Origin: an uncultured Acidobacteriota bacterium
GTDB lineage: Bacteria; Acidobacteriota; UBA6911
Direction: 5' to 3'
NCBI GenBank assembly: GCA_963718845.1
Contig: CAVRAD010000017.1
Span: 403,154-467,153 of the forward strand
Length of the DNA stretch: 64,000 bases
Shown here: positions 1-64,000 of the stretch, in pieces
Layout: the number at the start of each line of letters is the position of its first letter
Position numbering within the stretch: position 1 is the first letter of the stretch
Notes under the pieces: model-generated
What the model was told of the DNA's origin: nothing
What the model saw: only the letters and a program-made list of their open reading frames with translations
The model's database searches: none
Position numbers and translations under genes: made by a program

Positions 1-607
1 ACGTCTGGACGATGGCGTCCGAGAAGCTCTCGCCGTGAGAACGGGCCTTTTTTAGGGCAGGCAATCCGATGCCAAACGTGATTGCGAAACCGGTCACGTA
101 CTCGCGCGCTATGGCGTCACGTTCCTGAGCTAAAACCATCGCCTGCAGCAGGGTAATCGTGGGTTCTTCAGAAATATCGGCTTGCGGCACCCGGTCCATG
201 CCTCCGGGCTGCATAAGCCGGATCGCGCCATACGTCAGACGAGCATCTTCCACGGTGAGAGCATTTAAAACCGACATCAGGCTCCGGCGGATATCCTCTT
301 CTGCGCTCGCGCCATGCAGAGCGGCTTTTACCAGCGGGGCAAACAGCAGAATCATGCCCAGGTTGGTATTGGATCGCACCCAATGGCGCGTGCTAACCGC
401 CGCATCCAGGATGATCTGTCCCACTCCGACATGGAAAGCATTCTCAAGGGCAGAACCCAGCGCGGCCGCACTGAGCAAATAATCCTCAAGCGACGTGTCG
501 CAAAAATCATGATACCGATTCACATTCCCCGGTTTGGGCGCGCAGGCTTCCAGGACGCATGCCAGTTGGACCAGACGTGGAATTTGGTATTCAGTTTTTG
601 GCTTCAT
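1..607 (-). CDS. triphosphoribosyl-dephospho-CoA synthase family protein (CitG/MdcB-like); C-terminus lies beyond the window edge
   Basis: Own reverse-strand translation from ATG at 607..605: MKPKTEYQIPRLVQLACVLEACAPKPGNVNRYHDF...GMILLFAPLVKAAL...YGAIRLMQPGGMD. The frame stays open to position 1, so it is absent from the ORF track. CitG-like genes are known members of methanopterin-linked C1 gene islands. Confidence 0.6.
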   Translation of the reverse strand, partial: MKPKTEYQIPRLVQLACVLEACAPKPGNVNRYHDFCDTSLEDYLLSAAALGSALENAFHVGVGQIILDAAVSTRHWVRSNTNLGMILLFAPLVKAALHGASAEEDIRRSLMSVLNALTVEDARLTYGAIRLMQPGGMDRVPQADISEEPTITLLQAMVLAQERDAIAREYVTGFAITFGIGLPALKKARSHGESFSDAIVQT

Positions 608-757
608 GGGAACTGTGTATCATAGTTGTTTCACCATCTTCAACGCTGTAGAATTCAATGCGCGAAAATCAGCGGCAGGCATAGCACCAACGCGCCTGCC
701 CCAATCTTCGTATCTGTAACTTTGTAACAGACTCAGATAGAAATTAACCATAAGCAT

Positions 758-2456
758 TTGCCCGGACCGCGACCATTGGAACTGAACGATCCTCCTGAAT
801 TATTCCCCAAATCAACAAACACCCATGCCGCAACCGCAAATCTCCTGAAACGCTGGCCCTGGATTGCCATTGCCATCATTGTCCTGTTTGTCGCCGCCAT
901 CCGTATTCGCCTATTGCAGATCCCTCTGGAGCGCGACGAAGGAGAATTTGCCTACATGGGGCAATTGATGCTCCAGGGAATACCGCCCTATCTCATGGCG
1001 TATAACATGAAGATGCCGGGAATCTACGCTGCGTATGCCTTGCTGATGGCCGTTTTCGGGCAGACGACCGGGGGCATTCATATCGGTCTGCTAATGGTAA
1101 ATGCGACGTCCGTTGTGCTTCTGTTTCTTTTGGCCCAGCGGCTTTTCGACAATATTGTCGCAGTAGTCGCCGCGGCAAGTTATGCCCTGCTTTCGTTGAG
1201 TCCCTCTGTCCTGGGAACTTCGGCTCATGCCACGCAGTTCATCGTGCCGCTGTTTCTGAGCGGGACTCTTCTCTTGCTGCGGTCCCTCGATTCCGGAAGT
1301 CGCGGCTCCCTGTTTATAAGTGGTCTCTTCTATGGCTTGGCATTCCTGATCAAGCAGCACGCCATCTTCTTTGTCGCTTTTGCTTTGATTTATTACGCGT
1401 GGGTCGCAATCAGAAAAGCACCTTTTGATTTAAAAAGGCTTGCTTCAGGAAGTGCGTTATTGCTTTGTGCGACAGCAATTCCCTTCGGGATCTCCTGCGT
1501 CCTGCTGTATGCCGCCGGAGTTTTTAAAACTTTTTGGTTCTGGACCTTCGCTTATGGTGCCGAATACGTCACTGAGAATTCTCTATCCAACGCCCCTGCT
1601 CTATTAATAACGAAGGCTCCGCTGGCGATCAAATACTGGGCCGGCGTCTGGATAATCGCCGGAATCGGATTCACGTCGGTTTTGTGGAATCGCACGGTGC
1701 GATCAAGGTGGGCATTTATAACCGGAATAACGCTGTTCTCATTCCTGACAATCTGCCCTGGCTTCTATTTCCGGAATCACTATTTCGTGACGATGCTCCC
1801 TGCAGTCGCACTGCTGGCCGGAATCGCGACAAGCTCCCTGATGCGTTTGATTCCAGAACGAGGAATAGTGCGCAGTGCAAAGGCGATTCCACTTCTGATG
1901 ATCGCCGCAGCCCTCGTTTACCCGATCGCTCGGTACCGCGAGTTTTTTTTTACTGCCGCTCCGGGGCGGGCCAGCCAGATAATGTATGGAATCAGCCCGT
2001 TCCCGGATTCCGTGGAAGTCGCGGCCTACATCAAGAAGCATACGACAATAGACGATAGGATTGCCGTATTCGGATCCGAACCGCAGATCTGCTTTCACGC
2101 CGGCAGAAAATCAGCAACTGGATATATCTATATGTACCCTCTCATGGAACCGCAAATTTTCTCCGGGAAGATGCAATCGGATGTGATTCGCGAAATAGAG
2201 AATGCGCGGCCCAAATTTGCAGTCCGCGTCCATGTCCCCAACTCATGGGTTCGCCCGAACGGATTCCGATCCAACCATATTCCACTGGGCAGATACATAT
2301 TTCGGAAGCAACTATCGCCTAGCCGGGTTTGTGGATATTTACCCGGACGGGCGCTCCGAAGCCTTGTGGGACGACGACGCCAGAAACACCCGCTCAAAAT
2401 CGCAATTCAACATACAGGTTCTGGAACGCATTACCCGTTCGCCGCAACAGCCGTGA
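758..2456 (+). CDS. polytopic membrane glycosyltransferase-like protein (GT-C/ArnT-like), one frameshift near 2260
   Basis: The 599-aa ORF is rich in TM helices (RDEGEFAYMGQLMLQG..., many hydrophobic segments). The conserved-looking C-terminus continues in the frame of ORF 2202..2456 (DSDPTIFHWADTYFGSNYRLAGFVDIYPDG...). Confidence 0.55.
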
Positions 2457-2669
2457 ATGCCACCCTCGCATTGTGCGGCGCGACCGCATCTTCCTACGTA
2501 ATGGATAGTTTCACGGAATCGTACATTATCCTTGACAGCAGAAACTGTGTTGAGTAAGTCTAGCCCCCGTTGCAGCAGACGAGAATAGGCGGCAGGAACA
2601 ATCGGGCAAGAGAATAAACGGGCGCAGCCATCTTTAACTTTCTTTTATACGGAAGCGAGCGGTAGCTTA

Positions 2670-4136
2670 ATGTCAACGGCACTGATCATCGCACTTGCTT
2701 ATTTCCTAATACTCAGCCTAGGCACAAGTCTTTATCTCAGGAAAAGAATAAAGTCAGGCCGCGATTTTGTAACGGGCGGCGGCACGCTGGCCTGGCCTCT
2801 GGTTACGGCAGGCTTTGTGCTTGCTCCCCTTGGAAGCGGACACACTCTTTCCCTATGGGAAGCATCGGCGAATATGGGAGCCTCCGTTTTGTGGTGGGGT
2901 ATCATATCCGGCGGCATTTTTGTCCCTCTCTTTGTGCTCTGGTTCGGTCCATGGTTCCGCAGGCTGAACGTCCAGACTTTCCCGGAAGGAATGGGCAAAT
3001 TGTTTGGGGAAAGGATTGGATGGCTAATATCCGCCGTCTTCCCCGCTCAATTGATCGGTATCTGTATTGCCGAAATTACTGCAACTGCCACGGCTTTTTA
3101 TGCGCTGGGCAACAAAAGTATTCCTTTTGCTCCTCACTGCATCCTGTTGGCAGTAGGCTTAACGATACTCTACATCATCACTGCGGGCCTGATGCAGGCA
3201 GCCTGGATGAACCTGTTTAATGCGGTCATGCTGATTGTGGGTTCGTTTATAGCGGTTTTTGCCGTAGGTTCCTGGCTTTCCGGGCGCGGGGGATGGACGG
3301 TCGTTTCCGATTATTATGCTCAAGCGGGGACGGCCTGGAAAACAAGCGTCACGAATTTTTCGCCGGATGTGCTCTTCGGTATCATCTTTCCATCCCTGAT
3401 CCTTCTGGTATTCATGTGCAGCGCCTCGCAGGTGCAGAATCAGCCTATGCTGATGGCACGATCCGAGTCGGACATCCGACGCGGCGTATTTTGGGCTGCC
3501 TTTATCAACAGTTTGTCGACCTATCCCTGGGTTATTCTGGCCCTGGTCGGCATGTCTATTCCCGCGATCGCGATGGGCGGCGCGAAGCTTTCTATGCCCG
3601 CGCTGGCATTAATGGCGCTTCCTCAATGGATTGTGGGCATATTGATGATTGCGCTTCTGGCCGCGACTCTTTCCACTACCGGCGGCCTGATACTGGCATC
3701 ATCCCATATTATCGTCCATGACATCTTCAAGCGGGCTGTCTACCCGAAAATGAGCGACCGCACCTTTTTAGTGTTGACGCGGATCATGATTCTGGTTTGT
3801 GCGGGTTTGGTGATTGTCCCTGCTTTGAAGTTGCCTTACATATTCTCGATCTTCATGTGGACCTTTTCCTTCGCGATCCCGATATTTGGCGTCTACCTGA
3901 TAGGGATGCTGTGGAAGATCAGCAAGCCTGCCGCGTGGATCACCATCCTGGCCGGCTATGGGGCAAACTTCCTATGGACTTTTGCCGCGCCCAACTGGCT
4001 GCCTGCAAATATGAGCCTCAACGTGTACCCAACAATTTTTACCACTGTGTTTTTCGGCGTCGTGCTAAACCTTATCCTGCCCGGAGAGCCCGGGTATCTT
4101 CGCCAGCTGAAAACAGCGGCCCAAAAACAAGCGTAG
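2670..4136 (+). CDS. sodium:solute symporter family (SSF) transporter
   Basis: 488 aa with about 13 hydrophobic segments and SSF-like layout. The substrate cannot be read from the sequence. Confidence 0.7.
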   Translation: MSTALIIALAYFLILSLGTSLYLRKRIKSGRDFVTGGGTLAWPLVTAGFVLAPLGSGHTLSLWEASANMGASVLWWGIISGGIFVPLFVLWFGPWFRRLNVQTFPEGMGKLFGERIGWLISAVFPAQLIGICIAEITATATAFYALGNKSIPFAPHCILLAVGLTILYIITAGLMQAAWMNLFNAVMLIVGSFIAVFAVGSWLSGRGGWTVVSDYYAQAGTAWKTSVTNFSPDVLFGIIFPSLILLVFMCSASQVQNQPMLMARSESDIRRGVFWAAFINSLSTYPWVILALVGMSIPAIAMGGAKLSMPALALMALPQWIVGILMIALLAATLSTTGGLILASSHIIVHDIFKRAVYPKMSDRTFLVLTRIMILVCAGLVIVPALKLPYIFSIFMWTFSFAIPIFGVYLIGMLWKISKPAAWITILAGYGANFLWTFAAPNWLPANMSLNVYPTIFTTVFFGVVLNLILPGEPGYLRQLKTAAQKQA

Positions 4137-4190
4137 CGGGGATTTGTGCATACACTGGAATTATCCATTTATCGCGAGGAGGATTGAATA

Positions 4191-4298
4191 ATGGCATGGC
4201 CGTGGCGGATTTTGCTATTTCAGTTTGGTGTGACGATGGGATCGGCCCTCGTTTTCTATATTATCTGGAGATTGGCGCATCGCGGACAAAAATGGTAA
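4191..4298 (+). CDS. small single-TM protein (35 aa) downstream of the SSF transporter
   Basis: Own translation MAWPWRILLFQFGVTMGSALVFYIIWRLAHRGQKW. A strong Shine-Dalgarno GAGGAGG ends about 8 nt upstream. It is too short for the ORF track. Confidence 0.45.
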   Translation: MAWPWRILLFQFGVTMGSALVFYIIWRLAHRGQKW

Positions 4299-4331
4299 AT
4301 CGTCTGATTAAACCATAGAGGAGGCAAGACT

Positions 4332-4442
4332 GTGCCCGTATTGGATTCTGCAATTGCTTACTATTTGTGCGGCATTATGGTGGTTTTAGCACTCATCATT
4401 GTAGTGGGAGCGACCCGGCAGCACTTTAGCAAAGACAAATAA
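4332..4442 (+). CDS. small single-TM protein (36 aa)
   Basis: Own translation (GTG start) VPVLDSAIAYYLCGIMVVLALIIVVGATRQHFSKDK, with Shine-Dalgarno AGAGGAGG at 4317-4324. Confidence 0.4.
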   Translation: MPVLDSAIAYYLCGIMVVLALIIVVGATRQHFSKDK

Positions 4443-4501
4443 CACTCATTTTTCTTGAAGTCCCGGAGCCCTGGAAGACGACAGGATTCCGGCTATTCCG
4501 C

Positions 4502-5371
4502 CTATCCGCCCAGCACGTTATCTATAATCCGCGCGGCAATCGACTGGCCGGTGGTCTTCTGCAGGCCGCGCCAGCCGGGGATGCTGTTGATTTCTATCAC
4601 ATAGGTTTTGCCGTCTTCTGCCGGCATGAGATCCACTCCCGCATAATCCAGTTCGAGCAGGCGTACGGCTCGTAAGGCCAGAGCTTCCATTTCGCCGCTT
4701 AACGCAATGGGTTCAACCTTCGCGCCTTTGGAATAGTTAGTTTTCCATCCTGTCCCGGTGCGAAGCATCGCTGCCACGACCCTGTCGCCCACGACGAAAG
4801 CTCGGATATCTTTCTGAAAGTGCGGCAGGTATTCCTGAATGTAGTAGATATAACGGTTCAGTTCCCAGGCGCGCAGCACGCGATAGGCCGTTTCTTCATC
4901 GCTGATCCGCACCATGCCTTTCCCTTCCGATCCGAAGAGAGGCTTGAGGATCACGTCTTTCATCTCAACGCAAGCCGCCAGCGCCGTCCGGAAATCCTCC
5001 GTAACGATCGTGCGCGGCGTCGGAATCCCGGCATCGGCCAGCAGAAAAGAAGTGTAATATTTATCCACGGTGCGCTCGATGGATAAAGCAGAGTTGACGA
5101 CGCGTACGCCCAGGCTCTCCAGCCGGTGCAAAACATCCATGCGGAAGATGATCTGTTCGAGCGAGCCCGTTGGAATCGTGCGCACGAGCAGAGCCCTGCA
5201 CTCCTCCAGGCTCTCGCCGCCTGCATGCAGCGCAGGCCTTCCGCCCACGGAACCCGCCAGCCGCGCAATCGGAAAATAAACCGGCTCACAGCTTCTTTGA
5301 CGCACCGCCTCCTCGAGTGCCTGAACGTGATAGCCTCTTTGTGAAGACAAAATTCCTATTTTGGCCGGCAT
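4502..5371 (-). CDS. RimK-type ATP-grasp alpha-L-glutamate ligase (MptN-like, tetrahydromethanopterin glutamylation candidate)
   Basis: 289 aa with RimK-like sequence (VILKPLFGSEGKGMVRI..., YAGVDLMPAEDGKTYVIEINSIPGW). It is the last gene of the fwd/mch operon, 3 nt after mch. Confidence 0.7.
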   Translation of the reverse strand: MPAKIGILSSQRGYHVQALEEAVRQRSCEPVYFPIARLAGSVGGRPALHAGGESLEECRALLVRTIPTGSLEQIIFRMDVLHRLESLGVRVVNSALSIERTVDKYYTSFLLADAGIPTPRTIVTEDFRTALAACVEMKDVILKPLFGSEGKGMVRISDEETAYRVLRAWELNRYIYYIQEYLPHFQKDIRAFVVGDRVVAAMLRTGTGWKTNYSKGAKVEPIALSGEMEALALRAVRLLELDYAGVDLMPAEDGKTYVIEINSIPGWRGLQKTTGQSIAARIIDNVLGG

Positions 5372-5373
5372 GG

Positions 5374-6348
5374 CTAGGATTCCAGCAGCGAGGAACGCAG
5401 GAGAGACGGATTCAACCGGCCGGCACGGAAGGTGCGCCCGGAATTCAGGTCATTGATCTCCACCTGCGCCGGGCTGAACAGCATGCGGTCGATCTGATAA
5501 AAATCCCCGTTATAGCGCTGAAACAGTTCATAGAAAGGAGTGCCATAATCCCGCGAGCTTTCCGAGGGGACCTTTGCGATCAGTTCCGCCAGCGCCCGCT
5601 CCTCCGCGCGGACGGTGTAGAAGACCTGTGCGCCGTACAGAATCGCGTCGTTGGTCCGCCCGATAGCGTGTAAATCGTCCGCCGCCGCAGGCGCCAGCGG
5701 GCACACGCCGGAGGCCGAGGTAACCGAGCGCACGTCGAATCCCAGTTCCACCAGTTTGTGCATACCGGTTTCCGCAGACCGCGCGGCGACTTGAATGGAT
5801 CCGACCAGGGAGGCGGTGGGAGCTATTACCAGAAACAGGTGCTCCGGTTTGACACCGCATTTTTGCGCCACAAAATCCGCCACGTCCTCACCCGGCAGTG
5901 TGCGGCCTTCAAGCATCAGGACCGCGGTTTCAGCCTGGTCTTTATAATCCAGCTTCTCGTAAATTTCCTCGCTGGCGCATAAAGCGCGCGCAGGACCGGA
6001 TCCGATGGCGAAATAGCGATCCAGTTTAACTGCCCAGCCGGCATACTGCGAAGCCATACAGGCGATATGAGGGCAACTGACCCGTACTTCAACTGCCGGA
6101 AGCCAGAAGCCGGAAGATGGATCGGACTCCGGACCAGGAAAGTTTTGATGTGTGAATCCAACCTGCCCCAGTCCGCCGAGGCACGCGCAGGCGAACAACC
6201 GTCCTGCTTCGAAACTGCCCGGCACCTGAACGCCGGCATCAAGCACCGTAGCGCCATTCTTCAGTTTTTTCGCATCGAGGCCGAGTGCTTCCCGCTCCTC
6301 TATCATCTGTAGGACAATCGTTGCGGCACGCTTATTAACGCTGATCAT
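5374..6348 (-). CDS. mch: methenyltetrahydromethanopterin cyclohydrolase
   Basis: 324 aa: ISVNKRAATIVLQMIEE...NGATVLDAGVQVPGSFEAGRLFACACLGGLGQVGF matches the Mch family pattern. It overlaps the upstream fwdC-like gene by 14 nt. Confidence 0.9.
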   Translation of the reverse strand: MISVNKRAATIVLQMIEEREALGLDAKKLKNGATVLDAGVQVPGSFEAGRLFACACLGGLGQVGFTHQNFPGPESDPSSGFWLPAVEVRVSCPHIACMASQYAGWAVKLDRYFAIGSGPARALCASEEIYEKLDYKDQAETAVLMLEGRTLPGEDVADFVAQKCGVKPEHLFLVIAPTASLVGSIQVAARSAETGMHKLVELGFDVRSVTSASGVCPLAPAAADDLHAIGRTNDAILYGAQVFYTVRAEERALAELIAKVPSESSRDYGTPFYELFQRYNGDFYQIDRMLFSPAQVEINDLNSGRTFRAGRLNPSLLRSSLLES

Positions 6349-7144
6349 AAACCAGGATTTCTCCTTTCCCCAACCGATTGAAATCTCCGCTGTAGCGTCG
6401 ATAGAAGCCCGTCACCCATGCTTCAGGCACAGGCACTCCCTGTATCTGCAATTCCCGGAAGATCAGCTTCAGAAAATCAGGCTGATAGCTGCAATCATAG
6501 CGGAAGGTAGGCAACAGTTCCGGCGGCTGAAAAGCAATGATTGTGCCGCGCAGCAATCCCGCGCCCGCGCGGATACCCATCTTTCCGAAAACCATAATGG
6601 ATCCGGCGATCATGAAAGCCCCGGCGAAATCCCCCGCATCGCCTTTGACCACGATCGAACCTCTCCGCATTGCGGCACCCACTTCATTGCCGGCATTCCC
6701 TTCCACGATGATCAGGCCGCGATTCATCCCGTACCTGCTGCCCCGGTAGGCGCCGCCTAGACCATGGCCGGCATTGCCGCGGATATGAATTTTTCCCCCG
6801 GTCATCTCCGCCCCGGCCCAGTCTCCCGCATTCCCCAAAAGGTCGACTTCGCCTCCCTGCATCCAGGCTCCCAGATGCATGCCCGCATCGCCGTTAATCG
6901 TGACTTTGCCTTGCTTCATCCTGGCCGCAATATTTTTAACGCGGCTCAAGTCCCCATTTAGAACAACCTCTGCCGTCCCGTCGCCGTCGATCTTAAAAAA
7001 ATCACCCAGCAGAGCCGCTTCGTTGCCGTGCATCACAGGCAGAGCGGCGATTGCAGCAGCGGTTTTGCCCAAAAAGTTGTCCGGCGTAATGGCTTCAGCT
7101 TCCAGAGGCGCATCCGGTTGCCGTTTTAGCGTCAGTGTCGTCAT
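6335..7144 (-). CDS. fhcC: formylmethanofuran dehydrogenase subunit C-like (FwdC/FhcC)
   Basis: 269 aa with repeated GNAG/GDAG...GA.M.GG.I beta-helix motifs typical of FwdC. Confidence 0.85.
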   Translation of the reverse strand: MTTLTLKRQPDAPLEAEAITPDNFLGKTAAAIAALPVMHGNEAALLGDFFKIDGDGTAEVVLNGDLSRVKNIAARMKQGKVTINGDAGMHLGAWMQGGEVDLLGNAGDWAGAEMTGGKIHIRGNAGHGLGGAYRGSRYGMNRGLIIVEGNAGNEVGAAMRRGSIVVKGDAGDFAGAFMIAGSIMVFGKMGIRAGAGLLRGTIIAFQPPELLPTFRYDCSYQPDFLKLIFRELQIQGVPVPEAWVTGFYRRYSGDFNRLGKGEILVYDQR

Positions 7145-8040
7145 ACGGGAGAGACCTCGTCTAATATCTTGCGCAGATGGAATTTGAACTTTCCCAGATT
7201 GCCCCCGTAGTTACCCGCGGAAATACCGCATATCCCGGGAATACACGCCGCCAGAATCCCGGCACGGGTCGCCCGTTCAATGGACGCCACATCCAGTCCG
7301 TCAATGACGATTTCGAGCACAGAGTGAACACCCTCGGGCAACGCGGACGCCACGAGACCCCGCAGACTTGGGCAATAGGCATGGTTCGTGGAGGCTTTTA
7401 GAAACTTATATTTCGAACCTACCTTGCTGCCGCTGCGCACGATTCCTCCGGGAAAAGGCATGACAACTCCAGGCACACGGTGCATCGCTTCCACTGCCAG
7501 TTCGGCTGCCTCGAGCGTCACCGGCTGATGACTGCCCAGTATCAGAAAATTACCTCCGCCGATAGCGCGCTGCACACCAAATTTGTCCTCGACCAGAAAT
7601 TCCCCTTCCATCACCGGAACACGCCAGTAGCGTCGGCCGCCGATCACTTTGCTGCTCTGGAAACCATCGCCGAAAAAACGCAACTGCCCGCCGATGGAGA
7701 CTCTCTCTTCGCCCGGCAAGCCATTGAAACAGGCAGCGGACGGGCAGGTCAGCACACACTGTCCGATACGGGCTATCAGCTGGCGCACGAGAGCATCCTT
7801 GCCCATGGCGAATATCAGGACGCTCACTCCCGGCCGCCCGTCAGGCGTCTGCTCGACGTCGCCTTCGATGCCCGCTTCGCAGCCGCAGGCGATGACGGAA
7901 GTGGCAAATCCCGTCATTTGAACAGCGGCTTCCCGCGCCCATTTGCGATTGGCTCCTGTGATGAGTATGCGCGCGCACCACATGCCGAAAGCTTCGGCGA
8001 AGGTATCTTCAATTTCCACACCGTTGATGCACTGTGTCAT
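7141..8040 (-). CDS. ftr: formylmethanofuran:tetrahydromethanopterin N-formyltransferase (Ftr/FhcD)
   Basis: 299 aa: INGVEIEDTFAEAFGMWCARILITGANRKWAREAA...TGFATSVIACGCEAGIE is the Ftr signature region. Confidence 0.9.
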   Translation of the reverse strand: MTQCINGVEIEDTFAEAFGMWCARILITGANRKWAREAAVQMTGFATSVIACGCEAGIEGDVEQTPDGRPGVSVLIFAMGKDALVRQLIARIGQCVLTCPSAACFNGLPGEERVSIGGQLRFFGDGFQSSKVIGGRRYWRVPVMEGEFLVEDKFGVQRAIGGGNFLILGSHQPVTLEAAELAVEAMHRVPGVVMPFPGGIVRSGSKVGSKYKFLKASTNHAYCPSLRGLVASALPEGVHSVLEIVIDGLDVASIERATRAGILAACIPGICGISAGNYGGNLGKFKFHLRKILDEVSPV

Positions 8041-9668
8041 AGGTTTCCGTTCCCCATAATTTCGTGAGGTCGCGGCAAATAGTGTTCCAACTGCACCGGA
8101 TAATTTTCAAATTCAATCGTGTAATACTTGTCAAAAAAATCCCGAATATCCTTTTCCACCGCCGGGTCATATCCCGGCGAAACGTACAAGGTGCGACCAT
8201 AGGTTTCCTGTCGAATGTGCCCCTCTTCCACAAGAACCTGCCCTTCCTTGATCACATATCGGGGCGACGCAAACATCTTTTCCTTATCTTCGTTTTTGTC
8301 GTAGATGGTCACATCGGCATCCGCGCCAATTCCCAGGTGACCCTTATTATTCAAGCCCAGGATGCGGGCCGGAGCGGCGCGCGTAATAATGGCGATTTCA
8401 AAAAGAGAATATTCACGGTCGTGATCAGGGAGAGTTGTTTTCGCAATCGCTTTCGGATTCACTTTTTTCAACGCTTCGCGCCGGTATTCCCGGTCCATCA
8501 GCAGGCGAATGATTTGCGGGTAGGCGACAAACGAAGCCCCGTTGGGATGGTCGGTGGAAAGCGCGATGCGCCATGGATCCCGCAAGAGCAGGAACCATTC
8601 CAGACCAATTGCCCATTGCGTCGCGTGCACGTAGTTTTTGTCCTTATATTCGATGGGCACGATGCCGCATCCTTCTTCATTTTCCACATCCACATTGACC
8701 CATTTGCGCCCACTGATCTTGTGGAGCATATATGCCAGCGGTCCGTCCCCTGTCATCGACGTAGTATCTCCGAACATCACCTGGCCGACATCCACAGTCA
8801 GATTGGGATGCGTGTTCACATATTCGGCCAGCTCGGGAACGCGCGAGGTAAACAGGCTGCCCGGTTGGCCGCCGTAGCTGTGAAATTGGATATGCGCAAA
8901 ATGCCCGTTTCGGCCATCCAGTGTTCTCATCGTCTCAAAAGTGGTTTCCCAGTTGCCGGCAACGCCCAGGTTATTGCAGTGAATGTGCACGGCATGCGGC
9001 AGGCGCAGTTCCATGCTCGCCTCTGCCAGTTCCTGGATAATCCGGCGCGGCGTAACATTAAACCCCGTAACCTCATCATCGAGGCCGTGCGCGTTGCCCA
9101 GGGATTTCCAGAGTTCGACTCCGCCGGGATTAACCAGTTTCACGCCATAGCCTTTGGTCGCCTGCAGTAGCCAGGCGACATAGTGCCGCATTTTTTCCCG
9201 CTCTCCCGCGGCGATCTGCCGCATGATGAATTCGTTGTTCCCCATCAGCACAAAAAAGCCCTTGTCGATCACAGGGGTATCCATGAACTCTTCATGCGCA
9301 TGGCGAGCGGCCATAGGAGGCACGGCGGCATCGAATGCAGTCGTGTAGCCCATCGCCGCATAGCGATAGCCGGTGGCAAAAGTCGAGGGCACCGTTTTGC
9401 CGACGCCGGAGCGGGTCAAGGACGTGCGCGGCACCGGATCCAGTCGATGGTCTTCCGGGCGCATTTTGCGGGCGGTATTTACTTTGGGCCCGGCAATGTG
9501 CGCGTGCATATCGACTCCCCCCGGCATAACGACCATTCCGGACGCGTCGATCGTCCTGCATCCGCTGACCGAAGCAACGATCTGCCCATCCTCGATGCAA
9601 ATATCGCGCACATCCCCGTTTATGCCGTGCGCCGGATCATAGACTTCGCCGTTGATAATCTTCAGCAT
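8037..9668 (-). CDS. fhcA: formylmethanofuran dehydrogenase subunit A-like amidohydrolase (FwdA/FhcA)
   Basis: 543 aa, amidohydrolase-type GGVDMHAHIAGPKVN and FwdA-like overall length. Start and stop overlap the neighbouring genes. Confidence 0.85.
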   Translation of the reverse strand: MLKIINGEVYDPAHGINGDVRDICIEDGQIVASVSGCRTIDASGMVVMPGGVDMHAHIAGPKVNTARKMRPEDHRLDPVPRTSLTRSGVGKTVPSTFATGYRYAAMGYTTAFDAAVPPMAARHAHEEFMDTPVIDKGFFVLMGNNEFIMRQIAAGEREKMRHYVAWLLQATKGYGVKLVNPGGVELWKSLGNAHGLDDEVTGFNVTPRRIIQELAEASMELRLPHAVHIHCNNLGVAGNWETTFETMRTLDGRNGHFAHIQFHSYGGQPGSLFTSRVPELAEYVNTHPNLTVDVGQVMFGDTTSMTGDGPLAYMLHKISGRKWVNVDVENEEGCGIVPIEYKDKNYVHATQWAIGLEWFLLLRDPWRIALSTDHPNGASFVAYPQIIRLLMDREYRREALKKVNPKAIAKTTLPDHDREYSLFEIAIITRAAPARILGLNNKGHLGIGADADVTIYDKNEDKEKMFASPRYVIKEGQVLVEEGHIRQETYGRTLYVSPGYDPAVEKDIRDFFDKYYTIEFENYPVQLEHYLPRPHEIMGNGNL

Positions 9669-10953
9669 GACTGCAACTCCTTCACGCGCGCGAGCAAGCG
9701 GCCGAGCACCTCTTCATCCGACGGATAGCGCGAGGCCAGAACCCTGCGCATATGAATCGGGACACTGTCCATGCGGTAAATCGTCCCCTCCACATGGATT
9801 CCTGCCGTCGCGGTAATGAAGACAATCCTGGCAATTTTTGTTGTCTCGCTCTCGTGCGTATCCAGAGCGATCGTGGGAATCTCGGCCATGCGGCGCGCGG
9901 CTTTGCCCGGAAGGCTGGAGACCGGATCTGCGGCCACCACAAGCGCCGCATCCGCTTCGCCCCGGCTGAAGACATCCACTACCGTATATTCGCCGGGATT
10001 GAATCGTGGATATCCCAGGCTGAAATTGACTCCAAAAGGATACCCGGTCTGCCAGGCGAGGACGTTATCTATGCCGGTAACATTGCCGTGGCCGCGCATC
10101 GGCATCAGCGCAAATTTTGCATGGCGATTCAATGCGCGGACCAGCAGGAAAGCCGCCGAAGTATTAAAATGCTTGCCGCGCGTCTGAGTCAATCCCTGGC
10201 CTACGAACAGGACGCCGAATTTGCAATGCATCATCCGGTCCGCCAGATCCGTCAGTTGATCGAGTGTCAGCCCGATCTCCTCTACCGCGGCCTTATCCAA
10301 TTTTTGACCGTTGACCAACGCTTGCAGCGCCCATAATGCTTCAAAATCTTTGCCTGGCTGGATCTGAAGGAAAATATCCGCAGCGCGCGGCGCTGGCGGT
10401 TGTTGCGCACATCGACAAGCACCACGGTCCGGCCCTTGCGGCCTTCCGGAATAAACATTCCTTTGGGAGTCACCGCGTAGCGCGCCATGTGGCGGGGATG
10501 GGACTCTCCGGGATTGGATCCCCAGTAGACAACCAGATCGGCGCGATTTTTCACTTCGCCCAACGTGCAGGTCGGTTCTCCCACGCCCTGCAGCGCCATG
10601 CCGGATGGTCCGTGGCACACAGACGTACAGCAATCGATGCAACCACCCAAGGCTTCGGCCAGCGCCACCGATTTGCGTTGCGCCTCGCAGGACGTGCTGC
10701 TCAGTCCGTAAATAAATGGGTAGCGGGCTTTCGCCAGATGCCGGGCTGCCGCTTCAATGCCTTGATCAAGAGTGGCCGGTTGACCTTCAATTCTCACCAC
10801 CGGCAAATCCGAGGGCGCCCCGTGGCTCAAAAACCAGGCCTTGCCCAAAACACAGGCATTCTTTGTCTGAGTGATGCGATCATTTTCCACCGTAACACTG
10901 ATATCGTCACAGACGCATCCGCAGAAGGCACACACTACATGATCTATTTGCAT
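9662..10953 (-). CDS. fhcB: formylmethanofuran dehydrogenase subunit B-like (FwdB/FhcB), one frameshift near 10385
   Basis: Two ORFs (10282..10953 and 9662..10642) join into one FwdB-like protein. The N-terminus MQIDHVVCAFCGCVCDDISV...KNACVLGKA carries a CxxCx3C...C pattern, followed by CCTSVCHGPSG. The junction reads VVLVDVRNN / AADIFLQIQPGKDF. Confidence 0.8.
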
Positions 10954-10966
10954 CGAGGTTCCCCGT

Positions 10967-11359
10967 TCAGGATTTCCCGTTTCCCGTTGAAGCCACTGAA
11001 CCGGCCAAGGGAGACGAGGAACGGCTAGCAGGCATCATTTCCACCTGCAAATGTTTGGAGTCGGGCATGCCGGAAGCGCAGGTCTCGCCTCCGACCAATT
11101 GATTGCAAACAGAGCCGAAAGCTATAAAGGACATTCCTTCCGGAATGTCCGCCCCGCGGCATTTGACTTCGGCCATGCCGAATTCGGTTTTGATGCTGAC
11201 CATAGAGCCCTCGCTTAAGCCCGCACGATCCATATCCGCCCGACTCAGATCAATCACATTGGTTGCTTCCCTGTATTCCGGATGTTCCTTTCCTGTAGAG
11301 ATGCCGGTGCCCTGTTTCGTGGAACGTCCTGTTATCAGGGTTAAACGCAAACTATTCAT
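10967..11359 (-). CDS. fwdD: formylmethanofuran dehydrogenase subunit D-like (molybdopterin dinucleotide-binding domain protein)
   Basis: 130 aa: LTLITGRSTKQGTGISTGKEHPEYREATNVIDLSRADMDRAGLSEGSMVSIKTEFGMAEVKCRGADIPEGMSFIAFG...SGMPDSKHLQVEM fits the FwdD / MopB C-terminal barrel pattern. It sits immediately upstream of fwdB. Confidence 0.7.
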   Translation of the reverse strand: MNSLRLTLITGRSTKQGTGISTGKEHPEYREATNVIDLSRADMDRAGLSEGSMVSIKTEFGMAEVKCRGADIPEGMSFIAFGSVCNQLVGGETCASGMPDSKHLQVEMMPASRSSSPLAGSVASTGNGKS

Positions 11360-12494
11360 AAATCCATTCCTTAAGCAGCGCGGCCCTTTGAATCAACTCG
11401 GCCCGAGTTTCGTCAGATGTTGGCCGGCTCGCAAGTACCGTGCAGATGGGATTTCCCTTGTGCAACGTCTCGCCCGGCGCAGGGATGTCCCGCGCGCCAC
11501 TATCCAACCATCCTTTCGTGTCCGGCGCAACAGCATTTCTCTCGGCAAAAAGGATTGCTTTGCCGAAGAAAGTCCTGTTACTAAGCACGGCTTCAAGCCG
11601 GAATTCCGGCAGGCTGCCAGACAACACAGCCTGTGCGTGCAGATGGAATATCGGCAGTTCATACGCGGTTTCGATCAATTCCATAGATGCCGAATAACGC
11701 GGATTGACTTCAGTCAGATATACCTTGTCCCCGTTGAGAATGAAGTCGATGCCGTTGACACCCGTCAGGCCATAGGCGCGCGTAAGAAATACGGCCAACC
11801 GCCGGACTTCGGCCACGAGAAATGCTGCTCTGCCGGGGTCAGCAATTTCAGGCAAGGGCAGAATGTTGCCGCAATAGCGAAATCCCCGTGAGCCGAACGC
11901 ATGCATTCCTATCAACTGCTCGGTGATCCCAAGCACAATGCAGTCCTGTCCATTGGCTACGAAAGATGCAGAGCACGCTTTCCCGGGAATATATTCCTGA
12001 AGCATAAAGCGGGTCCCGGGAAATTCCGAGCTTCTTAGAAAATTTACCCCATGCCCTCCACCACCTGACACGGGTTTGATAAGCCAGCGCCTGTGTGAAT
12101 CGGCTGTGCGTTTGTCTGCAGCGAAAATCGTCTCCGGAACCGGGAATCCCGCCCGCTCGAGCCGCTCAAACAGGTCAGCCCAGTGACGCACTGCGGCGAC
12201 AGCGTGTGGCGAGTTCCCCACGATTTTCCGGCTTCCGGCGAGACGTTGGATGATCTGGGGATAGTTTTCTAAATTTGATGTATAGGCAACGGCATCGTAG
12301 GAAAACTGCCGGCTTGCTTCGTAAAGCGCAGGCGGACTGTATCGAATATTGAAGTCACGCTGCAAGGCATAGGCCTCGGCGAGTGATTGCAGATCCCGGT
12401 CACCAAAAGCATCCAGGGCCAGCACTGTATACCCGCTGCGTATGGCAGAGGCCACCATTGCGCGCACGCTTATGCCTACGACAAGTATCTTCAT
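11352..12494 (-). CDS. ATP-grasp ligase (MfnD/OrfY-like), methanofuran or methanopterin cofactor biosynthesis candidate
   Basis: The likely start is MKILVVGISVRAMVASA (ATG at 12494). The fold is ATP-grasp_3-like (GGGGHGVNFL..., GVNGIDFILNGDKVYLTEVNPR). It is the first gene of the fwd operon and overlaps fwdD by 8 nt. Confidence 0.6.
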   Translation of the reverse strand: MKILVVGISVRAMVASAIRSGYTVLALDAFGDRDLQSLAEAYALQRDFNIRYSPPALYEASRQFSYDAVAYTSNLENYPQIIQRLAGSRKIVGNSPHAVAAVRHWADLFERLERAGFPVPETIFAADKRTADSHRRWLIKPVSGGGGHGVNFLRSSEFPGTRFMLQEYIPGKACSASFVANGQDCIVLGITEQLIGMHAFGSRGFRYCGNILPLPEIADPGRAAFLVAEVRRLAVFLTRAYGLTGVNGIDFILNGDKVYLTEVNPRYSASMELIETAYELPIFHLHAQAVLSGSLPEFRLEAVLSNRTFFGKAILFAERNAVAPDTKGWLDSGARDIPAPGETLHKGNPICTVLASRPTSDETRAELIQRAALLKEWIYE

Positions 12495-12574
12495 AACGTA
12501 GTGATCGCCGATAAAGGCGGTTAGTCTATCACAGGCAAATGCCGGAACGAGCGGGCCTGAACGCATTCTGGGAA

Positions 12575-12632
12575 CCAGGAGTCTGCCTGAATATTAGAAG
12601 GCGCATTTTCTATTAATCGGACAGACTCCTGG
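12575..12632. repeat. 58-bp imperfect palindromic element (copy 1 of 2)
   Basis: The sequence ccaggagtctgcctgaatattagaagg cgc attttctattaatcggacagactcctgg has arms related to the perfect palindrome at 26662-26719 (shared AGGAGTCTG.C.GA.TA.TAGAA core). Confidence 0.7.
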
Positions 12633-12684
12633 CCTATCCATAAAGATTTTGTTAGGATAGCTCCAAAATGCCGGAGGGAATTCG

Positions 12685-13800
12685 ATGGTGAAACGCAGGG
12701 TATTCGGCATCTCCCTGATTGCGCTCATCGCAGGAATCATACTTGAACAGGTCAAAGCCGGCGGACCGACGAGCGGCGCCGAAATTTACCGTTCCGCTTG
12801 CGCAGCCTGTCACGGGCCGGACGGCAGAGGCGCGCCCGACAGTACGCGAGCGTTTGAGAAACCGGACACATTCCCGGACTTCACTAATTGCGTGGCGACA
12901 GCACGCGAAGCGGATGATTTCTGGAGCGCCATCATTCACAACGGTGGTCCAGGCAGGGGCTTTTCGGAAATCATGCCCTCTTTCCGCGAGGCGCTCGCCG
13001 ATGATCAGATCAAGATGGTGATAGGGCACGTGCGAAATTTCTGCCGCGAGCCCGCATGGCCTCGAGGCGAACTGAATTTTCCGCGAGCTCTTGTTACCGA
13101 AAAAGCGTTCCCTGAAGATGAAATGGTGATGGACTTTGCCGTCAACGCCGAGGGGAACGCGGGCATCACAGATAAAATTGTTTATGAAAAGCGACTAGGC
13201 GCGCGCGGGCAGCTTGACATAAGCCTTCCGTTCAAGTTCCAGGATTCGGGCAACGGCAACTGGGATAGCGGCGTAGGAGATCTCGTTGCCGGATACAAGC
13301 ACGTGCTGGTAAGCAATCTCCGCTCAGGTTCCATTTTCAGCATCGCGGGCGAGGTTGTGTTTGCGACCGGCAATGCAGACCGGGACATGGGCAAAGGCGT
13401 CACCGTATTTGAAAGATTCGCGAGCTTCGGCCAGCGTTTGCCGAAAGACTCATTCCTCCAATTCCAGAGCGGCATCGAGTTGCCAACGGACACGGATATC
13501 GCAAACCGTGCGGTGTTCTGGCGAACCGTCCTGGGCAAGACTTTTGCGCCGGACAAAGGACTCGGGCGCCAATGGTCGCCCATGGTCGAATTGCTGGCGG
13601 ATCGCGAACTGGCTGTGGGCGAAAAGATCAACTGGGACATCGTGCCTCAATTCCAGGTGACTCTCAACCGGCGCCAGCACCTACGGGCAAACGTCGGACT
13701 GCGATTTCCGATCAACGACTTCGGGCCCCGGCCCACACAGGTCCTCTTCTATCTGCTGTGGGATTGGTTTGACGGCGGCCTGCGCGATGGGTGGAAATGA
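12685..13800 (+). CDS. monohaem cytochrome c domain fused to a predicted outer-membrane beta-barrel domain
   Basis: 371 aa. The N-terminus has a signal/TM segment (VFGISLIALIAGIIL) and a single CAACH haem motif. The C-terminal 250 aa or so show an alternating-hydrophobicity, beta-strand-like pattern and end with aromatic residues (LLWDWFDGGLRDGWK). Confidence 0.6.
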   Translation: MVKRRVFGISLIALIAGIILEQVKAGGPTSGAEIYRSACAACHGPDGRGAPDSTRAFEKPDTFPDFTNCVATAREADDFWSAIIHNGGPGRGFSEIMPSFREALADDQIKMVIGHVRNFCREPAWPRGELNFPRALVTEKAFPEDEMVMDFAVNAEGNAGITDKIVYEKRLGARGQLDISLPFKFQDSGNGNWDSGVGDLVAGYKHVLVSNLRSGSIFSIAGEVVFATGNADRDMGKGVTVFERFASFGQRLPKDSFLQFQSGIELPTDTDIANRAVFWRTVLGKTFAPDKGLGRQWSPMVELLADRELAVGEKINWDIVPQFQVTLNRRQHLRANVGLRFPINDFGPRPTQVLFYLLWDWFDGGLRDGWK

Positions 13801-13801
13801 A

Positions 13802-15431
13802 ATGCTGAATAATCAACGTTTTCGCTGGCTTTCATTATTAACAGCAGCCGCTGTGGCCGTGTCCATCTGGAGCGCCGAACCCTGCCGTCAAGTCGCCCGT
13901 ACCCAGCTTCCATACCGCCGACCGGTGCATGGTTTGCCATAACGGGCTGACAACGCGGGCAGGCGAGGACATCTCGATCGGCCTTGCGTGGCGTCCGACG
14001 ATGATGGCCAATGCCGCGAGAGATCCGTACTGGCACGCAGGAGTGCGGCGCGAAACGCTCGACCACCCCGAATCGCGCGCGGCAATCGAGGATGAATGCT
14101 CGATCTGCCATATGCCCATGGCCAGGTTTGAATCCAAATCCGCCGGACACGAAGGCACGGTTTTTTCGCATCTTGGGTTCATGCCGGATGACAATGGCGA
14201 CAGGCTGGCGGCCGACGGCGTTTCCTGCTCGCTGTGCCACCAAATCGGAAAAGAAAAACTGGGTGCGCGGGAGAGCTTCGTGGGAGCGTTCGTGATCGGC
14301 GGACCCAATGTGCAGGGCGAACGCCTTGAATTTGGCCCATACGCGCCTGACGCAGGTCACACCAGGATCATGCGGAGTTCAACCGGAGGATTTATACCCA
14401 CTCAATCGACGCACATCCGCGAAAGTGAAATATGCGCTACATGCCACACGCTGCTCACTAGACCTCTCGGCCCGGAAAATAAAGAGATCGGCGAGTTCCC
14501 CGAACAGGTCCCCTACCAGGAATGGCGGCACAGCGCCTATAGCAAACAGCGCAGCTGCCAGTCGTGCCACATGCCGGTAGTTGATGAAGACGTCGCAATC
14601 ACCAGCTTGCTGGGCGTGCCGCGATCAGAGGTTTCCCGCCACACATTCGTGGGCGGCAACTTTTTTATGAAGGGAATTCTCAATCGCAACCGCACCGAGT
14701 TAAGCGTGGCGGCGCTCCCCGACGAACTTTCGGCATCTGCGGAGAGAACAAAGGATCACCTGAAATCGGAAGCAGCGCGCATTTCGATAGTAAGAATGGA
14801 AGTTCGGGACGGCCGGCTGGAAACGGACGTGTCGGTCGAAAACCTGGCGGGGCACAAGCTGCCGACCGCATACCCTTCGCGAAAAGCCTGGCTGCATTTT
14901 GTCGTCCGCGACAAGGATCTTCGCACAGTGTTCGAATCGGGTGCGTTGAGCGCGTCAGGCGCTATTGCAGACAACGACAACGATGCCGATCCTAACCGCT
15001 TCGAGCCGCATTACGCGGAGATCCGTAGTGCGGGCCAGGTGCAGATCTATGAGGCAATCATGGCCGACAGCAAGGGCGCCGTCACAACGGGATTGCTGCA
15101 GGCTGTTCGGTACCTGAAAGACAATCGCATACTGCCGCGCGGATTCGACAAACAGACCGCAGGCTCAGATATCGCCGTTGCTGGCGCAGCACTGGAAGAT
15201 GATGATTTCCGCGGCGGCACCGACCGGATACGATATTCGCTTGAACTCGGCGAGGCTCAGGGTCCATTCCGGGTGGAAGCTGAACTGTGCTACCAGCCAA
15301 TCGGATACCGTTGGGCCATGAATCTAAAACAGTACGATGCCGAGGAACCGCGCAAGTTCATGCGCTACTACGAAGATGCGGCCTCCTCCTCAACAGTGAT
15401 ACTGGCACACACACACGCAGAGTTTCGGTGA
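13802..15431 (+). CDS. pentahaem c-type cytochrome, one frameshift near 13870-13890
   Basis: Five CxxCH motifs: CMVCH, CSICH, CSLCH, CATCH, CQSCH. My translation finds the signal peptide MLNNQRFRWLSLLTAAAVAVSIWSAEP in a different frame starting at 13802. The track ORF 13929..15431 begins inside the first haem motif. Confidence 0.75.
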
Positions 15432-15507
15432 CAGTCACCATAACCTCGAAATTTCCACCTGGTGGTAATTAGGTGACTGACACCAAATTTTAAAGGGAGA
15501 ACTCAAT

Positions 15508-17970
15508 TTGGCGGAACAATATCGACCATGGACTTGGGAAATACCGGAAAGCAGTTCGGTCATGAAACGCAGCATGTCCCGCCAGGATGGATATGAGCGG
15601 GTGAGCGGACATGCCGCGTATACGAGAGATATCCAGCTTCCCGGAATGTTGTACGCCAAGATTCTCGCATCGCCCTATGCACATGCCAGAATCGCAAGCA
15701 TCGATACAAGTCAGGCGGAAGCGCTCCTGGGTGTGCGGGACATACTCAAATACGACGATCCTGACGCGATGACGCAAAACCTCACCGGGACAGACGCCCA
15801 TTACAACATCCTCACGCTTCCCGGCATCAGCGATTTCTACCAGCACCCTATGGGCGTAGCCGTCGTCGCCGACAGTGAGGAACTGTGCGATCAGGCGCTG
15901 CGACTTGTCAGGATTACGTGGGAAGAACGACCGTTTGTTCTGGGCATGGAAGAAGCACTGATGCCGGGAGCTCCCAAGATCTGGACGGAAGTGGAACGCT
16001 TAAAAGCCACGGCCCGGGAGCCCAATACCATCATGGTCGAACAGGTCGATTTCGGAGACATCCAAAAAGGATTTGCCGAAGCGGACAAAATACTGGAATA
16101 CAAAATCACCCGGGCGACAAACTCGCCGGCGGGCGTAGAAGCCATGGCGTGCGTTGCCCAATGGCGCGGTGAGTTTCTGGATCTCTGGATCCACCACCAG
16201 TATAACCAGCAGACGTATCTCAGCTCCGAGACTGTTCCTTCCGTTCAATTCGACGGGGACAACATGGATAATCCCGTCACGATGCCGCACAATCTCGGGT
16301 CTCAGCCCACCAAGAGAGATAATCCTCAACCTCCTTTCGCACCCTGGTCCAAAATCACGCTGACTTTTCCCTTTCAGGGCTCCTGGTTCGGAGGCGTTAC
16401 GTGGCTAGCCTATTCCGCCGCCTTTATCCGACTGGCTGTGATTCTGGCCAAAAGAGCTTCCGGCCGGCCGGTGAAATTGCTGTATGACGAAAGCCAGTTC
16501 TACTGCAACGGGGATGAGGCCGGAACGGTTACCTGCAAAGTGGGTGCAAAAAAAGACGGCACAGTTACGGCGTATCATTGGCATTCGGTAGGAATGAGGA
16601 ATCCTGCGATCGAAAAGACTCCGGAAAGCACACAGATCAAAAATGTCCGCGGTAGCCAGGAGTGGGCCTTCACCAATCAAGGCCATCATCAGTGTTTCAG
16701 GCATGGCGCTGCCGCGTGCGTCCCTCACAATATTATGTTTTCGCGCGTGGCCTCAGAGTTCGGACTCGACCCGACAGAAGTAGCATTGAGGAATGACGGC
16801 TGTCATGGCCACCCATGGGATTGGGTCACCCAGTATCAGAAGGAAAACGGTTTTCCACAGAGGCAAAGCCTCAAAGAGGTTATCGAGCGCGGCAAACAAG
16901 CCATAGGATGGGATCAGAAGTGGCATCCCCCGGGCACCCAAAAGTTGCCCAACGGAAAGATGCATGGGCTGGGCTTCATGTCCATCCATGAATGGCAAGT
17001 GGGAGTTATGTCCGGGCCCGCGCCTCCGCTTGCCTGTTTGATGCTTCGCGATGGGAAAGTCAGCATCATCGGAACACGTTGCGACATGGGTATCACGTCT
17101 GAGTCCGGCTTCCGCCAGTGCGTCGCTTCCGAGATGGGATTGAGATACGACGACACCGTTATTCAAACGCAACGGTCGGATAACAATACCTATGTCTTCC
17201 CGGGCCCCGGTGGCTCCTTCGGCACCACCGGCGCCACGCCTCAACTGGTGCTCGCCGCCAGAGAATTGAAGCGGAAAATTCTGCACTATGCCGTAGCGCC
17301 TAAACCCGGGAGGGGAGCGGGCACCCCCTTCTTCCCGGGAAGCAAACCAGAGGATCTGGATATCAAGGACAGCATGGTGTTTGAAAGGGCAAATCCCAAA
17401 AACCAGCGGACTGTGGATGAAATAGGCAGAGCTTTCTGGAATGCCGATCCGGCAATTTCCCACCCCGTTGTCGGCAGTCTTGCAGATCTGCGGTCCGAAG
17501 GGAAACTGGATCCCAGGCTGTGTTTCATGGCGCGGCAGGCCCATTTCATAGAAGTGGAAGTCGACACTGAGACGGGCCTGGTGGATGTTTTAAATATGGT
17601 GTGCGTCAACGACGTAGGCCACGTTTTTAATCCTCAAGGCGCCGAAGGCCAGCAGTATGGCGGAGCCATTATGGGTCTGGGCAGGAGCGCAACGGAGGAG
17701 AAGATTTTTTGCCCCAGAACCGGCGTAGGGCTGAACTATGATCACGCAGGCTACCACCTGGGAACCATGAATGACTACCCTCCCATCCAATGCATCCTGA
17801 ACGAAAGCCACCTGGGGTATTCCACGTACGGAGCCTGCGGCATCGGGGAGAATATTGGCGCCAGCGTTTCAGCCATCACTTCCCCGGCCATACATAACGC
17901 CATCGGCAAATGGATCTACGACTTCCCCATCACGCCGGATAGGGTGCTCAGGGTGTTGGGGAAAATTTAG
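15508..17970 (+). CDS. xanthine dehydrogenase/aldehyde oxidase family molybdopterin-binding large subunit
   Basis: 820 aa: RQDGYERVSGHAAYTRDIQLPGMLYAKILASPYAHARIASIDTS..., with C-terminal ...YGACGIGENIGASVSAITSPAIHNAIGKW typical of the family. No FeS or FAD partner subunit lies adjacent. Confidence 0.8.
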   Translation: MAEQYRPWTWEIPESSSVMKRSMSRQDGYERVSGHAAYTRDIQLPGMLYAKILASPYAHARIASIDTSQAEALLGVRDILKYDDPDAMTQNLTGTDAHYNILTLPGISDFYQHPMGVAVVADSEELCDQALRLVRITWEERPFVLGMEEALMPGAPKIWTEVERLKATAREPNTIMVEQVDFGDIQKGFAEADKILEYKITRATNSPAGVEAMACVAQWRGEFLDLWIHHQYNQQTYLSSETVPSVQFDGDNMDNPVTMPHNLGSQPTKRDNPQPPFAPWSKITLTFPFQGSWFGGVTWLAYSAAFIRLAVILAKRASGRPVKLLYDESQFYCNGDEAGTVTCKVGAKKDGTVTAYHWHSVGMRNPAIEKTPESTQIKNVRGSQEWAFTNQGHHQCFRHGAAACVPHNIMFSRVASEFGLDPTEVALRNDGCHGHPWDWVTQYQKENGFPQRQSLKEVIERGKQAIGWDQKWHPPGTQKLPNGKMHGLGFMSIHEWQVGVMSGPAPPLACLMLRDGKVSIIGTRCDMGITSESGFRQCVASEMGLRYDDTVIQTQRSDNNTYVFPGPGGSFGTTGATPQLVLAARELKRKILHYAVAPKPGRGAGTPFFPGSKPEDLDIKDSMVFERANPKNQRTVDEIGRAFWNADPAISHPVVGSLADLRSEGKLDPRLCFMARQAHFIEVEVDTETGLVDVLNMVCVNDVGHVFNPQGAEGQQYGGAIMGLGRSATEEKIFCPRTGVGLNYDHAGYHLGTMNDYPPIQCILNESHLGYSTYGACGIGENIGASVSAITSPAIHNAIGKWIYDFPITPDRVLRVLGKI

Positions 17971-18078
17971 ATAAGGAAGACATACTTCAGACATTCGGGA
18001 TTGACTATTTACCGGGCGTACTTCGATACCGATTTCGAAACCGACCCCAACGCCGATTTAGTTAGGAGATATAGGTTC

Positions 18079-18945
18079 ATGAAAAAGATTCTAGTCCAGT
18101 TCGACAGTGACCGTGCACCCAGCGTGTTCGACGCCATCACGGCCTATGATGCCGGAGTGGATGCTCTGCTGCCATACGGCGGCATTGAGCCTCGCGAAGT
18201 CCGCGATCTTGTTTATGGAGCCATGTTCACACGCGGGCCGGAAGACTTGAAAAATACCGCAGTTTTTATCGGCGGGATCGATGTCGGTAAAGGCGAAGCT
18301 CTTCTGCATGAAACGCTGGCCGCATTTTTCGGTCCGATGAGAGTCTCCGTTATGCTCGACTCCAACGGCTGTAACACCACGGCCACGGCTGCGGTCGTTA
18401 AAATCATCTCGAGAGTTCCGGTGCAGGGCCGGAAGGTCGTTGTGCTGGCCGGCACCGGGCCGGTAGGACAGCGCGCCGCCGCGCTTCTTGCAAAAGAAGG
18501 AGCACAGGTAACACTTACTTCGCGGACCACGGAACGCGCTCAAGCTGCCTGCAATGCGCTTAACGCGCGCTTTGGCGCAATAGCGGCACCGGCCGCCGTC
18601 GCCGATGCTGCGGCCACCGCCCGCGTGCTCGAAGGAGCGTGTGCAGTTCTTTGCACGGGCGTCGAGGGCGTGAAGCTCGTATCTGAATCAGAGTGGCAGG
18701 ACCACCCGACCCTGCGCGTGCTGGCCGATGTCAACGCCGTCCCGCCGCTGGGTGTCGAGGGAAGCCAGGCTCATTGGGATGGAAAGGAAATCAGAGGCAA
18801 GCTGCTCTTCGGTGCGCTCGGCATCGGCGGATTCAAAATGAAAGTGCATAAAAGATCTGTCGCCCGCCTATTCGAATGCAATGATCTCGTCCTGGACGCC
18901 GAAGAGATCATGGTCATCGCTAAGGAGCTGGCGGCGCAACAATAG
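18079..18945 (+). CDS. mtdB: NAD(P)-dependent methylenetetrahydromethanopterin dehydrogenase (MtdA/MtdB family)
   Basis: From MKKILVQFDSDRAPSVFDAITAYDAGVDALLPYGGIEPREVRDLVYGAMFTRGPEDLKNTAVFIGG, a strong Mtd pattern. AGGAG lies 10 nt upstream of the ATG at 18079. The track ORF starts earlier, at 18001. Confidence 0.8.
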   Translation: MKKILVQFDSDRAPSVFDAITAYDAGVDALLPYGGIEPREVRDLVYGAMFTRGPEDLKNTAVFIGGIDVGKGEALLHETLAAFFGPMRVSVMLDSNGCNTTATAAVVKIISRVPVQGRKVVVLAGTGPVGQRAAALLAKEGAQVTLTSRTTERAQAACNALNARFGAIAAPAAVADAAATARVLEGACAVLCTGVEGVKLVSESEWQDHPTLRVLADVNAVPPLGVEGSQAHWDGKEIRGKLLFGALGIGGFKMKVHKRSVARLFECNDLVLDAEEIMVIAKELAAQQ

Positions 18946-19936
18946 GACGCACCCGGGCCCCACGGTTTTGAGGCCGAACGCAGAATACCAGCCCGCCGCC
19001 CTGCGAATCCAGGTAAGCCCGCACCTGCCGCTCCAACTGCCGCGCGTTTTCCCTGCCGGCTACCAGCCCGTAGACCGTAGGTCCCCATGAACTCTGCCCG
19101 GCACCGGCAGCGCCTTTTTCGAGAAGGAATTCTACGAGTTTTTCAAGGACAGGCGTGGCGAAGCGGCCGCCCTGAACGGAAGCGAAACAGTCTCCCACCA
19201 TACACTGAATGCTCGTTAACGCCCTGCCAAAATTTGCAATATCCTTTTCGACGACCGCCGGCAGCATTTTCATCAGCAGCACCCAGCTGATCTTTTCCAC
19301 CAGACTGGACGGCGCTACCGGCAGTTGCAGGAATGCGCTGTGTTCCTTTGCACCGCTGAAACCCGGCCCCATATCCGGAATAGCCGTCACAAAATACCAA
19401 TCTCCGGGCATGGGGTAGCGAAATAAAACCGGCGGCACCCGACTCTTCTCTATTTGCCTGGACTGCCTGCTTTCATCGGATACGGCGGATTGGGCCGGAA
19501 GAATTCGATGCCCTCCATCCAATACAAAACCGCCATGCTGGAAGGTGGCAATGCCAATTCCGGAATGTATGCCCCTTTCCACAGCCACGGCAATGTCCGC
19601 AACGCCGAGCTTCAAACCGGCTAGCCGCGCTAATGCCGCACCCACGGCCAGTCCCAACTGAGTTCCCGAACCCAATCCAACATGGGCAGGGATTGCCGTC
19701 AACAGATTCAAATGGGCCCCCTTGGGGACCCCATATCGGCTTATAAAGCGCTCCGCATACGCGGTAATCCGGCTTATTTCTGAACCTTCGACGCGTAACT
19801 CATCGGCCGTCTCAGCCCGTAAGACCAACTGCGGACGATTTATCGCCAAGCCAATGCTCCCATACAGTCGCCCCTGCTCACCGTTGTTATCCAGCAAGCC
19901 CAGATGAAGGCGCGCGCAGGTCCGTACTTCAATCAT
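18920..19936 (-). CDS. mptG: beta-ribofuranosylaminobenzene 5'-phosphate synthase (GHMP-kinase fold)
   Basis: MIEVRTCARLHLGLLDNNGEQGRLYGSIGLAI...PAHVGLGSGTQLGLAVGAALARL. The ATG at 19936 overlaps the DUF447 stop (ATGA). The 3' end overlaps the mtd 3' end by 26 nt (convergent). Confidence 0.75.
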   Translation of the reverse strand: MIEVRTCARLHLGLLDNNGEQGRLYGSIGLAINRPQLVLRAETADELRVEGSEISRITAYAERFISRYGVPKGAHLNLLTAIPAHVGLGSGTQLGLAVGAALARLAGLKLGVADIAVAVERGIHSGIGIATFQHGGFVLDGGHRILPAQSAVSDESRQSRQIEKSRVPPVLFRYPMPGDWYFVTAIPDMGPGFSGAKEHSAFLQLPVAPSSLVEKISWVLLMKMLPAVVEKDIANFGRALTSIQCMVGDCFASVQGGRFATPVLEKLVEFLLEKGAAGAGQSSWGPTVYGLVAGRENARQLERQVRAYLDSQGGGLVFCVRPQNRGARVRPIVAPPAP

Positions 19937-20487
19937 TGTTCCCCCTGTTTTTCGACATATTTGCATACCAGCTGGAATGCCTGTTTTTCTATTTCAGAAC
20001 CTGTTTTATCAACAACCTTCATGTATTGGTTTAAGATATCGGCAGCTTTGTTTCGGCCGTGAAGACCCAGACGAGTAGCCATGATGGCGGCCTCAATAAC
20101 TGCGTTTTTTGCCCTGCAAAAACCAAGAAAATCCTTTTGCCGGCCCCTGTGCAGAACACGGCAGCGAAACTCCGCGCGCTCATCAGATCCGCCGATGGCA
20201 ACCACCTCCAGTTCAAGCCAGGAGCAGGCATCTTGAAAAATGACTCCCGGCACTGTAACCGCTGGGAAACTGGGCAAAATCTCGTCATAAAGCGCGCACT
20301 GGACGAAAGCCAGAACGTTATCGGACAAATTCGCCACGCCATGGCCGCGGGACAACAAGTTGTGGCAGGTCTGGCTGGTGCGGAAGGGTCGCACAATGAC
20401 AGAATCATCGCCCCACGAAATACCCATAGGAGCGAAATTGGGCTTGCCGTTCTCATCAAGAGTGGAAAAGATGGTTTCTAGGATCAT
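19933..20487 (-). CDS. DUF447 family protein (methanopterin-island associated)
   Basis: MILETIFSTLDENGKPNFAPMGISWGDDSVIVRPFRTSQTCHNLL... resembles the DUF447 proteins found in H4MPT gene islands. The alternative TTG start at 20508 lies inside a heptamer array. Confidence 0.6.
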   Translation of the reverse strand: MILETIFSTLDENGKPNFAPMGISWGDDSVIVRPFRTSQTCHNLLSRGHGVANLSDNVLAFVQCALYDEILPSFPAVTVPGVIFQDACSWLELEVVAIGGSDERAEFRCRVLHRGRQKDFLGFCRAKNAVIEAAIMATRLGLHGRNKAADILNQYMKVVDKTGSEIEKQAFQLVCKYVEKQGEQ

Positions 20488-20493
20488 GGCTTG

Positions 20494-20528
20494 GGTTACA
20501 GGTTCCAAGTTTCAGGTTTCAGATTTCT
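20494..20528. repeat. heptamer tandem array, about 5 units (GGTTACA GGTTCCA AGTTTCA GGTTTCA GATTTCT), single arm
   Basis: Read directly. It spans the 4-nt gap between DUF447 and the DHPS-like gene and overlaps both gene ends. Confidence 0.4.
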
Positions 20529-21892
20529 TTAGTGCGTCGGAGTATCTAGCGGGAAACGCGGGACCCTCGGATAGATATCCCCAACGAAGTTCTGCTTCCT
20601 GTACATACTTTTTCCCCAGTTGCATGGCCAGAAGCGCTTTTTGTAGCTCTTTCCCCATGTAAAAGGCCTGCGCGGCGTCCTCGATCTTCAGCTGGTCAAA
20701 AATTCTCCGGATATCCGTATCTTTGATGAAGAGAGCATTATTGAACACATAAATAGAATTGCGATCGGCAAAAATGCGAAAATTGCGGTCGCGGATTTGC
20801 GCCTTCATGGCACGCAGCTCTTCTTCGCTGAAGGTCTCGAAGGGCAGGGTCCTTAACAGTAACCAGCCCGTCATTCAGGTGCTTGGGCAGTATTTTGTTC
20901 CGGCACGCGTAATCCATAAGCCGGCGCGCGATATCGAGTTCGCGTACCGCGCCCCGCGCCCAGCTTATCACTTCCGTGGTGAGGACATAATCAATATCAA
21001 GCTCGCTGATTATACCGGCCATCACTGCCGTGATTCCCGTTGTATCGGCATCGGTCAATTCGGTGAGATTGCCGAGTCCCATGAGCATTTCAGCCTTCGG
21101 ATACTTGCGGCGCATTGCGATAAAGTTTCCTATGGATCCGCTGAAGTCAAACCCGATCGGATTTAAGACAGGATCGATGATGTACGAAACACCCCAGGCT
21201 TCCAATCGGGCGATGTTGCGCTCCAGGGATTTCATTCCCTTCTCAGAATCCGGGATAACGACTACCCTGCATCGCAAACGGCGAGCCAGATCGATGTTTT
21301 GAGAATTTATGCTCAGAACGTAATCCGCTCCCGCCTCGTCCGCACTCAGGATATCGCCCGGGTTGAAGGAATCCACGCTAACAGAGAATCCACGTTTCTT
21401 GAGTGCCTTTATTATCCTGCCAATTCCGGGAAAACCTCCCTGCACCGGGCAACCGAGATCGATGATGTCTGCGCCGTTGGCCTGATAATACGAAGCTCTC
21501 TCCAGTACCTGCTCAAGACTCAACTCATAGGCATTAACGATTTCGGCAATGATTTTTGTCCGATAGGCGCCATAGCCTGTCAGGTTCCTGGTGTTTCCGA
21601 AATATTCAGGAATTTCTTTAAGATTTTTGGGGCCCCGTACCACGTCCACGCCCAGCGCATCGACGATTGGCTTCAGATCGCCCTTGCACAATCCTGGAAT
21701 CATAACCCGATCGCAGCCCCTGCTGTTTGCCAGATGCTTTGCTACAAATCGCGTGTCCATTAACGCGGCAACTGAAATCGGAAGAATGGAGATTTCATAT
21801 TCGAACTCCGAGGAAATTTTTTCCAATGTGTCCCTAAGGGAGGGGGCGGCTAGTCTTCCGGTTACAATCAGATAGCGCGCCATTGCTGCCAC
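20512..21892 (-). CDS. dihydropteroate synthase-like pterin-binding protein with C-terminal DUF4346-like domain (MptH-like), one frameshift near 20870
   Basis: ORF 20738..21892 is DHPS-like (ADIIDLGCPVQGG..., SVDSFNP, VLSINS). It continues in ORF 20512..20874 (LLLRTLPFETFSEEELRAMKAQIRDRNFRIFADRNSIYVF). Confidence 0.7.
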
Positions 21893-22100
21893 TCCTCCGA
21901 TTTAAAATCGGGATCGGGGTCGGAATCGAATAGATAGAGCACACTATCGATCCCAATTCTGCCCCTAGACCAACATCCGAAAAGCTGTGTCGCGCCTGCT
22001 TTCATGGGCGTGACAGACTGCTCCGAGGATGGCACAAAGCGCCGGCATATTTCCACTCGAAAAAGTGCTCATGTTCGTGCGAATTATTTTTCTGTCCCGT

Positions 22101-22129
22101 TTGACAAATTCCATCATGAAACTTATCAA
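22101..22129 (+). promoter_or_regulatory. candidate sigma70-type promoter for the hsp20 pair
   Basis: TTGACA (22101-22106), a 17-nt spacer, then TATCAA (22124-22129), about 55 nt upstream of the hsp20 ATG. Confidence 0.35.
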
Positions 22130-22182
22130 AACAACGGAAAAATGATGTAGGTCACAACAAATTCCGAAGGGAGGTTCCATCC

Positions 22183-22653
22183 ATGAGTCTTACATCTTTT
22201 GATTTTGTTGAGGATATGGCGAGAATGCGAAGGGAAATAGACCGGATCCTGGGTGAAGACAGGTTTTCTTCATGGACCTTTCCATTCTCCCAAATTTCTT
22301 TTCTGCCGGGAAAAGCATCACGCGCATATCCGCTGATAAATGTTAGCGAGGACAAAGACAATATTTATGTCGATGCGCTTGCTCCAGGTCTTGATCCCGA
22401 AACCTTGAACGCATCTGTTTCCGGAGACCAGCTCGTCATTTCGGGGGAGAAAAAGCCCTTGCCGAAAAATGTCAAATCCGAGTTTGTCCATCGCAGCGAG
22501 CGATCCACGGGGCAATTCGCTCGAAGCCTTTCCCTTTCCGTTAGCGTGCAAAGCGAAAAGGTTCAGGCCAACTACACGAACGGAGTGCTAAAGATACTCT
22601 TGCCCAAAATGGAAGAAGCAAAGCCCAAACAAATTCAGGTAAAACTGGGATGA
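22183..22653 (+). CDS. Hsp20/alpha-crystallin family small heat shock protein
   Basis: 156 aa with an alpha-crystallin domain (NIYVDALAPGLDPETLNASVSGDQLVISGEKK...GVLKILLPK). Confidence 0.85.
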   Translation: MSLTSFDFVEDMARMRREIDRILGEDRFSSWTFPFSQISFLPGKASRAYPLINVSEDKDNIYVDALAPGLDPETLNASVSGDQLVISGEKKPLPKNVKSEFVHRSERSTGQFARSLSLSVSVQSEKVQANYTNGVLKILLPKMEEAKPKQIQVKLG

Positions 22654-22688
22654 AACAGGCAATGCCATCGATCGTGGAGGGATAAACG

Positions 22689-23099
22689 ATGACTGAAAAA
22701 ACAGCTGCTCTTACAACGGATAAAAGAAGCATAGAAACAAAAGGCGAGAAATCACTGGCTACAAGGGACGACACTCTCTATATAGCACCGCCCGTAGACA
22801 TTTTTGAGACGGATGACGCCCTGACGGTTGTGGCGGATCTTCCGGGAGTGGACAAGGATGCAGTCGATATCCGCGTCGAAGATAGCATTCTCACCATAAA
22901 GGGTCGAGCGAATTACAGTCCGCAAGCCGAAATGCTTCGTCAGGAATTCAGCCTGCAGGGCTACTATCGTCAGTTCCAGCTGAGTGATGAAGTGGATCAG
23001 GACAGAATATCTGCGGAGTGCAAAAATGGCGTACTGACAATTATGCTGCCTAAAGCAGAAAGGTCGAAACCAAGACAAATCAAAGTAAGAATGAATTAA
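22689..23099 (+). CDS. Hsp20/alpha-crystallin family small heat shock protein
   Basis: 136 aa (PPVDIFETDDALTVVADLPGVDKDAVDIRVEDSILTIKG...NGVLTIMLPK). Confidence 0.85.
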   Translation: MTEKTAALTTDKRSIETKGEKSLATRDDTLYIAPPVDIFETDDALTVVADLPGVDKDAVDIRVEDSILTIKGRANYSPQAEMLRQEFSLQGYYRQFQLSDEVDQDRISAECKNGVLTIMLPKAERSKPRQIKVRMN

Positions 23100-23100
23100 C

Positions 23101-23129
23101 GCCGCGAAATAGCCATCGAGCTTCGCGGC
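23101..23129 (+). terminator. hairpin immediately after hsp20 (8-bp stem GCCGCGAA/TTCGCGGC, 13-nt loop)
   Basis: Read directly. No T-tract follows, so it is not a canonical intrinsic terminator. Confidence 0.3.
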
Positions 23130-23158
23130 CAGGCCGAAGGGACGGGCTTGGGTGCAAT

Positions 23159-23186
23159 AGGTTTCAGGTTGCAGGTTTCCAGTTAA
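23159..23186. repeat. heptamer tandem array (AGGTTTC AGGTTGC AGGTTTC CAGTTAA)
   Basis: Read directly in the hsp20-phr spacer. The unit is related to the 41.7-kb array. Confidence 0.4.
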
Positions 23187-23206
23187 AACCATTATTATCC
23201 TGAACT

Positions 23207-24550
23207 ATGAGCAAGCCCGCCCTGGTTTGGTTCCGGTTGGATTTGCGCCTGACCGACAATCCTGCGCTGGCGGCTGCAGCAGCCAGTCAAAAACAGATCA
23301 TGCCGGTATTCATCTGGGCGCCTGAAGAGGAAGGAGACTGGCCGCCGGGAGCCGCCAGCCGCTGGTGGCTGCATCAATCGCTGAAGGCGCTGGACACCGA
23401 TTTTCGGCAGCAGGAACGCGTCTGATTATCCGCCGCGGTCCGTCTCTTGATGCGATGCGGTCCATCATTCGCGAAAGCGGCGCAACCGAGATATTCTGGA
23501 ACCGCCGCTATGAACCGGCGCTTATCGACAGGGACAATAGAATCCGGCAGGCGCTGACCTCCGAAGGGGTTAAGGTCGAAACTTTCAACGCATCTTTATT
23601 GTTTGATCCTGAAGAAATAAAAAACAGCAGCGGCAAGCCGTTCCAGGTATTCACGCCGTTCTGGCGGGCATGCGTTTCGGCTGCGCCCGATTTCAGTGCC
23701 TTTGCCGCGGCCGGCGCTGCAAAAACCAAGGACATTCCTTCCCTCTCTTGCGCTGGACGCATTGGCCCTGGAACCGGCCGTCGACTGGCCGAAAGGTTTT
23801 CGTTCCGTATGGCAGCCGGGAGAGGCCGGCGCGCGCACGATGCTGCGCAGCTTTCTCGATGACGCCATCGAGAACTATCCGGAGCAGCGCGATTACCCGG
23901 CGATATCCGGCACTTCCCGACTCTCGCCGCACCTTCACTTCGGCGAAATATCGCCGCGCCAGGTTTGGGCCGCCTGCTCCCAGCGCCGCAGCGCGGCATC
24001 CAAAGCGTTTCTGCGTCAGCTGGGCTGGCGCGAATTTGCCCATCACCTGCTGTATCACTTTCCCCATACAGCGCAGAAGCCTTTGCGGCCGCAGTTCGAA
24101 CGGTTTCGCTGGCGGGATGATCCGGAAAAGCTTTTAGTGTGGCAACGGGGTCGCACCGGATATCCGATCGTGGATGCGGGCATGCGGGAATTGTGGTCCA
24201 CGGGATGGATGCACAACCGTGTGCGGATGATCACCGGCTCATTCCTTGTAAAAGACCTGCTGGTATCCTGGACAGAAGGCGCGCGCTGGTTTTGGGACAC
24301 GCTGGTGGATGCCGATCTTGCCAACAATACGCTCGGCTGGCAATGGGTCGCCGGCTGCGGGGCGGATGCTGCGCCCTACTTTCGCATTTTCAATCCGGAA
24401 ACCCAGGCTAAGAAATTCGATCCAGAAAAAGGGTATGTTGGCCGATGGGTGCCGGAGCGGGATACTCCGGATTATCCCCGACCGATCGTCGATCACGCGC
24501 GTGCTCGCGAACGGGCACTGCAAACATTGCTACTGGTAAAAAAACGATGA
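23207..24550 (+). CDS. phrB: deoxyribodipyrimidine photolyase (cryptochrome/photolyase family), two frameshifts near 23410 and 23700
   Basis: Three ORF pieces join: ALVWFRLDLRLTDNPAL..., IFWNRRYEP...FQVFTPFWRA..., TSRLSPHLHFGEISPRQVW...GWMHNRVRMITGSFLVKDL...WFWDTLVDADLANNTLGWQWVAGCGADAAPYFRIFNP. Confidence 0.85.
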
Positions 24551-26006
24551 AACCATTAATTTTACTGACCGGCGCCACCGGATATATCGGTGGACGGCTG
24601 CTCAAACTGTTCGAAGCCGAACGCCATCCCGTGCGTTGCCTCGTCCGGCGCCCTGAATTTTTTCGCGGCCGCGTTGCCCCGGAGACAGATGTGATTGCCG
24701 GGGATTTGCTGGATTCGGAATCTCTCCGGAAGGCCATGAACGGCGTGCATGCCGCGTATTATCTTGTTCACTCCATGGGGACGTCTCAAGGCTTTGAGGA
24801 AACAGATCGCCGCGCCGCCGAATGTTTTGCCGGCGCGGCGCGCGCTGAGGGAATCCGGCGAATCATCTATCTCGGGGGCCTGGGAGACCGCCTCGGTCAA
24901 GCTTTCGCCGCATTTGCGCAGCCGCCAGGAGGTCGGGGAGATTCTGAGGCAATCGGGCGTGCCCGTCATCGAGTTTCGAGCATCGATTGTCCTCGGATCG
25001 GGCAGTCTCTCGTTTGAGATGATTCGCGCCCTCGTGGAGCGTCTCCCGGTCATGATCACACCCCGCTGGGTGGCAATTCTTGCCCAGCCTATCGCAATCG
25101 ATGATGCGCTTCAGTATTTGCGTGCCGGCGTTGGATGTGCCTCTCGATGGTTCGCCGATATACGAGATCGGGGGGCCGGACCGCGTGTCCTACGGTGCAT
25201 TGATGCGCGAGTATGCGCGTCAACGCGGTCTGCGCCGCCTCATGATTCACGTTCCCGTTTTAACTCCCCGCCTGTCAAGCCTGTGGCTGGGGTTGGTCAC
25301 TCCGCTCTACGCCCGCATCGGCCGCAAGCTGATCGACAGCATCCGTCATCCTACCGTTGTGCACGATGACACGGCCCTGCGCGCGTTTCCCGTCCGCCCC
25401 GTCGGCGTGCGCGAAGCCATTGCTCACGCGCTGAGAAACGAGGACCGGGAGTATGCCGAAACTCGCTGGTCGGATGCGCTTTCGTCTGCCGGGCCGCTGC
25501 CTCGATGGGGCGGCGTGCGCTTCGGCAACCGGCTCATTGATGCAAGGCAGATGCACGTCTCCACAGCGCCGTCTGAAGCTTTTGCCCCGATCCAGCGCAT
25601 TGGCGGCTCAACCGGCTGGTACTATGGCAACTGGCTCTGGACGCTTCGCGGTTGGATGGATTTGCTCCTGGGCGGCGTGGGCATGCGCCGCGGCCGGCGG
25701 GATAGTGAACAATTGAAAGCTGGCGACACGATCGACTGCTGGCGCGTGGAAGCGTTTGAACCGGGACGAAGGCTGCGTCTTGCTGCGGAAATGAAGCTGC
25801 CCGGCCGCGCCTGGCTGGAGTTCGAAGTGACGGGCGACGGCGCCGGCTCTCTCATCCGCCAAACGGCAATTTTCGATCCGGTGGGTCTGCGCGGGCTCCT
25901 GTATTGGTATTCTGTCTATCCATTGCACCAGTTCGTATTTGGAGGAATGCTGCGCCGCATTGCCCAGCAGGCGCAAGAGCCGTCGAGCAAGCTGGGAGCA
26001 GCCTGA
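24547..26006 (+). CDS. NAD(P)-binding SDR/NmrA-like protein with C-terminal DUF2867-like domain, two frameshifts near 24888 and 25125
   Basis: MKPLILLTGATGYIGGRLL (Rossmann motif). Continuing frames carry LSPHLRSRQEVGEIL...VIEFRASIVLGSGSLSFEMIR and IYEIGGPDRVSYGALMREYA. The ATG overlaps the phr stop (ATGA). Confidence 0.7.
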
Positions 26007-26076
26007 AATCTAAAACGGAAATGAATCCCTGAGCTCCTTTGAAATCGAGGCCAATAAAGCATCCGTCTCCGACGGT

Positions 26077-26601
26077 TTAATCCGAAGATAGATATCTCTC
26101 CAATTCTGCCTGGTTGTGGACTACGACGACTCCCTCGAAGCTCCTGAGCTTCTCTGTGTTTTCCAGATCTATTTTCCGGGGATACACTTTTATGGATTCC
26201 CGACTGGGCCCCGGAGAATCCGTTTCCGGCGCCAGATCGGTAGGAAACACCACGATCGGAACACGGGCTTTACCAGCCTGTGCCAATAGGTTCGTCACCA
26301 GCGTATCTGAGATGCCGTGGATAAACTTTGCTACTGAATTTGAGGTGGCCGGAGCAACTACCAGAAGACGGTACATGCCGGCAAACAGCCTCCCCACTAA
26401 AGGCGAACTGGCTCTGTTCTCCCGGTATACGCGCAGGCGCGGCGTATTCAGGAAAACATCCAAACCATACACACTCACCACTTCCTCCGCCGCCCGAGAT
26501 AGAAACACATCAACGTTTTCATGCTTCAGCAGCATTTTGATGCACTCATCAAGAGCGTGCCCTGCACCCGTAATTCCCCATGCAATCCGTTTCTCGTTCA
26601 A
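26077..26601 (-). CDS. flavoprotein (AfpA/DmrB-like, PF02441-type); dihydromethanopterin reductase candidate
   Basis: 174 aa: IAWGITGAGHALDECI...LLVVAPATSNSVAKFIHGISDTLVTNLL is the flavoprotein-family pattern. The DmrB role is inferred from family membership and the C1 island in the window. Confidence 0.6.
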   Translation of the reverse strand: MNEKRIAWGITGAGHALDECIKMLLKHENVDVFLSRAAEEVVSVYGLDVFLNTPRLRVYRENRASSPLVGRLFAGMYRLLVVAPATSNSVAKFIHGISDTLVTNLLAQAGKARVPIVVFPTDLAPETDSPGPSRESIKVYPRKIDLENTEKLRSFEGVVVVHNQAELERYLSSD

Positions 26602-26661
26602 TTGTCATCCCTCCTGTCTTGTTTCTGGACGCATATCGGGTAGTGTACCACGGCATCGGGG

Positions 26662-26719
26662 CTAGGAGTCTGTCCGAGTAATAGAAGGGGCCCCTTCTAT
26701 TACTCGGACAGACTCCTAG
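26662..26719. repeat. 58-bp perfect palindrome (copy 2 of 2)
   Basis: ctaggagtctgtccgagtaatagaagggg / ccccttctattactcggacagactcctag, 29-nt arms with no loop. It lies between two co-directional minus-strand genes. Confidence 0.8.
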
Positions 26720-26726
26720 GATCTTT

Positions 26727-27806
26727 TTATGGCTCCAAGCTTTTATGACTCGAAGATGTCAATGTGTCTTCCGGGAAATTGCCTAGCAACAGACGGTTGT
26801 AGATGTCCCCCTGATCGCTTTCTACGCGTTCAAGAGTGCCGGCCGCATACACTAATTCCCCTGCGCGCACCTGTTCACAAAACCGGCCGCGAAAAGAGAT
26901 GATTTGGCTTGGAATTGAGTGCTGCGGACCCTCGATGAGGCGAACGTTGGTTAATAGATATCTGCAGGGAGTGAAGATTGCATCCTGATCATCAGCGATC
27001 GAGGCAGTTATTACCGCCCGTCCGATCGGCGTGTAGCGCAAACTCCCGTACGCATGCCCCGCTTCGTGCGCACTCCGAACGAAGCGGACAAAGTATGCCC
27101 GTTGACGGAATCTTCCCTGGTTTGCTTTGCATTTTTCGAGTTTCACAAATTCTTCATAGGCCATGCGTGTGTCGGCTATGCGTTGCTCAAAAAGCTCCTG
27201 CATCCCAGCGGAATCGAGCCTGTTTAAATCAGGACAGGACTTTTCATCCAGCATTCTTAGTAACGCCCGATATACACTGCGGCAGTTCTCCGTGCCGAAC
27301 ACAACGACATCGAGATCGGACTTTTCCGTGAATAGTCCGGTAAGCAAGGAACCTGTGATGCCCAGAGCCGAGGAAGGAACTTGAGCCTTATTTTGTAGCA
27401 GGCTTAGAAAAGCAACGGCATCCTCTTCGATCTCTGCCCGGATGCACGCCTGTTCCAATTCTCTGTACCTCTGACGCGGATCATATATCTTCTGAACCAT
27501 GGCTTCGGGCACGCTCTGGAGCGTTGTTTGAAATACCGGATCGTAGGCAAGATATTGCGGATAGGTTGACTTTATTTGTTTCTCTTGTTCGTCGAAGTGG
27601 TACAGGCGGCGGTAAAATTTTCCACCCTTTCTTCGATCGCCGCCCGTGGTATCGGGCATGTATCGAAGTACTGCAATCCTCCGATCGGGCGGATGCTCAA
27701 ATCCTTTGACCGCGAAAAACAGACCATCCTTGGTCTCGAGGTAAAAGCTCTCAATTACTTCGGCAAAGGGATCGTCCCTGTCAGGAACGTTCTTATCACG
27801 GTTCAA
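26727..27806 (-). CDS. nucleotidyltransferase-domain protein (archaeal COG1665-like), function unknown
   Basis: 359 aa with a GITGSLLTGLFTEKSDLDVVVFG (GS...D.D) Pol-beta-type NTase motif. The family assignment is tentative. Confidence 0.45.
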   Translation of the reverse strand: MNRDKNVPDRDDPFAEVIESFYLETKDGLFFAVKGFEHPPDRRIAVLRYMPDTTGGDRRKGGKFYRRLYHFDEQEKQIKSTYPQYLAYDPVFQTTLQSVPEAMVQKIYDPRQRYRELEQACIRAEIEEDAVAFLSLLQNKAQVPSSALGITGSLLTGLFTEKSDLDVVVFGTENCRSVYRALLRMLDEKSCPDLNRLDSAGMQELFEQRIADTRMAYEEFVKLEKCKANQGRFRQRAYFVRFVRSAHEAGHAYGSLRYTPIGRAVITASIADDQDAIFTPCRYLLTNVRLIEGPQHSIPSQIISFRGRFCEQVRAGELVYAAGTLERVESDQGDIYNRLLLGNFPEDTLTSSSHKSLEP

Positions 27807-27931
27807 GGATTTGCCTTACCTGAGATTTTGAAAGACTGGAACCAAAGCGGCAGCAAGCTCTGCCCCTTACACGCATTCCCGTCATCATAAACCGGCAAAT
27901 CATGGATTGGGGCTTCAGCCTCCTGGGAGCA

Positions 27932-28121
27932 CCGCCGTCTCGGTTAATGCCGCATCTTTTTTGCAGGGCGAAGCTTTCGGAGATGTGCGGCTGTTCGCTG
28001 CCGCTTTCGATAAAGAGCTGAAAAACATGGGTTTTGAGCGTTTTTAAAAGCGGCAGCAAGCTGCCGCACTCCGAAGGCGCCCTGAGGGCGCAAAAAGTAT
28101 GCGGCATTAGCCGTCTCGGCG
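27932..28121. repeat. approximately 190-bp non-coding element bounded by about 33-nt inverted repeats (MITE-like or structured RNA)
   Basis: Left end ccgccgtctcggttaatgccgcatcttttttgc; right end gcaaaaagtatgcggcattagccgtctcggcgg. The core contains the perfect hairpin gcggcagc-aa-gctgccgc (28050-28067). A partial copy, aaagcggcagcaagctctgcc, lies at 27845-27865. Confidence 0.45.
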
Positions 28122-28225
28122 GCTCTTTGAAGAAGAAGCTGAAAAGAAGGCAAATACTCCATATTTTGCTCGGAAATCGCGATTGCCAGCAGCCGGCCGG
28201 CGGGACGCCGGCGCTCCCAGGGATG

Positions 28226-29768
28226 TCATGGAAGCCTGGCCACGTTTGTTTTGAAATAGTCGACGCGCACCCGCTCCACGATGGCGTTTACCGGCTCGTC
28301 GAGATACTTGGTGAAGAATGTCGGATAGATGCCGATCCAGAATGCCAGGATGATCAGCGGGACGAAGGTCGCCAACTCTCTCATATTCAGATCCGGCAAA
28401 GCCTTGTTCAGCGGATTCTCGATCTTCCCGAACATCACGCGCTGATACAGCCACAGCATGTAGGCCGCCCCGAGCACGATTCCGATCACGGCAAGCGCCG
28501 CGTACGGCCACAAGCCCGGAGCCGCGAACGTTCCCTGAAGAATGATAGAATTCCCCGATGAAACCGTTCAAAGCAGGCATCCCGATGGAACTCAGCGTCA
28601 TGATCAGAAACACCGTCGCGTACACCGGCATGATGTGGCTCAATCCGCCATACTCTGAGATCAAGCGCGTGTGGCGCCGCTCATAAATTACGCCGACGAT
28701 CAAGAACAGCGCGCCGGTGGAGATGCCGTGGTTGATCATCTGCAGGATGCCGCCCTGAAGGGAAACGGGCGTCGCCGCAAAAACTCCCAGCATCACAAAT
28801 CCCAGATGGCTGACCGAAGAATAGGCCACCAGCGATTTCATGTCTTTCTGCATCATCGCCACGAGCCCGCCATAAATGATTCCGATCAGCGAAAGAATCA
28901 GCAGCGGCTTTAAAAAATGCATCGTAGCCCACGGAAACATCGGGAGAGAAAAACGCACGAAACCGTAGGTCCCCATTTTCAGCAGAACGCCTGCCAGGAT
29001 GACCGATCCGGCTGTGGGCGCTTCCACGTGTGCATCCGGCAGCCACGTGTGGAACGGAAACATGGGAACCTTGATCGCAAAGCCGACGAAGAAAGCAAGG
29101 AAGACCCAGAACTGCAGGTCCGTCGGGAATCCCAGTTTCTGGAAAGCGAGAATATCGAAGGAATAGACGCCTGAAACATCGTGCTGATAGAAGTAGATTG
29201 CCAGGATGCCCACGAGCATGAGCACGGAACCGGCCAGAGTATACAGGAAAAACTTAATGGCCGCATACAGCTTCCTGGGTCCGCCCCAGACTCCAATCAG
29301 GAAATACATGGGCACCAGCATGACTTCCCAGAACACGTAAAAGACCAGAAAATCGAGAGACATGAAGACGCCGAGCATGCCGGTTTGCAGCAGCAGCATG
29401 AACGCATAGTATTCCTTGACGCGGTCTTTAATTGCGGTCCATGAGGAAAGAATGGCGATGGATCCCAGCAGGGTCGTCAACAGAACCAGCAGCATGCTGA
29501 TTCCGTCGATCCCGAACTTGTATGCCGCCCCGAGCTGCGGAATCCAGGGATGCTCATAGAGAAACCGGAATCCGTTTGGATTGATGAATCGCGGATCATT
29601 GAATGCCGTCAGGAGCGGGATGGAAATCAGGAAACCCACGAAAGCGGTGATGTTGGCGATCCACTTGATCGCGATCTCGTTTTCCCGCTTCATGAACATA
29701 ATCACCACCATTCCCGCCAGCGGGAGGTAGCAGACTATGTTCAGGATATTATTCATAAAAAAGTCCAT
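28226..29768 (-). CDS. nuoM: NADH-quinone oxidoreductase subunit M, one frameshift near 28550
   Basis: FYVFWEVMLVPMYFLIGVWGG...FPFHTWLPDAHVEAPTAGSVILAGVLLKMGTYG...SSVSHLGFVMLG. The C-terminus continues in ORF 28226..28513. Confidence 0.85.
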
Positions 29769-29788
29769 TGCATCCGACTCCCGAATGA

Positions 29789-29858
29789 GATTCCAGATTC
29801 GAGATTCCAGATTCCAGATTCGAATTTCAGTCTGGAATCTGGAATCTGGAATCTGGAA
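29789..29858. repeat. inverted heptamer arrays (GATTCCA x about 6 / TCTGGAA x 4) forming a long hairpin
   Basis: The sequence gattcca gattcga gattcca gattcca gattcga atttcag | tctggaa x4 fills the nuoL-nuoM spacer. Confidence 0.85.
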
Positions 29859-31920
29859 TTAAAAGTTAAGCAGTCCGTTGTAATAAATCAAAATAAAAAC
29901 CACGACGCCAACGACCGCCGCCAGCACATATCTCTGGATAAGTCCCGTCTGAAAGGATGTGGCCACGCGATTCAACTTCATGTTGATCCAGCCGACAAAA
30001 TTGACCAGGCCATCCACGATGTAGGTATCGAACAATCTTGACAGCGTAGCCGTTCCGCGCGTTGATGGCCGCAGTCAAATTGACCGCGCCATCCACGAAC
30101 TTGGAATCCACGAAAAAACACGCTCTGCCAAGGTCCTTTAGTGCGGTTGACGAAGAGCGCGTCGTACAGTTCATCCACATAATACTTGCGGTACACCAGG
30201 GTATAGTATCCCTTGATCTTTTCGGCAAACCTGTCCGCCATTCCGGGACACTTCACATAAAAGCGGTGCGCCAAGAAAATACCCGCCAGAGCGATCGCTA
30301 CAGAAAGCGCAGTGAATAGGAATTCCTGCCCCGCGGAATGATGAATCGCCGCCTCGTGGCTTGCCGGGAGCCGCAAAACCGGCTCCAGAAAATGCTCAAA
30401 CCTGTTGGCAATGCCGGTCCATCCCGGAAAGCCCGACAAAACCGCCGACAGTCGACAGCACCGCAAGGGCAGCCAGCGGGTAGACTACATTCCTGGGTGA
30501 CTCGTGGATGTGATGCCGGGTGTGATCATCCATCCTCTCCTGTCCCCAGAACGTCAGGAAGAGAAGCCGGAACATATAAAAGGCCGTCATGCCTGCGCCG
30601 CACCACAGCAGGAACCAGATAACCGGATGGCCGTTGCTCCATGCCCGCCACAGAATTTCATCCTTGCTGAAGAATCCCGCAAACGGAGGAACTCCGGCAA
30701 TCGCGACGGTGCCCGCAAACATCGTCCAATAGGTCCAGGGCAGGTATTTTTTCAGCCCTCCCATCTTCATCATGTCCTGCTCATGGTGCATGGCCATGAT
30801 GACCGATCCGGAACCGAGGAAAAGGAGCGCTTTAAAAAAGGCGTGCGTCATCAGGTGGAAGATGCCGCCGACAAAAGCCCCCACTCCAAGCGCCGCGAAC
30901 ATATAGCCCAGCTGGCTAACAGTGGAATAAGCCAGGACGCGCTTAATATCGGTCTGGGCAAAACCGATCGTCGCGGCAAAGATCGCGGTCAGGGATCCCA
31001 CGACTGCCACGATGATCAGGGTCTCGGGCGCCCGGCTGTAGAGAGCGTTGCTTCGGCAGACCATGTAAACGCCGGCCGTCACCATCGTGGCGGCATGGAT
31101 GAGGGCGGATACGGGGGTAGGACCTTCCATCGCATCCGGCAGCCAGACATACAGGGGGATTTGGGCGCTCTTGCCGCAAGCTCCGATGAAGAAGCAGAGC
31201 GTTGCCCAGAAGAGAAAATCGTGGCCGGTCTGAATCGGCATCGCAGCCGCACTATTGAACACCTCTTCAAAACGCAGCGAACCGAAATGCACGAAAACGA
31301 TCATCATTCCCAGAATGAATCCCGCATCCCCGATCCGATTTACTACGAATGCCTTTTTCCCGGCATCCCCTGCGCTCTTTTTGTCGAAATAAAATCCGAT
31401 CAGCAAGTAGGAGCACAGTCCCACTCCCTCCCACCCGACGAACATCATCACGTAGTTGTTGGCCAGGACCAGGGTGAGCATCGCAAACATGAAGAGGTTC
31501 AGATAAGAGAAGAAGCGATAATACCCGCTGTCGTCCCACATATATCCGGTCGAATACACGTGAATCAGGAAACCAACGCCCGTAACGACCAGGATCATCA
31601 CGGCAGAAAGCGGATCCAGCTGAAATCCCCAGGGCACTTCAAACGTGGCCATGCCTCCGTTCGCCAGGGGAAGGGATCCACTGCTTAGCCACGTAAAGAG
31701 GTCGAGGGAGAACAGCTCTTTGTGTTCAACGGCAAAGAGCTGATACACACACAGCGCGCTCACAATAAAGGCGAGCGCCGACAGATCCAAGAGCGATGAC
31801 GGAAACAAGCCTCTTGTTCAGCTTCCTGCCGGCGCTGCGCAGTGTTATCAATCCTGTCAGGCCGATGAGCGCACTCCCGGCTAACGGCAAACTCGGTATC
31901 AACCAGATATATTTCAGCAT
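29859..31920 (-). CDS. nuoL: NADH-quinone oxidoreductase subunit L, about four frameshifts (near 31790, 30440, 30140, 30050)
   Basis: MLKYIWLIPSLPLAGSALIG...; core ORF 30396..31808 (FVGWEGVGLCSYLLIGFYF...WLPDAMEGPTPVSALIHAATMVTAGVYM). My translation of the last frame ends ...FQTGLIQRYVLAAVVGVVVFILIYYNGLLNF*. Confidence 0.85.
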
Positions 31921-32065
31921 AGTTTCTGACGCAGCCGGAATCGGCAAGTTTTAATAATACCCAAATTCCAGAATAGATCCGCTCGTAAACAAGTTTCAAT
32001 TATCCCTATAAAATCAACAAATACAAATAAATCCGCGATCTAGTAACATAGCAGTGCCGGAATTG

Positions 32066-32689
32066 TCAATTCAATGTTTCTGATTTAAATTCCTGAATCA
32101 GCAAGTCTCTGTAGATGGCGTCCACTTGCTCGCGGGTATGTTCGAGCGTTCTCGACGTATCGATCGTATAATTGGCAAGCTTGAGTTTCTCCTCCATCGG
32201 CATTTGCGAAGCGATTCTTGCTCCGGCTTCCTCTTCTGTCAAACCATCGCGCGCGATGAGACGGGAAACCTGTAGAGCAGGATCGCATGTGACCACGATA
32301 ATACTATGATACATTCTGTATCCGCCGGTCTCAATCATCAAAGCCGCATCCACGATGATGATGCCTCTAGACGCCGATTGTTCGAGTTCGCCAATCCGCC
32401 GCAGGATTTCCGTTTCCACTGCAGGATGTGTCAGAGAATTCAGCAAAAGTCTTTTGTCGGCATCGGAAAATACCATCCGGCCCAGTATCCTGCGGTCAAT
32501 CTCGCCAGCGGAACTCAGGATTCGTTCTCCGAAAGCGTCGACTATCTTTCGATACACAGGCGTGCCGGCCTTGAGCAGCAAGTGTACCAGACGATCGGCA
32601 TCGATCACATGAGCTCCCATTTCGGCAAATAACAACGCCGCAGAGCTCTTGCCCGATGCAATATTTCCGGTCAACCCGACATGCAACAT
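32066..32689 (-). CDS. coaE: dephospho-CoA kinase
   Basis: 207 aa: MLHVGLTGNIASGKSS...VIDADRLVH..., the CoaE pattern. Confidence 0.85.
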   Translation of the reverse strand: MLHVGLTGNIASGKSSAALLFAEMGAHVIDADRLVHLLLKAGTPVYRKIVDAFGERILSSAGEIDRRILGRMVFSDADKRLLLNSLTHPAVETEILRRIGELEQSASRGIIIVDAALMIETGGYRMYHSIIVVTCDPALQVSRLIARDGLTEEEAGARIASQMPMEEKLKLANYTIDTSRTLEHTREQVDAIYRDLLIQEFKSETLN

Positions 32690-32823
32690 AGCTATTTATA
32701 GTATCATAGGCGCAGCGTTGACTCCCTGACCATCTTGGGATACTTTGAGTGTGCTGAACGCTCATCGGCGGACCGCCGAAAAATTCGGATAGACAGCGGG
32801 CATTCACAGGGGGGGGGCCATTC

Positions 32824-33819
32824 ATGCGTGTTCTGATCACCGGCGGCGCCGGATTCATCGCGTATCACCTCGCTACCGCATTGATAGGCAGAAATGCTGA
32901 AGTTAGCCTGTTGGACAATTTCAATAGCTTCTACGATCCCGAAATAAAACGGCGCAATGTGCGGGACCTTCAGGCTCAAGGCCGAGTTCCGCTGCACACA
33001 GTCGATATTCTCGACCGTGAAAGACTTCGGCAGGTTTTCGAAGAAGTCCGGCCCGATACCGTTGTACATCTAGCAGCCTGGGCGGGCGTGCGCCCTTCCC
33101 TGGAAAAACCAGACCTATATTCTTCAGTCAATGTAACCGGAACCGTAAACCTGCTGGAAATGGCGAAAGATTTTTCCACGCGCTGTTTTGTTTTCGGATC
33201 CTCTTCGTCGGTTTACGGAGGGAACACAAAAGTGCCCTTTTCGGAAGAGGATGCCGTAGACCGTCCTGTTTCCCCCTATGCGGCGACCAAGCGGGCCGGA
33301 GAACTTTTGTGCCACACATACGCCCACAATTTCTCCATGCACATCACGTGCCTTCGCTTCTTCACCGTCTACGGTCCCAGGCAGCGCCCGGAAATGGCGA
33401 TTCACAAATTTGCCCAACTCATGGCTGCTGCGAAAGAGATTCCGATTTATGGCGCAGGAGACTCCCGCCGGGATTACACCTATGTTGAAGATATTGTCTC
33501 GGGTGTGCTCGGAGCCATCGACGCAAATCCGCAATTTGAAATCATCAACCTGGGAGAGTCGCAGACCACCACGTTGTTGGAATTGGTCCGTCATCTGGAA
33601 AACGCTCTCGGGATGAAGGCGCTGCTTCGCTTCCTGCCAAATCAGCCGGGAGACATGGAAGTCACTTATGCCGACATCAGCAGGGCACGCCGGCTCCTGG
33701 GATACAATCCTCAGAAACCGATCAGAGAAGGAATCCGGCTTTTTGCGGAATGGTTTAAAACCAGTCAGCAGTCGTTAGTCGGCAGTCGTTCAGTCGGTCA
33801 GTTTATAGTTTGTATTTGA
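32824..33819 (+). CDS. NAD-dependent nucleotide-sugar epimerase/dehydratase (UDP-glucuronate 4-epimerase-like)
   Basis: MRVLITGGAGFIAYHL..., YAATKRAGE..., FFTVYGPRQRPEMAIHKF. The last 20 codons or so are encoded by a heptamer array. Confidence 0.8.
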   Translation: MRVLITGGAGFIAYHLATALIGRNAEVSLLDNFNSFYDPEIKRRNVRDLQAQGRVPLHTVDILDRERLRQVFEEVRPDTVVHLAAWAGVRPSLEKPDLYSSVNVTGTVNLLEMAKDFSTRCFVFGSSSSVYGGNTKVPFSEEDAVDRPVSPYAATKRAGELLCHTYAHNFSMHITCLRFFTVYGPRQRPEMAIHKFAQLMAAAKEIPIYGAGDSRRDYTYVEDIVSGVLGAIDANPQFEIINLGESQTTTLLELVRHLENALGMKALLRFLPNQPGDMEVTYADISRARRLLGYNPQKPIREGIRLFAEWFKTSQQSLVGSRSVGQFIVCI

Positions 33820-33938
33820 AATTTGTTGTTTTTTGTGGCGGTCATTAATCATTAGTAATACTGCCGACTGACACTGACTGCCGACTGCCGACTGCCGACT
33901 GCCGACTGCCGACTGCCGATGCCGACTGCTGACTGCAC
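33762..33938. repeat. inverted heptamer arrays (CAGTCGG-type x about 6; about 58-bp AT-rich spacer; CTGCCGA x about 11)
   Basis: Left arm 33762-33802, right arm 33861-33938 (six consecutive perfect ctgccga units). It lies between convergent genes. Confidence 0.85.
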
Positions 33939-34904
33939 TTAAGGAATATCCGCCACCACAAGCGTATTGGACATTTCATTGATGACGTAAATAGTGCGGT
34001 TGTCCGGCGCAATTTTGACATCGGTCGGTCCCCGATCGACATTGAAGGTTTCAGCAACCAGATTGCGCAGATCCGAAGCGAAAATGGAAACATTGCGCGA
34101 GCCGGCGTTGACAACAAATATCCGCTTCCCGTCCGGGCTTACAGCGACACCAAAAGGCATTTTTCCGACCGGAACGGTAAATAGAACTCTCATAAGGTCC
34201 GTGTCTATCACCGACAGATCATTGCTGCGGCTGTTGGCAACGAAGACGCGCTTCCCGTCCGGAGTTATGGCGATGCCATCCGGGGCTTCGCCCACAGCAA
34301 TCTTGTTTACGACAACCTGTCTCTCAGGATCCACCACCCAGACTTCATTGTTTCCTCCCATTGCCACATAGATCGTTTCCGTGGTCGGGGAGACAACAAG
34401 GGCGAAAGGCGAGACTCCCATCTTTATGCTCGCCACCACGCCGCGTTCGCGAATGTCGACGATATTTAGCAGGCCCTGCCCGCTGCGCCCATAGTTGGAC
34501 ACGTAGGCCCGGTATCCGCGGCGGCTCATTGCTATGAAATTCGGCTGCCCTCCAACATTAATGTCAGCCAGAACGCGGAAAGCCTTTAAATCCACGACAG
34601 CAACGGTACCGGAATCCTTGCAGGCTACGAGCGCCGTATTCCCCTTATCGTCAATCGCCAGTCCCAGCGGGGATGATCCGAGCAGGACGCTCTGGTCAAC
34701 CATCTTCTTGGCAAGGTTGATGCTCACCAGTTCATTGGTGCCGTACGATGTTGCATACACCCTTGTCCCGTCCGGGCTTAGTGCGATGAAATTGGGGGAC
34801 TTCCCGACTTTTTTTATCCGGAAGGTCTGGATTGGACTGCTGAATCCGGACAATAAACAGAGCAGGGATGTAAGAACGCATAGGATGCCTCGAAATTTCT
34901 TCAT
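33939..34904 (-). CDS. YVTN-family beta-propeller repeat protein, secreted
   Basis: 321 aa with a signal peptide (MKKFRGILCVLTSLLCLLSG) and repeated ...G..P.G.A.SPDG.R.YV.N... blades. Confidence 0.7.
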   Translation of the reverse strand: MKKFRGILCVLTSLLCLLSGFSSPIQTFRIKKVGKSPNFIALSPDGTRVYATSYGTNELVSINLAKKMVDQSVLLGSSPLGLAIDDKGNTALVACKDSGTVAVVDLKAFRVLADINVGGQPNFIAMSRRGYRAYVSNYGRSGQGLLNIVDIRERGVVASIKMGVSPFALVVSPTTETIYVAMGGNNEVWVVDPERQVVVNKIAVGEAPDGIAITPDGKRVFVANSRSNDLSVIDTDLMRVLFTVPVGKMPFGVAVSPDGKRIFVVNAGSRNVSIFASDLRNLVAETFNVDRGPTDVKIAPDNRTIYVINEMSNTLVVADIP

Positions 34905-34917
34905 GACAGCTCCTTAT

Positions 34918-35661
34918 CTATTTCGTAGCGGCAATCAGGCTGAAAACTCCTGCATGGCGCGATTCCGGAACGTTCAAGCCTTGAATAATGACCTGGCGAA
35001 AGCCCGCCCTGAACAACAATTGAATAATTTCCTCCTGATCATAATATACCGCGCCTGCTTCAGCCGGATTCTTTTGGACATACCGGAGGTGCAGGTTCCT
35101 CAACAGCCAGGGCAATGACCGTTGCGCAGATTTTGGCGTCAGAAACTCGGCCAGGATCAAGTGCCCGTCCGGTACGAGAATGCGGAGAATTTCCGCAAGG
35201 TAGTGCTCCGCAGGGTGTCTGTGCATATCGAAGAATGAAACCGCAAGCTCGCCGAATCCATCTGAAACGGGGAATTGGGGTTCCCGCAAATGCCTGAACT
35301 CAATGAATTGCTGCAAACCATGGTGCGCCGCTCTTTGCTTGGCGCGCTCCAACAGCGTAACATTGGTATCGAACGAGTAAATGCGCCCGGAAAAGGCTTT
35401 GCGCGCGGCCAGCCTAAGCGCAAAAGTCGAAGTATCGGTGAGCAGATCCATCACCTTTACCCGCCCGGTGTTAACCGCAAAGTCCACGACCTGATCGATG
35501 GTAAGGTAGTAATCCAAACCGGTTCTCCATCGGAAAAACCGGGCTACTCCCTCTTCATAGGTATCGATCGTTGCCGGCAGATTCGCCATAAACGGCCGTC
35601 GATGCGGCGGCGAAAAATCAAATTTCTTCTGTTGATTTCCGGCGGGATGCTCGGTCTTCAC
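34918..35661 (-). CDS. class I SAM-dependent methyltransferase-like protein
   Basis: 247 aa with methyltransferase-like segments (VMDLLTDTSTFA..., LRILVPDGHLILAEF). Motif I is degenerate. Confidence 0.5.
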   Translation of the reverse strand: MKTEHPAGNQQKKFDFSPPHRRPFMANLPATIDTYEEGVARFFRWRTGLDYYLTIDQVVDFAVNTGRVKVMDLLTDTSTFALRLAARKAFSGRIYSFDTNVTLLERAKQRAAHHGLQQFIEFRHLREPQFPVSDGFGELAVSFFDMHRHPAEHYLAEILRILVPDGHLILAEFLTPKSAQRSLPWLLRNLHLRYVQKNPAEAGAVYYDQEEIIQLLFRAGFRQVIIQGLNVPESRHAGVFSLIAATK

Positions 35662-35671
35662 GGGATACTCC

Positions 35672-35763
35672 GATTCCTGATTCCTGATTCCTCATTCCTG
35701 ACTCCTGATTCTAGGTTGGGCTGTGTTTTTAGTCTGGAATCAGGAATTTGGAATCAGGAATCA
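35672..35763. repeat. inverted heptamer arrays (GATTCCT x 6 / GGAATCA x 4)
   Basis: The sequence gattcct gattcct gattcct cattcct gactcct gattcta ... ggaatca ggaattt ggaatca ggaatca lies between two co-directional minus-strand genes. Confidence 0.85.
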
Positions 35764-37401
35764 TATTTGTTTCCGGCGAAGAAGCGAATAGTGCTCCGTT
35801 TTTACGACTGCGGAATATCGCGCAGCCCAGTTGGCGTCAGCCCGCATGAGCTTCCAGATAGAATCCCCCGTTTGGAAACAAATCCAGCCTACGACGAGTT
35901 CCGGATTTCGCGCTGCATCATGCCAGAGCACTTCCCTGCCCTCGTTGTAGACAAATTCCTTAACGTCCAGACCGGAGTCATACACGAGCGGCGCTTCCGT
36001 CCCCATGTCTATTAAAATCCTTGTCCCATCGTAATTCTGCTTCAAATACTGCAATACCCTCTCTCTTTCGGGCTCGATAAATTCATGCTCCATCGTTTCC
36101 ACCATCATAGGATGGACCTCACGGGCCAGCGGTGGAACATAAATTCCAGCGACGCACAGAAACATCAGCGGCGCGCTATACCACTGCTTTACACGGGCTA
36201 TAAAAAATAGTATCAGTCCCACCACGGGCAGTACAAGCGCTCCGGGGCCAGGCAGGGGAAAGCTGTTCGGATTGATGCGGTACATATACCATGTAAACCA
36301 AGGCAATCCCATGACAACAACCAAAAGCAGCAGGAGAGACCTTTTCTTTGCCGCGTGCGAGGTTGTCACCAAACTGCCAAAAATCGCCACCGCCGGAAGA
36401 AGAAGCACCGAATAGCGTACGCGATAGATCAGTCCCCAGTAGAGAGCGGAGATATTAATCAGAGAGGGCAGCCAAAGCAGCAGCAGGGGAACGCGCCGTT
36501 TAAATTCGCCGCGTTGCACCATAAAGAGCAGGAGGCCGGCAGCCGCCACAAGCAGCGGGAGAATTGCGGCCATTTGAGACAACTCTCCCAGGTGGTAAAT
36601 CAGAGAAAGAAAAGGGCGATGGTACGTAACATACGGATTGGGATTTCCCTGCGCGACCCTGTGGAAAAAATTATCCCCCAGGCGCAGGAATATATAGCCG
36701 AAATGAGCGAGCGCGGGCACGCCCACGAGCGTAATAAAAAGCGCCCCTGTTTGCAGGATCTTGCGTCTGGATGCACGCCGCGTCCAGAAATCGTAGACAA
36801 GGAGCAGCAGGACGCCGCCAAAAAAACACCAGCCTTCGTAGCGGCACATCGCACCCAGGCTTGTCCAGATGGCCGCGCGCCAAGGCATAACGGTGCAGCC
36901 ATCCTCGCGCCAGCAAATCAAGCTGTGCATCGCCAGCAGGAGGAGCGCCATATACAGAGGTTCCGTCAACGGGCAGCTCTGCAGGTACTGAAGATTTGGA
37001 TTTCCCAGCAGGACAACTGCCGCAAAAACACCCCCGGTTATCGAGCCGGTAAGCCGGTAGGAAATTTTATAAGCCAGATACCCCGAGAGCGCATACGCAA
37101 AGACGGAGATCAGACTCGGAATCAATCCCGATCGGTACTGAGACTCGAATATCACAAAAGGGAGATATACCAGGTGAATTAGCGGGAGCCAATTTACTCC
37201 CAGTTGGGAATAGCCTGGCGAAAGGGAATCCACCATGCGGCGCGCGACCAGCAAGTGCGCCTTGGCGTCATAGTGCGCGATCGTCAACTGATGGACATAG
37301 TAGTAAATGAAAAATGCAATGCCGATGAGCAGTCCTGCGACAAAGATCAGGCGCGAGACTTCCCGGCTCTGCGAAAGTCTTATGGTTTTGAATGAATGCA
37401 T
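35761..37401 (-). CDS. polytopic membrane protein, GT-C (PMT_2/GT39-like) glycosyltransferase candidate
   Basis: The likely start is [11 protein letters not shown] (ATG at 37401), which overlaps the asnS stop. The protein has many TM helices and a soluble C-terminal domain. Confidence 0.5.
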   Translation of the reverse strand: MHSFKTIRLSQSREVSRLIFVAGLLIGIAFFIYYYVHQLTIAHYDAKAHLLVARRMVDSLSPGYSQLGVNWLPLIHLVYLPFVIFESQYRSGLIPSLISVFAYALSGYLAYKISYRLTGSITGGVFAAVVLLGNPNLQYLQSCPLTEPLYMALLLLAMHSLICWREDGCTVMPWRAAIWTSLGAMCRYEGWCFFGGVLLLLVYDFWTRRASRRKILQTGALFITLVGVPALAHFGYIFLRLGDNFFHRVAQGNPNPYVTYHRPFLSLIYHLGELSQMAAILPLLVAAAGLLLFMVQRGEFKRRVPLLLLWLPSLINISALYWGLIYRVRYSVLLLPAVAIFGSLVTTSHAAKKRSLLLLLVVVMGLPWFTWYMYRINPNSFPLPGPGALVLPVVGLILFFIARVKQWYSAPLMFLCVAGIYVPPLAREVHPMMVETMEHEFIEPERERVLQYLKQNYDGTRILIDMGTEAPLVYDSGLDVKEFVYNEGREVLWHDAARNPELVVGWICFQTGDSIWKLMRADANWAARYSAVVKTEHYSLLRRKQI

Positions 37402-38705
37402 CAGGGGTAAATCCTGTAGAGCGTGCGCGGAAATGCAATCGTTTCGCGCAGGTGGCCTAAATTGCAGAGCCATGCAACCATCCGCTCGATTCCCATGCCA
37501 AATCCGCCGTGAGGCACCGTCCCATACTTGCGGAGGTCCAGATACCACTGAAACGGCTCTACCGCGAGATTGTGTTCTTTAAGGCGCCGCATCAACAGAT
37601 CGTAGTCGTGGATGCGCTGGCCTCCGCCGATAATCTCGCCATATCCTTCAGGAGCTAGAACGTCGACACACAGAGCAACTTCCGGCCTTTCAGGATCCGG
37701 CTGCATGTAGAACGCCTTCACTTCGGAAGGATACCGGTGCACCATCACGGGCGCCGAATATTGTTCCGAGAGAATGGTTTCATCCCCTCCGCCGAAATCT
37801 CCGCCCCATTGGATCTCCGAACCGGCCGCCTGCATTTTTTTCACAGCTTCGTCATAGCTCAGGCGCGGAAAAGGCCGTGAAAGCTTTTCCAATATCGAGG
37901 TGTCGCGTTCTAGCGCCTCCAACTGCGTTCGGCGTCGCGTCAGAACCCGCTCGACGATGAAGCAAATCAGTCCCTCAGCCAGTTGCATCGTGTCTTCCAA
38001 TGTCGCATAGGCGACCTCCGGCTCCACCATCCAGAATTCCATCAGATGCCTGCGGGTTTTGGATTTTTCCGCCCGGAATGTGGGGCCGAAACAATAGACT
38101 TTGCCGAAAGCCGCGGCAGTCGCCTCGTTATACAACTGCCCGCTCTGCGTCAGATATGCCTTCTGATCGAAGTATTCAGTCTCGAAAAGGGTCGTTGTTC
38201 CCTCACAGGCGTTTGGCGTGAATATCGGCGTGTCAACCAGGGTGAAACCAAGATCGTCAAAATAGTCCCTGCATGCCTTGATGATCTCGTGCCTGATTTT
38301 TATGATCGCGTGCTGGCGGGAGCTCCTAAGCCAGAGATGCCGGTTCTCCATCAAAAAGGCCGTTCCATGTTCTTTGGGCGTTATCGGATAGTTTTCTGCC
38401 AGCTGGACAATCTGGAATCCCGTAACGTCCACTTCATATCCGCCCGCACTACGTGCGTCTTTGCGGACTTTCCCTCGGATTTCGATGCTGGTTTCCTGTG
38501 TGACTTTATCGAGCAGATCGAACTGCTCGGGCGTGAAATTTCCCTTGAACGCGACGCACTGGATAATTCCCGTCCCATCGCGAAGCAATATGAACTGAAG
38601 TTTCCCGCTACTCCGCTTATTATATACCCACCCGCGCAGCGAGATCTCATTCCCCTCGTATGCGCTCACATTCTCGACATACCAACGGCCATACGAATAC
38701 CTCAT
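37401..38705 (-). CDS. asnS: asparagine--tRNA ligase
   Basis: From [13 protein letters not shown]...[29 protein letters not shown]; class II motifs [21 protein letters not shown] and [13 protein letters not shown]; about 434 aa. Confidence 0.85.
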
Positions 38706-38708
38706 TAT

Positions 38709-38802
38709 TGATTCGAGATTCCGGATTCCAGATTTCTGATACCTGATTCGGGATTCCTGATTATTGATCGGGGCTGGCCAATTTGGAATCTGGAATCTTA
38801 AT
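38709..38802. repeat. heptamer arrays (TGATTCG/GGATTCC-type x about 9, then TCTGGAA-type x about 3, inverted)
   Basis: Read directly in the CYTH-asnS spacer. Confidence 0.75.
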
Positions 38803-39343
38803 AAACCATAAAGCCTGGTGCTTCCCCCGTCCTTTGGCAATGATCCAGGTACAGAGAATAATAGCTGAGGCGCAGGAACTGCGTCTCAGCTATTCCCATT
38901 TTGTGCGCCAGTGCCCGAATCCCGTCTTCGGTGCCTTCGAGTTCGACGTAGTTCCCTATTGGAGTCTCGTCTACGGCAACATGAACTTGGTCGAGCACAA
39001 ACTCCCGCCGGTATTTCTGATATCGGAAGCAGATACTCATTCCGATCCGCTCGAGGATCTGGAGCATCGCCGCTGCATCTTCTACCCCGGTCTCTAATTC
39101 CTCCCGCGTCTTAAAGATCCCGTCCAGACGTGGCGGTCCCTTGAACGTCAGTAAACCGCATCCATTGGCAAACCTTATTCGGAGCATGCACCGGCCCGAT
39201 TGAAGGTTCCCGTCAGGAAAATCCAGCAGGTAGTTGTCCTCAAAATGCCTTTCGGCCAGAATGCCGGGATTTAAGATATCGAGCTGCAGGCATAAACCTT
39301 CTACATCCTCGATTTTGACCTTGATTTCCGTCTCGGTGCTCAA
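38798..39343 (-). CDS. CYTH domain protein (class IV adenylate cyclase / triphosphatase family)
   Basis: 181 aa. The N-terminal ETEIKVKI (ExExK) motif and the length fit CYTH. Confidence 0.7.
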
Positions 39344-39365
39344 CGATTTCCCCGCAGGCTTTCCT

Positions 39366-39400
39366 AATCTCGAACCACAAATGCCGAATCTCGAATCAGT
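39366..39400. repeat. degenerate 7-nt periodic spacer (AATCTCGAA twice, 21 nt apart)
   Basis: Read directly between the deaminase-fusion stop and the CYTH start. This is the weakest member of the array family. Confidence 0.3.
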
Positions 39401-40399
39401 TCATACTATATGCTGGCGCAGTAGGACACCGCACTCTTTAAGGAGCGAGAGTGCCGTATCATTCAAAGGATAGTCCTGATTATAGACAACCTCGGCGATG
39501 CCGCTGTTAATGATCATCTTGGTGCAGAGAAGACAGGGAGCGAAAGTACTGTACAGTGTCGCACCTTTTACGCTCGTTCCATGATAGGCCGCTTGAGTTA
39601 TGGCATTTTCCTCACCATGACAGCACAGGCACTCATCCAGTGCCGTGCCGCTTGCGGCCATGCTATTGCATCGGGGACACCCGCCCTCGTTGCAGTTTTT
39701 TGCCCCTCTGGGCGTTCCGTTATATCCCGTGGAAACCACCCGCATATCTTTCACGATGATCGCCGCGACCTTCCGCTTCATGCAGTTGCTGCGCATCGCC
39801 ACAACCCTGGCGATGCTCATGAAGTATTCATCCCACGTCGGACGCATAAACCGGCTCATCAGGGGAGGCAGCAACGCATCGAGACGGCGATGCAATTCCT
39901 CCAGTGTCCCGTCATTTGCCACGATAAGGTCCGCTTTCTGCCGCGTCGCATTCAACTGCTGGCTGGCGGGATTATCGGAATCGAGCTCGCGCGCCTCTTC
40001 TTCGGCGAATTGCGACAGCGTCTGGGCCGCGTTTTCCCTGCCCCGTCTCCGGCTACGCTCGAAGCGAGTCCCCTGCTCCACTTCTAAAGCCAGCAAAGTA
40101 AAGTCGTTTCGGCTTCTCAGGACGTCAACCTCCTGAGGATTGCGAATAGAATCGATCACATAGTTATGACCGCTTTCGAGGCTGGTCAAAAGTCTCTCTG
40201 CAAGTATGCCCGGCCCGGACTTTTCCCTCAGCTCATTCCCCACGTCGATTAGCACTTCCCGCGTGATTTGCAGGCCTCTTTTGAGTATCTCCTCTCGAAT
40301 TGCATCCGAGAGAGAATGATACTCAAAACCTCTGCTTACGAGATATTCCGCGACTGCGGTCTTGCCCGATCCGTTTTTTCCAGTTAGTCCTATGATCAT
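39401..40399 (-). CDS. fusion protein: N-terminal P-loop nucleotide kinase-like domain + C-terminal dCMP/cytidine deaminase domain
   Basis: N-terminus MIIGLTGKNGSGKTAVAEYL (Walker A). C-terminus CCHGEENAITQAAYHG and STFAPCLLCTKMI (the zinc-binding H.E / PCxxC deaminase motifs). Confidence 0.75.
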   Translation of the reverse strand: MIIGLTGKNGSGKTAVAEYLVSRGFEYHSLSDAIREEILKRGLQITREVLIDVGNELREKSGPGILAERLLTSLESGHNYVIDSIRNPQEVDVLRSRNDFTLLALEVEQGTRFERSRRRGRENAAQTLSQFAEEEARELDSDNPASQQLNATRQKADLIVANDGTLEELHRRLDALLPPLMSRFMRPTWDEYFMSIARVVAMRSNCMKRKVAAIIVKDMRVVSTGYNGTPRGAKNCNEGGCPRCNSMAASGTALDECLCCHGEENAITQAAYHGTSVKGATLYSTFAPCLLCTKMIINSGIAEVVYNQDYPLNDTALSLLKECGVLLRQHIV

Positions 40400-40430
40400 G
40401 AGGTCAATATGTTAACACACTTATGGGCAA

Positions 40431-40494
40431 GGGGTAAAGGGGTAAAGGGGTAAAGCGATAAAGGATTAAAGGGATCAGAGGGGAAGCGAGGGCG
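40431..40494. repeat. octamer tandem array (GGGGTAAA x 3, then decaying units), single arm
   Basis: ggggtaaa ggggtaaa ggggtaaa gcgataaa ggattaaa gggatcag..., directly upstream of the kinase-deaminase gene. Confidence 0.7.
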
Positions 40495-40522
40495 CAGCAC
40501 TTCCTGGGGGGCAGTATAACCG

Positions 40523-40550
40523 GGTACGGTTTGCCAGGTACGGTTTGCTA
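40523..40550. repeat. 14-nt direct repeat x2 (GGTACGGTTTGCCA / GGTACGGTTTGCTA)
   Basis: Read directly. The second copy contains the stop codon of the DUF1343 gene. Confidence 0.5.
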
Positions 40551-41722
40551 ATCGTAGAGCAGGTACGATGATCTATGGCGGAGGAAATTGGCAACGTCGT
40601 TTTGCCAGCTTTGTCTTATTTGGCTGATATGCGCTCCGCTCCGGATCATTTCGGGAATTTCGCTGCACCCGCAAAGGATCTCGATCGGCAGCTTTTCGCA
40701 TTCATATTCATAGGGAGGATTGCGCCAGCCAAAAAATTCCGGGTACAGGGCACAGGCCACCGAAAGGACGGCAACGCCCGTCAGATACGGCTCAAAAACT
40801 TCGCGGTCTCGGACGTGAATTTGAACACCCCCGCACATCGTATCTGCCCATTTCTGGAAAGTGGGCTGGAAAAAGGCCGGACGGAACCAGACACCGGATA
40901 ATCCCAGATCATTCAAGCGCGAGGCAAACTTTCGACTGTTGATAAACGGAGCTCCGATCGTCTCGAAGGGACGCGTGGTTCCACGCCCCTCCGAGAGGCA
41001 GGTTCCTTCGACCAGAACGGACCCGGGATAAACAATAGCCGAATCCAGGGTCGGAAGGTTGGGTGAGGGTTGGACCCAGGGTAAACTGAGTTTGATCAAA
41101 CCAATACTCACGGCGCCATCCCTCCATGGCAACCACCGTCAGATCGCAGTCGATCTCGAACTCAGAATTAAAAAATAGGGCTAACTCTGCCGTCGTCATG
41201 CCGTGGCGCATCGGAATTGGATACAAACCGACAAACGAACTGTATTCCGGATGAAGCAGATTACCCTCTACCTGGCGGCCGTTCACGGGATTCGGCCGAT
41301 CCAACACAATCATGCGCTTATTCCAACGGGCGCAGGCCTCCATGCAATAGGCCATCGTATAAATAAAAGTATAAACGCGCGTGCCCGACATCCTGAAGAT
41401 CGAAGAGAAGCACGTCGATGTCTTTTAGCATTTCCTCCGTTGGCTGCCGGGTCTCTCCATACAAACTATGCACAGGAATTCCGGTATCAGGATCACGATA
41501 GAACTCGGATTCCACCATGTTGTCCTGCTTCTCTCCTCGAGCGCCGTGCTGCGGGCCCAGAAGAGCCGTCAATTGAAAATCGCCGTCTGCCGATAGCGCG
41601 TCCGCAGTATGCCGCAGGTCAGGAAGGACGGATGCCGGATGAACCACGGCTCCGACGCGTGCGCCCCTGATGAGATCTCTTCGCTTATCCAGCAACACTT
41701 CGATTCCCGGTCGAACACGCAT
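40548..41722 (-). CDS. DUF1343 family protein (exo-beta-N-acetylmuramidase NamZ-like), two frameshifts near 41380 and 41110
   Basis: Three ORF pieces join: [27 protein letters not shown]...; [18 protein letters not shown]...; [36 protein letters not shown]... Confidence 0.75.
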
Positions 41723-41736
41723 GCTTCCTCCCTTTT

Positions 41737-41890
41737 AACAGGTTACAGGTTGCAGGTTAACAGGTTAACAGGTTACAGGTTAACAGGTTACAAGTTGCAG
41801 GCTAAAACCTGTATTCTGCAACCTGCAACTTGCAACCGATTGTAACCTGCAACGTCTGCATTGCCTGCGACTTGAAACCTGCAACTTGTA
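41737..41890. repeat. inverted 7-8 nt arrays (AGGTTAC/AGGTTGC/AGGTTAAC x about 9; GCAACCT-type x about 9)
   Basis: Left arm about 41737-41803, right arm about 41808-41890, in the divergent spacer between DUF1343 and HNH. Confidence 0.85.
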
Positions 41891-42021
41891 GAACTAAACT
41901 CCATGTATCTATTTATCCATGAAAACGTCTGCATTGCAATGAATTTTTCAGATGCGCGGTGCCAGGGAAAATTGCTATATTCATACCATGCTAGCTTGAG
42001 CATTGCGCTCAACAGGATCCC

Positions 42022-42567
42022 ATGGAACATACGCTGGTCTTAAATGCCACTTATGAACCGATCAACATCGTCACCTGGAAGCGCGCCCTGAATCTGCTGT
42101 GCCAGGGCAAAGTCGAGGTGCTGGCGGAGTATGATCGCGAGATCCGCAGCATCAGTTTCACCATAAAAATGCCCAGCGTGCTTCGGCTTCTTAAGTATGT
42201 AAAGATCCGAAGACAGCACCAGCACGTTAAATTCTGCAGAGCAAACATTTATGCGCGGGATCACAACACCTGCCAGTATTGCGGGAAAAAATGCTCCACG
42301 GAAAATCTCACGTTCGACCATGTCGTGCCTGTGGTGAAAGGGGGCGGCAAAACCTGGGATAACATCGTCACCTGCTGCTTTAAATGCAACCATCGAAAGG
42401 GGGGCTGCACTCCGGAGGAGGCCGGCATGCGCTTGATCCGGCGCCCAAGAGAGCCGGAATGGGTTCCCACTATGCTTCACATTACGATCGGGTTCAGAAC
42501 GGCACCCCAGGCCTGGCGCGACTACCTCTATTGGAACATCGAATTGGAGCGCGAAGAACGTGAATGA
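42022..42567 (+). CDS. HNH endonuclease
   Basis: 181 aa: CQYCGKKCSTENLTFDHVVPVVKGGGKTWDNIVTCCFKCNHRKG. Confidence 0.75.
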   Translation: MEHTLVLNATYEPINIVTWKRALNLLCQGKVEVLAEYDREIRSISFTIKMPSVLRLLKYVKIRRQHQHVKFCRANIYARDHNTCQYCGKKCSTENLTFDHVVPVVKGGGKTWDNIVTCCFKCNHRKGGCTPEEAGMRLIRRPREPEWVPTMLHITIGFRTAPQAWRDYLYWNIELEREERE

Positions 42568-43356
42568 TGGATGCGCAGATCCTGAAGCTCGGGGATGAGT
42601 TCTTCCTGCCTCGCCAGCCTATAAAACTTTTGAAGCCCGTCCCTATGCTCTGAGCCAAAATCATAATCGATGTTGTGGATCAGATAGTTTTCGAGGAAGG
42701 ACGCGGGAAGGTCCAGCGATTTGGCATAGACCGTGGCGATTTCATCCCGCCTTTTCAGTCCCCATTCTTTAGCCTCCTGGAATATGGCATTCAGGTCGGC
42801 CGGAAAAGGCGCGCCGCTTCTGCATGCCCAGAAAGCACAGACAAACGGCTTCTGCTGCCATTGAACCCATTCTCCTGCAAGATCGGTGACATCGTAATCC
42901 TCAAGCCGAATCTTGAGGGCCGGATCTCCGATCACGACTGCGGCATCGCTGCGCGTCAGCATCGCGGATGGATCCGGCGGATACGGCATGTACTCGGGAT
43001 GCAGTCCCATCTTCGCCTGCAGCAGAATCATGGCTAGAGCAACGGATGTTCGAGAACTGGTGTCCAACGCGACCGAACGGATCAACTGTTTGCCTTTGGG
43101 TTTGATCAACAGGATGCTTCGGACCTCACCCAGCGAAGCAATGGAAATACCCGGAATCACCCGCAGGTCCTGAATTCGCTGGTATTCAATGCTGGGAATC
43201 AACCCGATGTCGACTTCTCCGCTCGGCAAGCTGATCCGCACACATCGCGGGAGAGGAGGGCAGGACTTCGAATTTGTCGCGGAAAGGGCCATGGAGAAAT
43301 GCCCATCCCAAAGGGGCAGAATTAAGATAATGAACCAGCGAAATCCGAATCTTCAT
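42528..43356 (-). CDS. mqnA: chorismate dehydratase (futalosine-pathway MqnA), one frameshift near 43230
   Basis: MKIRISLVHYLNSAPLGWAFLHGPFRDKFEVLPSSPAMCADQLA joins to SGEVDIGLIPSIEYQRIQDLRVIPGISIASLGEVRSILLI... The start coordinate is uncertain by 1 nt in my hand count. Confidence 0.7.
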
Positions 43357-43497
43357 AGCCTCAATCCGCTGAAATCGAAAAAAAATAAAAGTTTCGCGAA
43401 ATAAATTTCCCTCCAGCGAAACAACAGACCTGAGGATTATAGCAAAGGATTTCCCGGGGCAACCGCGAATCTGCTTTGCGACAGCCGAATAAATCAT

Positions 43498-44623
43498 ATG
43501 CAAACTGCCAGCGATTCTTTAATCCGAGATGCGATTGAAGTGACGCTGCTTCCGGGCATAGGAAGCCTGACGCAGAACCGCCTCTGGAAAGCACTGCGCA
43601 CTATTTCCGATCTGTTCTCGATGGACGAGCATTCTCTGGCCGCATTTGGGATTCCAGCCGAAGCTTTTTCACTCATACGATCGCGCGGCTGCCAGGCGAC
43701 GGCATCCGAGATTTGCGATTGGGGCAGGCGTGAAGGCTGCCAATTTCTGATGCGCGGCGGTCCCGGATATCCTCCATTATTGGAGGAGATAAGCGATCCG
43801 CCACTGATTCTGTATGCCCGCGGCCACCTGGAAGCGCTGGAAAAGCCCTGCATCGCCGTGGTCGGGACAAGAAGACCGACAATCTATGGCCTTCAGATGG
43901 CCCAGGGCATTGCATCCGATTTGAGCAGTCGCGGAATCTGCGTGACAAGCGGTTTGGCGCGAGGCATCGACGCAGCCGCCCACCGGGGTTGTCTTGAAGG
44001 CGGCGGGAGCACGGTCGCAGTCCTGGGGTGCGGCATCGATATCGTGTACCCGAAAGAGCATCGCCGGTTGACTCAAACAATTCTGGAAAAGGGGCTGCTC
44101 CTTTCTGAATTCGCCCCCGGAACATCCCCCGCGCCGCAAAATTTTCCGGTTCGCAATCGAATCATCAGCGGCCTGGCGCTGGGAGCGATTATTGTGGAGG
44201 CCAGCGAATACAGCGGATCACTCATCACTGCGAGGCTGGCTATGGAACAGAACCGCGAAGTATTCGCAATCCCAGGCAATCTGACATCCCCTCAGAGTTT
44301 TGGCCCAAACTTTCTGATCAAACAGGGAGCTAAACTTGTCCAATCATGGAGAGACATCGCGGAGGAGATTGCCGCCTGAGATCCGGCAGGAAATACTAAT
44401 CAAGGAGGATTCCAGACCGTGCCGGAATCCGGAGTTGGAAATGCTTTCTGAAGAAGAAAACCGGATATTGGCGTTGCTGAAGACCGACGAGACCATGCAG
44501 TTCGACAGGATCTGCCGCACAGGCAATCTGAGCGTCCCGCAACTGAGCGATCTGCTGCTGCATCTTGAAATGAATGGATGGGTCCGGCAGCTTCCCGGCA
44601 ATTTATTTGTAAGAATAAGATAA
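43498..44623 (+). CDS. dprA: DNA-processing protein DprA, one frameshift near 44370
   Basis: VVGTRRPTIYGLQMAQGIASDL...GLARGIDAAAHRG...FPVRNRIISGL...VFAIPGN. The C-terminal winged-helix domain is in ORF 44336..44623. Confidence 0.85.
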
Positions 44624-44708
44624 CAAACAGTTTATGGCCGACATGCGAAAATTCCGTGCTTTTTTTACTTGGACTTTCCGTTAAGCTTAGTGTAGCTTGC
44701 GCCCTTCT

Positions 44709-47119
44709 ATGGCTAAGTCACTCGTGGTAGTTGAATCGCCTGCCAAGGCAAAAACGATCAGCAAATACCTCGGCAGGAATTATGTCGTCAAAGCGTCGGT
44801 CGGTCACATCAAGGATTTGCCGAAAAGCAAACTCGGTGTGGACGTGGATGACGATTTTGCGCCGCATTACGCGGTTATCCCGGCAAAAACTAAAGTAGTC
44901 AGGGAATTAAAATCGGCGGCAAAAAACATCCAGGACATCTACCTCGCAGCGGACCCTGATCGCGAAGGAGAGGCGATCTGCCAGCACCTGTCTGAAGAAC
45001 TTTCGGGCAAATCCAAAAACATTTACCGGGTTCTCTTCCACGAAATCACGAAAAACGCCATCCAGGAAGCATTCAAAAAACCCGGCCGCATCAACCAACA
45101 CAAGGTGGATGCGCAGCAGACAAGGCGCATTTTGGACCGGCTGGTCGGATACAAGATCAGTCCGCTGCTCTGGGACAAGGTGCGGCGGGGGCTTTCCGCC
45201 GGAAGAGTCCAGACCGTGGCTCTCCGCATGATTGTCGAAAGAGAGCAGGAGATCCGCGCTTTCAAATCGGAAGAATACTGGACCCTCGATGCGCACTTGG
45301 CTGGAGAGCTTCCGCCCGAATTCACGGCAAAAGCACGGCTCATTGACGGCAAAAAGTGGAGCATCGCCGATTCGGAAACGACCAACGGCATCGTCGAAGC
45401 GCTGAAGCAGGAGCCAGTTTGTTGTCAGGGAAGTCCATCGCAGGGAAAAGAAAAGATATCCCGTGCCGCCCTTTATCACGAGCAAGCTGCAGCAGGAAGC
45501 TGCCCGCAAACTGAATTACTCCGTCAAGCGCACGATGGTCCTGGCCCAGAAATTATATGAAGGCATAGAAATCGGCGCAGAAGGCTCCGTGGGCTTAATC
45601 ACATACATGCGCACGGACTCCAGCCGTGTGGCCGAAAGCGCCCTCCAGGAAGTGCGCGCCTTTATCCAGCGTGATTTCGGCGAAACCTATCTCCCCCACC
45701 ATCCAATCTATTACAAATCGAAAAAGACCGCACAGGACGCGCACGAGGCCATCCGGCCCACGTCGGTCGAACGCACGCCTGAGAGTCTCAAAAATGAACT
45801 CGACCCGGATCTTTGGAGATTGTACGCGCTGATCTGGAACAGATTCGTCGCGTCGCAGATGAATCCCGCTTTGTTTGATCACACCGACGCCGACATCAGC
45901 GCCGGAAGAGTGGAATTCAGGGCAACGGGATCGATACAGAAATTCAAGGGATTTCTTGCCGTATACCAGGAATCGAAACCTGAAGACAAAGCGGAATCCG
46001 GCCAGGAAGATGAAGAATCCCTGCTGCCACAGCTCCGGGAAGGAGAGGTGCTGACCCTTAAAGAGCTGCTGCCCGCGCAGCATTTCACCCAGCCCCCGCC
46101 GCGCTACAACGAGGCCAGCCTGGTGAAGGCGTTGGAATCCAAGGGAATTGGACGACCAAGCACCTATGCCTCTATTCTCAGCACGATCCAGGACCGCGAA
46201 TACGTCGACAAACAGGAGGGAAAATTCTATCCCTCGGAAACCGGCGAGCTCGTGACGAAACTCCTCGTGGAAAGCTTCCACGAGATCTTCGACTACGAAT
46301 ATACCGCCCGCATGGAAGACCACCTCGACCGGATCGAATCGGGACGCGAACCATGGAAGAACACCATGCGGGATTTCTATGACCGCTTTGCCAAAAGGCT
46401 GGAGGTCGCCAAAATAGAAATGCCGGACATCAAGACCCAAGCCGTCGAAACGGATGAAGTCTGCGAAAAGTGCGGCAGCAAAATGGTGATCAAATGGGGA
46501 AAGTTCGGCCGATTCATGGCCTGTTCCGGATATCCCGAATGCCGCAACACAAGAGAAATCCCCAAGTCAGGTCCGGCCGAAGAACCAACAGAATCGCCAG
46601 CCGGAAGAGATTCAGTGCGAAAAGTGCGGCAAACCTATGGTTTTGAAGCGGGGCCGCTTCGGCGAGTTTATGGCCTGTTCCGGATATCCTGAATGCCGCA
46701 ACACCAAAAGGATCGTCAAGACGGCGAGGGAAACGACGGTCACACAAGACATTCCGCTGGATGAGGAATGCCCTGTGTGCGGCAAAAAGCTGGCAATCAA
46801 ACACGGCCGCTTCGGTGAATACACCGCCTGCAGCGATTATCCCAACTGCAAATACATCAAACTCAAAACGACCGGCGTCCGCTGCGGCAAAGAAGGCTGC
46901 GCCGGTGACATCGTCGAAAGAAAATCCCGCAGGGGCAAAGTTTTTTACGGCTGTTCCATCTACCCCGACTGTGATTTCGTCCTTTGGAACAAACCCGTCC
47001 CGGATCCGTGTCCCTCTTGCCATGCCCCCTTCACAGTTGTGAAAACAACAAAGCGTGCCGGCACGGTCCGTTTCTGCAACAACGAAAACTGCGAGTTCAA
47101 AGAATCCCTGGATAGTTAA
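44709..47119 (+). CDS. topA: DNA topoisomerase I, two frameshifts near 45440 and 46600
   Basis: [22 protein letters not shown]..., DPDREGEAI..., [16 protein letters not shown]..., [10 protein letters not shown]. There are four C-terminal zinc ribbons (CEKCG..., CPVCG..., CPSCH...). Confidence 0.9.
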
Positions 47120-47154
47120 GTCCAAAATCAAACACTGATGGGAGATGACATCCA

Positions 47155-47586
47155 ATGACTGAATCAAAGCATGGGAAATATGTAGTAACAGATCTGATCA
47201 TTCCTGAAGATAAAAAGAAAATCGCCGCCGATTATGCCAAGTACGCCACGCGGATCCTCTGGATGGATGAGAATGTGGTCGAAGGAGCCTTTCACATGAA
47301 TACGGCCTGGTATCTCAAAGCCGCAACGACACTGGAAGACAAGCCTCACGCCCACGAGAACGACGAAATCATCGGATTTTTCGGCAACAATCCCGATAAT
47401 CCACACGATCTGGGCGGAGAAATAGAAATCTGGCTTGAGGATGAAAAACACATCATCACCAAAAGCGCCCTGCTATTTGTGCCCGCGGGAATGAAACACT
47501 GTCCGCTAGTGCTGCATAGGGTTGACCGGCCCATATTCCATTTCACAACCGTGCCCAACGGCCGGTACATAAAAGATGAGAAATAG
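47155..47586 (+). CDS. hypothetical protein, cupin-like
   Basis: 143 aa: PHAHENDEIIGFFG...GGEIEIWL...LLFVPAGMKHCPL resembles the two cupin motifs. The assignment is tentative. Confidence 0.4.
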   Translation: MTESKHGKYVVTDLIIPEDKKKIAADYAKYATRILWMDENVVEGAFHMNTAWYLKAATTLEDKPHAHENDEIIGFFGNNPDNPHDLGGEIEIWLEDEKHIITKSALLFVPAGMKHCPLVLHRVDRPIFHFTTVPNGRYIKDEK

Positions 47587-47627
47587 CCCGAATTCTACGC
47601 CCTAAACTCCGCAGCCAGCGCCCATTA

Positions 47628-47661
47628 GTCTCTTGCTGGGGCATATGCCCTAGCAAGAGAC
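47628..47661. repeat. 34-bp near-perfect palindrome (gtctcttgctggggcat/atgccctagcaagagac)
   Basis: Read directly, one mismatch. It starts 42 nt after the cupin-like gene stop and may act as its terminator hairpin. Confidence 0.6.
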
Positions 47662-47884
47662 CAGCAACTTCCAAGCACTCAATTAGGCTTTTTTAACTTC
47701 TTTTTTTCTTCAAAACGCCAGCGTTTGTAATGCCCCCTGCTAAAATCGCTTTTCCCTATTTCAAATTCTGGGTCATTTAACCCATTTTACGCCCAAAAAA
47801 CCAAATCGGTCTGTCTTTTTTATTATAAATTACATCAAAATATAGCTCTAATTATTTATTATTATTAGCTTTATAAAATTGGCA

Positions 47885-47913
47885 TGGAATACGCCTTTCG
47901 CATCCCCTATAAT
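47885..47913 (+). promoter_or_regulatory. candidate sigma70-type promoter of the hydrogenase operon
   Basis: TGGAAT, a 17-nt spacer, then a perfect TATAAT (47908-47913), about 47 nt upstream of the first ATG and inside an AT-rich stretch of about 300 bp. Confidence 0.3.
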
Positions 47914-47959
47914 CCCAAATTTTTTACCGGGTCTTTTTCACGTTGGAGTGTGAAATAGT

Positions 47960-49410
47960 ATGGGAATTGAATCGCAAGCTATAGCAGTCATTCTGGTTCC
48001 CTTGCTTGCTTCTTTGATCATCCCGCTTATGGGATGGGCCGGGCAACGCAAGGCAACGGGATGGCTGGCGGTCCTGATAATTGGCTCCACGCATCTTCTC
48101 ACCTGGCCGCTACTGGGTCCGGCGCTGTCCGGGCAGATCGGCGGGCAGTCTTTCCCCATATACCGCTTTATCGCATTTTCGATGAACATCGATGCGCTGG
48201 CGGTGTTTATGGCGTTCACGGCTTCGCTGATTGCCACGCTCATTGCCGTCTATTCACTGGGCTATATCGAGCATACCGACCACGAACCGGAATACTACTT
48301 CATCGTGACGCTGTTCGTCGGCGCGATGATGGGGCTTGTCTTTTCCCGAAACCTCATATTCCTCTATCTGTTCTGGGAAATCTCCGCGCTCGCCTGCTGG
48401 CGCCTGATCGGATACTTCAGGGATCCTGAATACGTATGGAAAGCCGACAAAGCGTTCCTCATCACTTTTGGCGGTGCGGTATTCATGCTGCTGGGGTTTG
48501 CCCTGATTTTCACTCAGTACGGAACATTCGACATCGATGAACTCCGGGGAAAGGAGATCGGCACTGCCGCCCTCATCCTGGTCATGGCCGGTATCTTCAG
48601 CAAGAGCGCCACCGTGCCGCTGCACACATGGCTCCCTGATGCCGGAATTGCTCCGTCGACCATTACCTCCTTGCTGCATGCGGCGATCCTGGTAAAGATC
48701 GGGCTGTATGCATTTGCGCGCCTGTTCTGCAACGGCATGACGATCCGGCCGGAAGCACAGACTTGGCTCCTGGCCTTCGCATTGATGAGCGCCTTCGTGT
48801 CGGCAAGCGCAGCGCTACACGAAACAAACATCAAGAGACTATTGGCCTATTCAACGGTCAGCCAAATCGGATACACCTTCCTCGGACTGATTGTGTTTAC
48901 GCATTACGGCTATATGGGAGCGCTGCTGTATATCATGGCGCACGGATTCGCCAAGGGCGGGCTGTTCCTCTGCGCAGGCATCATCGAGCACGGCACTCAT
49001 ACCAAGGACATGACCAAAATGGGCGGGCTGTTCAAAAAGATGCCCATCACGGCGGTCTGTTACCTGTCTGCGCGCTGAGCATCGCCGGGATTCCGCCGAT
49101 GATGGGATTTTTCAGCAAGTATTTCGTCATCAACGGATTAGTGGAAGGGAGGCATTTCGTGATCGCCACCCTCGCAATCCTGACGGCCATCCTCACGCTC
49201 CTTTATATGCTGAAAAGCTTTCACGTTGTATTCCTCGGACAGCCTCGAGGGGAGGCACACCATGAAGGCAGCCCCGTCATGGTGGGAGTGGTGGCCGTCA
49301 TGGCCTTCCTTACGCTTGCCAGCGGCTTTCTGCTGCAGTTGCCCTTCAACCTGGTCAAGGTCGCAGATGGACAACGCCTGGTTAACGTCGTCAGCCTTCT
49401 GTGGAGATAG
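47960..49410 (+). CDS. hydrogenase/complex-I antiporter-like subunit 1 (NuoN/MrpD/HyfB family), one frameshift near 49060
   Basis: LFWEISALACWRLIGYF..., SATVPLHTWLPDAGIAPSTITSLLHAAILVKIGLYAFARLF..., LLAYSTVSQIGY. The C-terminus is in the frame of ORF 48763..49410. Confidence 0.8.
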
Positions 49411-49413
49411 GTT

Positions 49414-51243
49414 ATGAACGCATCCATGTTACTATTGGCACCTGTCCTCTTTCCCCTGCTCCTTGCGGTTTTTGTGCTGCCTTTCTGCCGAAGAAATCCG
49501 AAAATCGGAGCGGCTCTGATTCTGCTTTCGGTCGTTGTTTCCGGGCTCGCATTTTGGATGGCGTCCGCATCTTCTCCCAAGGTGGAGTATTCGTGGGTTG
49601 AGTCTTTCACGCTGAGCTTCAGCCTGAACAGTTGGAAAACGTTTCTGCTCTGCTTCGTGTTCCTTTTCCAGCTCATGACAGCCATTTATTCGCTCGGCGC
49701 TCCCCGGCCGGCGCGCCCGCACTTGTACTCCTTTTCGCTGCTCCTGGCATTTTCCTCCGCTATGCCTGGTACTTCTGACCGACAACCTGCTGATTCTTCT
49801 TATTGGCTGGGAACTGTTCCTGGTTGCGCTGTATATGATGATTAACAGCGGAGGGGAAAAAGCCGAACCCGTGGCGCGCAAGGCTCTTGTGATCGGCGGG
49901 GCGAGCGACTTTCTGATGATCTTGGGATTGATGCTCTTTTTCTCTCTTGCCCCGGATCATACGATGAACGCCCGGATCGCAATCGCATCAAATCCGCTGG
50001 CCTTCTGGTCTTTCTTTCTGATCTTCCTGGGAGCTGGCGCTAAAGCCGGAATGTTCCCGTTTCACACATGGATCCCGGATGCCGCCCAGGTAATGCCTGC
50101 CTCCGGTTTTGCGGCGATGCCGGCTTCTCTGGAAAAAGTGCTGGGCATCTACTTTCTGTTTCGTGCTGACAAATCAGATGTTCGTTCTGGACGCGGTCGC
50201 GCGCAGCTGCATGTTCTGTCCTGGGCATCGCGACGGTCTTTGTGGCGATCGTCCCGGCACTGGTTGAAAAGGATTTGCGCAAAGTGCTGGCATTGACGGC
50301 GATTTCCCCGGTCGGCTTCATGCTTTGCGGGATGGCAGTCTCAGAAGCCGCCGGATTTGCCGGAGCGCTGCTGTATATGCTGACTCACGCGACCTACAAG
50401 TCGGCCATGTTTTTCTCACTGGGCAACTTTGAAGAAAAGGCCGGAGGCTCGCAACTGGACCAGCTTCTGGGGATTGCGCGCCGCATGCCGCTTTCGGCCA
50501 CAGCCTTCCTTATGGCGTTCGTGGCGGCGATTTCCCTGCCGCCTACGGGCGGATTCATGGCCAAGGAGCTTATCTTTGAAGGAGCTCTGGAAGGAAAGCA
50601 TATTCTTGTGCTGGCCTTCCTTATCGCCGGAGCGATCCTCAACGTGGCGGTCTTTTCCAAAGTCATCGCGGTGCTTTGGGCTCCGGGAGACGCCCGGAGA
50701 AACGAAGCCAACGGCGTGTGTGTCATTCCGGCAGTCATCCTGGGCGTTGCCGCTCTGGTCGGCGGCTTTTTCTTTCGCCGCGCCGGCGGGCTTCTGGGCG
50801 AAGTCACCGGCGCTCATGAATCGGGCTTGCTGTCCAGCGTGTGGCACTTCTCTCCCCTGACGATCGTCTCGCTGGCGATTTACACGCTGGGCTTCATGGT
50901 GTTTGCGGGGGCACGCAGCGGCCGCGAGAATGCTGCGGAAACGTTCAATCCGCTGGCAACATCTCCAGTTCTCGGCCCGGCCCTGCGCATGGCGAGAGAA
51001 AAGAAATTTGACGCGTATGACATCGGGCTGAAGGGGGTCGATTTCATAACCCGGATCGTGTTCCGCTACGTGGAGCGCATGATCGATGTGCTTGGCCAAT
51101 TCGTCATCCGCAGCGGCCGCTGGCTTTTGCGCCCGGTATTGAGCGGCGCCCATAACGGCATGTACGGCAATTACCTGTGCTGGACTGTCGCAGGTCTTAT
51201 TTTCGTGTTGTTTTACCTGTTCGGCTCCGCCCTCCTGGGCTGA
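49414..51243 (+). CDS. antiporter-like subunit 2 (NuoL/MrpA-like with C-terminal extension), about three frameshifts (near 49765, 50165, 50215)
   Basis: LLIGWELFLVALYMMI..., GAKAGMFPFHTWIPDAAQVMPASGFA..., LALTAISPVGFML..., THATYKSAMFFSLG. A long C-terminal segment is present (GLKGVDFITRIVFRYVERMIDV...). Confidence 0.75.
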
Positions 51244-51267
51244 CGGAGAATAGATTAAGAATTCGAG

Positions 51268-51323
51268 GGAGTCAGAATAACAGCAGATCCTTTTCATTCT
51301 GACTCCTGAATTCTGGCTCCTGA
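51268..51323. repeat. hairpin (GGAGTCAGAAT...ATTCTGACTCC) plus 14-nt direct repeat (ATTCTGACTCCTGA/ATTCTGGCTCCTGA)
   Basis: Read directly in the spacer between antiporter-like subunits 2 and 3. Confidence 0.6.
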
Positions 51324-51334
51324 CATTGAGGTTT

Positions 51335-52780
51335 ATGATGGAATCATACATAGTCTGGATCCTGCTGGTACCGCCCATCGCGGTTCTGCTTATGCCGTGG
51401 GCATCCCGTGCGGGCAAGTGGGCCGCAAACACCCTGGCGATCGCAGCGACGGGGCTTCTGCTGCTCTTTACCCTCCGGCTCATTCCTTCAATCGGGAACG
51501 GGCTGAGGTTCGAGATATTACGGAGCCCGGTTCGCACTGGATAGCGTCAGTCTCCTGTTTCTGGTGGTGGTCAATGCGGTTGCGTTCGCATGCATGATGT
51601 ATGCGACATCCTACATCGGCCATCTCGGAGGCCGGGGAAAGTTCTTTGCCCTGATGATAATCATGGTGTCTGGACTGAACGCGATGCTGCTGACGCGCGA
51701 CCTTTTCAGCCTGTACGTATTCCTCGAAGTGGCATCGATCGCGTCGTACGTGCTGGTTGCGTTCGGGCTCGAGATGACGGCATCGAATCGTCCATCAAAT
51801 ACCTGCTGCTTTCCGCGGTCGCGACGTCGATGATTCTGCTGGGGATCGCGCTGATCTACATGAACACCGGCACTTTGGAGTTTGACGCCTGAAGGGCGAT
51901 CCTGGCGGCCAGGGGGAGATCTTCCTGGAATATTCCTGCTGACGGCGGCGCTCTTCATCGGCGGCTTTGGACTGAAGGCCGCTCTGATGCCGTTCCACTG
52001 CCTGGCTGCCGGACGCGCACCCATCGGCGCCGGCCCCGATATCGGCCATGCTGAGCGGCGTCGTAATCAAGGTTGCAGGCGTCTACGCCCTGGCCCGCAT
52101 TTTCCTCTATATTTTCCCGGCGATCGGCCAGGTGCACGACATATTCCTGATCCTGGGGACGTTTTCGATGATTGCCGGTGCGGTGCTCGCCTACTTCCAG
52201 CGCGACTTCAAGCGCATGCTGGCATACTCGAGTATCAGCCAGATCGGCTACATCATGATCGGGCTCGGCCTTGGAAATCTGCTCGGGTCTGATCGGTGCG
52301 CTTTTCCATGTTTTCAACCACGCGCTTTTCAAATCCCTGCTCTTCTTGAACAGCGGCGCGGTCCAGTACGGCTGGGCACGCGCGACATCGAGGAAATGGG
52401 TGGGCTGGAGAACCGGATGCCGGTCACCAGCATTACGAGCGTATTCGGCACGCTTTCGATCGCCGGCGTGCCGCCTTTCAACGGGTTCTGCAGCAAGCTG
52501 TTCATCATCCTCGGGGCCCTGGCGGCGGGAAAGACTGCCATCGCCGTGCTCGCGATCCTGATGAGCATTTTCACACTCGGGTATTTCCTCATCATTCAGC
52601 GCAAAGTGTTCTTCGGGAAAGCTCAACGAAAAATGGCAGGACATCCGCGAAGCTCCCTTTGCCATGTCGTGTGCCGTCATTCTCCTGGCTGCCGCATGCA
52701 TTCTGAGCGGGATCTTTTTCCAATCCGTCACACGCGGCATCGTGGAACCGGCGGCCTTGATTTTACTGGGAGGCAAATAG
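51335..52780 (+). CDS. antiporter-like subunit 3 (NuoM/MrpD family), about nine frame changes
   Basis: My reconstruction across all three frames: ...FALDSVSLLFLVVVNAVAFACMMYATSYIG..., SLYVFLEVASIASYVLVAFG..., GLKAALMPFH.WLPDAHPSAPAPISAMLSGVVIKVAGVYALARIF..., MLAYSSISQIGYIMIGLGLG..., ALFHVFNHALFKSLLFL..., ends ...IVEPAALILLGGK*. Confidence 0.75.
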
Positions 52781-52781
52781 G

Positions 52782-53268
52782 ATGCTGCTTTGGATTCTTC
52801 TGGGATTGCTGGTCTTGCTCTCCATCGGCTGCTGTATATTTCAGGATCTGCTGTATGTCGCGGTTGCCTGGCGACGGTTTCCGCGATTCTGGCGCTCGTG
52901 CTATTCCATTCGGCGCCAACATCGCCGGGGTTTTTGAATTGAGCGTCTGCGCCGGGCTGATTACGGTGCTTTTCATTGCCACGGTCAGTCTGACCAAGGA
53001 TTCCGACCAAAAAGTGGAGACGCGGCTGCCGGCCTACTTCGTCCCCCTGGTTGTGCTGATTTTCATCGGCATGGACTATTTCATCATGCAGTGGCTGGCG
53101 CATTCGGTGCTGCCGCTGGTGACGCCGACGCGTCGGGGACATTTCAGAAGGTGTTCTGGGAAATCAGGAGTGCCGACATCCTCGGCCAGATTGGCCTGAT
53201 ACTGGCGCGGCGTCTTCGGAATCCTTTCCCTATTCCGCCTCGCGGGGAAGGAGAAAAAACATGAATAA
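52782..53268 (+). CDS. MrpB/MnhB-like membrane subunit (MbhD/E/F-like), about four frame changes
   Basis: Reconstructed: MLLWILLGLLVLLSIGCCIFQDLLYVAVA..ATVSAILALVLFHSAPNIAGVFELSVCAGLITVLFIATVSL...VFWEIRSADILGQIGLILAGVFGILSLFRLAGKEKKHE*. The AP..A..E..V.AG..TVLF and R..D.LG motifs are MnhB-like. Confidence 0.6.
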
Positions 53269-53570
53269 CGAAATCTTCCTTTTATTGAGCTGCGGCATTG
53301 CTGGTGTTGATGCGGGCGTCTATATACTCATCCTGTACCGCAATCTCCTGCGCTTGATCATTGGAGTGGAGATCATTGCAAAAGGCGTCACTTTGGTATT
53401 TCTCGCGGCCGGGGATCCATCGTCAGGATGTCGGCTTCATACAATCGCTGATCGTCACATTTATCATCGTCGAAACAGTCCTGGCCGCCATCATGCTGGC
53501 ACTGGCCGTCCGGGCGCAGAAAATATACGGTTCGCTGGACATTCGCAATTTATCCAAACTGAGGGGATAA
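53261..53570 (+). CDS. MrpC/NuoK-like membrane subunit (HyfE/MbhG-like), one frameshift near 53412
   Basis: MNNEIFLLLSCGIAGVDAGVYILILYRNLLRLIIGVEIIAKGVTLVFLAAG joins to ...FIQSLIVTFIIVETVLAAIMLALAVRAQKIYGSLD. The ATG overlaps the upstream stop. Confidence 0.65.
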
Positions 53571-53572
53571 CA

Positions 53573-53903
53573 ATGGATCTGTCGATACTTTTATCACCAC
53601 CGGTGGCTTTCCTTGTATGCCTCGGCTCAGCGCCGGCATTTACGGTTCGGCCACTGGTGGAAGAGAAAGGCCGTGCCGGTAAAGGGCAAATACGAACCCT
53701 ATGCCTGCGGTGAGAATTACAAAGCCGAAAAGTTCCATTTCGGATACAGGAAATTCTACATTGCGGCCATCTTTTTCACCATCATGCATGTAGCGGTCCT
53801 GACGATTGCAACGGTACCCGGCGGCGCCGGCGCCTATCGCGCCCTGATTTACCTGGGGGCGATTGCAGCTTCCATTTCCTGTATCTATATGGAATTCGAT
53901 TAG
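53573..53903 (+). CDS. small membrane subunit, NuoA-like, one frameshift near 53655
   Basis: MDLSILLSPPVAFLVCLG..., then KGKYEPYACGENYKAEKFHFGYRKFYIAAIFFTIMHVAVL. Compare the NuoA K..YECG....F.v.FYlvAilFliFDvE pattern. The assignment is tentative. Confidence 0.45.
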
Positions 53904-53984
53904 AAGCTCGTGGATTCCGAGAGACGTCGGGAGTCCGAATCCGGAAGTCAGAATGCGCAGTTCATCAGTAAACTCAGAGGCCAT

Positions 53985-54418
53985 ATGCTGGAAAAACTCA
54001 AGACTTGGGCCAGGGTAAAATCTCCCTGGATTTTGCATTTCAACTCGGGGGCCTGCAATGGCTGCGACATTGAGATCCTCGCGGCCCTGATGCCCCATTA
54101 CGATCTGGAACGGTTCGGCGTTCTTCTGAAAGCCTCGCCGCGCCACGCCGATATCCTGGTGTGCAGCGGGCCGGTAACAAAGCAGATCGCGAAGCGCCTG
54201 CGCCGCATCTATGACCAGATGCCGGAACCCAAGTTTGTCGTTGCGGTCGGCGCCTGTGCCTGCAGCGGCGGCGCATTTCGCGGCTGCTACAACGTGATGG
54301 AAGGGATCGACAGGTCATCCCGGTTTCAGCATACATTCCCGGATGCCCCATAAGACCGGAAGCGATCATCGACGGCGTGGCCAAGCTGCTCGGCAGCCTG
54401 CAGAAGAAGACTGCGTAA
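53985..54418 (+). CDS. [NiFe]-hydrogenase small subunit, group 4 (NuoB/HycG/MbhJ-like), one frameshift near 54312
   Basis: MLEKLKTWARVKSPWILHFNSGACNGCDIEILAA..., PKFVVAVGACACSGGAF... After the frame change: VIPVSAYIPGCPIRPEAIIDGV. All four cluster cysteine positions are present. Confidence 0.85.
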
Positions 54419-54426
54419 AAGGAGGA

Positions 54427-56095
54427 ATGACCATGACAGTGGATTTTGAAGCAAGATTGAAGGAGGCATTCCCCAACTCGGGTAACCCTCGGATCAAACG
54501 GCCGATTCTGGGTTGCACTGACTCCGGATGGATTGATTCCGGCCGTTATCGACCCTGCGCGAGAAGTTCTCGCATCGTCCAGCTGGCCGTTATCGTCGGC
54601 GAAGATGTGCGCGACGCGTTTCTGGTGCAATTACATATTCACCGGCGAAAAAGTCGTCGTGCTGCAGGTCCGGATAGACCACGAAAAACCAGAAGTCCCG
54701 ACACTGGCCGACATATGCCCGGCGCCATCGTCTACGAACGGGAACTGAAGGACCTGTTCGGCATCAATCCGGTCGGGCATCCCGACCTCCGACGCCAGGC
54801 CGTGCCCGAAGAATGGCCGGAAGGCGTTTACCCGCTGCGCAAAGATGTGCAATTCAACAAAACAGAGGAATCTGAGCAAAGGAGGCAAAATAACATGGAT
54901 GAATCGACCTTTCGCATACCCATAGGCCCGCAGCATCCGTTCCTGAAGGAACCGGCCAAATTTGATTTCGACATCCACGGAGAAGAGATCGTCGGCGCCC
55001 GCATGAACATCGGGTACAACCACCGTGGAATCGAAAAAGCCTGCGAAGAACGGAATTATTACCAGTGCCTTTACCTCCTCGAGCGCATCTGCGGCATCTG
55101 CTCCCACTCCCACACGACCGCGTTTGTTCAGGCGGTCGAAGAAATCATGAACCTGGAAGTGCCCCGGCGCGGGCTTTATCTGCGCACGCTGGTTTGCGAA
55201 CTGGAACGGCTGCACAGTCATCTGCTCTGGCTTGGCGTCGCGGCCCATGAGGTCGGTTTCGACTCGATGTTCATGCTGGTCTGGCGCGACCGTGAACTCG
55301 TCATGGATATCCTGGAGGAGATCAGCGGAAACCGGGTCAACTACGCAATCAACACGATCGGCGGAGTGCGGCGCGACCTTACCGACGCGCAGCGCAACAA
55401 AGATCCTGAAGCATGCTTGGCATCCTCAAACAGCGGCTCGACTACTACGTCCACATCGGCACCAACGAACCCAGTTTCGTGGGTCGCATCCAGGGCGTCG
55501 GCAAACTGCCTCCAAACGCGCGGCCGAGATGTGCGTGGTCGGGCCTTTTGCCCGGGCCAGCGCAGTAGATACCGATATCCGCCGCGACGACCCATACGCC
55601 GCCTACCGGGAGCTCGATTTCAAGGTAATCACGCACGACTCGGGCGATATTTACGGCCGCGTGATCGTGCGCGTCTTGGAGATCGTAGAATCCTGCAAAA
55701 TGATCGAACAGCTGCTGACAAACCTTCCCGAAGGGGACATCGTCGCACCCAAAGTGTCGCGCAAAGCACCCGCCGGCGTTGCCGTCAGCCGCTACGAGGC
55801 CCCGCGCGGGGAAGACGTCCACTTCGTCCGCGGCAACGGCACGGACAAGCCGGAGCGGGTCCGGGTTCGCGCCCCCACGATGGCAAATCTCGAGGCGGCC
55901 ACCGAATCGGTCATCGGTTCCTACGTAGCCGACATCCCGATCGCGATCGCATCCATCGACCCGTGCTTCTCGTGCACGGACCGCATGGCAATCGTGCTCC
56001 GCGATCGCAAGAACGGAACCCGGGTCACCACATGGGAAGAACTGCGCCGCTACGGCATTGATTGGTACGGCAAAAACAAAGGGATCCGTTTCTGA
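54427..56095 (+). CDS. [NiFe]-hydrogenase large subunit, group 4, HycE-like NuoC-NuoD fusion, about seven frame changes
   Basis: NuoC-like part: ...EKVVVLQVRIDHEKPEVPTLADICPGAIVYERELKDLFGINPVGHPDLRR. NuoD-like part: MNIGYNHRGIEK...LLERICGICSHSHTTAF (L1 Ni motif) ...VVGPFARAS...PRGEDVHFV...ASIDPCFSCTDR (L2 Ni motif). No stop separates the two parts in the sequenced frame; total about 556 aa. Confidence 0.85.
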
Positions 56096-56111
56096 TCCTG
56101 GGGGGGAGTGA

Positions 56112-57079
56112 ATGGAAGTCATCAAGCCAATTTTGTATATCCTGGTGTTCCCCGGTTTTGCTTTCCAGTTCGTCTTTTCGACTTACCTGGAATGGATGGA
56201 CCGGAAACTCTATGCGCGCATGCAGAACCGGCGCGGCCCGCTGTACACCGGCTATCAGGGCATCCTTCAGCCGTGGCCGATATATTCAAGCTCTTCTTCA
56301 AGGAAGATATCGTTCCGGCCGGTGCCGACCGCTTCATGTTCAGCCTTATGCCGATCCTGGGACTTGCCGCGGTGGTAACAGCCGGGCTGTATATCCCCGT
56401 GTGGTTTTTCACGCCGTACAATTCATTTGAAGGCGACCTGATCGTCGTGCTCTATCTGCTCTCGATCCCCACACTGGTGCTGTTTCTCGCAGGCTGGTTT
56501 TCTGTCAGCCCCTTCAGCCTGATCGGGGCGACGCGCGTTCTTACGCAGCTGTTCGCCTATGAAGTCCCGTTTTTCCTTGCCCTGCTGACTCCGGCCGTGG
56601 TTGCCGGAAGCTGGAAGATCCAGAAAATCGCGGCATTCCCCTGGACCAGCGGCGCCTGGTGGGTCATCCCGCTCCAGATACCGGCATTCGTGGTAGCGCT
56701 GCTGACTCTGCAGGCGAAGCTTGAGCGCGTTCCGTTCGATATCCCCGAGGCCGAGACCGAAGTAGTCGGGGGACCGTTGACGGAATACAGCGGCAAAAAG
56801 CTGGCGATGTTCCGGATTCAGAAAGATATCTTGATGCTGGTCGGCTCGGCATTCATCGCGGCTCTGTTCCTTGGCGGCTTCCTGGGCGGGATCTGGCTGG
56901 GCGGGCTGCAGCTTATGATAAAAACGATTTTCATCGTCTTCCTGCTCAGCGTCATCCGGGCGGCATTCGCCCGGATCCGAATAGACCAGATCGTGACTTT
57001 CAGCTGGAAATACCTGGCGCCCGTGAGCCTGATCCAGCTTTTGATCGTTCTTCTCCTCAAAGGAAATGGAGTATTTTAA
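56112..57079 (+). CDS. membrane subunit NuoH/HycD/MbhM-like, one frameshift near 56270
   Basis: MEVIKPILYILVFPGFAFQFVFSTYLEWMDRKLYARMQNRRGP... joins to ADIFKLFFKEDIVP...ERVPFDIPEAETEVVGGPLTEYSG. Confidence 0.8.
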
Positions 57080-57081
57080 TT

Positions 57082-57480
57082 ATGGTAGCAGGTGTATTTA
57101 TCCCCGAGCTGTTAAGCAATTTGGCCGAAACCCCGGCGACGCGCGGATATCCCTTCACAAAAGCTCTGGTTGCCGAAGGATTCCGCGGCACGCCGCGCAT
57201 GAGACCCGGCCTCTGCGTCGGATGCCAGGCTTGTGTGCGCGATTGCACATCGGAAGCAATTGAAATCCTGTTGAAACCGCCCAGCCCGTCTGATCCCCCG
57301 CTGGAAGAAGGGAAGAAGCCGGCGAAGAAGTTCCAGATGATTCTTTATCTGGACCGATGCATTCATTGTGCCCGCTGCGCCGAGGTTTGTCCCAAAGACG
57401 CGATCTATCTCGACCAGGAATTCGAAGTCGCAAATTTTACCCGCGAGCCTTGCGGCTTGTGTTTGAATAGGATTCCGGAT
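57082..57480 (+). CDS. 2x[4Fe-4S] ferredoxin subunit NuoI/HycF/MbhN-like (3' end uncertain)
   Basis: CVGCQACVRDC and CIHCARCAEVCP motifs. The sequenced frame reads through a heptamer array into the next gene (track ORF 57082..57744), so the true stop is probably lost to an indel near 57450-57480. Confidence 0.7.
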
Positions 57481-57497
57481 TCCGGCTTCCAGATCCT
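57470..57497. repeat. short heptamer array (GGATTCC GGATTCC GGCTTCC AGATCCT)
   Basis: Read directly at the NuoI-like / protease junction. Confidence 0.4.
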
Positions 57498-57508
57498 CGA
57501 AATTCGAG

Positions 57509-57978
57509 ATGGTGAATATAGACACGCTTTCAGAAATTTTAAAGACCCGTCCCCTATTGCTGCTGGGGATGGGCAATCCTTTGCGCGGGGACGATGCCAT
57601 AGGGCATCTGCTCGCGGAAGAGTTGGAACCCCTCAATCGCGAGGGGTTCCAGGCCCACGCCGTGGGAACGGCAGTCGAAAACGCCATGCGCTGGGTTCGC
57701 GAAACCGCCGGCGGGACACTCCTTCTGGTGGATGCCGTATTTGACGAAACGCTCGCAGAAGGATCCTGGGCTTTCTATCCACCAAGCAGCTCGATTCCAT
57801 CTGCCATTCCACGCATTCCATCCCGCTCTCCATGCTGATTTCCTACTGGCAAAAGGAAGTGCCTGCCCTTCAAGTATATTTTCTCGGTATCAGCATCCGC
57901 AGCAGCATGGATATGGCCCCGTTATCCCCAACTCTGCGGCAAACTCTTCAATCTTTGAAATCACTCTTTCACGAATAG
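57509..57978 (+). CDS. hycI: hydrogenase maturation endopeptidase (HycI/HyaD family), one frameshift near 57790
   Basis: PLLLLGMGNPLRGDDAIGHLLAEEL...LLLVDAV... After the frame change: QLDSICHSTHSIPLSMLISYW...VYFLGI. Confidence 0.75.
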
Positions 57979-58035
57979 CTAAATTAGCTGGACAACTGTT
58001 TCTTGATATATATGAAGCCAGATTAGCGACAGTAA

Positions 58036-58470
58036 TCAGAAAACCAACGGCACAATGCGTTTCGTTCGGGCAGCATAGTTTGCATATTCAGGGTATCGCT
58101 CCAGGAGCAGGCTCTCCTCGGCTCTCACGCGCATTCCGGCGCCTACACTGAGAAGCAGCGCCATAGCTACCGAAAAAACGGACAGGTGTCCCAGGCTGCT
58201 CGCCCAGGCAAAGAGGCAAACGCTTGCATAGATTGGGTGCCGGATGAACCGGTACGGCCCATCCGTAACAAGCCCGCCGTCGGTTGGCGTCGCACTTGCA
58301 TGAAAACTGCGTCGCCCGAACGTCACGCGCGCCCAGAGCATGAGAAAAACCGCAAGCACCTGACAGGCAATCACCAACGGGGTCGCGGACACAATAACCC
58401 GACCGGCAATCAATCCCGCAAGTCCTGCGACCATCAGCATGAATCCGATTCTGGATTGTGAGGTTCTCAC
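58036..58470 (-). CDS. isoprenylcysteine carboxyl methyltransferase (ICMT/PEMT) family membrane protein
   Basis: 144 aa: GPYRFIRHPIYASVCLFAWA...EESLLLERYPEYANYAARTKRIVP. Confidence 0.6.
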   Translation of the reverse strand: MRTSQSRIGFMLMVAGLAGLIAGRVIVSATPLVIACQVLAVFLMLWARVTFGRRSFHASATPTDGGLVTDGPYRFIRHPIYASVCLFAWASSLGHLSVFSVAMALLLSVGAGMRVRAEESLLLERYPEYANYAARTKRIVPLVF

Positions 58471-58732
58471 ATCTGACTCCCCAAATGAGAGGTTAAACTT
58501 GAATTACATAAAATTTCATCGCGGAGAGGCTGCCGATTGCCCCTGCATTTCGTGCAACCATAGTGCATCAATAAGGTTTTGATTTCCTTAACAAAAGTTG
58601 GAAATGCACGATCGAAAGGCCGAAGAATAAATCTAATTATCTATATCAGTTTACGCGAGGCCTTGAATCGGGATATATTGGATCGATGCGTCTACATGTC
58701 TTCGGCTGAATTGTATAAGGAGATGAAATCCA

Positions 58733-59599
58733 ATGTTTTCTCACGCGTACAGGAAAAGGAATTTGCTCTTATTATTAGCTTTAATCGTATCCCTTTGCCT
58801 TGCGCCGGCCGCTTCCAGCCAAGAAGCACCTGATCTCAAAAGTTTGCCAATTCCTCCGGACCTTAAATCTCAGGTCCAGCTATCCATTGACTTGGGTCGT
58901 GAACTCTATTGGCAGGACAAGGCATCGGCGATCGGCACAGACGCCCTAATGGAAAAACTCGGCACATTGGAGGGAAAGGGGCTGATCGGATATATAACTG
59001 TGCGGGAAGGAAACGATGTTGGCAAACCGTTGCCATCGTTTTTGGTGCTGTTCTTCACTGGGGGCGATTTCCCCAAAATTTCATATCGAATACGCGTCCC
59101 TATGGTGCAGGGGCAAAAGCCTCAGGTGGAGGCCTTGCCGGTTGCTGAAGAGCCGAATGCAGGGATTTTGAATCTGTTCCGCGCTCGGCAAACCGCACTT
59201 AAGGCTTTGCAGCCTTTTCACCAGCCCATCAACCCAGTAGTTCTTCCGGCAGAAGCAGTTGGGCAAAAGGGAGTGCTTGTGGAACTGCTTGCCGGCACGA
59301 ACAAACCGGATATCGTGGTGTTGGGGAAACACTACAGGGTCATTGTCAGCGAAGATGGTCGCCAAGTGCAGCAAGTTATGCCGCTTTCCAAAACGATGCT
59401 AGAACTCAAAAAGGACAACAACACCGTTGCGCTCTTTGTGACACACCTCGTGACAGATTATCCTTTGGAAACTCACGTATTCGCCAGCATGCTTAATAAT
59501 ATTGATATCTGCGTTGGAACACAGAGAGGGATTTGGCTAGTCAAGAAGGACGCCATAGCTCTTAGCTCTCTGGACGTGCCCGGCAAGAAAAACAAGTAA
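58733..59599 (+). CDS. hypothetical secreted protein
   Basis: 288 aa with a signal peptide (NLLLLLALIVSLCLAPAASSQ) and AAGGAG upstream. I recognise no family. Confidence 0.45.
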   Translation: MFSHAYRKRNLLLLLALIVSLCLAPAASSQEAPDLKSLPIPPDLKSQVQLSIDLGRELYWQDKASAIGTDALMEKLGTLEGKGLIGYITVREGNDVGKPLPSFLVLFFTGGDFPKISYRIRVPMVQGQKPQVEALPVAEEPNAGILNLFRARQTALKALQPFHQPINPVVLPAEAVGQKGVLVELLAGTNKPDIVVLGKHYRVIVSEDGRQVQQVMPLSKTMLELKKDNNTVALFVTHLVTDYPLETHVFASMLNNIDICVGTQRGIWLVKKDAIALSSLDVPGKKNK

Positions 59600-59616
59600 T
59601 GCAAAGCAGGGAGGAG

Positions 59617-59646
59617 TCTGGAATCTGGAATTTGGAATCGATTCGG
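59617..59646. repeat. heptamer array (TCTGGAA TCTGGAA TTTGGAA) ending in palindrome GAATCGATTC
   Basis: Read directly between convergent genes. Confidence 0.7.
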
Positions 59647-59648
59647 CG

Positions 59649-60546
59649 CTACTGCTTCTGCAACTCCTCCAGAACGGCGAGCACAAGCCTTCCCGTTTTT
59701 TCCAGGCTTTCAGGGCTTATTTTGTCGAGAGAGTCTTCGAGTGTGTGGTGGTAGGAATTTCCCGGACCGTAATTAAGATCTATGATATCAACACTGGGGA
59801 TGCCGACATCCAAAAATGGCAGGTGATCGTCCTCCACTGCCGTCTGATAGGAAGACAGGATGGACTTAAGACCGATTTTGGCCGCAGTATCCCGCACCAA
59901 GTCCATAAGGCGTTTCGTAGAGTTTGTCTCATAGAAGATATCGAGATCCTTGTCGCCGATCATATCGAGCAGAATCAGAGCGCGAATCCTCGGAACAATC
60001 CCTTCCGCTTTCCAGCGTTGGGCCAGATGCCGGCTTCCATACGTGCTGTCAAACGTGCTCCATTCCACGAAGGCCTCTTCCCCATCCAGAAACACAAACC
60101 AATAATCGAGCGGATCCTTGTTTGCGGCAAGCACTCTGGCAAGTTCAAGCAGAAGGCCCGTACTGCTTCCTGCGTCGTTCGCGCCGACGAAGTTCTTGCC
60201 CTCCATCAGTTTGGTATCGTAATGGGTTGCCAGCACGATTGCGCCCTTCCGCCCTTCTCCTTTGCGCGCAATCAGGTTCTGCATTTGGATAGGGCCGTAG
60301 GGCGTCCCCGCAATGAATGTGTCTTTCTCAATCCCGTAGCCGAAACCGCGCATCTGCTGCTCGATATATTCGCGGCATTTCTGCAGTTTCGGCGATCCCG
60401 GAGGACGAGGGCCGAATGCCACCTGTGCCCGGACGTGTTCCATCGCCTTCTCACCGCTAAGTGCGGCGCGTTTCCGACGAAGCCCGCGGTTCACAGGCGC
60501 ATAAGACCATAACGATAGTAAGTGCCAGTCCGAGAGTAGAGCGCAT
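59649..60546 (-). CDS. M28 family metallopeptidase (glutaminyl-cyclase-like) lipoprotein, one frameshift near 60485
   Basis: GANDAGSSTGLLLELARVLA...WFVFLDGEEAF...LDMIGD. My translation finds the lipoprotein signal MRSTLGLALTIVMVLCAC in another frame starting at 60546. Confidence 0.75.
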
Positions 60547-60589
60547 GGTTCACTCCCTGTCCATGGAGGATACAGGAATGTCTACCAGC

Positions 60590-60668
60590 ATTCCAGATTC
60601 CGGATTCCAGATTCCATGATTTCCGATTGTATTTAGTTCGGAATTTCGGAATTTGGAATTTGGAATCG
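60590..60668. repeat. inverted heptamer arrays (ATTCCAG-type x about 4-5 / TTGGAAT-type x about 4)
   Basis: attccag attccgg attccag attccat ... cggaatt tcggaat ttggaat ttggaat, in a divergent spacer. Confidence 0.85.
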
Positions 60669-60774
60669 TTAAAAATTTGCCTGCTGCCGCAATTGCGACA
60701 GCCGTAAGGCTATGATAGTGTATCTTTTTCTTTTCGACCCATGCCCGCTTTTTCCTCCTGAAAGGAGAGCTTTT

Positions 60775-62869
60775 ATGAGGGTTTTTGAGAGTGATTCCAT
60801 TCGGAATATCTGCATGGTTGGCCATGGAGCCGCAGGCAAAACATCTTTGACGTCCGCAATATTATTCGATTCCGGTGCGGTCAATCGTCTGGCCCGTGTC
60901 GAAGACGGCAATACCGTCACCGACTGGGAAGATGAGGAGGTTGAACGCAAGATCAGTATCAGCTGTTCTTTGGCTCACTGCGAATGGAACAAGAAAAAAA
61001 TCAACATCCTGGACACTCCCGGCTTTCGGCCTTTCCTGGCCGAGACACGGCTTGCCCTGCGCGCTGCGGATGCGGCGGTAGTCGTGGTGGATGCGGTTGC
61101 AGGAGTCGAAGTGCAGACGGAGAAAGTATGGGAATTTTGCGACGAGTATTCCCTGCCCCGGATGATCGTGATCAACAAGCTCGACCGCGACAACGCGAGC
61201 AGCGAACGGAGCCTTGCATCCCTGGAAGAAGCTTTCGGCCGCGGCGCCGTACCTCTCCAGATACCTCTGGGCATGGAGCGGGATTTCAGCGGCGTCATCA
61301 GCATCGTCACGAACAAAGCCTACCGGTACGCGCGCGACGGCTCCGGTAAGTTTCAGGAAGAAGAAGTTCCGGCGCAATACAAGGACGAAGTGGCGAAGAT
61401 GCGCGACAAGCTGATCGAAATGGTCGCCGAAAGCAGCGACGCGCTCATGGAGAAATTCTTCGCCGAAGGCACGCTGGACCAGGCGGAACTTATCGAGGGG
61501 CTGAAAGCCAGCATCCTGCAGCGCATCCTGTTCCCTGTTTTCTATGCCAGCTCGACATTCAATGTCGGCATCGCACAGATCCTGGATGCTATTACGGATC
61601 TCTTCCCGTCCCCGGCAACCGTCGGCAAAGTCACAGCAACGGATCCCAAAACCAATCAGCCTGTGGAACGCGCCATATCGAGCAAGGAGCCGTACGCGGC
61701 CTATGTTTTCAAAACCATAGCGGATCCTTTTGCCGGACGCATAAGTCTCATCAAGCTTTATTCGGGAACCATGCGCTCCGATAGCACCTATCACAACCAG
61801 ACAAAAGGAAAGACCGAAAAGCTCGGGCCGCTGCAGATTCCGCAGGGCAAGACCATGATTCCCATCGGCGAAGCCCACGCGGGAGATTTCTTCGCCGTCA
61901 CCAAGCTCAGGGAAACCACTACGGGAGACACTCTGTGCGATCCGGCGCATCCAATCGTATTCTCCAGCGTCACCATCCCTGAACCATCCATCACTTTTGC
62001 CATGGAGCCCAAGAGCCGCGGAGATGAAGACAAGATCAGCAACGCCCTGGCACGCATTCTCGAAGAAGATGCCGCAATCAAATACAGTCGCGATCCCCAG
62101 ACCAAACAGCTCCTCCTCTCCGGTTCCGATCAGCTTCACGTTGAAGTGACGGTTTCGAAGCTGCGCAAGCGCTATGGCGTCGAAGTGATACTAAAGACTC
62201 CCAAAGTGCCGTATCGGGAAACCATCCGCGGGAAAGCGGATGTTCAAGGCCGGCACAAGAAGCAGACGGGCGGCCATGGGCAGTTTGGAGACTGCTGGAT
62301 CAAGATGGAACCACTGCCGCGCGGCGGGAAGTTTGAGTTTGCCAATGAAATTTTCGGCGGCTCTATTCCGCGCAATTTCGTACCGGCCGTTGAAAAGGGA
62401 ATTATTGAATCTGCCGCCAGGGGATATCTCGCAGGCTATCCCGTCGTCGACTTCAAGGTAATTCTTTATGACGGCAGCTATCACCCGGTGGACTCCTCCG
62501 AAATGGCGTTCAAAATTGCCGGAAGCCTGGCCTTCAAAAAGGCGATGGAAGAGGCGCAATCCTGTCCTTCTCGAGCCCATAATGAATGTGGAAATTTACG
62601 CGCCTCAGGAATATGCCGGAGCCCTTACGGGCGATCTTACCAGCCGCCGCGGCCGACTCCAGGGCATGGACGTCAAGCGAGACATTCAGATCATCAAGGC
62701 GCAGGTCCCCATGGCGGAAATGGTTTCCTACTCCCCGGTCCTCACTTCCGTAACCGGCGGCAGAGGCAGCTATCACATGGAGTTTTCCCATTACGACGAA
62801 GCTCCGTCGCACATAGCCCAGAAGGTTATCGAAGAAGCCAACAAAGACAGGAAACACGAGGAAGAATAG
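60775..62869 (+). CDS. elongation factor G paralogue (EF-G2-like), one frameshift near 62555
   Basis: MRVFESDSIRNICMVGHGAAGKTSLTSAIL..., DTPGF..., NKLDR..., HKKQTGGHGQFGD... The C-terminus is in ORF 62468..62869. It is not in an rpsL-rpsG-tuf context. Confidence 0.85.
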
Positions 62870-62875
62870 CGTCCG

Positions 62876-63670
62876 ATGTATCCTAAAATCCTGGATTTGG
62901 GCCCGATCACGATCCATACCTATGGCCTGTTGCTCGCCGCGGCCTTCATTGCCGGAATCTGGATTACCAGCCGCAATGCCAGGAAGGCAGGCATCCATCC
63001 GGATTTGACCTGGAACCTGGGGCTGATCGTCATTTTTTCAGCCCTGGTGGGCGCGAAGATCCTGCTGCTTCTCTCCGATTTCGAATATTACTCCCAGAAC
63101 TTTCGGGAGATTTTTTCGCTGGCGACACTTCGTTCCGCCGGAGTGTATTACGGCGGACTTCTGCTGGCATTGGCTGCAGCAGCGTGGTTTCTTATAAAGA
63201 AAACGCTTGCCCGCATGGCAGATGGCGGACTTCGCTGCTCCGGGGATCGCGCTGGGGCAGGCCATCGGCCGGTTGGGCTGCCTGTCCGCAGGCTGCTGCT
63301 ATGGCAAGCCGACTTACTATGCCATGGGGAATCACGTTCACTGACCCATACGCCTATAACAATGTCGGCGTTACACTGAATACACCGCTGCATCCGACGC
63401 AGATCTACGAATCGCTGGCAGCATTTGCACTGTTCCTGTTTCTGATGTGGCGTCTCCCAAGAAAACATGTGACCGGCCAGATAATTCTGGAGTATCTGAC
63501 GTCTGTATGCATTCCTGAGATTTGTGATTGAATTTTTCAGGAATGACGATCGTGGCTTTGTTCTCTACGGGCTTCTGTCAACATCGCAGTTCATCGCAAT
63601 TCTGACTATCCTTGGATCGGCCGTTATCTATTATTTCCTGACAGCGTCCAGGGAAGCTGGCACAAATTGA
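62876..63670 (+). CDS. lgt: prolipoprotein diacylglyceryl transferase, about three frame changes
   Basis: [20 protein letters not shown]..., reconstructed ...[20 protein letters not shown]...GITFTDP...[10 protein letters not shown]...[13 protein letters not shown]. Confidence 0.8.
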
Positions 63671-64000
63671 ACAAAAATATTGAATGCTGGAATGTTGGGC
63701 CGGATACGGCAAGGATTCGTCTTGATCAGTTTCTGGTCGAACGGATCTCCGGGGAGAGCCGTTCTCAAATCCAGATCTGGATCCGCAAGGGTTATTTGCG
63801 CGTAAACGGAGAGCATGTCAAAACCGGCTATCGGACAAAGCTCGGCGACAGGATCGAGCTGGAGATACCGGAGCATTTTTCTGACCAGCCCTTCCCTGAA
63901 GAAATCCCCCTGGACATCTTGTATGAGGATTCCGACCTTGCAGTTATTAACAAGCCGGCAGGTCTTGTCTGCCACACCGGAGCAGGCGTGCGCTCGGGGA
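63667..64000 (+). CDS. rluD: 23S rRNA pseudouridine synthase RluD family (partial, continues past window end)
   Basis: Own translation (TTG start): [68 protein letters not shown]...LDILYEDSDLAVINKPAGLVCH. This covers the S4 domain and the start of the catalytic domain. The minus-strand track ORF 63631..63975 is its shadow. Confidence 0.7.
   Translation, partial: MNKNIECWNVGPDTARIRLDQFLVERISGESRSQIQIWIRKGYLRVNGEHVKTGYRTKLGDRIELEIPEHFSDQPFPEEIPLDILYEDSDLAVINKPAGLVCHTGAGVRSG

Follow-up and report, generated by a model that had tools for sequence, protein, structure and literature searches.

The question raised by this locus is whether a soil bacterium encodes a redox-active formylmethanofuran dehydrogenase (Fwd) of the archaeal type. 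The window, meaning the whole stretch of 64,000 nucleotides that was analyzed, belongs to an uncultured soil Acidobacteriota bacterium and codes for FwdD and FwdB at positions 9662-11359 on the minus strand. A preliminary description of this DNA had set the pair against the Fhc complex of methylotrophs, characterized there as a non-redox enzyme whose B subunit has lost the cofactor motifs and which has no D subunit; this agrees with Hemmann et al. 2019 (PMC6926001). We consider it likely that the locus specifies a functional bacterial FwdB + FwdD catalytic module of the archaeal type, operating by an oxidative mechanism, and that the interruption of its fwdB gene is an assembly error.

The two genes form part of an operon of eight tightly packed genes, all on the minus strand: an ATP-grasp ligase (11352..12566; Pfam ATP-grasp_3, 2.4e-27), fwdD (10967..11359), fwdB (9662..10953), fwdA (8037..9668), ftr (7141..8040), fwdC (6335..7144), mch (5374..6348) and an mptN-like gene (4502..5371). 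The ATP-grasp gene shares eight nucleotides with the start of fwdD, and ftr, located between fwdA and fwdC, has a 4-nt start/stop overlap on each side. The first gene product scores 6.4e-9 against NCBIfam MfnD, far under the cut-off; this weakly MfnD-like protein (MfnD being tyramine-glutamate ligase) may have a role in the synthesis of the methanofuran or methylofuran side chain. The mch product is methenyl-H4MPT cyclohydrolase (Pfam MCH, 5e-125; TIGR03120, 6e-124). The final gene specifies a RimK-family ATP-grasp protein (RimK family, 1.5e-60) resembling the H4MPT:glutamate ligase MptN (NCBIfam MptN, 4.9e-85; 285 bits, under the cut-off of 350). The operon is bracketed by two ATP-grasp ligases, one at each end. 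This gene order is kept in 20 species-level genomes of Acidobacteriota and Chloroflexota, as well as in metagenome contigs, with the ATP-grasp gene immediately 5′ of fwdD, and fwdD 5′ of fwdB, in 20/20 related loci. The closest relative found, MFD02979.bin.2.93 (hereafter L019), is a separate genome with approximately 94% DNA identity to the window.

The 130-aa FwdD-like protein that the preliminary description had placed directly upstream of fwdB is indeed encoded there (10967-11359). It matches the profiles Pfam Molydop_binding (PF01568; 1.7e-9) and NCBIfam FwdD (2.9e-19), and the solved FwdD chains PDB 2KI8 (7e-15) and 5T5I_D (8e-13), identifying it as the molybdopterin-dinucleotide-binding "domain IV" cap subunit. 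Compared with its L019 orthologue it shows 92% identity and a dN/dS of 0.32.

FwdB, the predicted Mo/W-bisPGD and [4Fe-4S] catalytic subunit, is 429 amino acids in length once its reading frame is repaired. Methanothermobacter wolfeii FwdB (5T5I_B) matches the repaired protein with 401 bits (E 3.5e-119, 46.7% identity, near-gapless), whereas the cofactor-less FhcB (6S6Y_B) gives 52 bits (E 5.7e-13) over residues 55-426 only; it is on this 350-bit gap between PDB matches that the placement rests, and by this measure of similarity the window protein groups with FwdB and away from FhcB. The CxxCx3C...C layout previously noticed at the start of the B subunit holds, since C8-x2-C11-x3-C15...C34 aligns with the Fe-S cysteines of the M. 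wolfeii CPFCGTLCDD...NAC block. The cysteine reported at the metal-ligand position likewise coincides with its counterpart, C113-H114 aligning with Cys118-His119 of M. wolfeii, and R286 aligns with Arg288. In the archaeal enzyme Cys118 is the metal ligand, paired with His119, and Arg288 is the catalytic arginine (PMC6926001). All seven residues (C8, C11, C15, C34, C113, H114 and R286) are identical in the window, 17 bacterial homologues and M. wolfeii FwdB, so the pattern is not due to chance; the same seven are invariant across 31 acidobacterial proteins. The comparison with FwdB and FhcB that had been proposed thus puts the cysteines on Fe-S and metal-ligand sites and the B subunit nearer to FwdB. 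These motifs, the difference in bit scores and the presence of FwdD support the earlier suggestion of archaeal-type Fwd chemistry in a bacterium, and from them we infer that FwdBD is probably redox-active, its metal and Fe-S sites presumably being occupied. An AlphaFold2 model of a 96%-identical intact homologue, built from 31 sequences, had a mean pLDDT of 62 with disordered cofactor regions. An XDH-family Mo enzyme encoded at 15508-17970 is evidence of molybdopterin synthesis and of nothing further. Of the Mo/W transport and bis-MGD synthesis genes and FwdF/G that the preliminary description recommended looking for in the genome, none was found in the 64-kb window. Scanned in full against Rfam, the window has no hit at the gathering threshold, Moco/Wco riboswitches included.

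FwdA, the formyl-methanofuran amidohydrolase with a binuclear-metal site (TIGR03121, 1.4e-232), matches the archaeal chains 8RJA_A (1.5e-168) and 5T5I_A (1.9e-159) better than FhcA (4.5e-106), and on these scores is nearer to archaeal FwdA than to FhcA; its metal-ligand motifs HxH, K, H, H and D all align. The ftr gene encodes an FhcD-like formylmethanofuran:H4MPT formyltransferase (Pfam FTR and FTR_C, approximately 1e-60 each; NCBIfam TIGR03119, 7e-130), for which the PDB matches are 6S6Y_D (1.1e-95) and 1M5H (6e-95). FwdC is the β-helix scaffold subunit (TIGR03122, 4e-81). Its C-terminal 121 amino acids match FhcC (6S6Y_C) at 9e-25, the alignment reaching residue 262, versus 1e-11 to 1e-12 for archaeal FwdC. 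An AlphaFold2 model of FwdC (pLDDT 93.9) is a β-helix with helices at 224-234 and 241-245; Foldseek gave the top TM-score and rmsd with 6S6Y_C (0.90/0.92, 2.1 Å), while E-values slightly favored FwdC. In Fhc (6S6Y) a C-terminal helix-loop-helix of FhcC is the element which docks FhcD (PMC6926001), and the FhcC-type C-terminus of FwdC suggests that Ftr may dock on the complex here also.

The most likely function is the oxidation of formyl-H4MPT to CO2 by way of bound formate, with electrons passing through the FwdB cluster to a low-potential acceptor. Mch and Ftr would convert methenyl-H4MPT to formyl-H4MPT and then to formyl-methanofuran (or formyl-methylofuran), which would be hydrolyzed to bound formate at the binuclear metal site of FwdA. 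FwdBD would take up the formate at its Mo- or W-bis-pyranopterin site, with Cys113 as ligand together with His114 and Arg286, and oxidize it to CO2. Two electrons would exit by the [4Fe-4S] cluster at the N-terminus of FwdB and reach an acceptor of low potential coded elsewhere, presumably ferredoxin. Such a complex would release CO2 and reducing power, whereas the Fhc of methylotrophs releases formate. No FwdF/G polyferredoxin or ferredoxin gene was found near the operon in the window, nor within ±10 kb in 19/20 loci; a search of the window and 21 loci for the ferredoxin motif CxxCxxCxxxC recovered just the NuoI-like gene of a hydrogenase (window) and one unrelated ORF (locus L013).

The operon belongs to a larger C1 island. 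An mtdB-like gene (18001..18945, plus strand; Pfam Mpt_N, 4.7e-32) encodes a NAD(P)-dependent methylene-H4MPT dehydrogenase 79% identical to its orthologue in another relative, L001, and is followed on the minus strand (18920..21892) by a GHMP kinase, a DUF447 protein and a DUF6513/dihydropteroate-synthase-like protein associated with H4MPT biosynthesis, as recognized with Pfam and NCBIfam. The last of these genes is frameshifted near 20845, from frame -1 to -2 (tblastn; an isolated 1-nt insertion). No Fae gene turned up in the window; in L001 both Fae and MtdB adjoin the operon. An NAD(P)-type MtdB-like dehydrogenase and Fae are typical of formaldehyde oxidation, and the presence of the former in the window, and of both beside the operon in L001, argues for an oxidative, formaldehyde-consuming direction.

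A more specific proposal, which we advance tentatively, is that the operon encodes a Fwd-Ftr super-complex that is an evolutionary intermediate between archaeal Fwd and methylotroph Fhc, oxidizing formyl-H4MPT directly to CO2 without free formate and delivering electrons to ferredoxin in Acidobacteriota and Chloroflexota that are widespread in soil. An intermediate of this kind was postulated by Hemmann et al. 2019 (PMC6926001). In such a complex the C subunit, being of the FhcC type, may already have Ftr docked on it, although the redox module with its Mo/W-pterin and Fe-S sites would still be active. The very low-potential electrons could feed an energy-converting [NiFe] hydrogenase of group 4, whose genes lie 37 kb from the operon.

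That same hydrogenase (47.9-57.8 kb), which has intact NiFe cysteine motifs and is accompanied by a HycI-like protease, is also one reason to think of an enzyme that is mainly reductive, fixing CO2 as formyl-methanofuran and then as H4MPT-bound C1 units with low-potential electrons possibly drawn from it. The enzyme would then act as it does in methanogens and in the H4MPT branch of the Wood-Ljungdahl pathway; moreover, the FwdBD/FwdA chemistry is reversible, running reductively in methanogens (PMC6926001), and Merino et al. (PMC7325909) weighed a CO2-related role for an actinobacterial operon. We nevertheless regard reduction as the unlikely direction. The methylene-H4MPT dehydrogenase of the island is of the bacterial NAD(P)-type, with Fae beside the operon in a relative, Mer, Mtr and CODH/ACS genes were not seen in the window, and at a distance of 37 kb the link between hydrogenase and operon is only putative.

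As assembled, fwdB consists of two ORFs within 9662-10953 (minus strand), one matching positions 1-187 of TIGR03129 and the other 190-421, with no part of the protein missing. Indels were mapped in a multi-species DNA alignment against eight homologous genes, in which columns 548 and 563 each carry a base present in the window alone. These are two single C insertions on the coding strand, at approximately 10405 and 10390, some 15 nt apart and giving a net shift of +2. The site (10381..10409, minus strand; TGCGC^AAC and CAGCGC^CGCGCGCTG) is GC-rich and partly palindromic, with a stem-loop at 10395-10381; a promoter/terminator scan of the operon gave fewer sites than shuffled sequence, the GC hairpin at this site being the sole exception. 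The alignment rules out a single 1-nt frameshift, and the one-base change near 10385 of the preliminary description should be amended accordingly. Translated in the third frame, the 15 nt between the extra bases give TTASA, and removal of both C's yields VDVRTTASARAADIF, which fits the consensus VDVR(K/R)TxSARAADIF.

The break is most likely a long-read assembly or sequencing error, because deleting the two C's restores the consensus, because dN/dS is approximately 0.055 on either side (0.057 upstream, 0.054 downstream), and because at least six other window genes are split as well (topA, the DUF6513 gene, the hydrogenase large subunit, several antiporter-like subunits, NamZ and photolyase) while fwdB, fwdC and mptN of L019 carry isolated indels that differ from those of the window. 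We therefore think it improbable that fwdB became a true pseudogene of this strain very recently, through a real +2 frameshift that has left the Fwd redox module non-functional. The sequence as given does carry two extra bases and a split ORF, and fwdB of L019 is likewise broken, at another position. However, the 240 codons 3′ of the break contain no stops and specify protein 98% identical to that of L019, at the low downstream dN/dS; topA, an essential and unrelated gene, is also split; isolated 1-nt indels are dispersed through the coding DNA of both assemblies; and intact 429-aa homologues number in the hundreds, with identities of up to 96%. The preliminary description had been wary of a real frame change at this point; what is seen is very probably an artefact of assembly.

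Least probable is a complex that is Fhc-like despite its motifs, with FwdB and FwdD a mere scaffold and formate released to a separate formate dehydrogenase: published reconstructions of metabolism give formate as the end point of the H4MPT pathway in related Acidobacteria (UBA6911) (bioRxiv 10.1101/2021.04.09.439258), and the FwdC C-terminus and the placement of ftr do resemble Fhc, but all features whose loss defines FhcB (the N-terminal Fe-S domain, Cys118, His119, Arg288 and the D subunit) are kept, invariant and under strong purifying selection, and a scaffold hardly explains why seven catalytic residues and a separate cap subunit are retained across two phyla.

If the FwdBD module is active, many soil and sediment Acidobacteriota and Chloroflexota would end H4MPT-linked formaldehyde oxidation unlike the model methylotrophs, forming CO2 on the enzyme at a Mo/W-pterin site and capturing ferredoxin-level reducing power rather than releasing formate. 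The annotation of C1 modules in metagenome-assembled genomes, in which formate is at present shown as the end product (bioRxiv 10.1101/2021.04.09.439258), would change. For study of the archaea-to-bacteria transfer, and of the stepwise Fwd-to-Fhc transition proposed from structures, the locus also provides a bacterial system that is tractable. The novelty implied by the preliminary description was overstated, the operon being widespread in metagenome-assembled genomes of Acidobacteriota and Chloroflexota. It is modest, and this is not a new enzyme class: bacterial FwdB has already been surveyed (PMC10100899), and the same motifs have been published for a fwdDBA-ftr-fwdC operon of Actinobacteria (PMC7325909).

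Among known systems, the tungsten FwdABCDFG of M. wolfeii (5T5I) shares with the window the Fe-S cysteines, Cys118-His119, Arg288, a separate FwdD, the FwdA metal ligands and the FwdC β-helix. It differs in that the window operon has no FwdF/FwdG nearby and has ftr embedded in it, the C-terminus of FwdC is helical rather than a β-hairpin, and the host is a bacterium in which the direction is likely oxidative. Methanosarcina acetivorans possesses a four-subunit FwdDBAC, cited in PMC7325909, which shows that a Fwd core can work without the canonical polyferredoxin; since archaeal FwdDBAC operons also do without FwdF/G, these subunits are not a strict criterion for Fwd membership. The F420-reducing Fwd of Ca. 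Ethanoperedens (8RJA) has another electron partner (PMC11493965); the best PDB matches of the window proteins include two of its chains, 8RJA_A and 8RJA_B. Both of these systems are archaeal with no ftr in the operon, and nothing in the window corresponds to the partner module of 8RJA.

FhcABCD of Methylorubrum extorquens (6S6Y; PMC6926001) likewise serves H4MPT-linked C1 metabolism in a bacterium, and its operon holds ftr (fhcD) beside the genes for A, B and C. FhcB is without the N-terminal Fe-S domain, has Ser62 in place of Cys118, and has lost His119 and Arg288, and there is no D subunit; in addition, a basic patch of Fhc anchors polyglutamylated methylofuran as a prosthetic group (PMC6926001), of which the two ATP-grasp ligases at the ends of the window operon are no more than suggestive. 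The window protein, in contrast, retains the Fe-S domain, the Cys ligand, the His, the Arg and the D subunit, its similarity to FhcB is confined to an E-value of 5.7e-13, and the accompanying FwdA resembles FhcA less than it resembles archaeal FwdA. The nearest parallel is the fwdDBA-ftr-fwdC operon of Actinobacteria from the Hakuba serpentinite (Merino et al. 2020, PMC7325909), where the gene order is identical, fwdE/F/G are likewise missing, and FwdB retains the N-terminal [4Fe-4S] domain and the catalytic Cys118. Those bacteria belong to a different phylum and their genomes reportedly lack H4MPT biosynthesis genes (PMC7325909), whereas the window has mch, mptN-like, mtdB-like and pterin-synthesis genes beside the operon.

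Eight ORFs, assigned to families by profile matches, are packed on the minus strand of the window, neighbors either overlapping by 4-14 nt or standing at most 13 nt apart. These encode an ATP-grasp ligase (12566-11352), FwdD (11359-10967), FwdB (10953-9662), FwdA (9668-8037), Ftr (8040-7141), FwdC (7144-6335), Mch (6348-5374) and a RimK/MptN-like ligase (5371-4502). The fwdB gene is listed as two ORFs; since these cover positions 1-187 and 190-421 of TIGR03129, the gene is complete though out of frame.

Three-frame translation reveals that the break uses all three frames in turn (VDVR, then TTASA, then (R)AADIFLQ). A DNA alignment of the gene with eight orthologues contains two columns in which only the window carries a base, in both cases a C (gene positions 549 and 564; approximately 10405 and 10390 in the window). 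Removal of both yields VDVRTTASARAADIF, the homologues, which are 429 aa long, reading VDVR(K/R)TxSARAADIF. A very recent real mutation would account for the frameshift, yet we consider this improbable and favor an assembly artefact, because the dN/dS relative to the locus of MFD02979.bin.2.93, the nearest relative, is 0.057 before the break and 0.054 after it, the site lies within a GC-rich hairpin, that locus (approximately 94% nucleotide identity) carries isolated 1-nt indels of its own in fwdB, fwdC and mptN, and further genes of the window are split likewise. The indels of the relative (10702, ~14649 and ~15771-16394) differ in position from those of the window. Among the many split genes is the essential topA (44697-46692), with Toprim and Topoisom_bac positions 2-106 on a first ORF and 123-410 on the following one; others encode NamZ, a photolyase, the DUF6513/pterin-binding (DHPS-like) protein, the large subunit of the hydrogenase and several antiporter-like subunits. 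The remaining sites of single-base frame changes are at ~20845, 23365-24550, 40548-41391, 47960-53199 and 54343-56095. The window looks like an error-prone long-read assembly, and the fwdB frameshift is most likely an artefact of it.

The N-terminus of FwdB reads MQIDHVVCAFCGCVCDD...NAC, with CCTSVCHGPSG further in. The preliminary description had taken the first block for a CxxCx3C...C [4Fe-4S] layout and the second for the metal-ligand site, and in a HMMER alignment the two coincide exactly with CPFCGTLCDD...NAC and ASVCHGPS of the Methanothermobacter wolfeii enzyme (5T5I_B). C113-H114 align with Cys118-His119 of the latter, and PMRGH with its Arg288 motif; the parts that these residues play are set out by Hemmann et al. 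(PMC6926001). The repaired 429-aa product matches 5T5I_B with 401 bits (E 3.5e-119; 46.7% identity over 422 aligned positions) and four further solved FwdB chains with 325-397 bits, but Methylorubrum extorquens FhcB (6S6Y_B) with only 52 bits (E 5.7e-13; residues 55-426). The protein encoded upstream, described earlier as FwdD-like, matches 2KI8 and 5T5I_D. In FhcB, Ser62 replaces Cys118, His119 and Arg288 are lost and the N-terminal Fe-S domain is missing, while Fhc has no FwdD equivalent (PMC6926001), in agreement with the premise of that description. Unlike the B subunit of methylotroph Fhc, the window FwdB keeps the Fe-S domain and all three residues. The observation on FwdB and FwdD is thus real on all three counts, and at the level of sequence the evidence bears out its interpretation as archaeal-type Fwd redox chemistry.

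The A subunit is nearer to archaeal FwdA (1.5e-168) than to FhcA (4.5e-106) and keeps the metal-ligand motifs; with FwdB and FwdD it makes up the complete catalytic trio. The C1 island of the window also holds an MtdB-like gene and H4MPT-biosynthesis genes, and a relative with a complete genome (L001) has Fae and MtdB flanking its operon, from which we surmise that the enzyme would most likely run oxidatively, from formaldehyde to CO2. A search for ferredoxin motifs near the operon found no FwdF/G or ferredoxin gene alongside it, for which archaeal FwdDBAC operons without a polyferredoxin offer a precedent (cited in PMC7325909).

A group-4 (energy-converting, Mrp/Mbh/Ech-like) [NiFe]-hydrogenase cluster is located at 47960-57838 on the plus strand. 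It comprises several Proton_antipo_M subunits, a NuoB-like small subunit (53910-54353), a NuoC-large-subunit fusion with both NiFe motifs (RICGICSHSH and DPCFSCTDR), NuoH-like and 2x[4Fe-4S] NuoI-like proteins, and a HycI-like maturation protease. Electrons at the ferredoxin level may be taken up or supplied by this cluster. Divergent from the fwd operon, between it and the mtdB-like gene (12685-17970, plus strand), lie genes for a 371-aa cytochrome c protein, a 500-aa multihaem cytochrome and an 820-aa xanthine-dehydrogenase-family Mo-binding subunit; both cytochromes also adjoin the operon on the contig of homologue P0002, though not in L001. Two more NuoL/M/N-type antiporter-like genes (28107-31808, minus strand) lie about 6 kb past the H4MPT island. 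A homologous gene occupies an equivalent relative position in L001 (1-554), so the neighborhood is kept at 77% FwdB identity.

Over its last 121 residues, FwdC aligns with FhcC at 9e-25 as far as the very C-terminus, versus about 1e-11 to 1e-12 for archaeal FwdC chains. With the FwdC of 5T5I, 9SW6, 8RJA and 7BKB the match reaches little past the beta-helix; with 9SFI_R it goes further, weakly. In FhcC a helix-loop-helix docks FhcD, replacing the FwdC beta-hairpin (Hemmann et al., PMC6926001), and a confident AF2 model of the window protein (pLDDT 93.9) places two helices (224-234 and 241-245) at that location. By Foldseek, the TM-score and rmsd are best with 6S6Y_C (0.90/0.92, 2.1 Å), while E-values slightly favor FwdC. 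The C subunit is likely of the FhcC type. Together with the position of ftr between fwdA and fwdC, the sequence and model of this C-terminus suggest, though they do not prove, a Fwd-Ftr complex of hybrid architecture. Such a complex would have gone through step 2 of the proposed Fwd-to-Fhc path (the formyltransferase joins the C subunit) without going through step 1, in which the redox module is lost.

Searched against 5.8 billion proteins, FwdB has over 7,700 relatives at E<=1e-20, the best 120 of which are intact, nearly all 429 aa long and 75-96% identical; those to which a source gives a name are labelled formylmethanofuran dehydrogenase subunit B or derive from Acidobacteria MAGs. With clustering at 50% identity, 689 clusters reach E<=1e-30, and apparent FwdD-FwdB fusions, for example from Methanoculleus, are among the nearest. 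Five of the closest cluster representatives (P0241, P0244, P0246, P0248 and P0250) are 570-606 aa long, the FwdB match beginning near residue 145-170; these look like FwdD-FwdB fusions, the annotation of the Methanoculleus cluster being subunit B / subunit D. Even with a restrictive pattern, a scan of the species genomes in GTDB gave 20 loci, from Acidobacteriota, Chloroflexota and Ktedonobacter, all with the common order ATP-grasp, fwdD, fwdB, fwdA, ftr, fwdC, mch, mptN as far as the contig reaches, and the seven key FwdB residues are all kept in the related loci. Chloroflexota operons carry a short-chain dehydrogenase/reductase-like gene of about 245 aa between fwdA and ftr (L014, 12897-13655; L020, 12957-13685); Acidobacteriota operons have just a short spacer there.

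A 2019 paper by Adam et al. in Nat Microbiol reportedly also treats the distribution of bacterial Fwd and Fhc. In a count over GTDB genomes, Wells et al. (2023) arrived at 149 bacterial FwdB versus 94 FhcB and inferred a transfer out of Archaea (PMC10100899), and Merino et al. (2020) pointed out the Fe-S domain and Cys118 in an actinobacterial fwdDBA-ftr-fwdC operon (PMC7325909). In a genomic study of UBA6911, a family of Acidobacteria, the H4MPT pathway is drawn to end in formate, and FwdB/D receive no comment (bioRxiv 10.1101/2021.04.09.439258). Two features of the window operon most deserve attention, the likely FhcC-type C subunit and the absence of an electron partner encoded with it; the operon is an uncharacterised new case of a kind already known from genomes.

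Follow-up and report, generated by a model that had tools for sequence, protein, structure and literature searches.

The short tandem arrays that fill intergenic spacers of an uncultured Acidobacteriota bacterium are heptanucleotide simple-sequence repeats (SSRs), the acidobacterial counterpart of the cyanobacterial STRR and the Xanthomonas GGGAATC repeats. We analysed a 64,000-nucleotide stretch of contig CAVRAD010000017.1 (the window), and consider it highly probable that its arrays have this identity and are neither intrinsic terminators nor phase-variable switches. For origin and effect taken as a whole, we lean slightly towards SSRs that grow along the arms of inverted repeats between genes and act as REP-type intercistronic stem-loops.

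Heptanucleotide arrays in the window

Arrays were called with Tandem Repeats Finder (TRF), and rows of period 7, 8 or 14 were counted. The results showed that between 20.4 and 60.7 kb, twelve spacers carry period-7 arrays, one of them of period 8, and two further spacers are degenerate. A preliminary description had listed 13 loci and claimed at least 14 spacers; 12 of the 13 were recovered as TRF arrays, 39366 being the exception, and the figure of 14 stands if the degenerate loci are included but not otherwise. The loci are as follows (MFE, minimum free energy of folding, in kcal/mol).

20494..20527, co-directional minus-strand genes: single-arm heptamer array GGTTWCA, about 4.9 copies (TRF), immediately 5' of the DUF447 gene start and overlapping the 3' end of the DUF6513/pterin-binding ORF (Pfam); no reverse-complement partner was found within 200 nt
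23159..23177, divergent spacer: short single-arm array AGGTTKC, 2.7 copies (TRF), the weakest among the true arrays
29788..29859, minus strand: two-armed hairpin, (AGATTCC)4.9 then (TCTGGAA)4.1 (TRF rows 29788-29821 and 29831-29859), occupying the spacer from the nuoL stop to the nuoM ribosome-binding site, both genes being Proton_antipo_M (Pfam); arms of 29 nt, 97% complementary; RNA MFE -49.7, z -7.9
33762..33936, convergent epimerase and beta-propeller genes: two-armed array whose arms, (CAGTCGK) in about 5 copies followed by (ACTGCCG)10.7, enclose a 57-nt loop (TRF rows 33762-33802 and 33860-33936); the left arm codes for the final residues of the epimerase ORF; DNA MFE -44.2, z -8.0, the MFE structure having a frequency of 0.0002 in an ensemble of many registers
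35672..35763, co-directional minus-strand genes: two-armed hairpin, (GATTCCT)5.7 then (GGAATCA)4 (TRF rows 35672-35711 and 35735-35763); the upstream gene's stop codon (35761-35763) lies within the last unit and the downstream gene's Shine-Dalgarno sequence comes after the other arm; RNA MFE -43, z -7.7
38709..38798, minus strand: unequal two-armed array, (TGATTCC)7.7 degenerate then (AATCTGG)2.7 (TRF rows 38709-38762 and 38780-38798), occupying the spacer that separates the CYTH-gene stop from the class II aminoacyl-tRNA synthetase start (Pfam); RNA MFE -26.3, z -2.1
39366..39400: two AATCTCGAA copies set 21 nt apart, with no TRF row and rejected as a tandem array; at most a decayed relative of the GAWTC family; the orthologous spacer in relative L090 is 13 nt
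40429..40473, 5' of a kinase/deaminase gene start: single-arm period-8 array of 5.6 copies of AAGGGGTA, which degenerates along its length and is G-rich on the plus strand (TRF); a search for a partner arm found none; its G4 tracts suggest possible quadruplex potential
41735..41888, divergent spacer between a NamZ-like gene and an HNH gene: two-armed array, (ACAGGTT/AACAGGTT) in about 8.7 copies followed by (CTGCAAC) in about 5 (TRF rows 41735-41801 and 41816-41888); RNA MFE -62.4, z -6.3
51267..51323, within the hydrogenase operon, between genes for two antiporter-like subunits (Pfam): hairpin GGGAGTCAGAAT / ATTCTGACTCC (51267-51306), its 3' arm running on as the 14-nt repeat ATTCTGACTCCTGA x2 (period-14 TRF row 51296-51323); RNA MFE -24.1, z -3.0
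53911..53955, spacer preceding a NuoB-like small-subunit gene: degenerate GAWTC-type heptamer stretch, GGATTCC...GGAGTCC GAATCCG GAAGTCA GAATGCG by reading of the sequence (TRF period-14 row 53928-53954)
57470..57494: single-arm array GGATTCC, 3.6 copies (TRF); the HycI-like maturation protease (Pfam) starts 15 nt downstream and the translated tail of the ferredoxin-subunit ORF reads through the array
59613..59639, convergent genes: single-arm array GGAATCT, 3.9 copies, then one inverted unit GATTCG (TRF)
60585..60666, divergent spacer between M28 peptidase and EF-G genes (Pfam): two-armed hairpin, (CCAGATT)5 then (GGAATTT)3.7 (TRF rows 60585-60628 and 60640-60666); RNA MFE -37.2, z -6.3, continuous stem of 20 bp

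Exact runs of at least 12 matches at lag p numbered five for p = 7, two for p = 8, six for p = 14 and one for p = 15 in the window, with none at the remaining periods between 2 and 13. Fifty dinucleotide-preserving shuffles of the window gave about zero such runs, and period 7 was the sole enriched short period. Reverse-complement arms were present at seven of the 13 loci (29788, 33762, 35672, 38709, 41735, 60585 and 51268), which is about half rather than the majority first reported, and five (20494, 23159, 40429, 57470 and 59613) were single-armed. The RNA MFE of the seven two-armed hairpins ranged from -24 to -62 kcal/mol; z-scores lay between -6.3 and -8.0 for the strong hairpins and were -2.1 at 38709 and -3.0 at 51268. 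The initial view that period is conserved and sequence is not was right only in part, since a GGAATC/GATTCC core family, the main one of the window (unit NGGAATC), covers six loci, and its degenerate variants at 51268 and 53911 bring the number to eight. Pfam-checked gene contexts placed the arrays in seven co-directional, two convergent and three divergent spacers, including the nuoL-nuoM spacer and the group-4 [NiFe]-hydrogenase operon, in agreement with the placement given earlier. Assembly artefact was rejected as a source: independently assembled metagenomes (L082, L083/L090, L084 and L086) carry the same arrays at orthologous positions, and the arrays occur in Illumina-type and long-read MAGs alike.

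Period and lineage distribution in Acidobacteriota

In 1.4 Mb of related Acidobacteriota loci, with genes defined by crude ORF calls, 138 period-7 rows were found versus 4-20 each for periods 5, 6, 8, 10 and 11, and 115 arrays were intergenic versus 13 coding, although about 81% of this DNA is coding. Array density per 10 kb was 6.9 in Korobacteraceae, 2.0 in Acidobacteriaceae and 1.8 in Sulfotelmatobacter, versus 0.2 in Bryobacterales, 0.12 in Vicinamibacteria and 0 in Thermoanaerobaculia. The window's own subclade is also array-dense, and within its clade arrays are restricted to closer relatives. Intergenic exact two-copy lag-7 repeats were observed 63 times against 4.3 expected in the array-rich lineages, and 8 times against 8.2 expected in the array-poor ones. 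The bias towards 7-nt tandem units is strong in the non-coding DNA of some lineages only; because it is missing from whole classes of the phylum, some lineage-specific factor beyond polymerase slippage is needed. The preferred core also differs by lineage, being GGAATC in that of the window and AGCT in Acidobacteriaceae. In about 40% of cases the reverse complement follows the array and yields stems of 20-35 bp; about 60% of arrays are without a partner arm.

Placement and strand symmetry

Arrays occupied 36% of co-directional, 40% of convergent and 9% of divergent spacers (Fisher p = 3e-4), spacer statistics that are biased to one operon because the related loci are all nuoM neighbourhoods. 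Three window arrays stand in divergent spacers. Arrays take up the spacers between the stop codon of one gene and the ribosome-binding site of the next: two-armed hairpins began a median of 6 nt past the upstream stop (at most 10 nt in 26 of 37) and finished a median of 10 nt ahead of the next ORF start. In 37 co-directional two-armed hairpins, G:U pairs numbered 109 on the sense and 107 on the antisense strand, with no strand bias, and the sense-antisense MFE difference was not significant. Purine or stop-triplet strand bias was absent from single-armed arrays, and arm order showed no purine bias. Among the functions first proposed, an mRNA-stability or processing element is the best surviving idea, albeit one that lacks any strand-specific signature.

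Turnover and persistence

In different relatives, the two-armed arrays of the nuoL-nuoM, 35662 and 38703 spacers are built from different units. Orthologous nuoL-nuoM hairpins were found in L082, L086, L084 and L083. At 35672 the orthologous arms were AATTCGA/TCGAATT in L086 and CTGATTC/GAATCAG in L083, and at 38709 L090 has a different two-armed array of CAGCTGT type and L002 an array-free spacer of 36 nt. Spacer occupancy outlasts family-level divergence, and unit sequence is replaced at a roughly neutral rate, at times concertedly in one arm. In L082, which is 94-95% identical, one arm has switched from GGAATCT to GGAATCA in each of its four units, and spacer units diverged from those of the window by about 16%, the order expected at unconstrained sites.

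Duplexes of an array's own arms averaged -41 kcal/mol versus -21 for cross-species arm pairs. Stem stability is not conserved: the MFE of the nuoL-nuoM orthologues was -49.7, -30.7, -35.0, -16.5 and -21.4 kcal/mol, the last two no better than shuffles. The copy numbers of paired arms were weakly and not significantly correlated (rho 0.18). Ten contigs of 99.2-99.98% identity showed no indels or SNPs inside arrays while their flanking genes carry SNPs, and L083 compared with L090 likewise showed no array indel or SNP; the earlier suggestion of slipped-strand hypervariable loci is not supported by this invariance.

Proposed origin and possible effects of the arrays

According to the reading that we slightly favour, slippage-type duplication of 7-nt units would enlarge arrays, often in both arms of an inverted repeat that already existed in the spacer. 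Growth from a hairpin is suggested at 33762 because relatives retain a short unexpanded stem: the 33760 spacer has only a short GGCAGTCG/CGACTGCC stem in L086 and L083/L090, a sequence that occurs in the window as 5 and 10 units. An origin by slippage on hairpins is put forward tentatively, at somewhat less than an even chance; no population-scale slippage events were seen and arm copy numbers are weakly correlated, which counts against simple polymerase slippage. Arm likeness would be maintained by template switching within the hairpin and/or by weak selection for pairing, and selection would clear arrays out of coding DNA and promoter-only (divergent) spacers. Most arrays are located within transcription units, 3' of a gene, so that transcription of those with two arms would produce long intercistronic stem-loops. 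These may act like REP/BIME or Correia-type elements, as a barrier against 3' exonucleases and a likely RNase III substrate, and the fold may loop out the inserted DNA so that the upstream stop and downstream start remain adjacent. A REP-like RNA role, rather than no role, is nevertheless doubtful, given the strand symmetry, the unconserved stem stability, the roughly 60% of arrays that are unpaired and the three arrays in divergent spacers.

A possible but less probable explanation of the whole is that a lineage-specific replication or repair bias makes 7-nt tandem duplications, the arrays being neutral or slightly deleterious filler that survives solely where harmless and the hairpins functionless. 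This would account for the lack of strand asymmetry in every test, the single-armed majority and the near-neutral divergence from L082, and purifying selection alone explains the rarity in divergent spacers and coding DNA; concerted one-arm change can also yield periodic mismatches in orthologous stems of unconserved stability. It sits poorly with the same spacers staying occupied across family-level divergence, although bacteria usually show a deletion bias, with arms that co-vary across unit families, with arrays that are invariant beside SNP-bearing genes in ten strains, and with hairpins that tightly bracket stop and start codons.

Strand symmetry in all measured properties would suit a duplex-DNA role better than an RNA role, with arrays that bind a protein measuring about 7 nt per protomer or extrude cruciforms organising supercoiling. 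Candidate binders would be an OB-fold or cold-shock-type single-strand binder, a nucleoid-associated protein, or gyrase as at BIMEs; a kept period with variable sequence, a lineage-specific presence that suggests a lineage-specific partner, lineage-preferred cores and the binding of one CspB protein per heptamer (PMC4679880) all agree with this. We regard it as improbable, as it comes without a candidate protein, units are highly diverse inside one genome, and 7 nt does not fit the duplex helical repeat. Rho-independent terminators or attenuators made of repeats, another role first proposed, are very improbable: strong hairpins do lie 3' of genes, 33762 and 59613 are between convergent genes, and co-directional and convergent spacers are enriched, but no T-run follows the stems and a terminator scan detected none. 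Moreover, arrays separate nuoJ/K/L/M and hydrogenase subunit genes requiring co-expression, some are in divergent spacers, and operons of related genomes end in canonical GC-stem and T-run terminators that differ in form, as after atpE in L094 and L104. Even less credible is a mobile family (REP/REPIN or MITE-like) spread by a transposase, or phase-variable contingency loci. The shared GGAATC/GATTCC core of several window loci, the REP-like placement and tandem repetition as at contingency loci recall these, but loops and flanks are unrelated among loci, terminal inverted repeats, target duplications and GTAG/CGTC tags are absent at the window loci, units are replaced in place at orthologous sites, copy number is equal among near-identical strains, and most arrays lie outside promoters and 5' coding regions.

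Relation to published repeats

Heptanucleotide repeats are the most abundant class of long SSRs in most prokaryotic genomes, according to the account of Mrázek et al. 2007 given in PMC4679880 and PMC4692102. In Xanthomonas, GGGAATC-type heptamer arrays are intergenic, form 70-75 convergent inverted pairs per genome, and keep their positions between species while varying in length (PMC4692102). They have the same organisation as the window arrays and a near-identical unit, so the preliminary claim that no described class fits was overstated, and its comparison with cyanobacterial STRR heptamers and REP elements was apt. The Xanthomonas inverted pairs, cyanobacterial STRR and the long SSRs of Mrázek are the closest published analogues, and we found no published reports of such heptamer arrays in Acidobacteria. 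The arrays thus belong to the known bacterial "heptanucleotide repeat" phenomenon, which still lacks an explanation; the acidobacterial case is real, lineage-specific and new to the literature.

Heptamer arrays in the window

Tandem Repeats Finder (TRF) detected arrays with a period of 7 nt, or its multiples 14 and 21, at start coordinates 20494, 23159, 29788/29831, 33762/33860, 35672/35735, 38709/38780, 41735/41816, 51296, 57470, 59613 and 60585/60640, with 2.7–10.7 copies per array in the window. Period 8 was represented by one array only:

40429-40473, plus strand G-rich, period-8 array, (GGGGTAAA)3 decaying into more G-tracts

This array could form a plus-strand G-quadruplex and resembles the GGGGAYT repeats of Nostoc (PMC4692102). 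Exact lag-p runs with 12 or more matches numbered five at p = 7, two at p = 8, six at p = 14 and one at p = 15, with no other p represented, and 50 dinucleotide-preserving shuffles gave essentially none at any period and zero at lag 7. Together with the TRF results, these counts establish that the arrays of the preliminary description are real; no array was found at 39366, which it also listed, and an additional degenerate array lies at 53911-53955. The units detected by TRF were GATTCCN, CTGCCGA, AGGTTNC and GGTTTCA. The view that the period is conserved and the sequence is not needs qualifying: a GGAATC/GATTCC core is common to six loci and two degenerate ones. As in heptanucleotide long SSRs, head-to-tail units in the range of 5–11 nt run longer than chance, with 7 nt dominant and a non-coding position. 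A CRISPR array was ruled out, since the units are contiguous and 7–8 nt long, against 24–48 nt repeats with unique spacers. Rfam at gathering thresholds matched no family anywhere in the whole window.

Two-armed loci and their folding

Reverse-complement arms, in which one array is followed closely by its complement as in the convergent inverted pairs of Xanthomonas, were found at seven window loci, while five loci are single-armed; the two-armed organisation is thus confirmed, but for about half of the loci and not for most of them as first described. Five strong two-armed loci fold as RNA at −37 to −62 kcal/mol (z −6.3 to −7.9), and the weaker ones reach −26.3 kcal/mol (38709, z −2.1) and −24.1 kcal/mol (51268, z −3.0). 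The long 33762 locus folds as DNA at −44 kcal/mol (z −8.0); with many alternative registers available, the MFE structure accounts for no more than 0.0002 of its ensemble. The window and its relatives contain 46 two-armed clusters, about 40% of arrays being two-armed. The copy numbers of the two arms, by a crude measure, were not significantly correlated (rho 0.18).

Gene context of the arrays

Flanking genes were identified by Pfam on the flanking ORFs and their translations. Seven of the window arrays lie in co-directional spacers, two in convergent and three in divergent ones, and the Pfam contexts bear out the earlier placement of arrays inside operons, namely nuoL-nuoM and the group-4 energy-converting [NiFe]-hydrogenase operon (47960-57744). 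In the latter, arrays stand between subunit genes and just before a HycI-like protease; another separates a CYTH gene from a class II aminoacyl-tRNA synthetase gene. The arrays fill their spacers. The array at 29788 begins with a unit that adjoins the nuoL stop codon, and its last unit ends about 20 nt short of the nuoM ATG, leaving the nuoM Shine-Dalgarno GGGAG clear; at 35672 the stop codon of the upstream gene (35761-35763) falls within the last repeat unit. Two arrays, at 33762 and 57470, supply the C-terminal tail of the ORF before them: the last ~20 residues of the epimerase (33762-33819) and the stretch NRIPDSGFQI of the ferredoxin subunit (57470-57494). Since arrays overlap ORF ends, array growth can remodel protein C-termini.

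The nuoL of the window has four single-base insertions (31780, 30435, 30136 and 30068) compared to both L082 and L086, two related loci, and the L082 nuoL is intact (695 aa). Also split over several frames are NamZ (41722-40548), a hydrogenase antiporter-like subunit (51337-53199) and the DUF6513/pterin-binding gene (21892-20512). The window therefore holds indel errors or pseudogenes, and ORF boundaries beside arrays are to be read with caution. The DUF447 and DUF6513/pterin-binding genes adjoin at 19933-21892; such genes are usually tied to tetrahydromethanopterin-type cofactor metabolism.

Other inverted repeats were also observed in the window. A perfect 58-nt palindrome at 26662-26719 (CTAGGAGTCTGTCCGAGTAATAGAAGGGGCCCC plus its complement), which is not heptamer-based, occupies a spacer flanked by two ORFs of the minus strand and is followed by a 16-nt direct repeat at 26725-26755. 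At 47628-47661, a loopless 17+17 nt inverted repeat (GTCTCTTGCTGGGGCAT / ATGCCCTAGCAAGAGAC) follows closely on the ORF ending at 47586 and precedes the hydrogenase operon.

Distribution across Acidobacteriota

The NuoM-like protein of the window had matches in Acidobacteriota MAGs only, the best having 86% identity over 338 residues and 72% over the full length, and an exact-protein look-up returned no identical copy on record. We scanned 80 loci of relatives (1.4 Mb, neighbourhoods of nuoM) by TRF and obtained 138 rows of period 7, compared to 4, 8, 20, 9 and 4 for periods 5, 6, 8, 10 and 11, respectively. After removal of redundancy, period-7 arrays numbered 115 in intergenic DNA and 13 in the ~81% of the sequence that is coding; those with periods of 9, 12 and 15 were mostly coding. 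The heptamer repeats are thus non-coding, have a 7-nt period and often form inverted pairs, and the trait is lineage-specific within the phylum.

Density of heptamer arrays by lineage (arrays per 10 kb)
Korobacteraceae: 6.9
Acidobacteriaceae: 2.0
Sulfotelmatobacter: 1.8
Bryobacterales: 0.2
Vicinamibacteria: 0.12
Thermoanaerobaculia: 0
Acidiferrales: 0

Exact two-copy lag-7 repeats gave the same division: in intergenic DNA, array-rich lineages had 63 against 4.3 expected, whereas array-poor lineages had 8 against 8.2. The first 50 kb of the Granulicella tundricola plasmid pACIX901, a finished replicon of an isolate, contained no heptamer arrays; plasmids may lack them anyway.

Scanning metagenomes with the nuoM N-terminus as anchor recovered the window's own clade. 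GAWTC-type arrays were present in relatives at 85–95% nucleotide identity (L082, L083/L090, L084 and L086) and absent from those at 68–78% (L081, L085, L087, L089 and L091). Arrays occur at orthologous positions in independent Illumina-type and long-read assemblies, which excludes an assembly artefact.

Evolution of array spacers

Within the window's clade, the nuoL-nuoM spacer carries a two-armed heptamer hairpin, and a separate group of about 17 among 21 Terriglobales-type loci has one as well; in many other Acidobacteriota the spacer is only 8–69 nt long and free of repeats. The hairpin units differ by group (AGCTNCT/AGCTAGA, CGAGCNN, AGTCGAC and AGCANTT), and the arms are complementary within each genome: on average, a 5' arm pairs with its own 3' arm at −41 kcal/mol and with those of other genomes at −21 kcal/mol, so the arms co-vary. 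In the Terriglobales locus L094, the spacers between nuoJ, nuoK, nuoL and nuoM are all heptamer hairpins (7327-7401, 7711-7788 and 9925-10000), and likewise in L104; each is 75–102 nt long, with units of the CGAACGA and AGCTNTT families.

Stem stability varied among close relatives. L082, which is 94–95% identical to the window, has kept TTCCAGA x4 in the 5' arm of the nuoL-nuoM array, but all four units of the 3' arm have changed from GGAATCT to GGAATCA, giving a mismatch at every seventh base and a fold of −30.7 kcal/mol compared to −49.7 in the window. The same spacer folds at −35.0 kcal/mol in L086, −16.5 in L084 and −21.4 in L083, the last two being no better than shuffles. At the convergent 33762 spacer, L086 and L083/L090 have only a short GGCAGTCG/CGACTGCC stem, of which the window has 5 and ~10 units in the two arms; this comparison suggests that the 33762 array expanded out of the two arms of a hairpin already present there. 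At the co-directional 35662 and 38703 spacers, relatives have two-armed arrays of other units (AATTCGA and CAGCTGT).

Ten contigs with identical NuoM (99.2–99.98% identity over 5–17 kb) showed scattered SNPs in genes and neither SNP nor indel in the arrays, four further contigs were identical to one another, and L083 and L090 (99.94%) had 0 indels in 7.9 kb. These results show that array positions are long-lived and their sequence turns over, while arrays are stable between near-identical strains.

Tests of function

A Rho-independent terminator was rejected for the heptamer hairpins: they lack a T-tail, none was among the terminator-scan sites, and they stand inside operons, including between nuoJ, nuoK, nuoL and nuoM in the gene calls of L094 and L104. 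The terminator or attenuator role proposed at first is thus not upheld. Both of these loci have a classic GC-stem and T-run terminator after atpE (L094 15300-15335, L104 15265-15300; for example AAAAAGCCCCTGC-TGGT-GCAGGGGTTTTTCTTT), indicating that these genomes use ordinary terminators alongside heptamer hairpins. A phase-variable contingency SSR, the slipped-strand hypervariable locus of the preliminary description, fared no better, as array copy number did not differ among the near-identical consensus assemblies. The arrays are therefore neither terminators nor contingency loci.

Placement was analysed in the nuoM neighbourhoods of the array-rich lineages with our own crude ORF calls. Arrays occupied 68 of 191 co-directional spacers and 14 of 35 convergent ones, compared to 4 of 44 divergent ones (p = 3e-4), a pattern to be expected if arrays act 3' of genes and equally if they are kept out of promoters. 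The median distance from the upstream stop to a two-armed hairpin is 6 nt, and from the end of the hairpin to the next ORF start it is 10 nt.

Several strand tests gave no difference. For 37 co-directional two-armed hairpins, G:U pairs numbered 109 in the sense and 107 in the antisense orientation and the MFE difference was not significant (a looser, whole-spacer version gave p = 0.06), so that a wobble or MFE asymmetry for the transcribed strand was rejected. A purine-rich, Shine-Dalgarno-like 3' arm was rejected as well (25 vs 17, not significant), and single arrays had no purine or stop-triplet strand bias, with a 'frame-independent stop' (sense-strand stops in all frames) failing at 19 vs 16 arrays. 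No strand-specific signature of RNA function was therefore found in G:U pairing, MFE, purine content or stop triplets. The idea that units carry a palindromic 4-mer core, such as a restriction or methylation site (GANTC/AGCT), was also rejected (56 of 138 units vs 56.7 expected).

Relation to described repeats

Intergenic hairpins are also known from enterobacterial REP/BIME and neisserial Correia elements, which lie 3' of genes in co-directional and convergent spacers and inside operons, are rare in divergent spacers, and have proposed roles in mRNA 3'-end protection or RNase III processing. In each family, transposition (by RAYT, or through terminal inverted repeats with target duplication) has spread a single conserved sequence. 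The placement of the acidobacterial arrays, with 9% of divergent spacers occupied (4/44), matches the distribution known for REP elements; unlike REP and Correia, these elements are tandem units that share only a period and evolve in place. A REP/REPIN assignment, which calls for many copies of a single conserved imperfect palindrome of 20–40 nt ending in a GTAG or CGTC tag, was rejected because loops, flanks and units differ between loci, with no such tag and no Rfam match. Among 30 ORFs scanned with Pfam in the 64-kb window, none had a RAYT (Y1 transposase) domain.

The cyanobacterial STRR1-3 units of heterocystous species are CCCCAGT, TTGGTCA and CAACAGT; no window unit matches them and the host is an acidobacterium, so STRR was rejected. 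The TAACTGA repeats occur in Beggiatoaceae, Cyanobacteria and Bacteroidetes (PMC4679880). STRR and TAACTGA repeats resemble the acidobacterial arrays in being tandem heptamers, nearly all intergenic, lineage-restricted and phylogenetically scattered, and two Terriglobales units, AACTGAG and AACTGAC, match TAACTGA in 6/7 bases. The difference is that STRR and TAACTGA arrays mostly repeat a few fixed sequences in direct orientation, with a single inverted set reported in the Beggiatoa genome (PMC4679880), and that TAACTGA arrays are oriented to the downstream start codon, whereas the acidobacterial arrays have no orientation bias, are ~40% two-armed and use diverse units.

The closest published description is that of the GGGAATC-type heptamers of Xanthomonas (Rehm et al. 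2015, PMC4692102), and the earlier statement that the arrays map to no described class is too strong, since the class of heptanucleotide repeats was already known. The Xanthomonas repeats are intergenic, and each genome has 70–75 inverted pairs in convergent orientation that can fold into stem-loops; from one species to another the positions and the repeat type are kept but length and sequence differ, and most of the repeats are transcribed (PMC4692102). Both systems have a conserved core with variable positions (GGGANTN there, NGGAATC here), and the main window unit NGGAATC, found at loci including 29788-29859, 35672-35763 and 59613-59639, is 6/7 identical to GGGAATC and also contains GANTC. 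However, the Xanthomonas units have GGG tracts and were characterised as G-quadruplex formers, whereas the main window family has only GG, tracts of at least three G per unit being absent from it and GGGG occurring only in the period-8 array at 40429. Xanthomonas also has one dominant family, while many unrelated units occur here in a different phylum (CTGCCGA, AGGTTNC and GGTTTCA, and in Terriglobales AGCTNNN, CGAACGA and AACTGAG).

As related in PMC4679880 and PMC4692102, Mrázek, Guo and Shah (2007) found heptanucleotides to be the most abundant class of long SSRs (5–11 nt), in non-coding DNA, and polymerase slippage or a 'polymerase footprint' has been proposed as explanation; in these accounts, Acidobacteria lie outside the repeat-rich genomes. 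A 2014 survey (PMC4060949) found 7-nt repeats to be the sole SSR class with positive medians in several phyla, with a median of 0 for Acidobacteria from four genera. Full-text searches and a genome paper yielded no description of heptamer arrays in Acidobacteria. They thus brought up no report of the acidobacterial form, in which unit families are numerous, hairpins dominate the spacers of operons, and lineages of one phylum either have or lack the arrays.

Origin and possible role

The arrays may arise by slippage-type events duplicating 7-nt units, often on hairpin arms, and the likeness of the arms could be maintained by template switching within the hairpin, weak selection for pairing, or both. 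Once transcribed, stems of 20–35 bp would behave as REP/BIME or Correia-type intercistronic stem-loops, acting as 3'-exonuclease barriers and probable RNase III substrates, and would keep the upstream stop next to the downstream start by looping out the DNA inserted between them. The chief alternative is that the arrays have no function at all. The missing strand bias and the lack of conservation in stem stability agree with it; however, persistent spacer occupancy, co-variation of the arms and the tight bracketing of stop and start favour some constraint. A putative duplex-DNA or protein-binding role may apply instead; of all these readings, it agrees best with the strand symmetry.

That the bias is present in some lineages and missing from sister classes of the same phylum speaks against a universal polymerase footprint, which alone does not account for such a contrast. 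We think it improbable, although worth stating, that a dedicated heritable factor in Terriglobales and the window's subclade actively makes and maintains heptamer hairpins as 'punctuation' between cistrons; such a factor could be a 7-nt-measuring protein or a specialised replication or repair activity. If so, the sharp on/off distribution would let phylogenetic profiling identify what lies behind the seven-base preference.

The arrays inflate the spacers of soil Acidobacteria, can lengthen ORFs with array-encoded C-terminal tails, and will mislead programs that predict terminators or small RNAs, and possibly assemblers too. Neither a terminator nor a contingency locus remains as an explanation for them, and occupancy of the spacers is ancient and population-stable despite turnover of the repeat sequence. 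STRR were reportedly described in 1990, and since that description and the 2007 survey of long SSRs the bacterial taste for seven-base tandem repeats has been a minor puzzle. The acidobacterial arrays are chiefly valuable for comparative work on this taste: they are strong in some lineages and absent in sister classes, a natural contrast that brings a search for the gene or genes behind them within reach.

Follow-up and report, generated by a model that had tools for sequence, protein, structure and literature searches.

The locus at positions 47960-57978 (+) of the analysed DNA, a stretch of 64,000 nucleotides from an uncultured Acidobacteriota bacterium which we call the window, encodes a real operon for a membrane-bound group-4 [NiFe] hydrogenase whose parts represent 11 subunit types of complex I. 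It seems fairly probable that this copy specifies a functional 11-subunit energy-converting hydrogenase with its own HycI-type protease and with ferredoxin as the most likely electron partner. The broken and "fused" genes of the window copy are almost certainly sequencing errors.

Gene content of the operon

The operon runs from the first ATG at 47960 to the stop codon of its last gene at 57976-57978, exactly the limits given in the initial annotation. Pfam searches and frameshift-aware alignment gave 12 genes where 11 had been counted, while the gene types and their order were as first described: three antiporter-like subunits, then a NuoJ/MbhD-like subunit and onwards to NuoI and a HycI-type protease (L-M-N-J-K-A-B-C-D-H-I-HycI). 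All 12 genes have Pfam, NCBIfam or PDB assignments (Table 1), and the original calls of three antiporter-like and of NuoK-, NuoA-, NuoH-, NuoB- and NuoI-like subunits were upheld.

Table 1. Genes and other features of the hydrogenase operon, in window coordinates.
Feature	Position	Strand	Description	Frameshifts
Antiporter-like subunit 1	47960..49410	+	483 aa; NuoL/MrpA-type, without C-terminal lateral helix; PF00361, PF00662	1 (49068)
Antiporter-like subunit 2	49414..51243	+	608 aa; divergent, NuoL-like C-terminal extension; PF00361	3 (49765, 50162, 50220)
Inverted repeat (hairpin)	51258..51313	+	intergenic, between pump genes 2 and 3	
Antiporter-like subunit 3	51338..52780	+	480 aa; MbhH orthologue	7
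NuoJ / MbhD-E-like subunit	52782..53268	+	162 aa	4
NuoK / MbhG (MrpC)-like subunit	53261..53570	+	102 aa; PF00420 in both fragments	1
NuoA/ND3-like subunit	53573..53903	+	110 aa; 3 TM	2
NuoB-like hydrogenase small subunit	53985..54418	+	144 aa; PF01058	1 (54316)
NuoC-like subunit	54433..54893	+	152 aa; separate gene, TAA at 54891-54893; PF00329	6 (one a 1-nt deletion near 54875)
[NiFe] large subunit	54895..56095	+	399 aa; PF00374, PF00346	3 (55402, 55415, 55513)
L1 motif of large subunit	55084..55113	+	RICGICSHSH	
L2 motif of large subunit	55958..55984	+	DPCFSCTDR	
C-terminal extension of large subunit	55985..56092	+	36 residues past the L2 motif	
NuoH-like membrane anchor	56112..57079	+	322 aa; complex-I type; PF00146	1
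NuoI-like 2x[4Fe-4S] subunit	57082..57470	+	129 aa; Fer4 families	1
HycI-type maturation endopeptidase	57509..57978	+	155 aa; TIGR00072 68 bits vs 47.45 cut-off	1 (57786)

Peripheral subunits and their maturation

The large subunit retains all four Ni-ligand cysteines. Both Ni-binding motifs, which do not share a frame in the raw sequence, had been noted earlier along with a tail of about 36 residues, and the tail proved to be exactly that long. Intact 399-aa homologues elsewhere are 95-96% identical, and in the PDB the subunit ranks MbhL (309 bits) before HycE (276 bits) and NuoD (about 200 bits). The protease first placed at the operon end is confirmed by TIGR00072 and by the E. coli HycI structures (E = 3e-8), with which it aligns at the GDD, VDA and TH motifs. 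The earlier proposal of a true hydrogenase, not an Ehr/Mbx-type derivative, is borne out by the intact Ni ligands together with a C-terminal extension that can be cleaved and a HycI-type protease of the enzyme's own.

A HycE-like NuoC-NuoD fusion, as given in the initial annotation, was rejected: it arises only from the single-nucleotide deletion in NuoC, the large subunit has an ATG at 54895, and the two are separate genes in all close relatives (L001-L005). The NuoB-like small subunit is 96.5% identical to that of L004, and the top NCBIfam matches of the NuoI-like subunit were the FHL Fe-S subunit, HyfH and NuoI. Against E. coli references the NuoB-, NuoC-, NuoD- and NuoI-like proteins scored higher with Hyc/Hyf than with Nuo, whereas the NuoH-, NuoA-, NuoJ- and NuoK-like proteins scored higher with Nuo.

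Composition of the membrane arm

Antiporter-like subunit 1 shows 93% identity with its intact L004 counterpart and has Nqo12 (195 bits) and MrpA (189 bits) as best solved structures. Subunit 2 has NuoL as top PDB match (112 bits), and the NCBIfam NuoL model spans its residues 7-601; its C-terminus consists of about 90 non-hydrophobic residues and a last TM segment at 590-608. AlphaFold2 modelled this extension as a 39-residue helix and a terminal helix, but with pLDDT < 50. Subunit 3 matches MbhH (6cfw_H) at 274 bits against 195 bits for the runner-up. The TM5 Glu, TM7 Lys, TM8 Lys and TM12 Lys are kept in all three pumps, as read from the intact L004 orthologues. The hairpin between pump genes 2 and 3 folds as RNA at -24.5 kcal/mol (z = -3.3 vs shuffles); its region contains many indels and is longer in L001.

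The gene first called MrpB-like clears the Pfam NuoJ threshold in intact relatives (PF00499 at 36.5 bits in L004, cut-off 33.2), while MbhD is its best solved structure, before MbsD and NuoJ; both the NuoJ and the MbhD label are defensible. The K-like subunit similarly matches MbhG at 37 and NuoK at 30 bits. For the A-like subunit the original NuoA assignment, which was to be verified by HMM, was confirmed: PF00507 reaches 26.1 bits in L004 (cut-off 23.3), and the family profile (A1) matched only NuoA/ND3 chains in the PDB (best E-value 9e-4), with no match to MbhI in that search. The protein has three hydrophobic segments and a PYACGE sequence within the long TM1-TM2 loop. The NuoH-like anchor is far closer to complex I (Nqo8 164 bits, NdhA 154, E. 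coli NuoH 151) than to MbhM (96), MbsM (94) or HycD (82).

Origin of the frame changes

The many frame changes reported earlier are present in the sequence. Frameshift-aware alignment placed 31 in the operon genes, all of 1-2 nt, along with one whole-codon indel (in NuoC) and no larger deletion; the single apparent in-frame stop, at 51892, is flanked by two indels close to each other and most likely stems from the alignment. Once corrected, the proteins share 81-97% identity with their intact L004 counterparts.

Such a number within 10 kb could mean a decaying pseudogene cluster, with real frameshifts and a hydrogenase that is dead in the organism. The density, 2-4 times that of the rest of the window, also counts in that direction and against our explanation, with 31 per 10.0 kb of locus against 9 per 6.5 kb of flanks (p = 0.02), and with 14 found by a Viterbi detector in the locus and 17 in the remaining 54 kb (p = 1e-4). 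Still we hold decay to be very improbable, as the small size of the indels and the lone, probably artefactual stop speak against it. Further, the dN/dS of 0.10 between the window and L003 matches the value for intact relatives (0.09 for L001-L003). Changes on the window lineage favour the third codon position (49 synonymous, 23 non-synonymous), and the non-synonymous fraction is 32% against a neutral expectation of about 72% (p = 2e-12). The essential genes topA (2) and lgt (4) alongside the locus are frameshifted as well, as are other flanking genes, and NamZ and other housekeeping genes in the window are split. The short-read assemblies L002, L004 and L005 contain no frameshifts, while the long-read MAG contigs L001 (Microflora Danica) and L003 have 3-4, different from those of the window. 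Because the indels are small, topA and lgt are frameshifted, dN/dS is 0.10 and short-read relatives are intact, the frame changes are almost certainly errors in the consensus of a long-read assembly, and the idea of a dead locus, raised earlier, is contradicted.

Occurrence and surroundings

The identical 12-gene order was found in about ten Acidobacteriota species representatives, in Bacillota (including the isolate Hydrogenispora ethanolica), in Margulisbacteria and in further loci. The operon type is common in uncultured soil bacteria. The combination was initially regarded as unusual; this does not stand, as the 11-subunit set is already published for archaeal Hfo (PMC7886697) and the gene order is widespread in bacterial MAGs and one isolate. 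What differs from the published Hfo is the gene order. The mismatch with the Hyc, Hyf, Mbh and Ech layouts, on the other hand, was borne out.

By tblastn no homologues of hyp, hycB, hydN or fhlA were found in the window, which extends the earlier remark that no hyp genes are adjacent. Pfam-scanned ORFs adjoining the locus have other functions or no family match, and beside none of the loci examined is an FDH, CODH or other input module conserved, again in agreement with what had been noted. The flanks shared by the window and L001 encode TopA, a peptidase, an EF-G-like GTPase and Lgt. In L025 (53% large-subunit identity, same gene order) hypA, hypB and a hypF fragment lie directly upstream, and the H. 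ethanolica cluster has nitrogenase-like genes a few kb away. The window also contains a menaquinone biosynthesis gene and, at 28107-31808 (-), homologues of NuoL and NuoM (51% and 43% identical to E. coli); besides these and the operon no nuo genes were found in it.

Possible function

As far as can be judged from sequence, the operon most likely encodes a ferredoxin-coupled, proton-pumping, reversible hydrogenase. The NuoI-like subunit would be the sole electron entry, and electrons would pass from it via the NuoB-like cluster and reach the NiFe site, which would reversibly reduce protons to H2. By analogy with complex I, Mbh and Ech, this redox reaction may be linked to the transport of ions by a membrane arm that is complete by complex-I standards (NuoH-, NuoA-, NuoJ- and NuoK-like subunits and three pumps) but has no MrpEFG-type Na+ module like that of Mbh. 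The genes and their motifs, the intact orthologues, the purifying selection and the order of the homology scores are direct readings, while we infer the ferredoxin partner, the reaction direction, the pumping of protons over sodium and the subunit arrangement. Ferredoxin is suggested because no input module is conserved beside the loci and because related enzymes are taken to use it: HydDB classes Mbh-type and Ech-type enzymes as ferredoxin-coupled, with ferredoxin oxidation coupled to H+ reduction in subgroups 4d, 4e and 4g (PMC5037454), and the same coupling is presumed for group 4g and Hfo enzymes (PMC7886697).

Calculated from standard potentials, the energy released when ferredoxin passes electrons to H+ is too small to drive four complex-I-like proton channels, and the stoichiometry, direction or partner may therefore differ. 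The same enzyme might run in reverse, with proton-motive force driving H2-dependent ferredoxin reduction, and would then feed biosynthesis or fixation reactions with electrons of low potential. This is the direction that Loh et al. propose for Hfo with its 11 subunits (PMC7886697); a full arm with three intact pumps suits a strongly pmf-coupled reaction better than the weakly exergonic step from ferredoxin to H+, and the nitrogenase-like genes near the H. ethanolica cluster would fit as well. Nothing in the sequence sets the direction, and the HydDB subgroups named above work towards H+ reduction. Further, H. ethanolica is a fermentative organism that makes H2, and both Mbh and FHL are H2-evolving. 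We thus regard the reverse direction as rather unlikely and favour the reversible, ferredoxin-coupled hydrogenase.

Comparison with known systems

Hfo is the Fpo-like 11-subunit [NiFe] hydrogenase of Bathyarchaeia (HydDB group 4g-6; Loh et al. 2021, PMC7886697). Like the operon it has A, B, C, D, H, I, J, K and three L/M/N-type pumps, keeps the NiFe ligands, lacks the MbhABCF Na+ module and has no NuoEFG/FpoFO-type input module in its cluster; nor was any other input gene seen beside the Hfo-type example L023. In one BLAST with E. coli Nuo/Hyc/Hyf and L023 proteins, the best matches were B (70% identical), D (50%, 408 bits) and H (40%, 234 bits) of L023, and a sister relationship of Hfo and the operon received 6% bootstrap in an NJ tree. 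Hfo differs in its A-B-CD-H-I-J-K-L-M-N order (as in nuo/fpo) and in the fusion of C and D in L023, while the operon includes hycI, has bacterial hosts and uses an MbhH orthologue as one pump.

The 14-subunit Mbh of Pyrococcus furiosus (group 4d, PDB 6CFW) is the best solved structure for the large subunit, pump 3 and the J-like (MbhD) and K-like (MbhG) subunits. The operon lacks MbhA, B, C and F (MrpEFG-type), has three antiporter-like subunits against one, and carries a NuoH-like subunit nearer to complex I than to MbhM (164 vs 96 bits) and an A-like subunit that matches NuoA, with no MbhI match found. Its B-C-D-H-I block follows the MbhJ-K-L-M-N order of the mbh operon, and Mbh, too, is ferredoxin-coupled in the HydDB scheme.

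With Hyc/FHL-1 and Hyf/FHL-2 of E. coli (group 4a, PDB 7Z0S) the operon shares the HycI-type protease and a HycE-like C-terminal extension. These, and the Hyc/Hyf-leaning scores of the peripheral subunits, would agree with a formate hydrogenlyase-type enzyme (group 4a/4f) whose formate dehydrogenase is encoded elsewhere. Such an assignment appears highly doubtful, as the large subunit is 38-39% identical to HycE and HyfG and falls outside the 4a clade (100% bootstrap), no HycB/HyfA-type connector or FdhF lies beside any locus examined, and NuoC and NuoD are unfused in close relatives. The operon further differs in having NuoA- and NuoJ-like subunits, which a 2011 survey found in no hydrogenase (PMC3144371).

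The core of respiratory complex I (NuoABCDHIJKLMN) has the same 11 subunit types and the conserved charged residues of the pumps; the operon lacks NuoEFG and differs in gene order, and its NuoD homologue, with every NiFe ligand retained, depends on a maturation protease. A complex-I-type quinone reductase or H2:quinone oxidoreductase would be in line with the NuoH-like subunit, whose similarity to genuine NuoH/ND1 far exceeds that to MbhM or HycD, with the NuoA- and NuoJ-like subunits and with the menaquinone gene in the window. We find it the least credible reading, given the retained Ni-ligand cysteines and protease; the NiFe site fills the position of the quinone head-group pocket in complex I and Mbh structures, and the strong NuoL/NuoM homologues elsewhere in the window hint at a separate canonical complex I, though they have no further nuo genes beside them in the window. 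Judged by homology, the operon joins a hydrogenase-like peripheral arm to complex-I-like NuoH and NuoA subunits and a pump orthologous to MbhH.

Gene content and active site

In the raw window the genes of the hydrogenase locus are broken up, and their pieces appear as numerous overlapping ORFs spread over different frames. The fragments match three Proton_antipo_M domains, Oxidored_q3 (NuoJ-like), Oxidored_q2 (NuoK-like), Oxidored_q4 (NuoA-like), Oxidored_q6 (NuoB-like), Complex1_30kDa (NuoC-like), NiFeSe_Hases/Complex1_49kDa, NADHdh (NuoH) and a 2x[4Fe-4S] protein. Intact clusters are present in public assemblies (L004/L005 and L002) and hold 12 genes encoding proteins of 483, 608, 480, 162, 102, 110, 144, 152, 399, 322, 129 and 155 aa, with large subunits 92% (L004/L005) and 88% (L002) identical to that of the window. 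We mapped the L004 proteins onto the window with our own protein-to-DNA aligner, which tolerates frameshifts, and found all 12 genes full-length at 81-97% identity. With letters denoting NuoA- to NuoN-like subunit types, the gene order in the locus and its relatives is L-M-N-J-K-A-B-C-D-H-I-HycI, and the 11 subunit types identified are A, B, C, D, H, I, J, K and three of L/M/N type. The coordinates and gene order of the initial annotation held up in the alignment to L004, as did its two Ni-binding motifs and C-terminal tail of 36 residues; the annotation's count of eleven genes, with NuoC and NuoD fused, gives way to the 12 of the intact relatives, where C and D are separate genes.

Group 4 is defined by the motifs L1, C[GS][ILV]C[AGNS]xxH, and L2, [DE][PL]Cx[AGST]Cx[DE][RL], in a NuoD-like large subunit (PMC7886697), and CGICSHSH and DPCFSCTDR were found in the window and all relatives. 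A PF01058 small subunit, a Fer4 NuoI-like protein, a PF00146 anchor and PF00361 antiporter-like subunits occur together with them, as expected of a group 4 cluster. The last gene encodes a HycI-type protease, which scores 68 bits with TIGR00072 against a cut-off of 47.45 (Pfam PF01750 gave 15.7 bits, below threshold), and its GDD, VDA and TH motifs align to E. coli HycI (2e85, E = 3e-8) as the conserved metal-binding Asp/Asp/His. As the four NiFe-ligand cysteines are kept and a maturation protease is encoded, a respiratory complex I or an Ehr/Mbx/MBS-type non-hydrogenase was ruled out, and the earlier view of a true hydrogenase rather than an Ehr/Mbx derivative stands. The locus is a complete [NiFe] hydrogenase module with its own protease, in one operon with a full complex-I-type set of membrane subunits. 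Our literature searches found no characterised member of this hydrogenase clade.

Positions of the locus, its sites and neighbouring features
Feature	Sequence	Position	Strand	Remarks
nuoL-nuoM pair	window	28107-31808	-	51% and 43% identity to E. coli NuoL and NuoM; CoaE upstream, nucleotidyltransferase-domain ORF downstream, no further nuo genes adjoining; NuoL split by a frameshift near 30400
143-aa ORF	window	47155-47586	+	~370 nt upstream of operon; weak Cupin_2 match (E = 9e-4), no NCBIfam match
Possible sigma-54-type -24/-12 element	window	47880-47894		TGGCAT-N5-ACGC, upstream of first gene
Perfect TATAAT	window	47908-47913		in AT-rich spacer
Hydrogenase operon	window	47960-57978	+	12 genes
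Inverted repeat	window	51258-51313		~20 bp, GAATTC..GGAGTCAGAAT / ATTCTGACTCC..GAATTC, between pump genes 2 and 3; stable hairpin, -24.5 kcal/mol, z = -3.3
Sole apparent stop	window	51892		flanked by two adjacent indels
1-nt deletion	window	near 54875		
NuoC stop TAA	window	54891-54893		
Large-subunit ATG	window	54895		
Ni-binding motifs	window	55084-55113, 55958-55984		
GGAATC/GATTCC-rich spacer repeats	window	57470-57500, 60617-60650		resemble the inverted repeat at 51258-51313; length differs between window and L001
~1.2-kb segment	window	58458-59644		missing from otherwise collinear L001
288-aa ORF	window	58733-59599		within the ~1.2-kb segment; no Pfam or NCBIfam match
hypA, hypB, truncated hypF	L025	3446-6396		hypF 278 aa, N-terminal domains only; adjoin truncated antiporter-like gene (334 aa)
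Fused NuoC-NuoD cluster and ATP synthase	L017	4493-16036		complete F-type ATP synthase operon ~2 kb downstream of cluster, one TPR-repeat gene between
Nitrogenase-like genes	L022 (SLUN01000035.1)	14382-20807		~1.3 kb downstream of cluster; two Oxidored_nitro genes, NifH-like ATPase, ABC transporter

Frame changes and the apparent fusion

Alignment of the L004 proteins revealed 31 frameshifts, each of one or two bases, across the locus genes, along with a single whole-codon indel, in NuoC. The only apparent stop is most likely an alignment artefact. The initial annotation had allowed for a dead locus, and frame changes are indeed denser in the locus than in the flanks (3.1 vs 1.4 per kb, p = 0.02); a homology-free codon-usage Viterbi detector likewise gave 1.4 per kb in the locus vs 0.3 per kb elsewhere (p = 1e-4). 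Obvious candidate causes of this excess are local coverage or a mixture of strains. Measured against L001 proteins, flanking genes are also frameshifted (topA 2, M28 peptidase 1, small membrane methyltransferase 2, lgt 4), and NamZ and other more distant housekeeping genes in the window are split in the same way. Frameshift counts follow the type of assembly. The short-read assemblies L002, L004 and L005 have none, and L001 and L003, whose contigs are named in Flye style, have 3-4 at positions that differ from those of the window; L001 is a contig of a Microflora Danica MAG (CAVXIH010000002.1). Indels between the window and L001 are single-base, scattered and mostly not in homopolymers.

The dN/dS values were 0.10 for window-L003, 0.10 for window-L001 and 0.09 for L001-L003. 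Codon changes found only in the window lineage are enriched at third positions (49 synonymous, 23 non-synonymous, none creating a stop) and lie far from neutral decay (p = 2e-12). A decaying pseudogene cluster is rejected on the flanking-gene frameshifts, the clean short-read relatives, the dN/dS values and the synonymous bias. The hydrogenase module is under purifying selection, and the frame changes are almost certainly long-read consensus or assembly errors.

Single-base frameshifts were seen window-wide (1-64000), for example in topA, lgt, NamZ, photolyase and NuoL, and the detector density is uneven: the first 20 kb have ~0.1-0.2 per kb, and the stretches near 20-30 kb and 40-64 kb have ~0.5 per kb.

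The apparent HycE-like fusion is itself the product of one indel, because the 1-nt deletion carries the NuoC frame past its stop codon and on into the large-subunit gene. NuoC and the large subunit are separate genes in all close relatives; real C-D fusions occur in more distant ones (592 aa in L017, 560 aa in the Hfo-type contig L023). Long-read consensus indels here gave both a false gene fusion and a false look of a degraded locus, which should serve as a warning for annotation.

Affinities of the subunits

Compared with E. coli references, subunits B, C, D and I are nearer Hyc/Hyf, while H, J, K and A are nearer Nuo. A PDB search with the single NuoA-like sequence gave no match, and a 9-sequence profile was needed; together with PF00507 its matches bear out the earlier NuoA-like assignment. 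The PYACGE of this subunit aligns to the P(F/Y)ECG motif in the TM1-TM2 loop.

Best matches of the locus subunits
Subunit	Matches	Assignment
Large subunit	MbhL 309 bits (5e-91), HycE 276, NuoD about 200, MbsL 180 (solved structures)	
Pump 1 (483 aa)	Nqo12 195 bits, MrpA 189	NuoL/MrpA-like
Pump 2 (608 aa)	NuoL 112 bits	divergent
Pump 3 (480 aa)	MbhH 274 bits (2e-80), runner-up 195	MbhH orthologue
J-like	MbhD > MbsD > NuoJ in structure ranking	clears Pfam NuoJ threshold
K-like	MbhG 37 bits, NuoK 30	
A-like	PF00507 over threshold	family profile matches NuoA/ND3 chains only, spanning all three helices
H-like	Nqo8 164 bits, NdhA 154, E. coli NuoH 151; MbhM 96, MbsM 94, HycD 82	

Each of the three pumps, as read in the intact L004 orthologues, conserves the complex I proton-channel residues TM5 Glu, TM7 Lys, TM8 Lys and TM12 Lys. 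The C-terminus of pump 2 has ~90 non-hydrophobic residues followed by a last transmembrane helix, as in NuoL. AlphaFold2 modelling of its C-terminal 333 residues (mean pLDDT 56) placed a 39-residue helix with pLDDT below 50 in the putative lateral-helix region, which is suggestive only of a lateral helix.

Distribution and gene neighbourhoods

The identical 12-gene order was found in about 10 GTDB species representatives, all Acidobacteriota MAGs, in many metagenome contigs and in Bacillota (L018), including the cultured Hydrogenispora ethanolica (L022, GCA_004340685.1). Other carriers of the cluster are OY761556.1 and JAXGLX010000002.1. A Margulisbacteria large subunit sits in the same clade. 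Judging from sequence comparison, the locus is a real, conserved bacterial variant of the 11-subunit complex-I-like hydrogenases, not a one-off chimera. The 11-subunit concept is already known, having been published for archaea, and databases hold many members of the family under generic names. The mix of traits is consequently less unusual than first thought, given this concept and the same order in many bacterial MAGs and an isolate. The initial observation was largely right; of its interpretation, the complex-I-like hydrogenase holds, and the HycE-type fusion, the one-off mix and the dead locus do not.

Searches of the window for hyp/hyc/hyf/nuo homologues returned only the locus itself and the separate nuoL-nuoM pair, and tblastn of the window found no hyp, hycB, HyfA, hydN or fhlA homologue. 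In the gene lists examined, no input module, be it a formate dehydrogenase, a CO dehydrogenase or another, is conserved beside the related loci; for the locus itself the earlier report had likewise noted neither of these two dehydrogenases, nor hyp genes, as neighbours. L025, from a neighbouring clade (53% large-subunit identity), shares the J-K-A-B-C-D-H-I-HycI order and has hypA, hypB and a hypF fragment directly upstream, and therefore ties the hydrogenase family to NiFe maturation. The junction in L025 suggests that a deletion or misassembly brought the hyp genes up against the hydrogenase operon. In H. ethanolica, genes for a Crp-family regulator and a 4Fe-4S protein lie upstream of the cluster.

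Flanking and non-coding elements

Scans for promoters and terminators found no more candidates than in shuffled sequence, a consensus sigma-70 scan gave no full promoter at the TATAAT, and Rfam had no match within the locus. The position of the 143-aa ORF is kept in L001, L003, L004/L005/L006 and L011, and the ORF is missing from L002, L008 and L009.

Proposed mechanism

We suggest that reduced ferredoxin would pass electrons to the NuoI-like subunit, the NuoB-like cluster and then the NiFe site, where H2 would be made. By analogy with Mbh and complex I, coupling may be conformational and electrostatic, running through the NuoH/A/J/K-like subunits into the three pumps (PMC8165549). As in complex I, the MbhH-like pump 3 would sit beside J/K, with the C-terminally extended pump 2 distal. 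By our own estimate from standard potentials, electron transfer from ferredoxin to H+ can pay for the pumping of only some one to two protons per H2. This shortfall might be dealt with by low-stoichiometry operation. It is also possible that the enzyme runs mainly in reverse, with pmf-driven reduction of ferredoxin by H2, a direction which has been proposed for Hfo, or that it works with an unrecognised partner. E. coli Hyf poses the same energy puzzle.

Significance and comparison with known systems

We tentatively raise the possibility, which we hold to be less likely than not, that the cluster represents a bacterial lineage, as yet without a name, of 11-subunit [NiFe] hydrogenases built like complex I, the counterpart of archaeal Hfo. 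If so, one enzyme would combine a hydrogenase-type peripheral arm, a NuoH/NuoA-type anchor and three intact pumps, and the anchor would be nearer complex I than that of any structurally solved hydrogenase (MbhM, HycD). H. ethanolica would then offer a living model, open to genetics and biochemistry, of how a hydrogenase turned into complex I, and could show how a four-channel proton pump is geared to a couple of as little energy as H+/H2. A membrane-bound hydrogenase is the presumed ancestor of complex I, and NiFe-retaining enzymes with a full NuoA/H/J/K/L/M/N arm are the closest living analogues of the intermediate. To our knowledge only archaeal Hfo, from metagenomes only, has so far been singled out as such an analogue. 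The bacterial version occurs widely among Acidobacteriota of soil and wetland and among fermentative Bacillota, and is relevant to how abundant soil bacteria produce and consume H2. Since a cultured isolate carries the cluster, the electron partner and ion specificity of the enzyme, the direction of its reaction and the stoichiometry of pumping could be measured; the bacterial form, with its distinct operon layout, complex-I-like NuoH/NuoA and cultured host, is a good experimental target.

A 2011 survey found NuoA and NuoJ seemingly absent from all hydrogenases (PMC3144371). A peat study put Acidobacteria hydrogenases in groups 4b and 4d without description (PMC9599518). Literature searches found no paper on this bacterial gene order, the closest being the mention of a comparable Saganbacteria cluster, termed 'Mrp-Mbh-like', that lacks an oxidoreductase module (PMC6349859).

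For classification we used an NJ tree that covers 130 representatives of the large subunit together with HycE, HyfG and NuoCD of E. coli, and in which the reference clade names are sparse (Methanoregula, Bathyarchaeota, Asgard, Thermoplasmata, Synergistales and Acidilobaceae, with no Thermococcus Mbh label among them). The locus family groups with L025-type and Methanoregula-type sequences at 73% bootstrap. A group 4a formate hydrogenlyase was rejected, as the large subunit falls outside the 4a clade (100% bootstrap) and NuoC is separate in intact relatives; HycB/HyfA/HydN were found neither in the window by tblastn nor in the gene lists of related loci, and those lists hold no FdhF either. 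The large subunit and the MbhH-type pump have their best solved-structure matches in the Pyrococcus Mbh (group 4d, ferredoxin-coupled and Mrp-linked), but the Na+ module of Mbh (MbhA-C and MbhF, equivalents of MrpE/F/G) has no counterpart genes in the locus. All 12 ORFs are accounted for and intergenic gaps are <=94 nt, and there is therefore no room for MrpE/F/G-type genes.

Hfo (group 4g-6) belongs to the heterogeneous, uncharacterised HydDB group 4g (PMC7886697). Its clade neighbours the locus family in the tree, where placement relative to Hfo-type and Mbh-type clades is without support; the large subunit shares 52% identity with an Hfo-type one from Bathyarchaeota, and their joint clade has only 6% bootstrap (NJ). 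The Hfo-type contig L023, with a large subunit within the Bathyarchaeota-labelled cluster, has the order A-B-CD-H-I-J-K-L-M-N. Identities between the locus and L023 are 70% (B), 50% (D) and 40% (H), and no Nuo, Hyc or Hyf protein of E. coli comes as close. The locus has its 11-subunit inventory (A, B, C, D, H, I, J, K and three L/M/N-type) in common with Hfo, whereas the fpo/nuo-like gene organisation of Hfo (A-B-C-D-H-I-J-K-L-M-N) differs from that of the locus, which begins with the three pump genes and ends with the protease.
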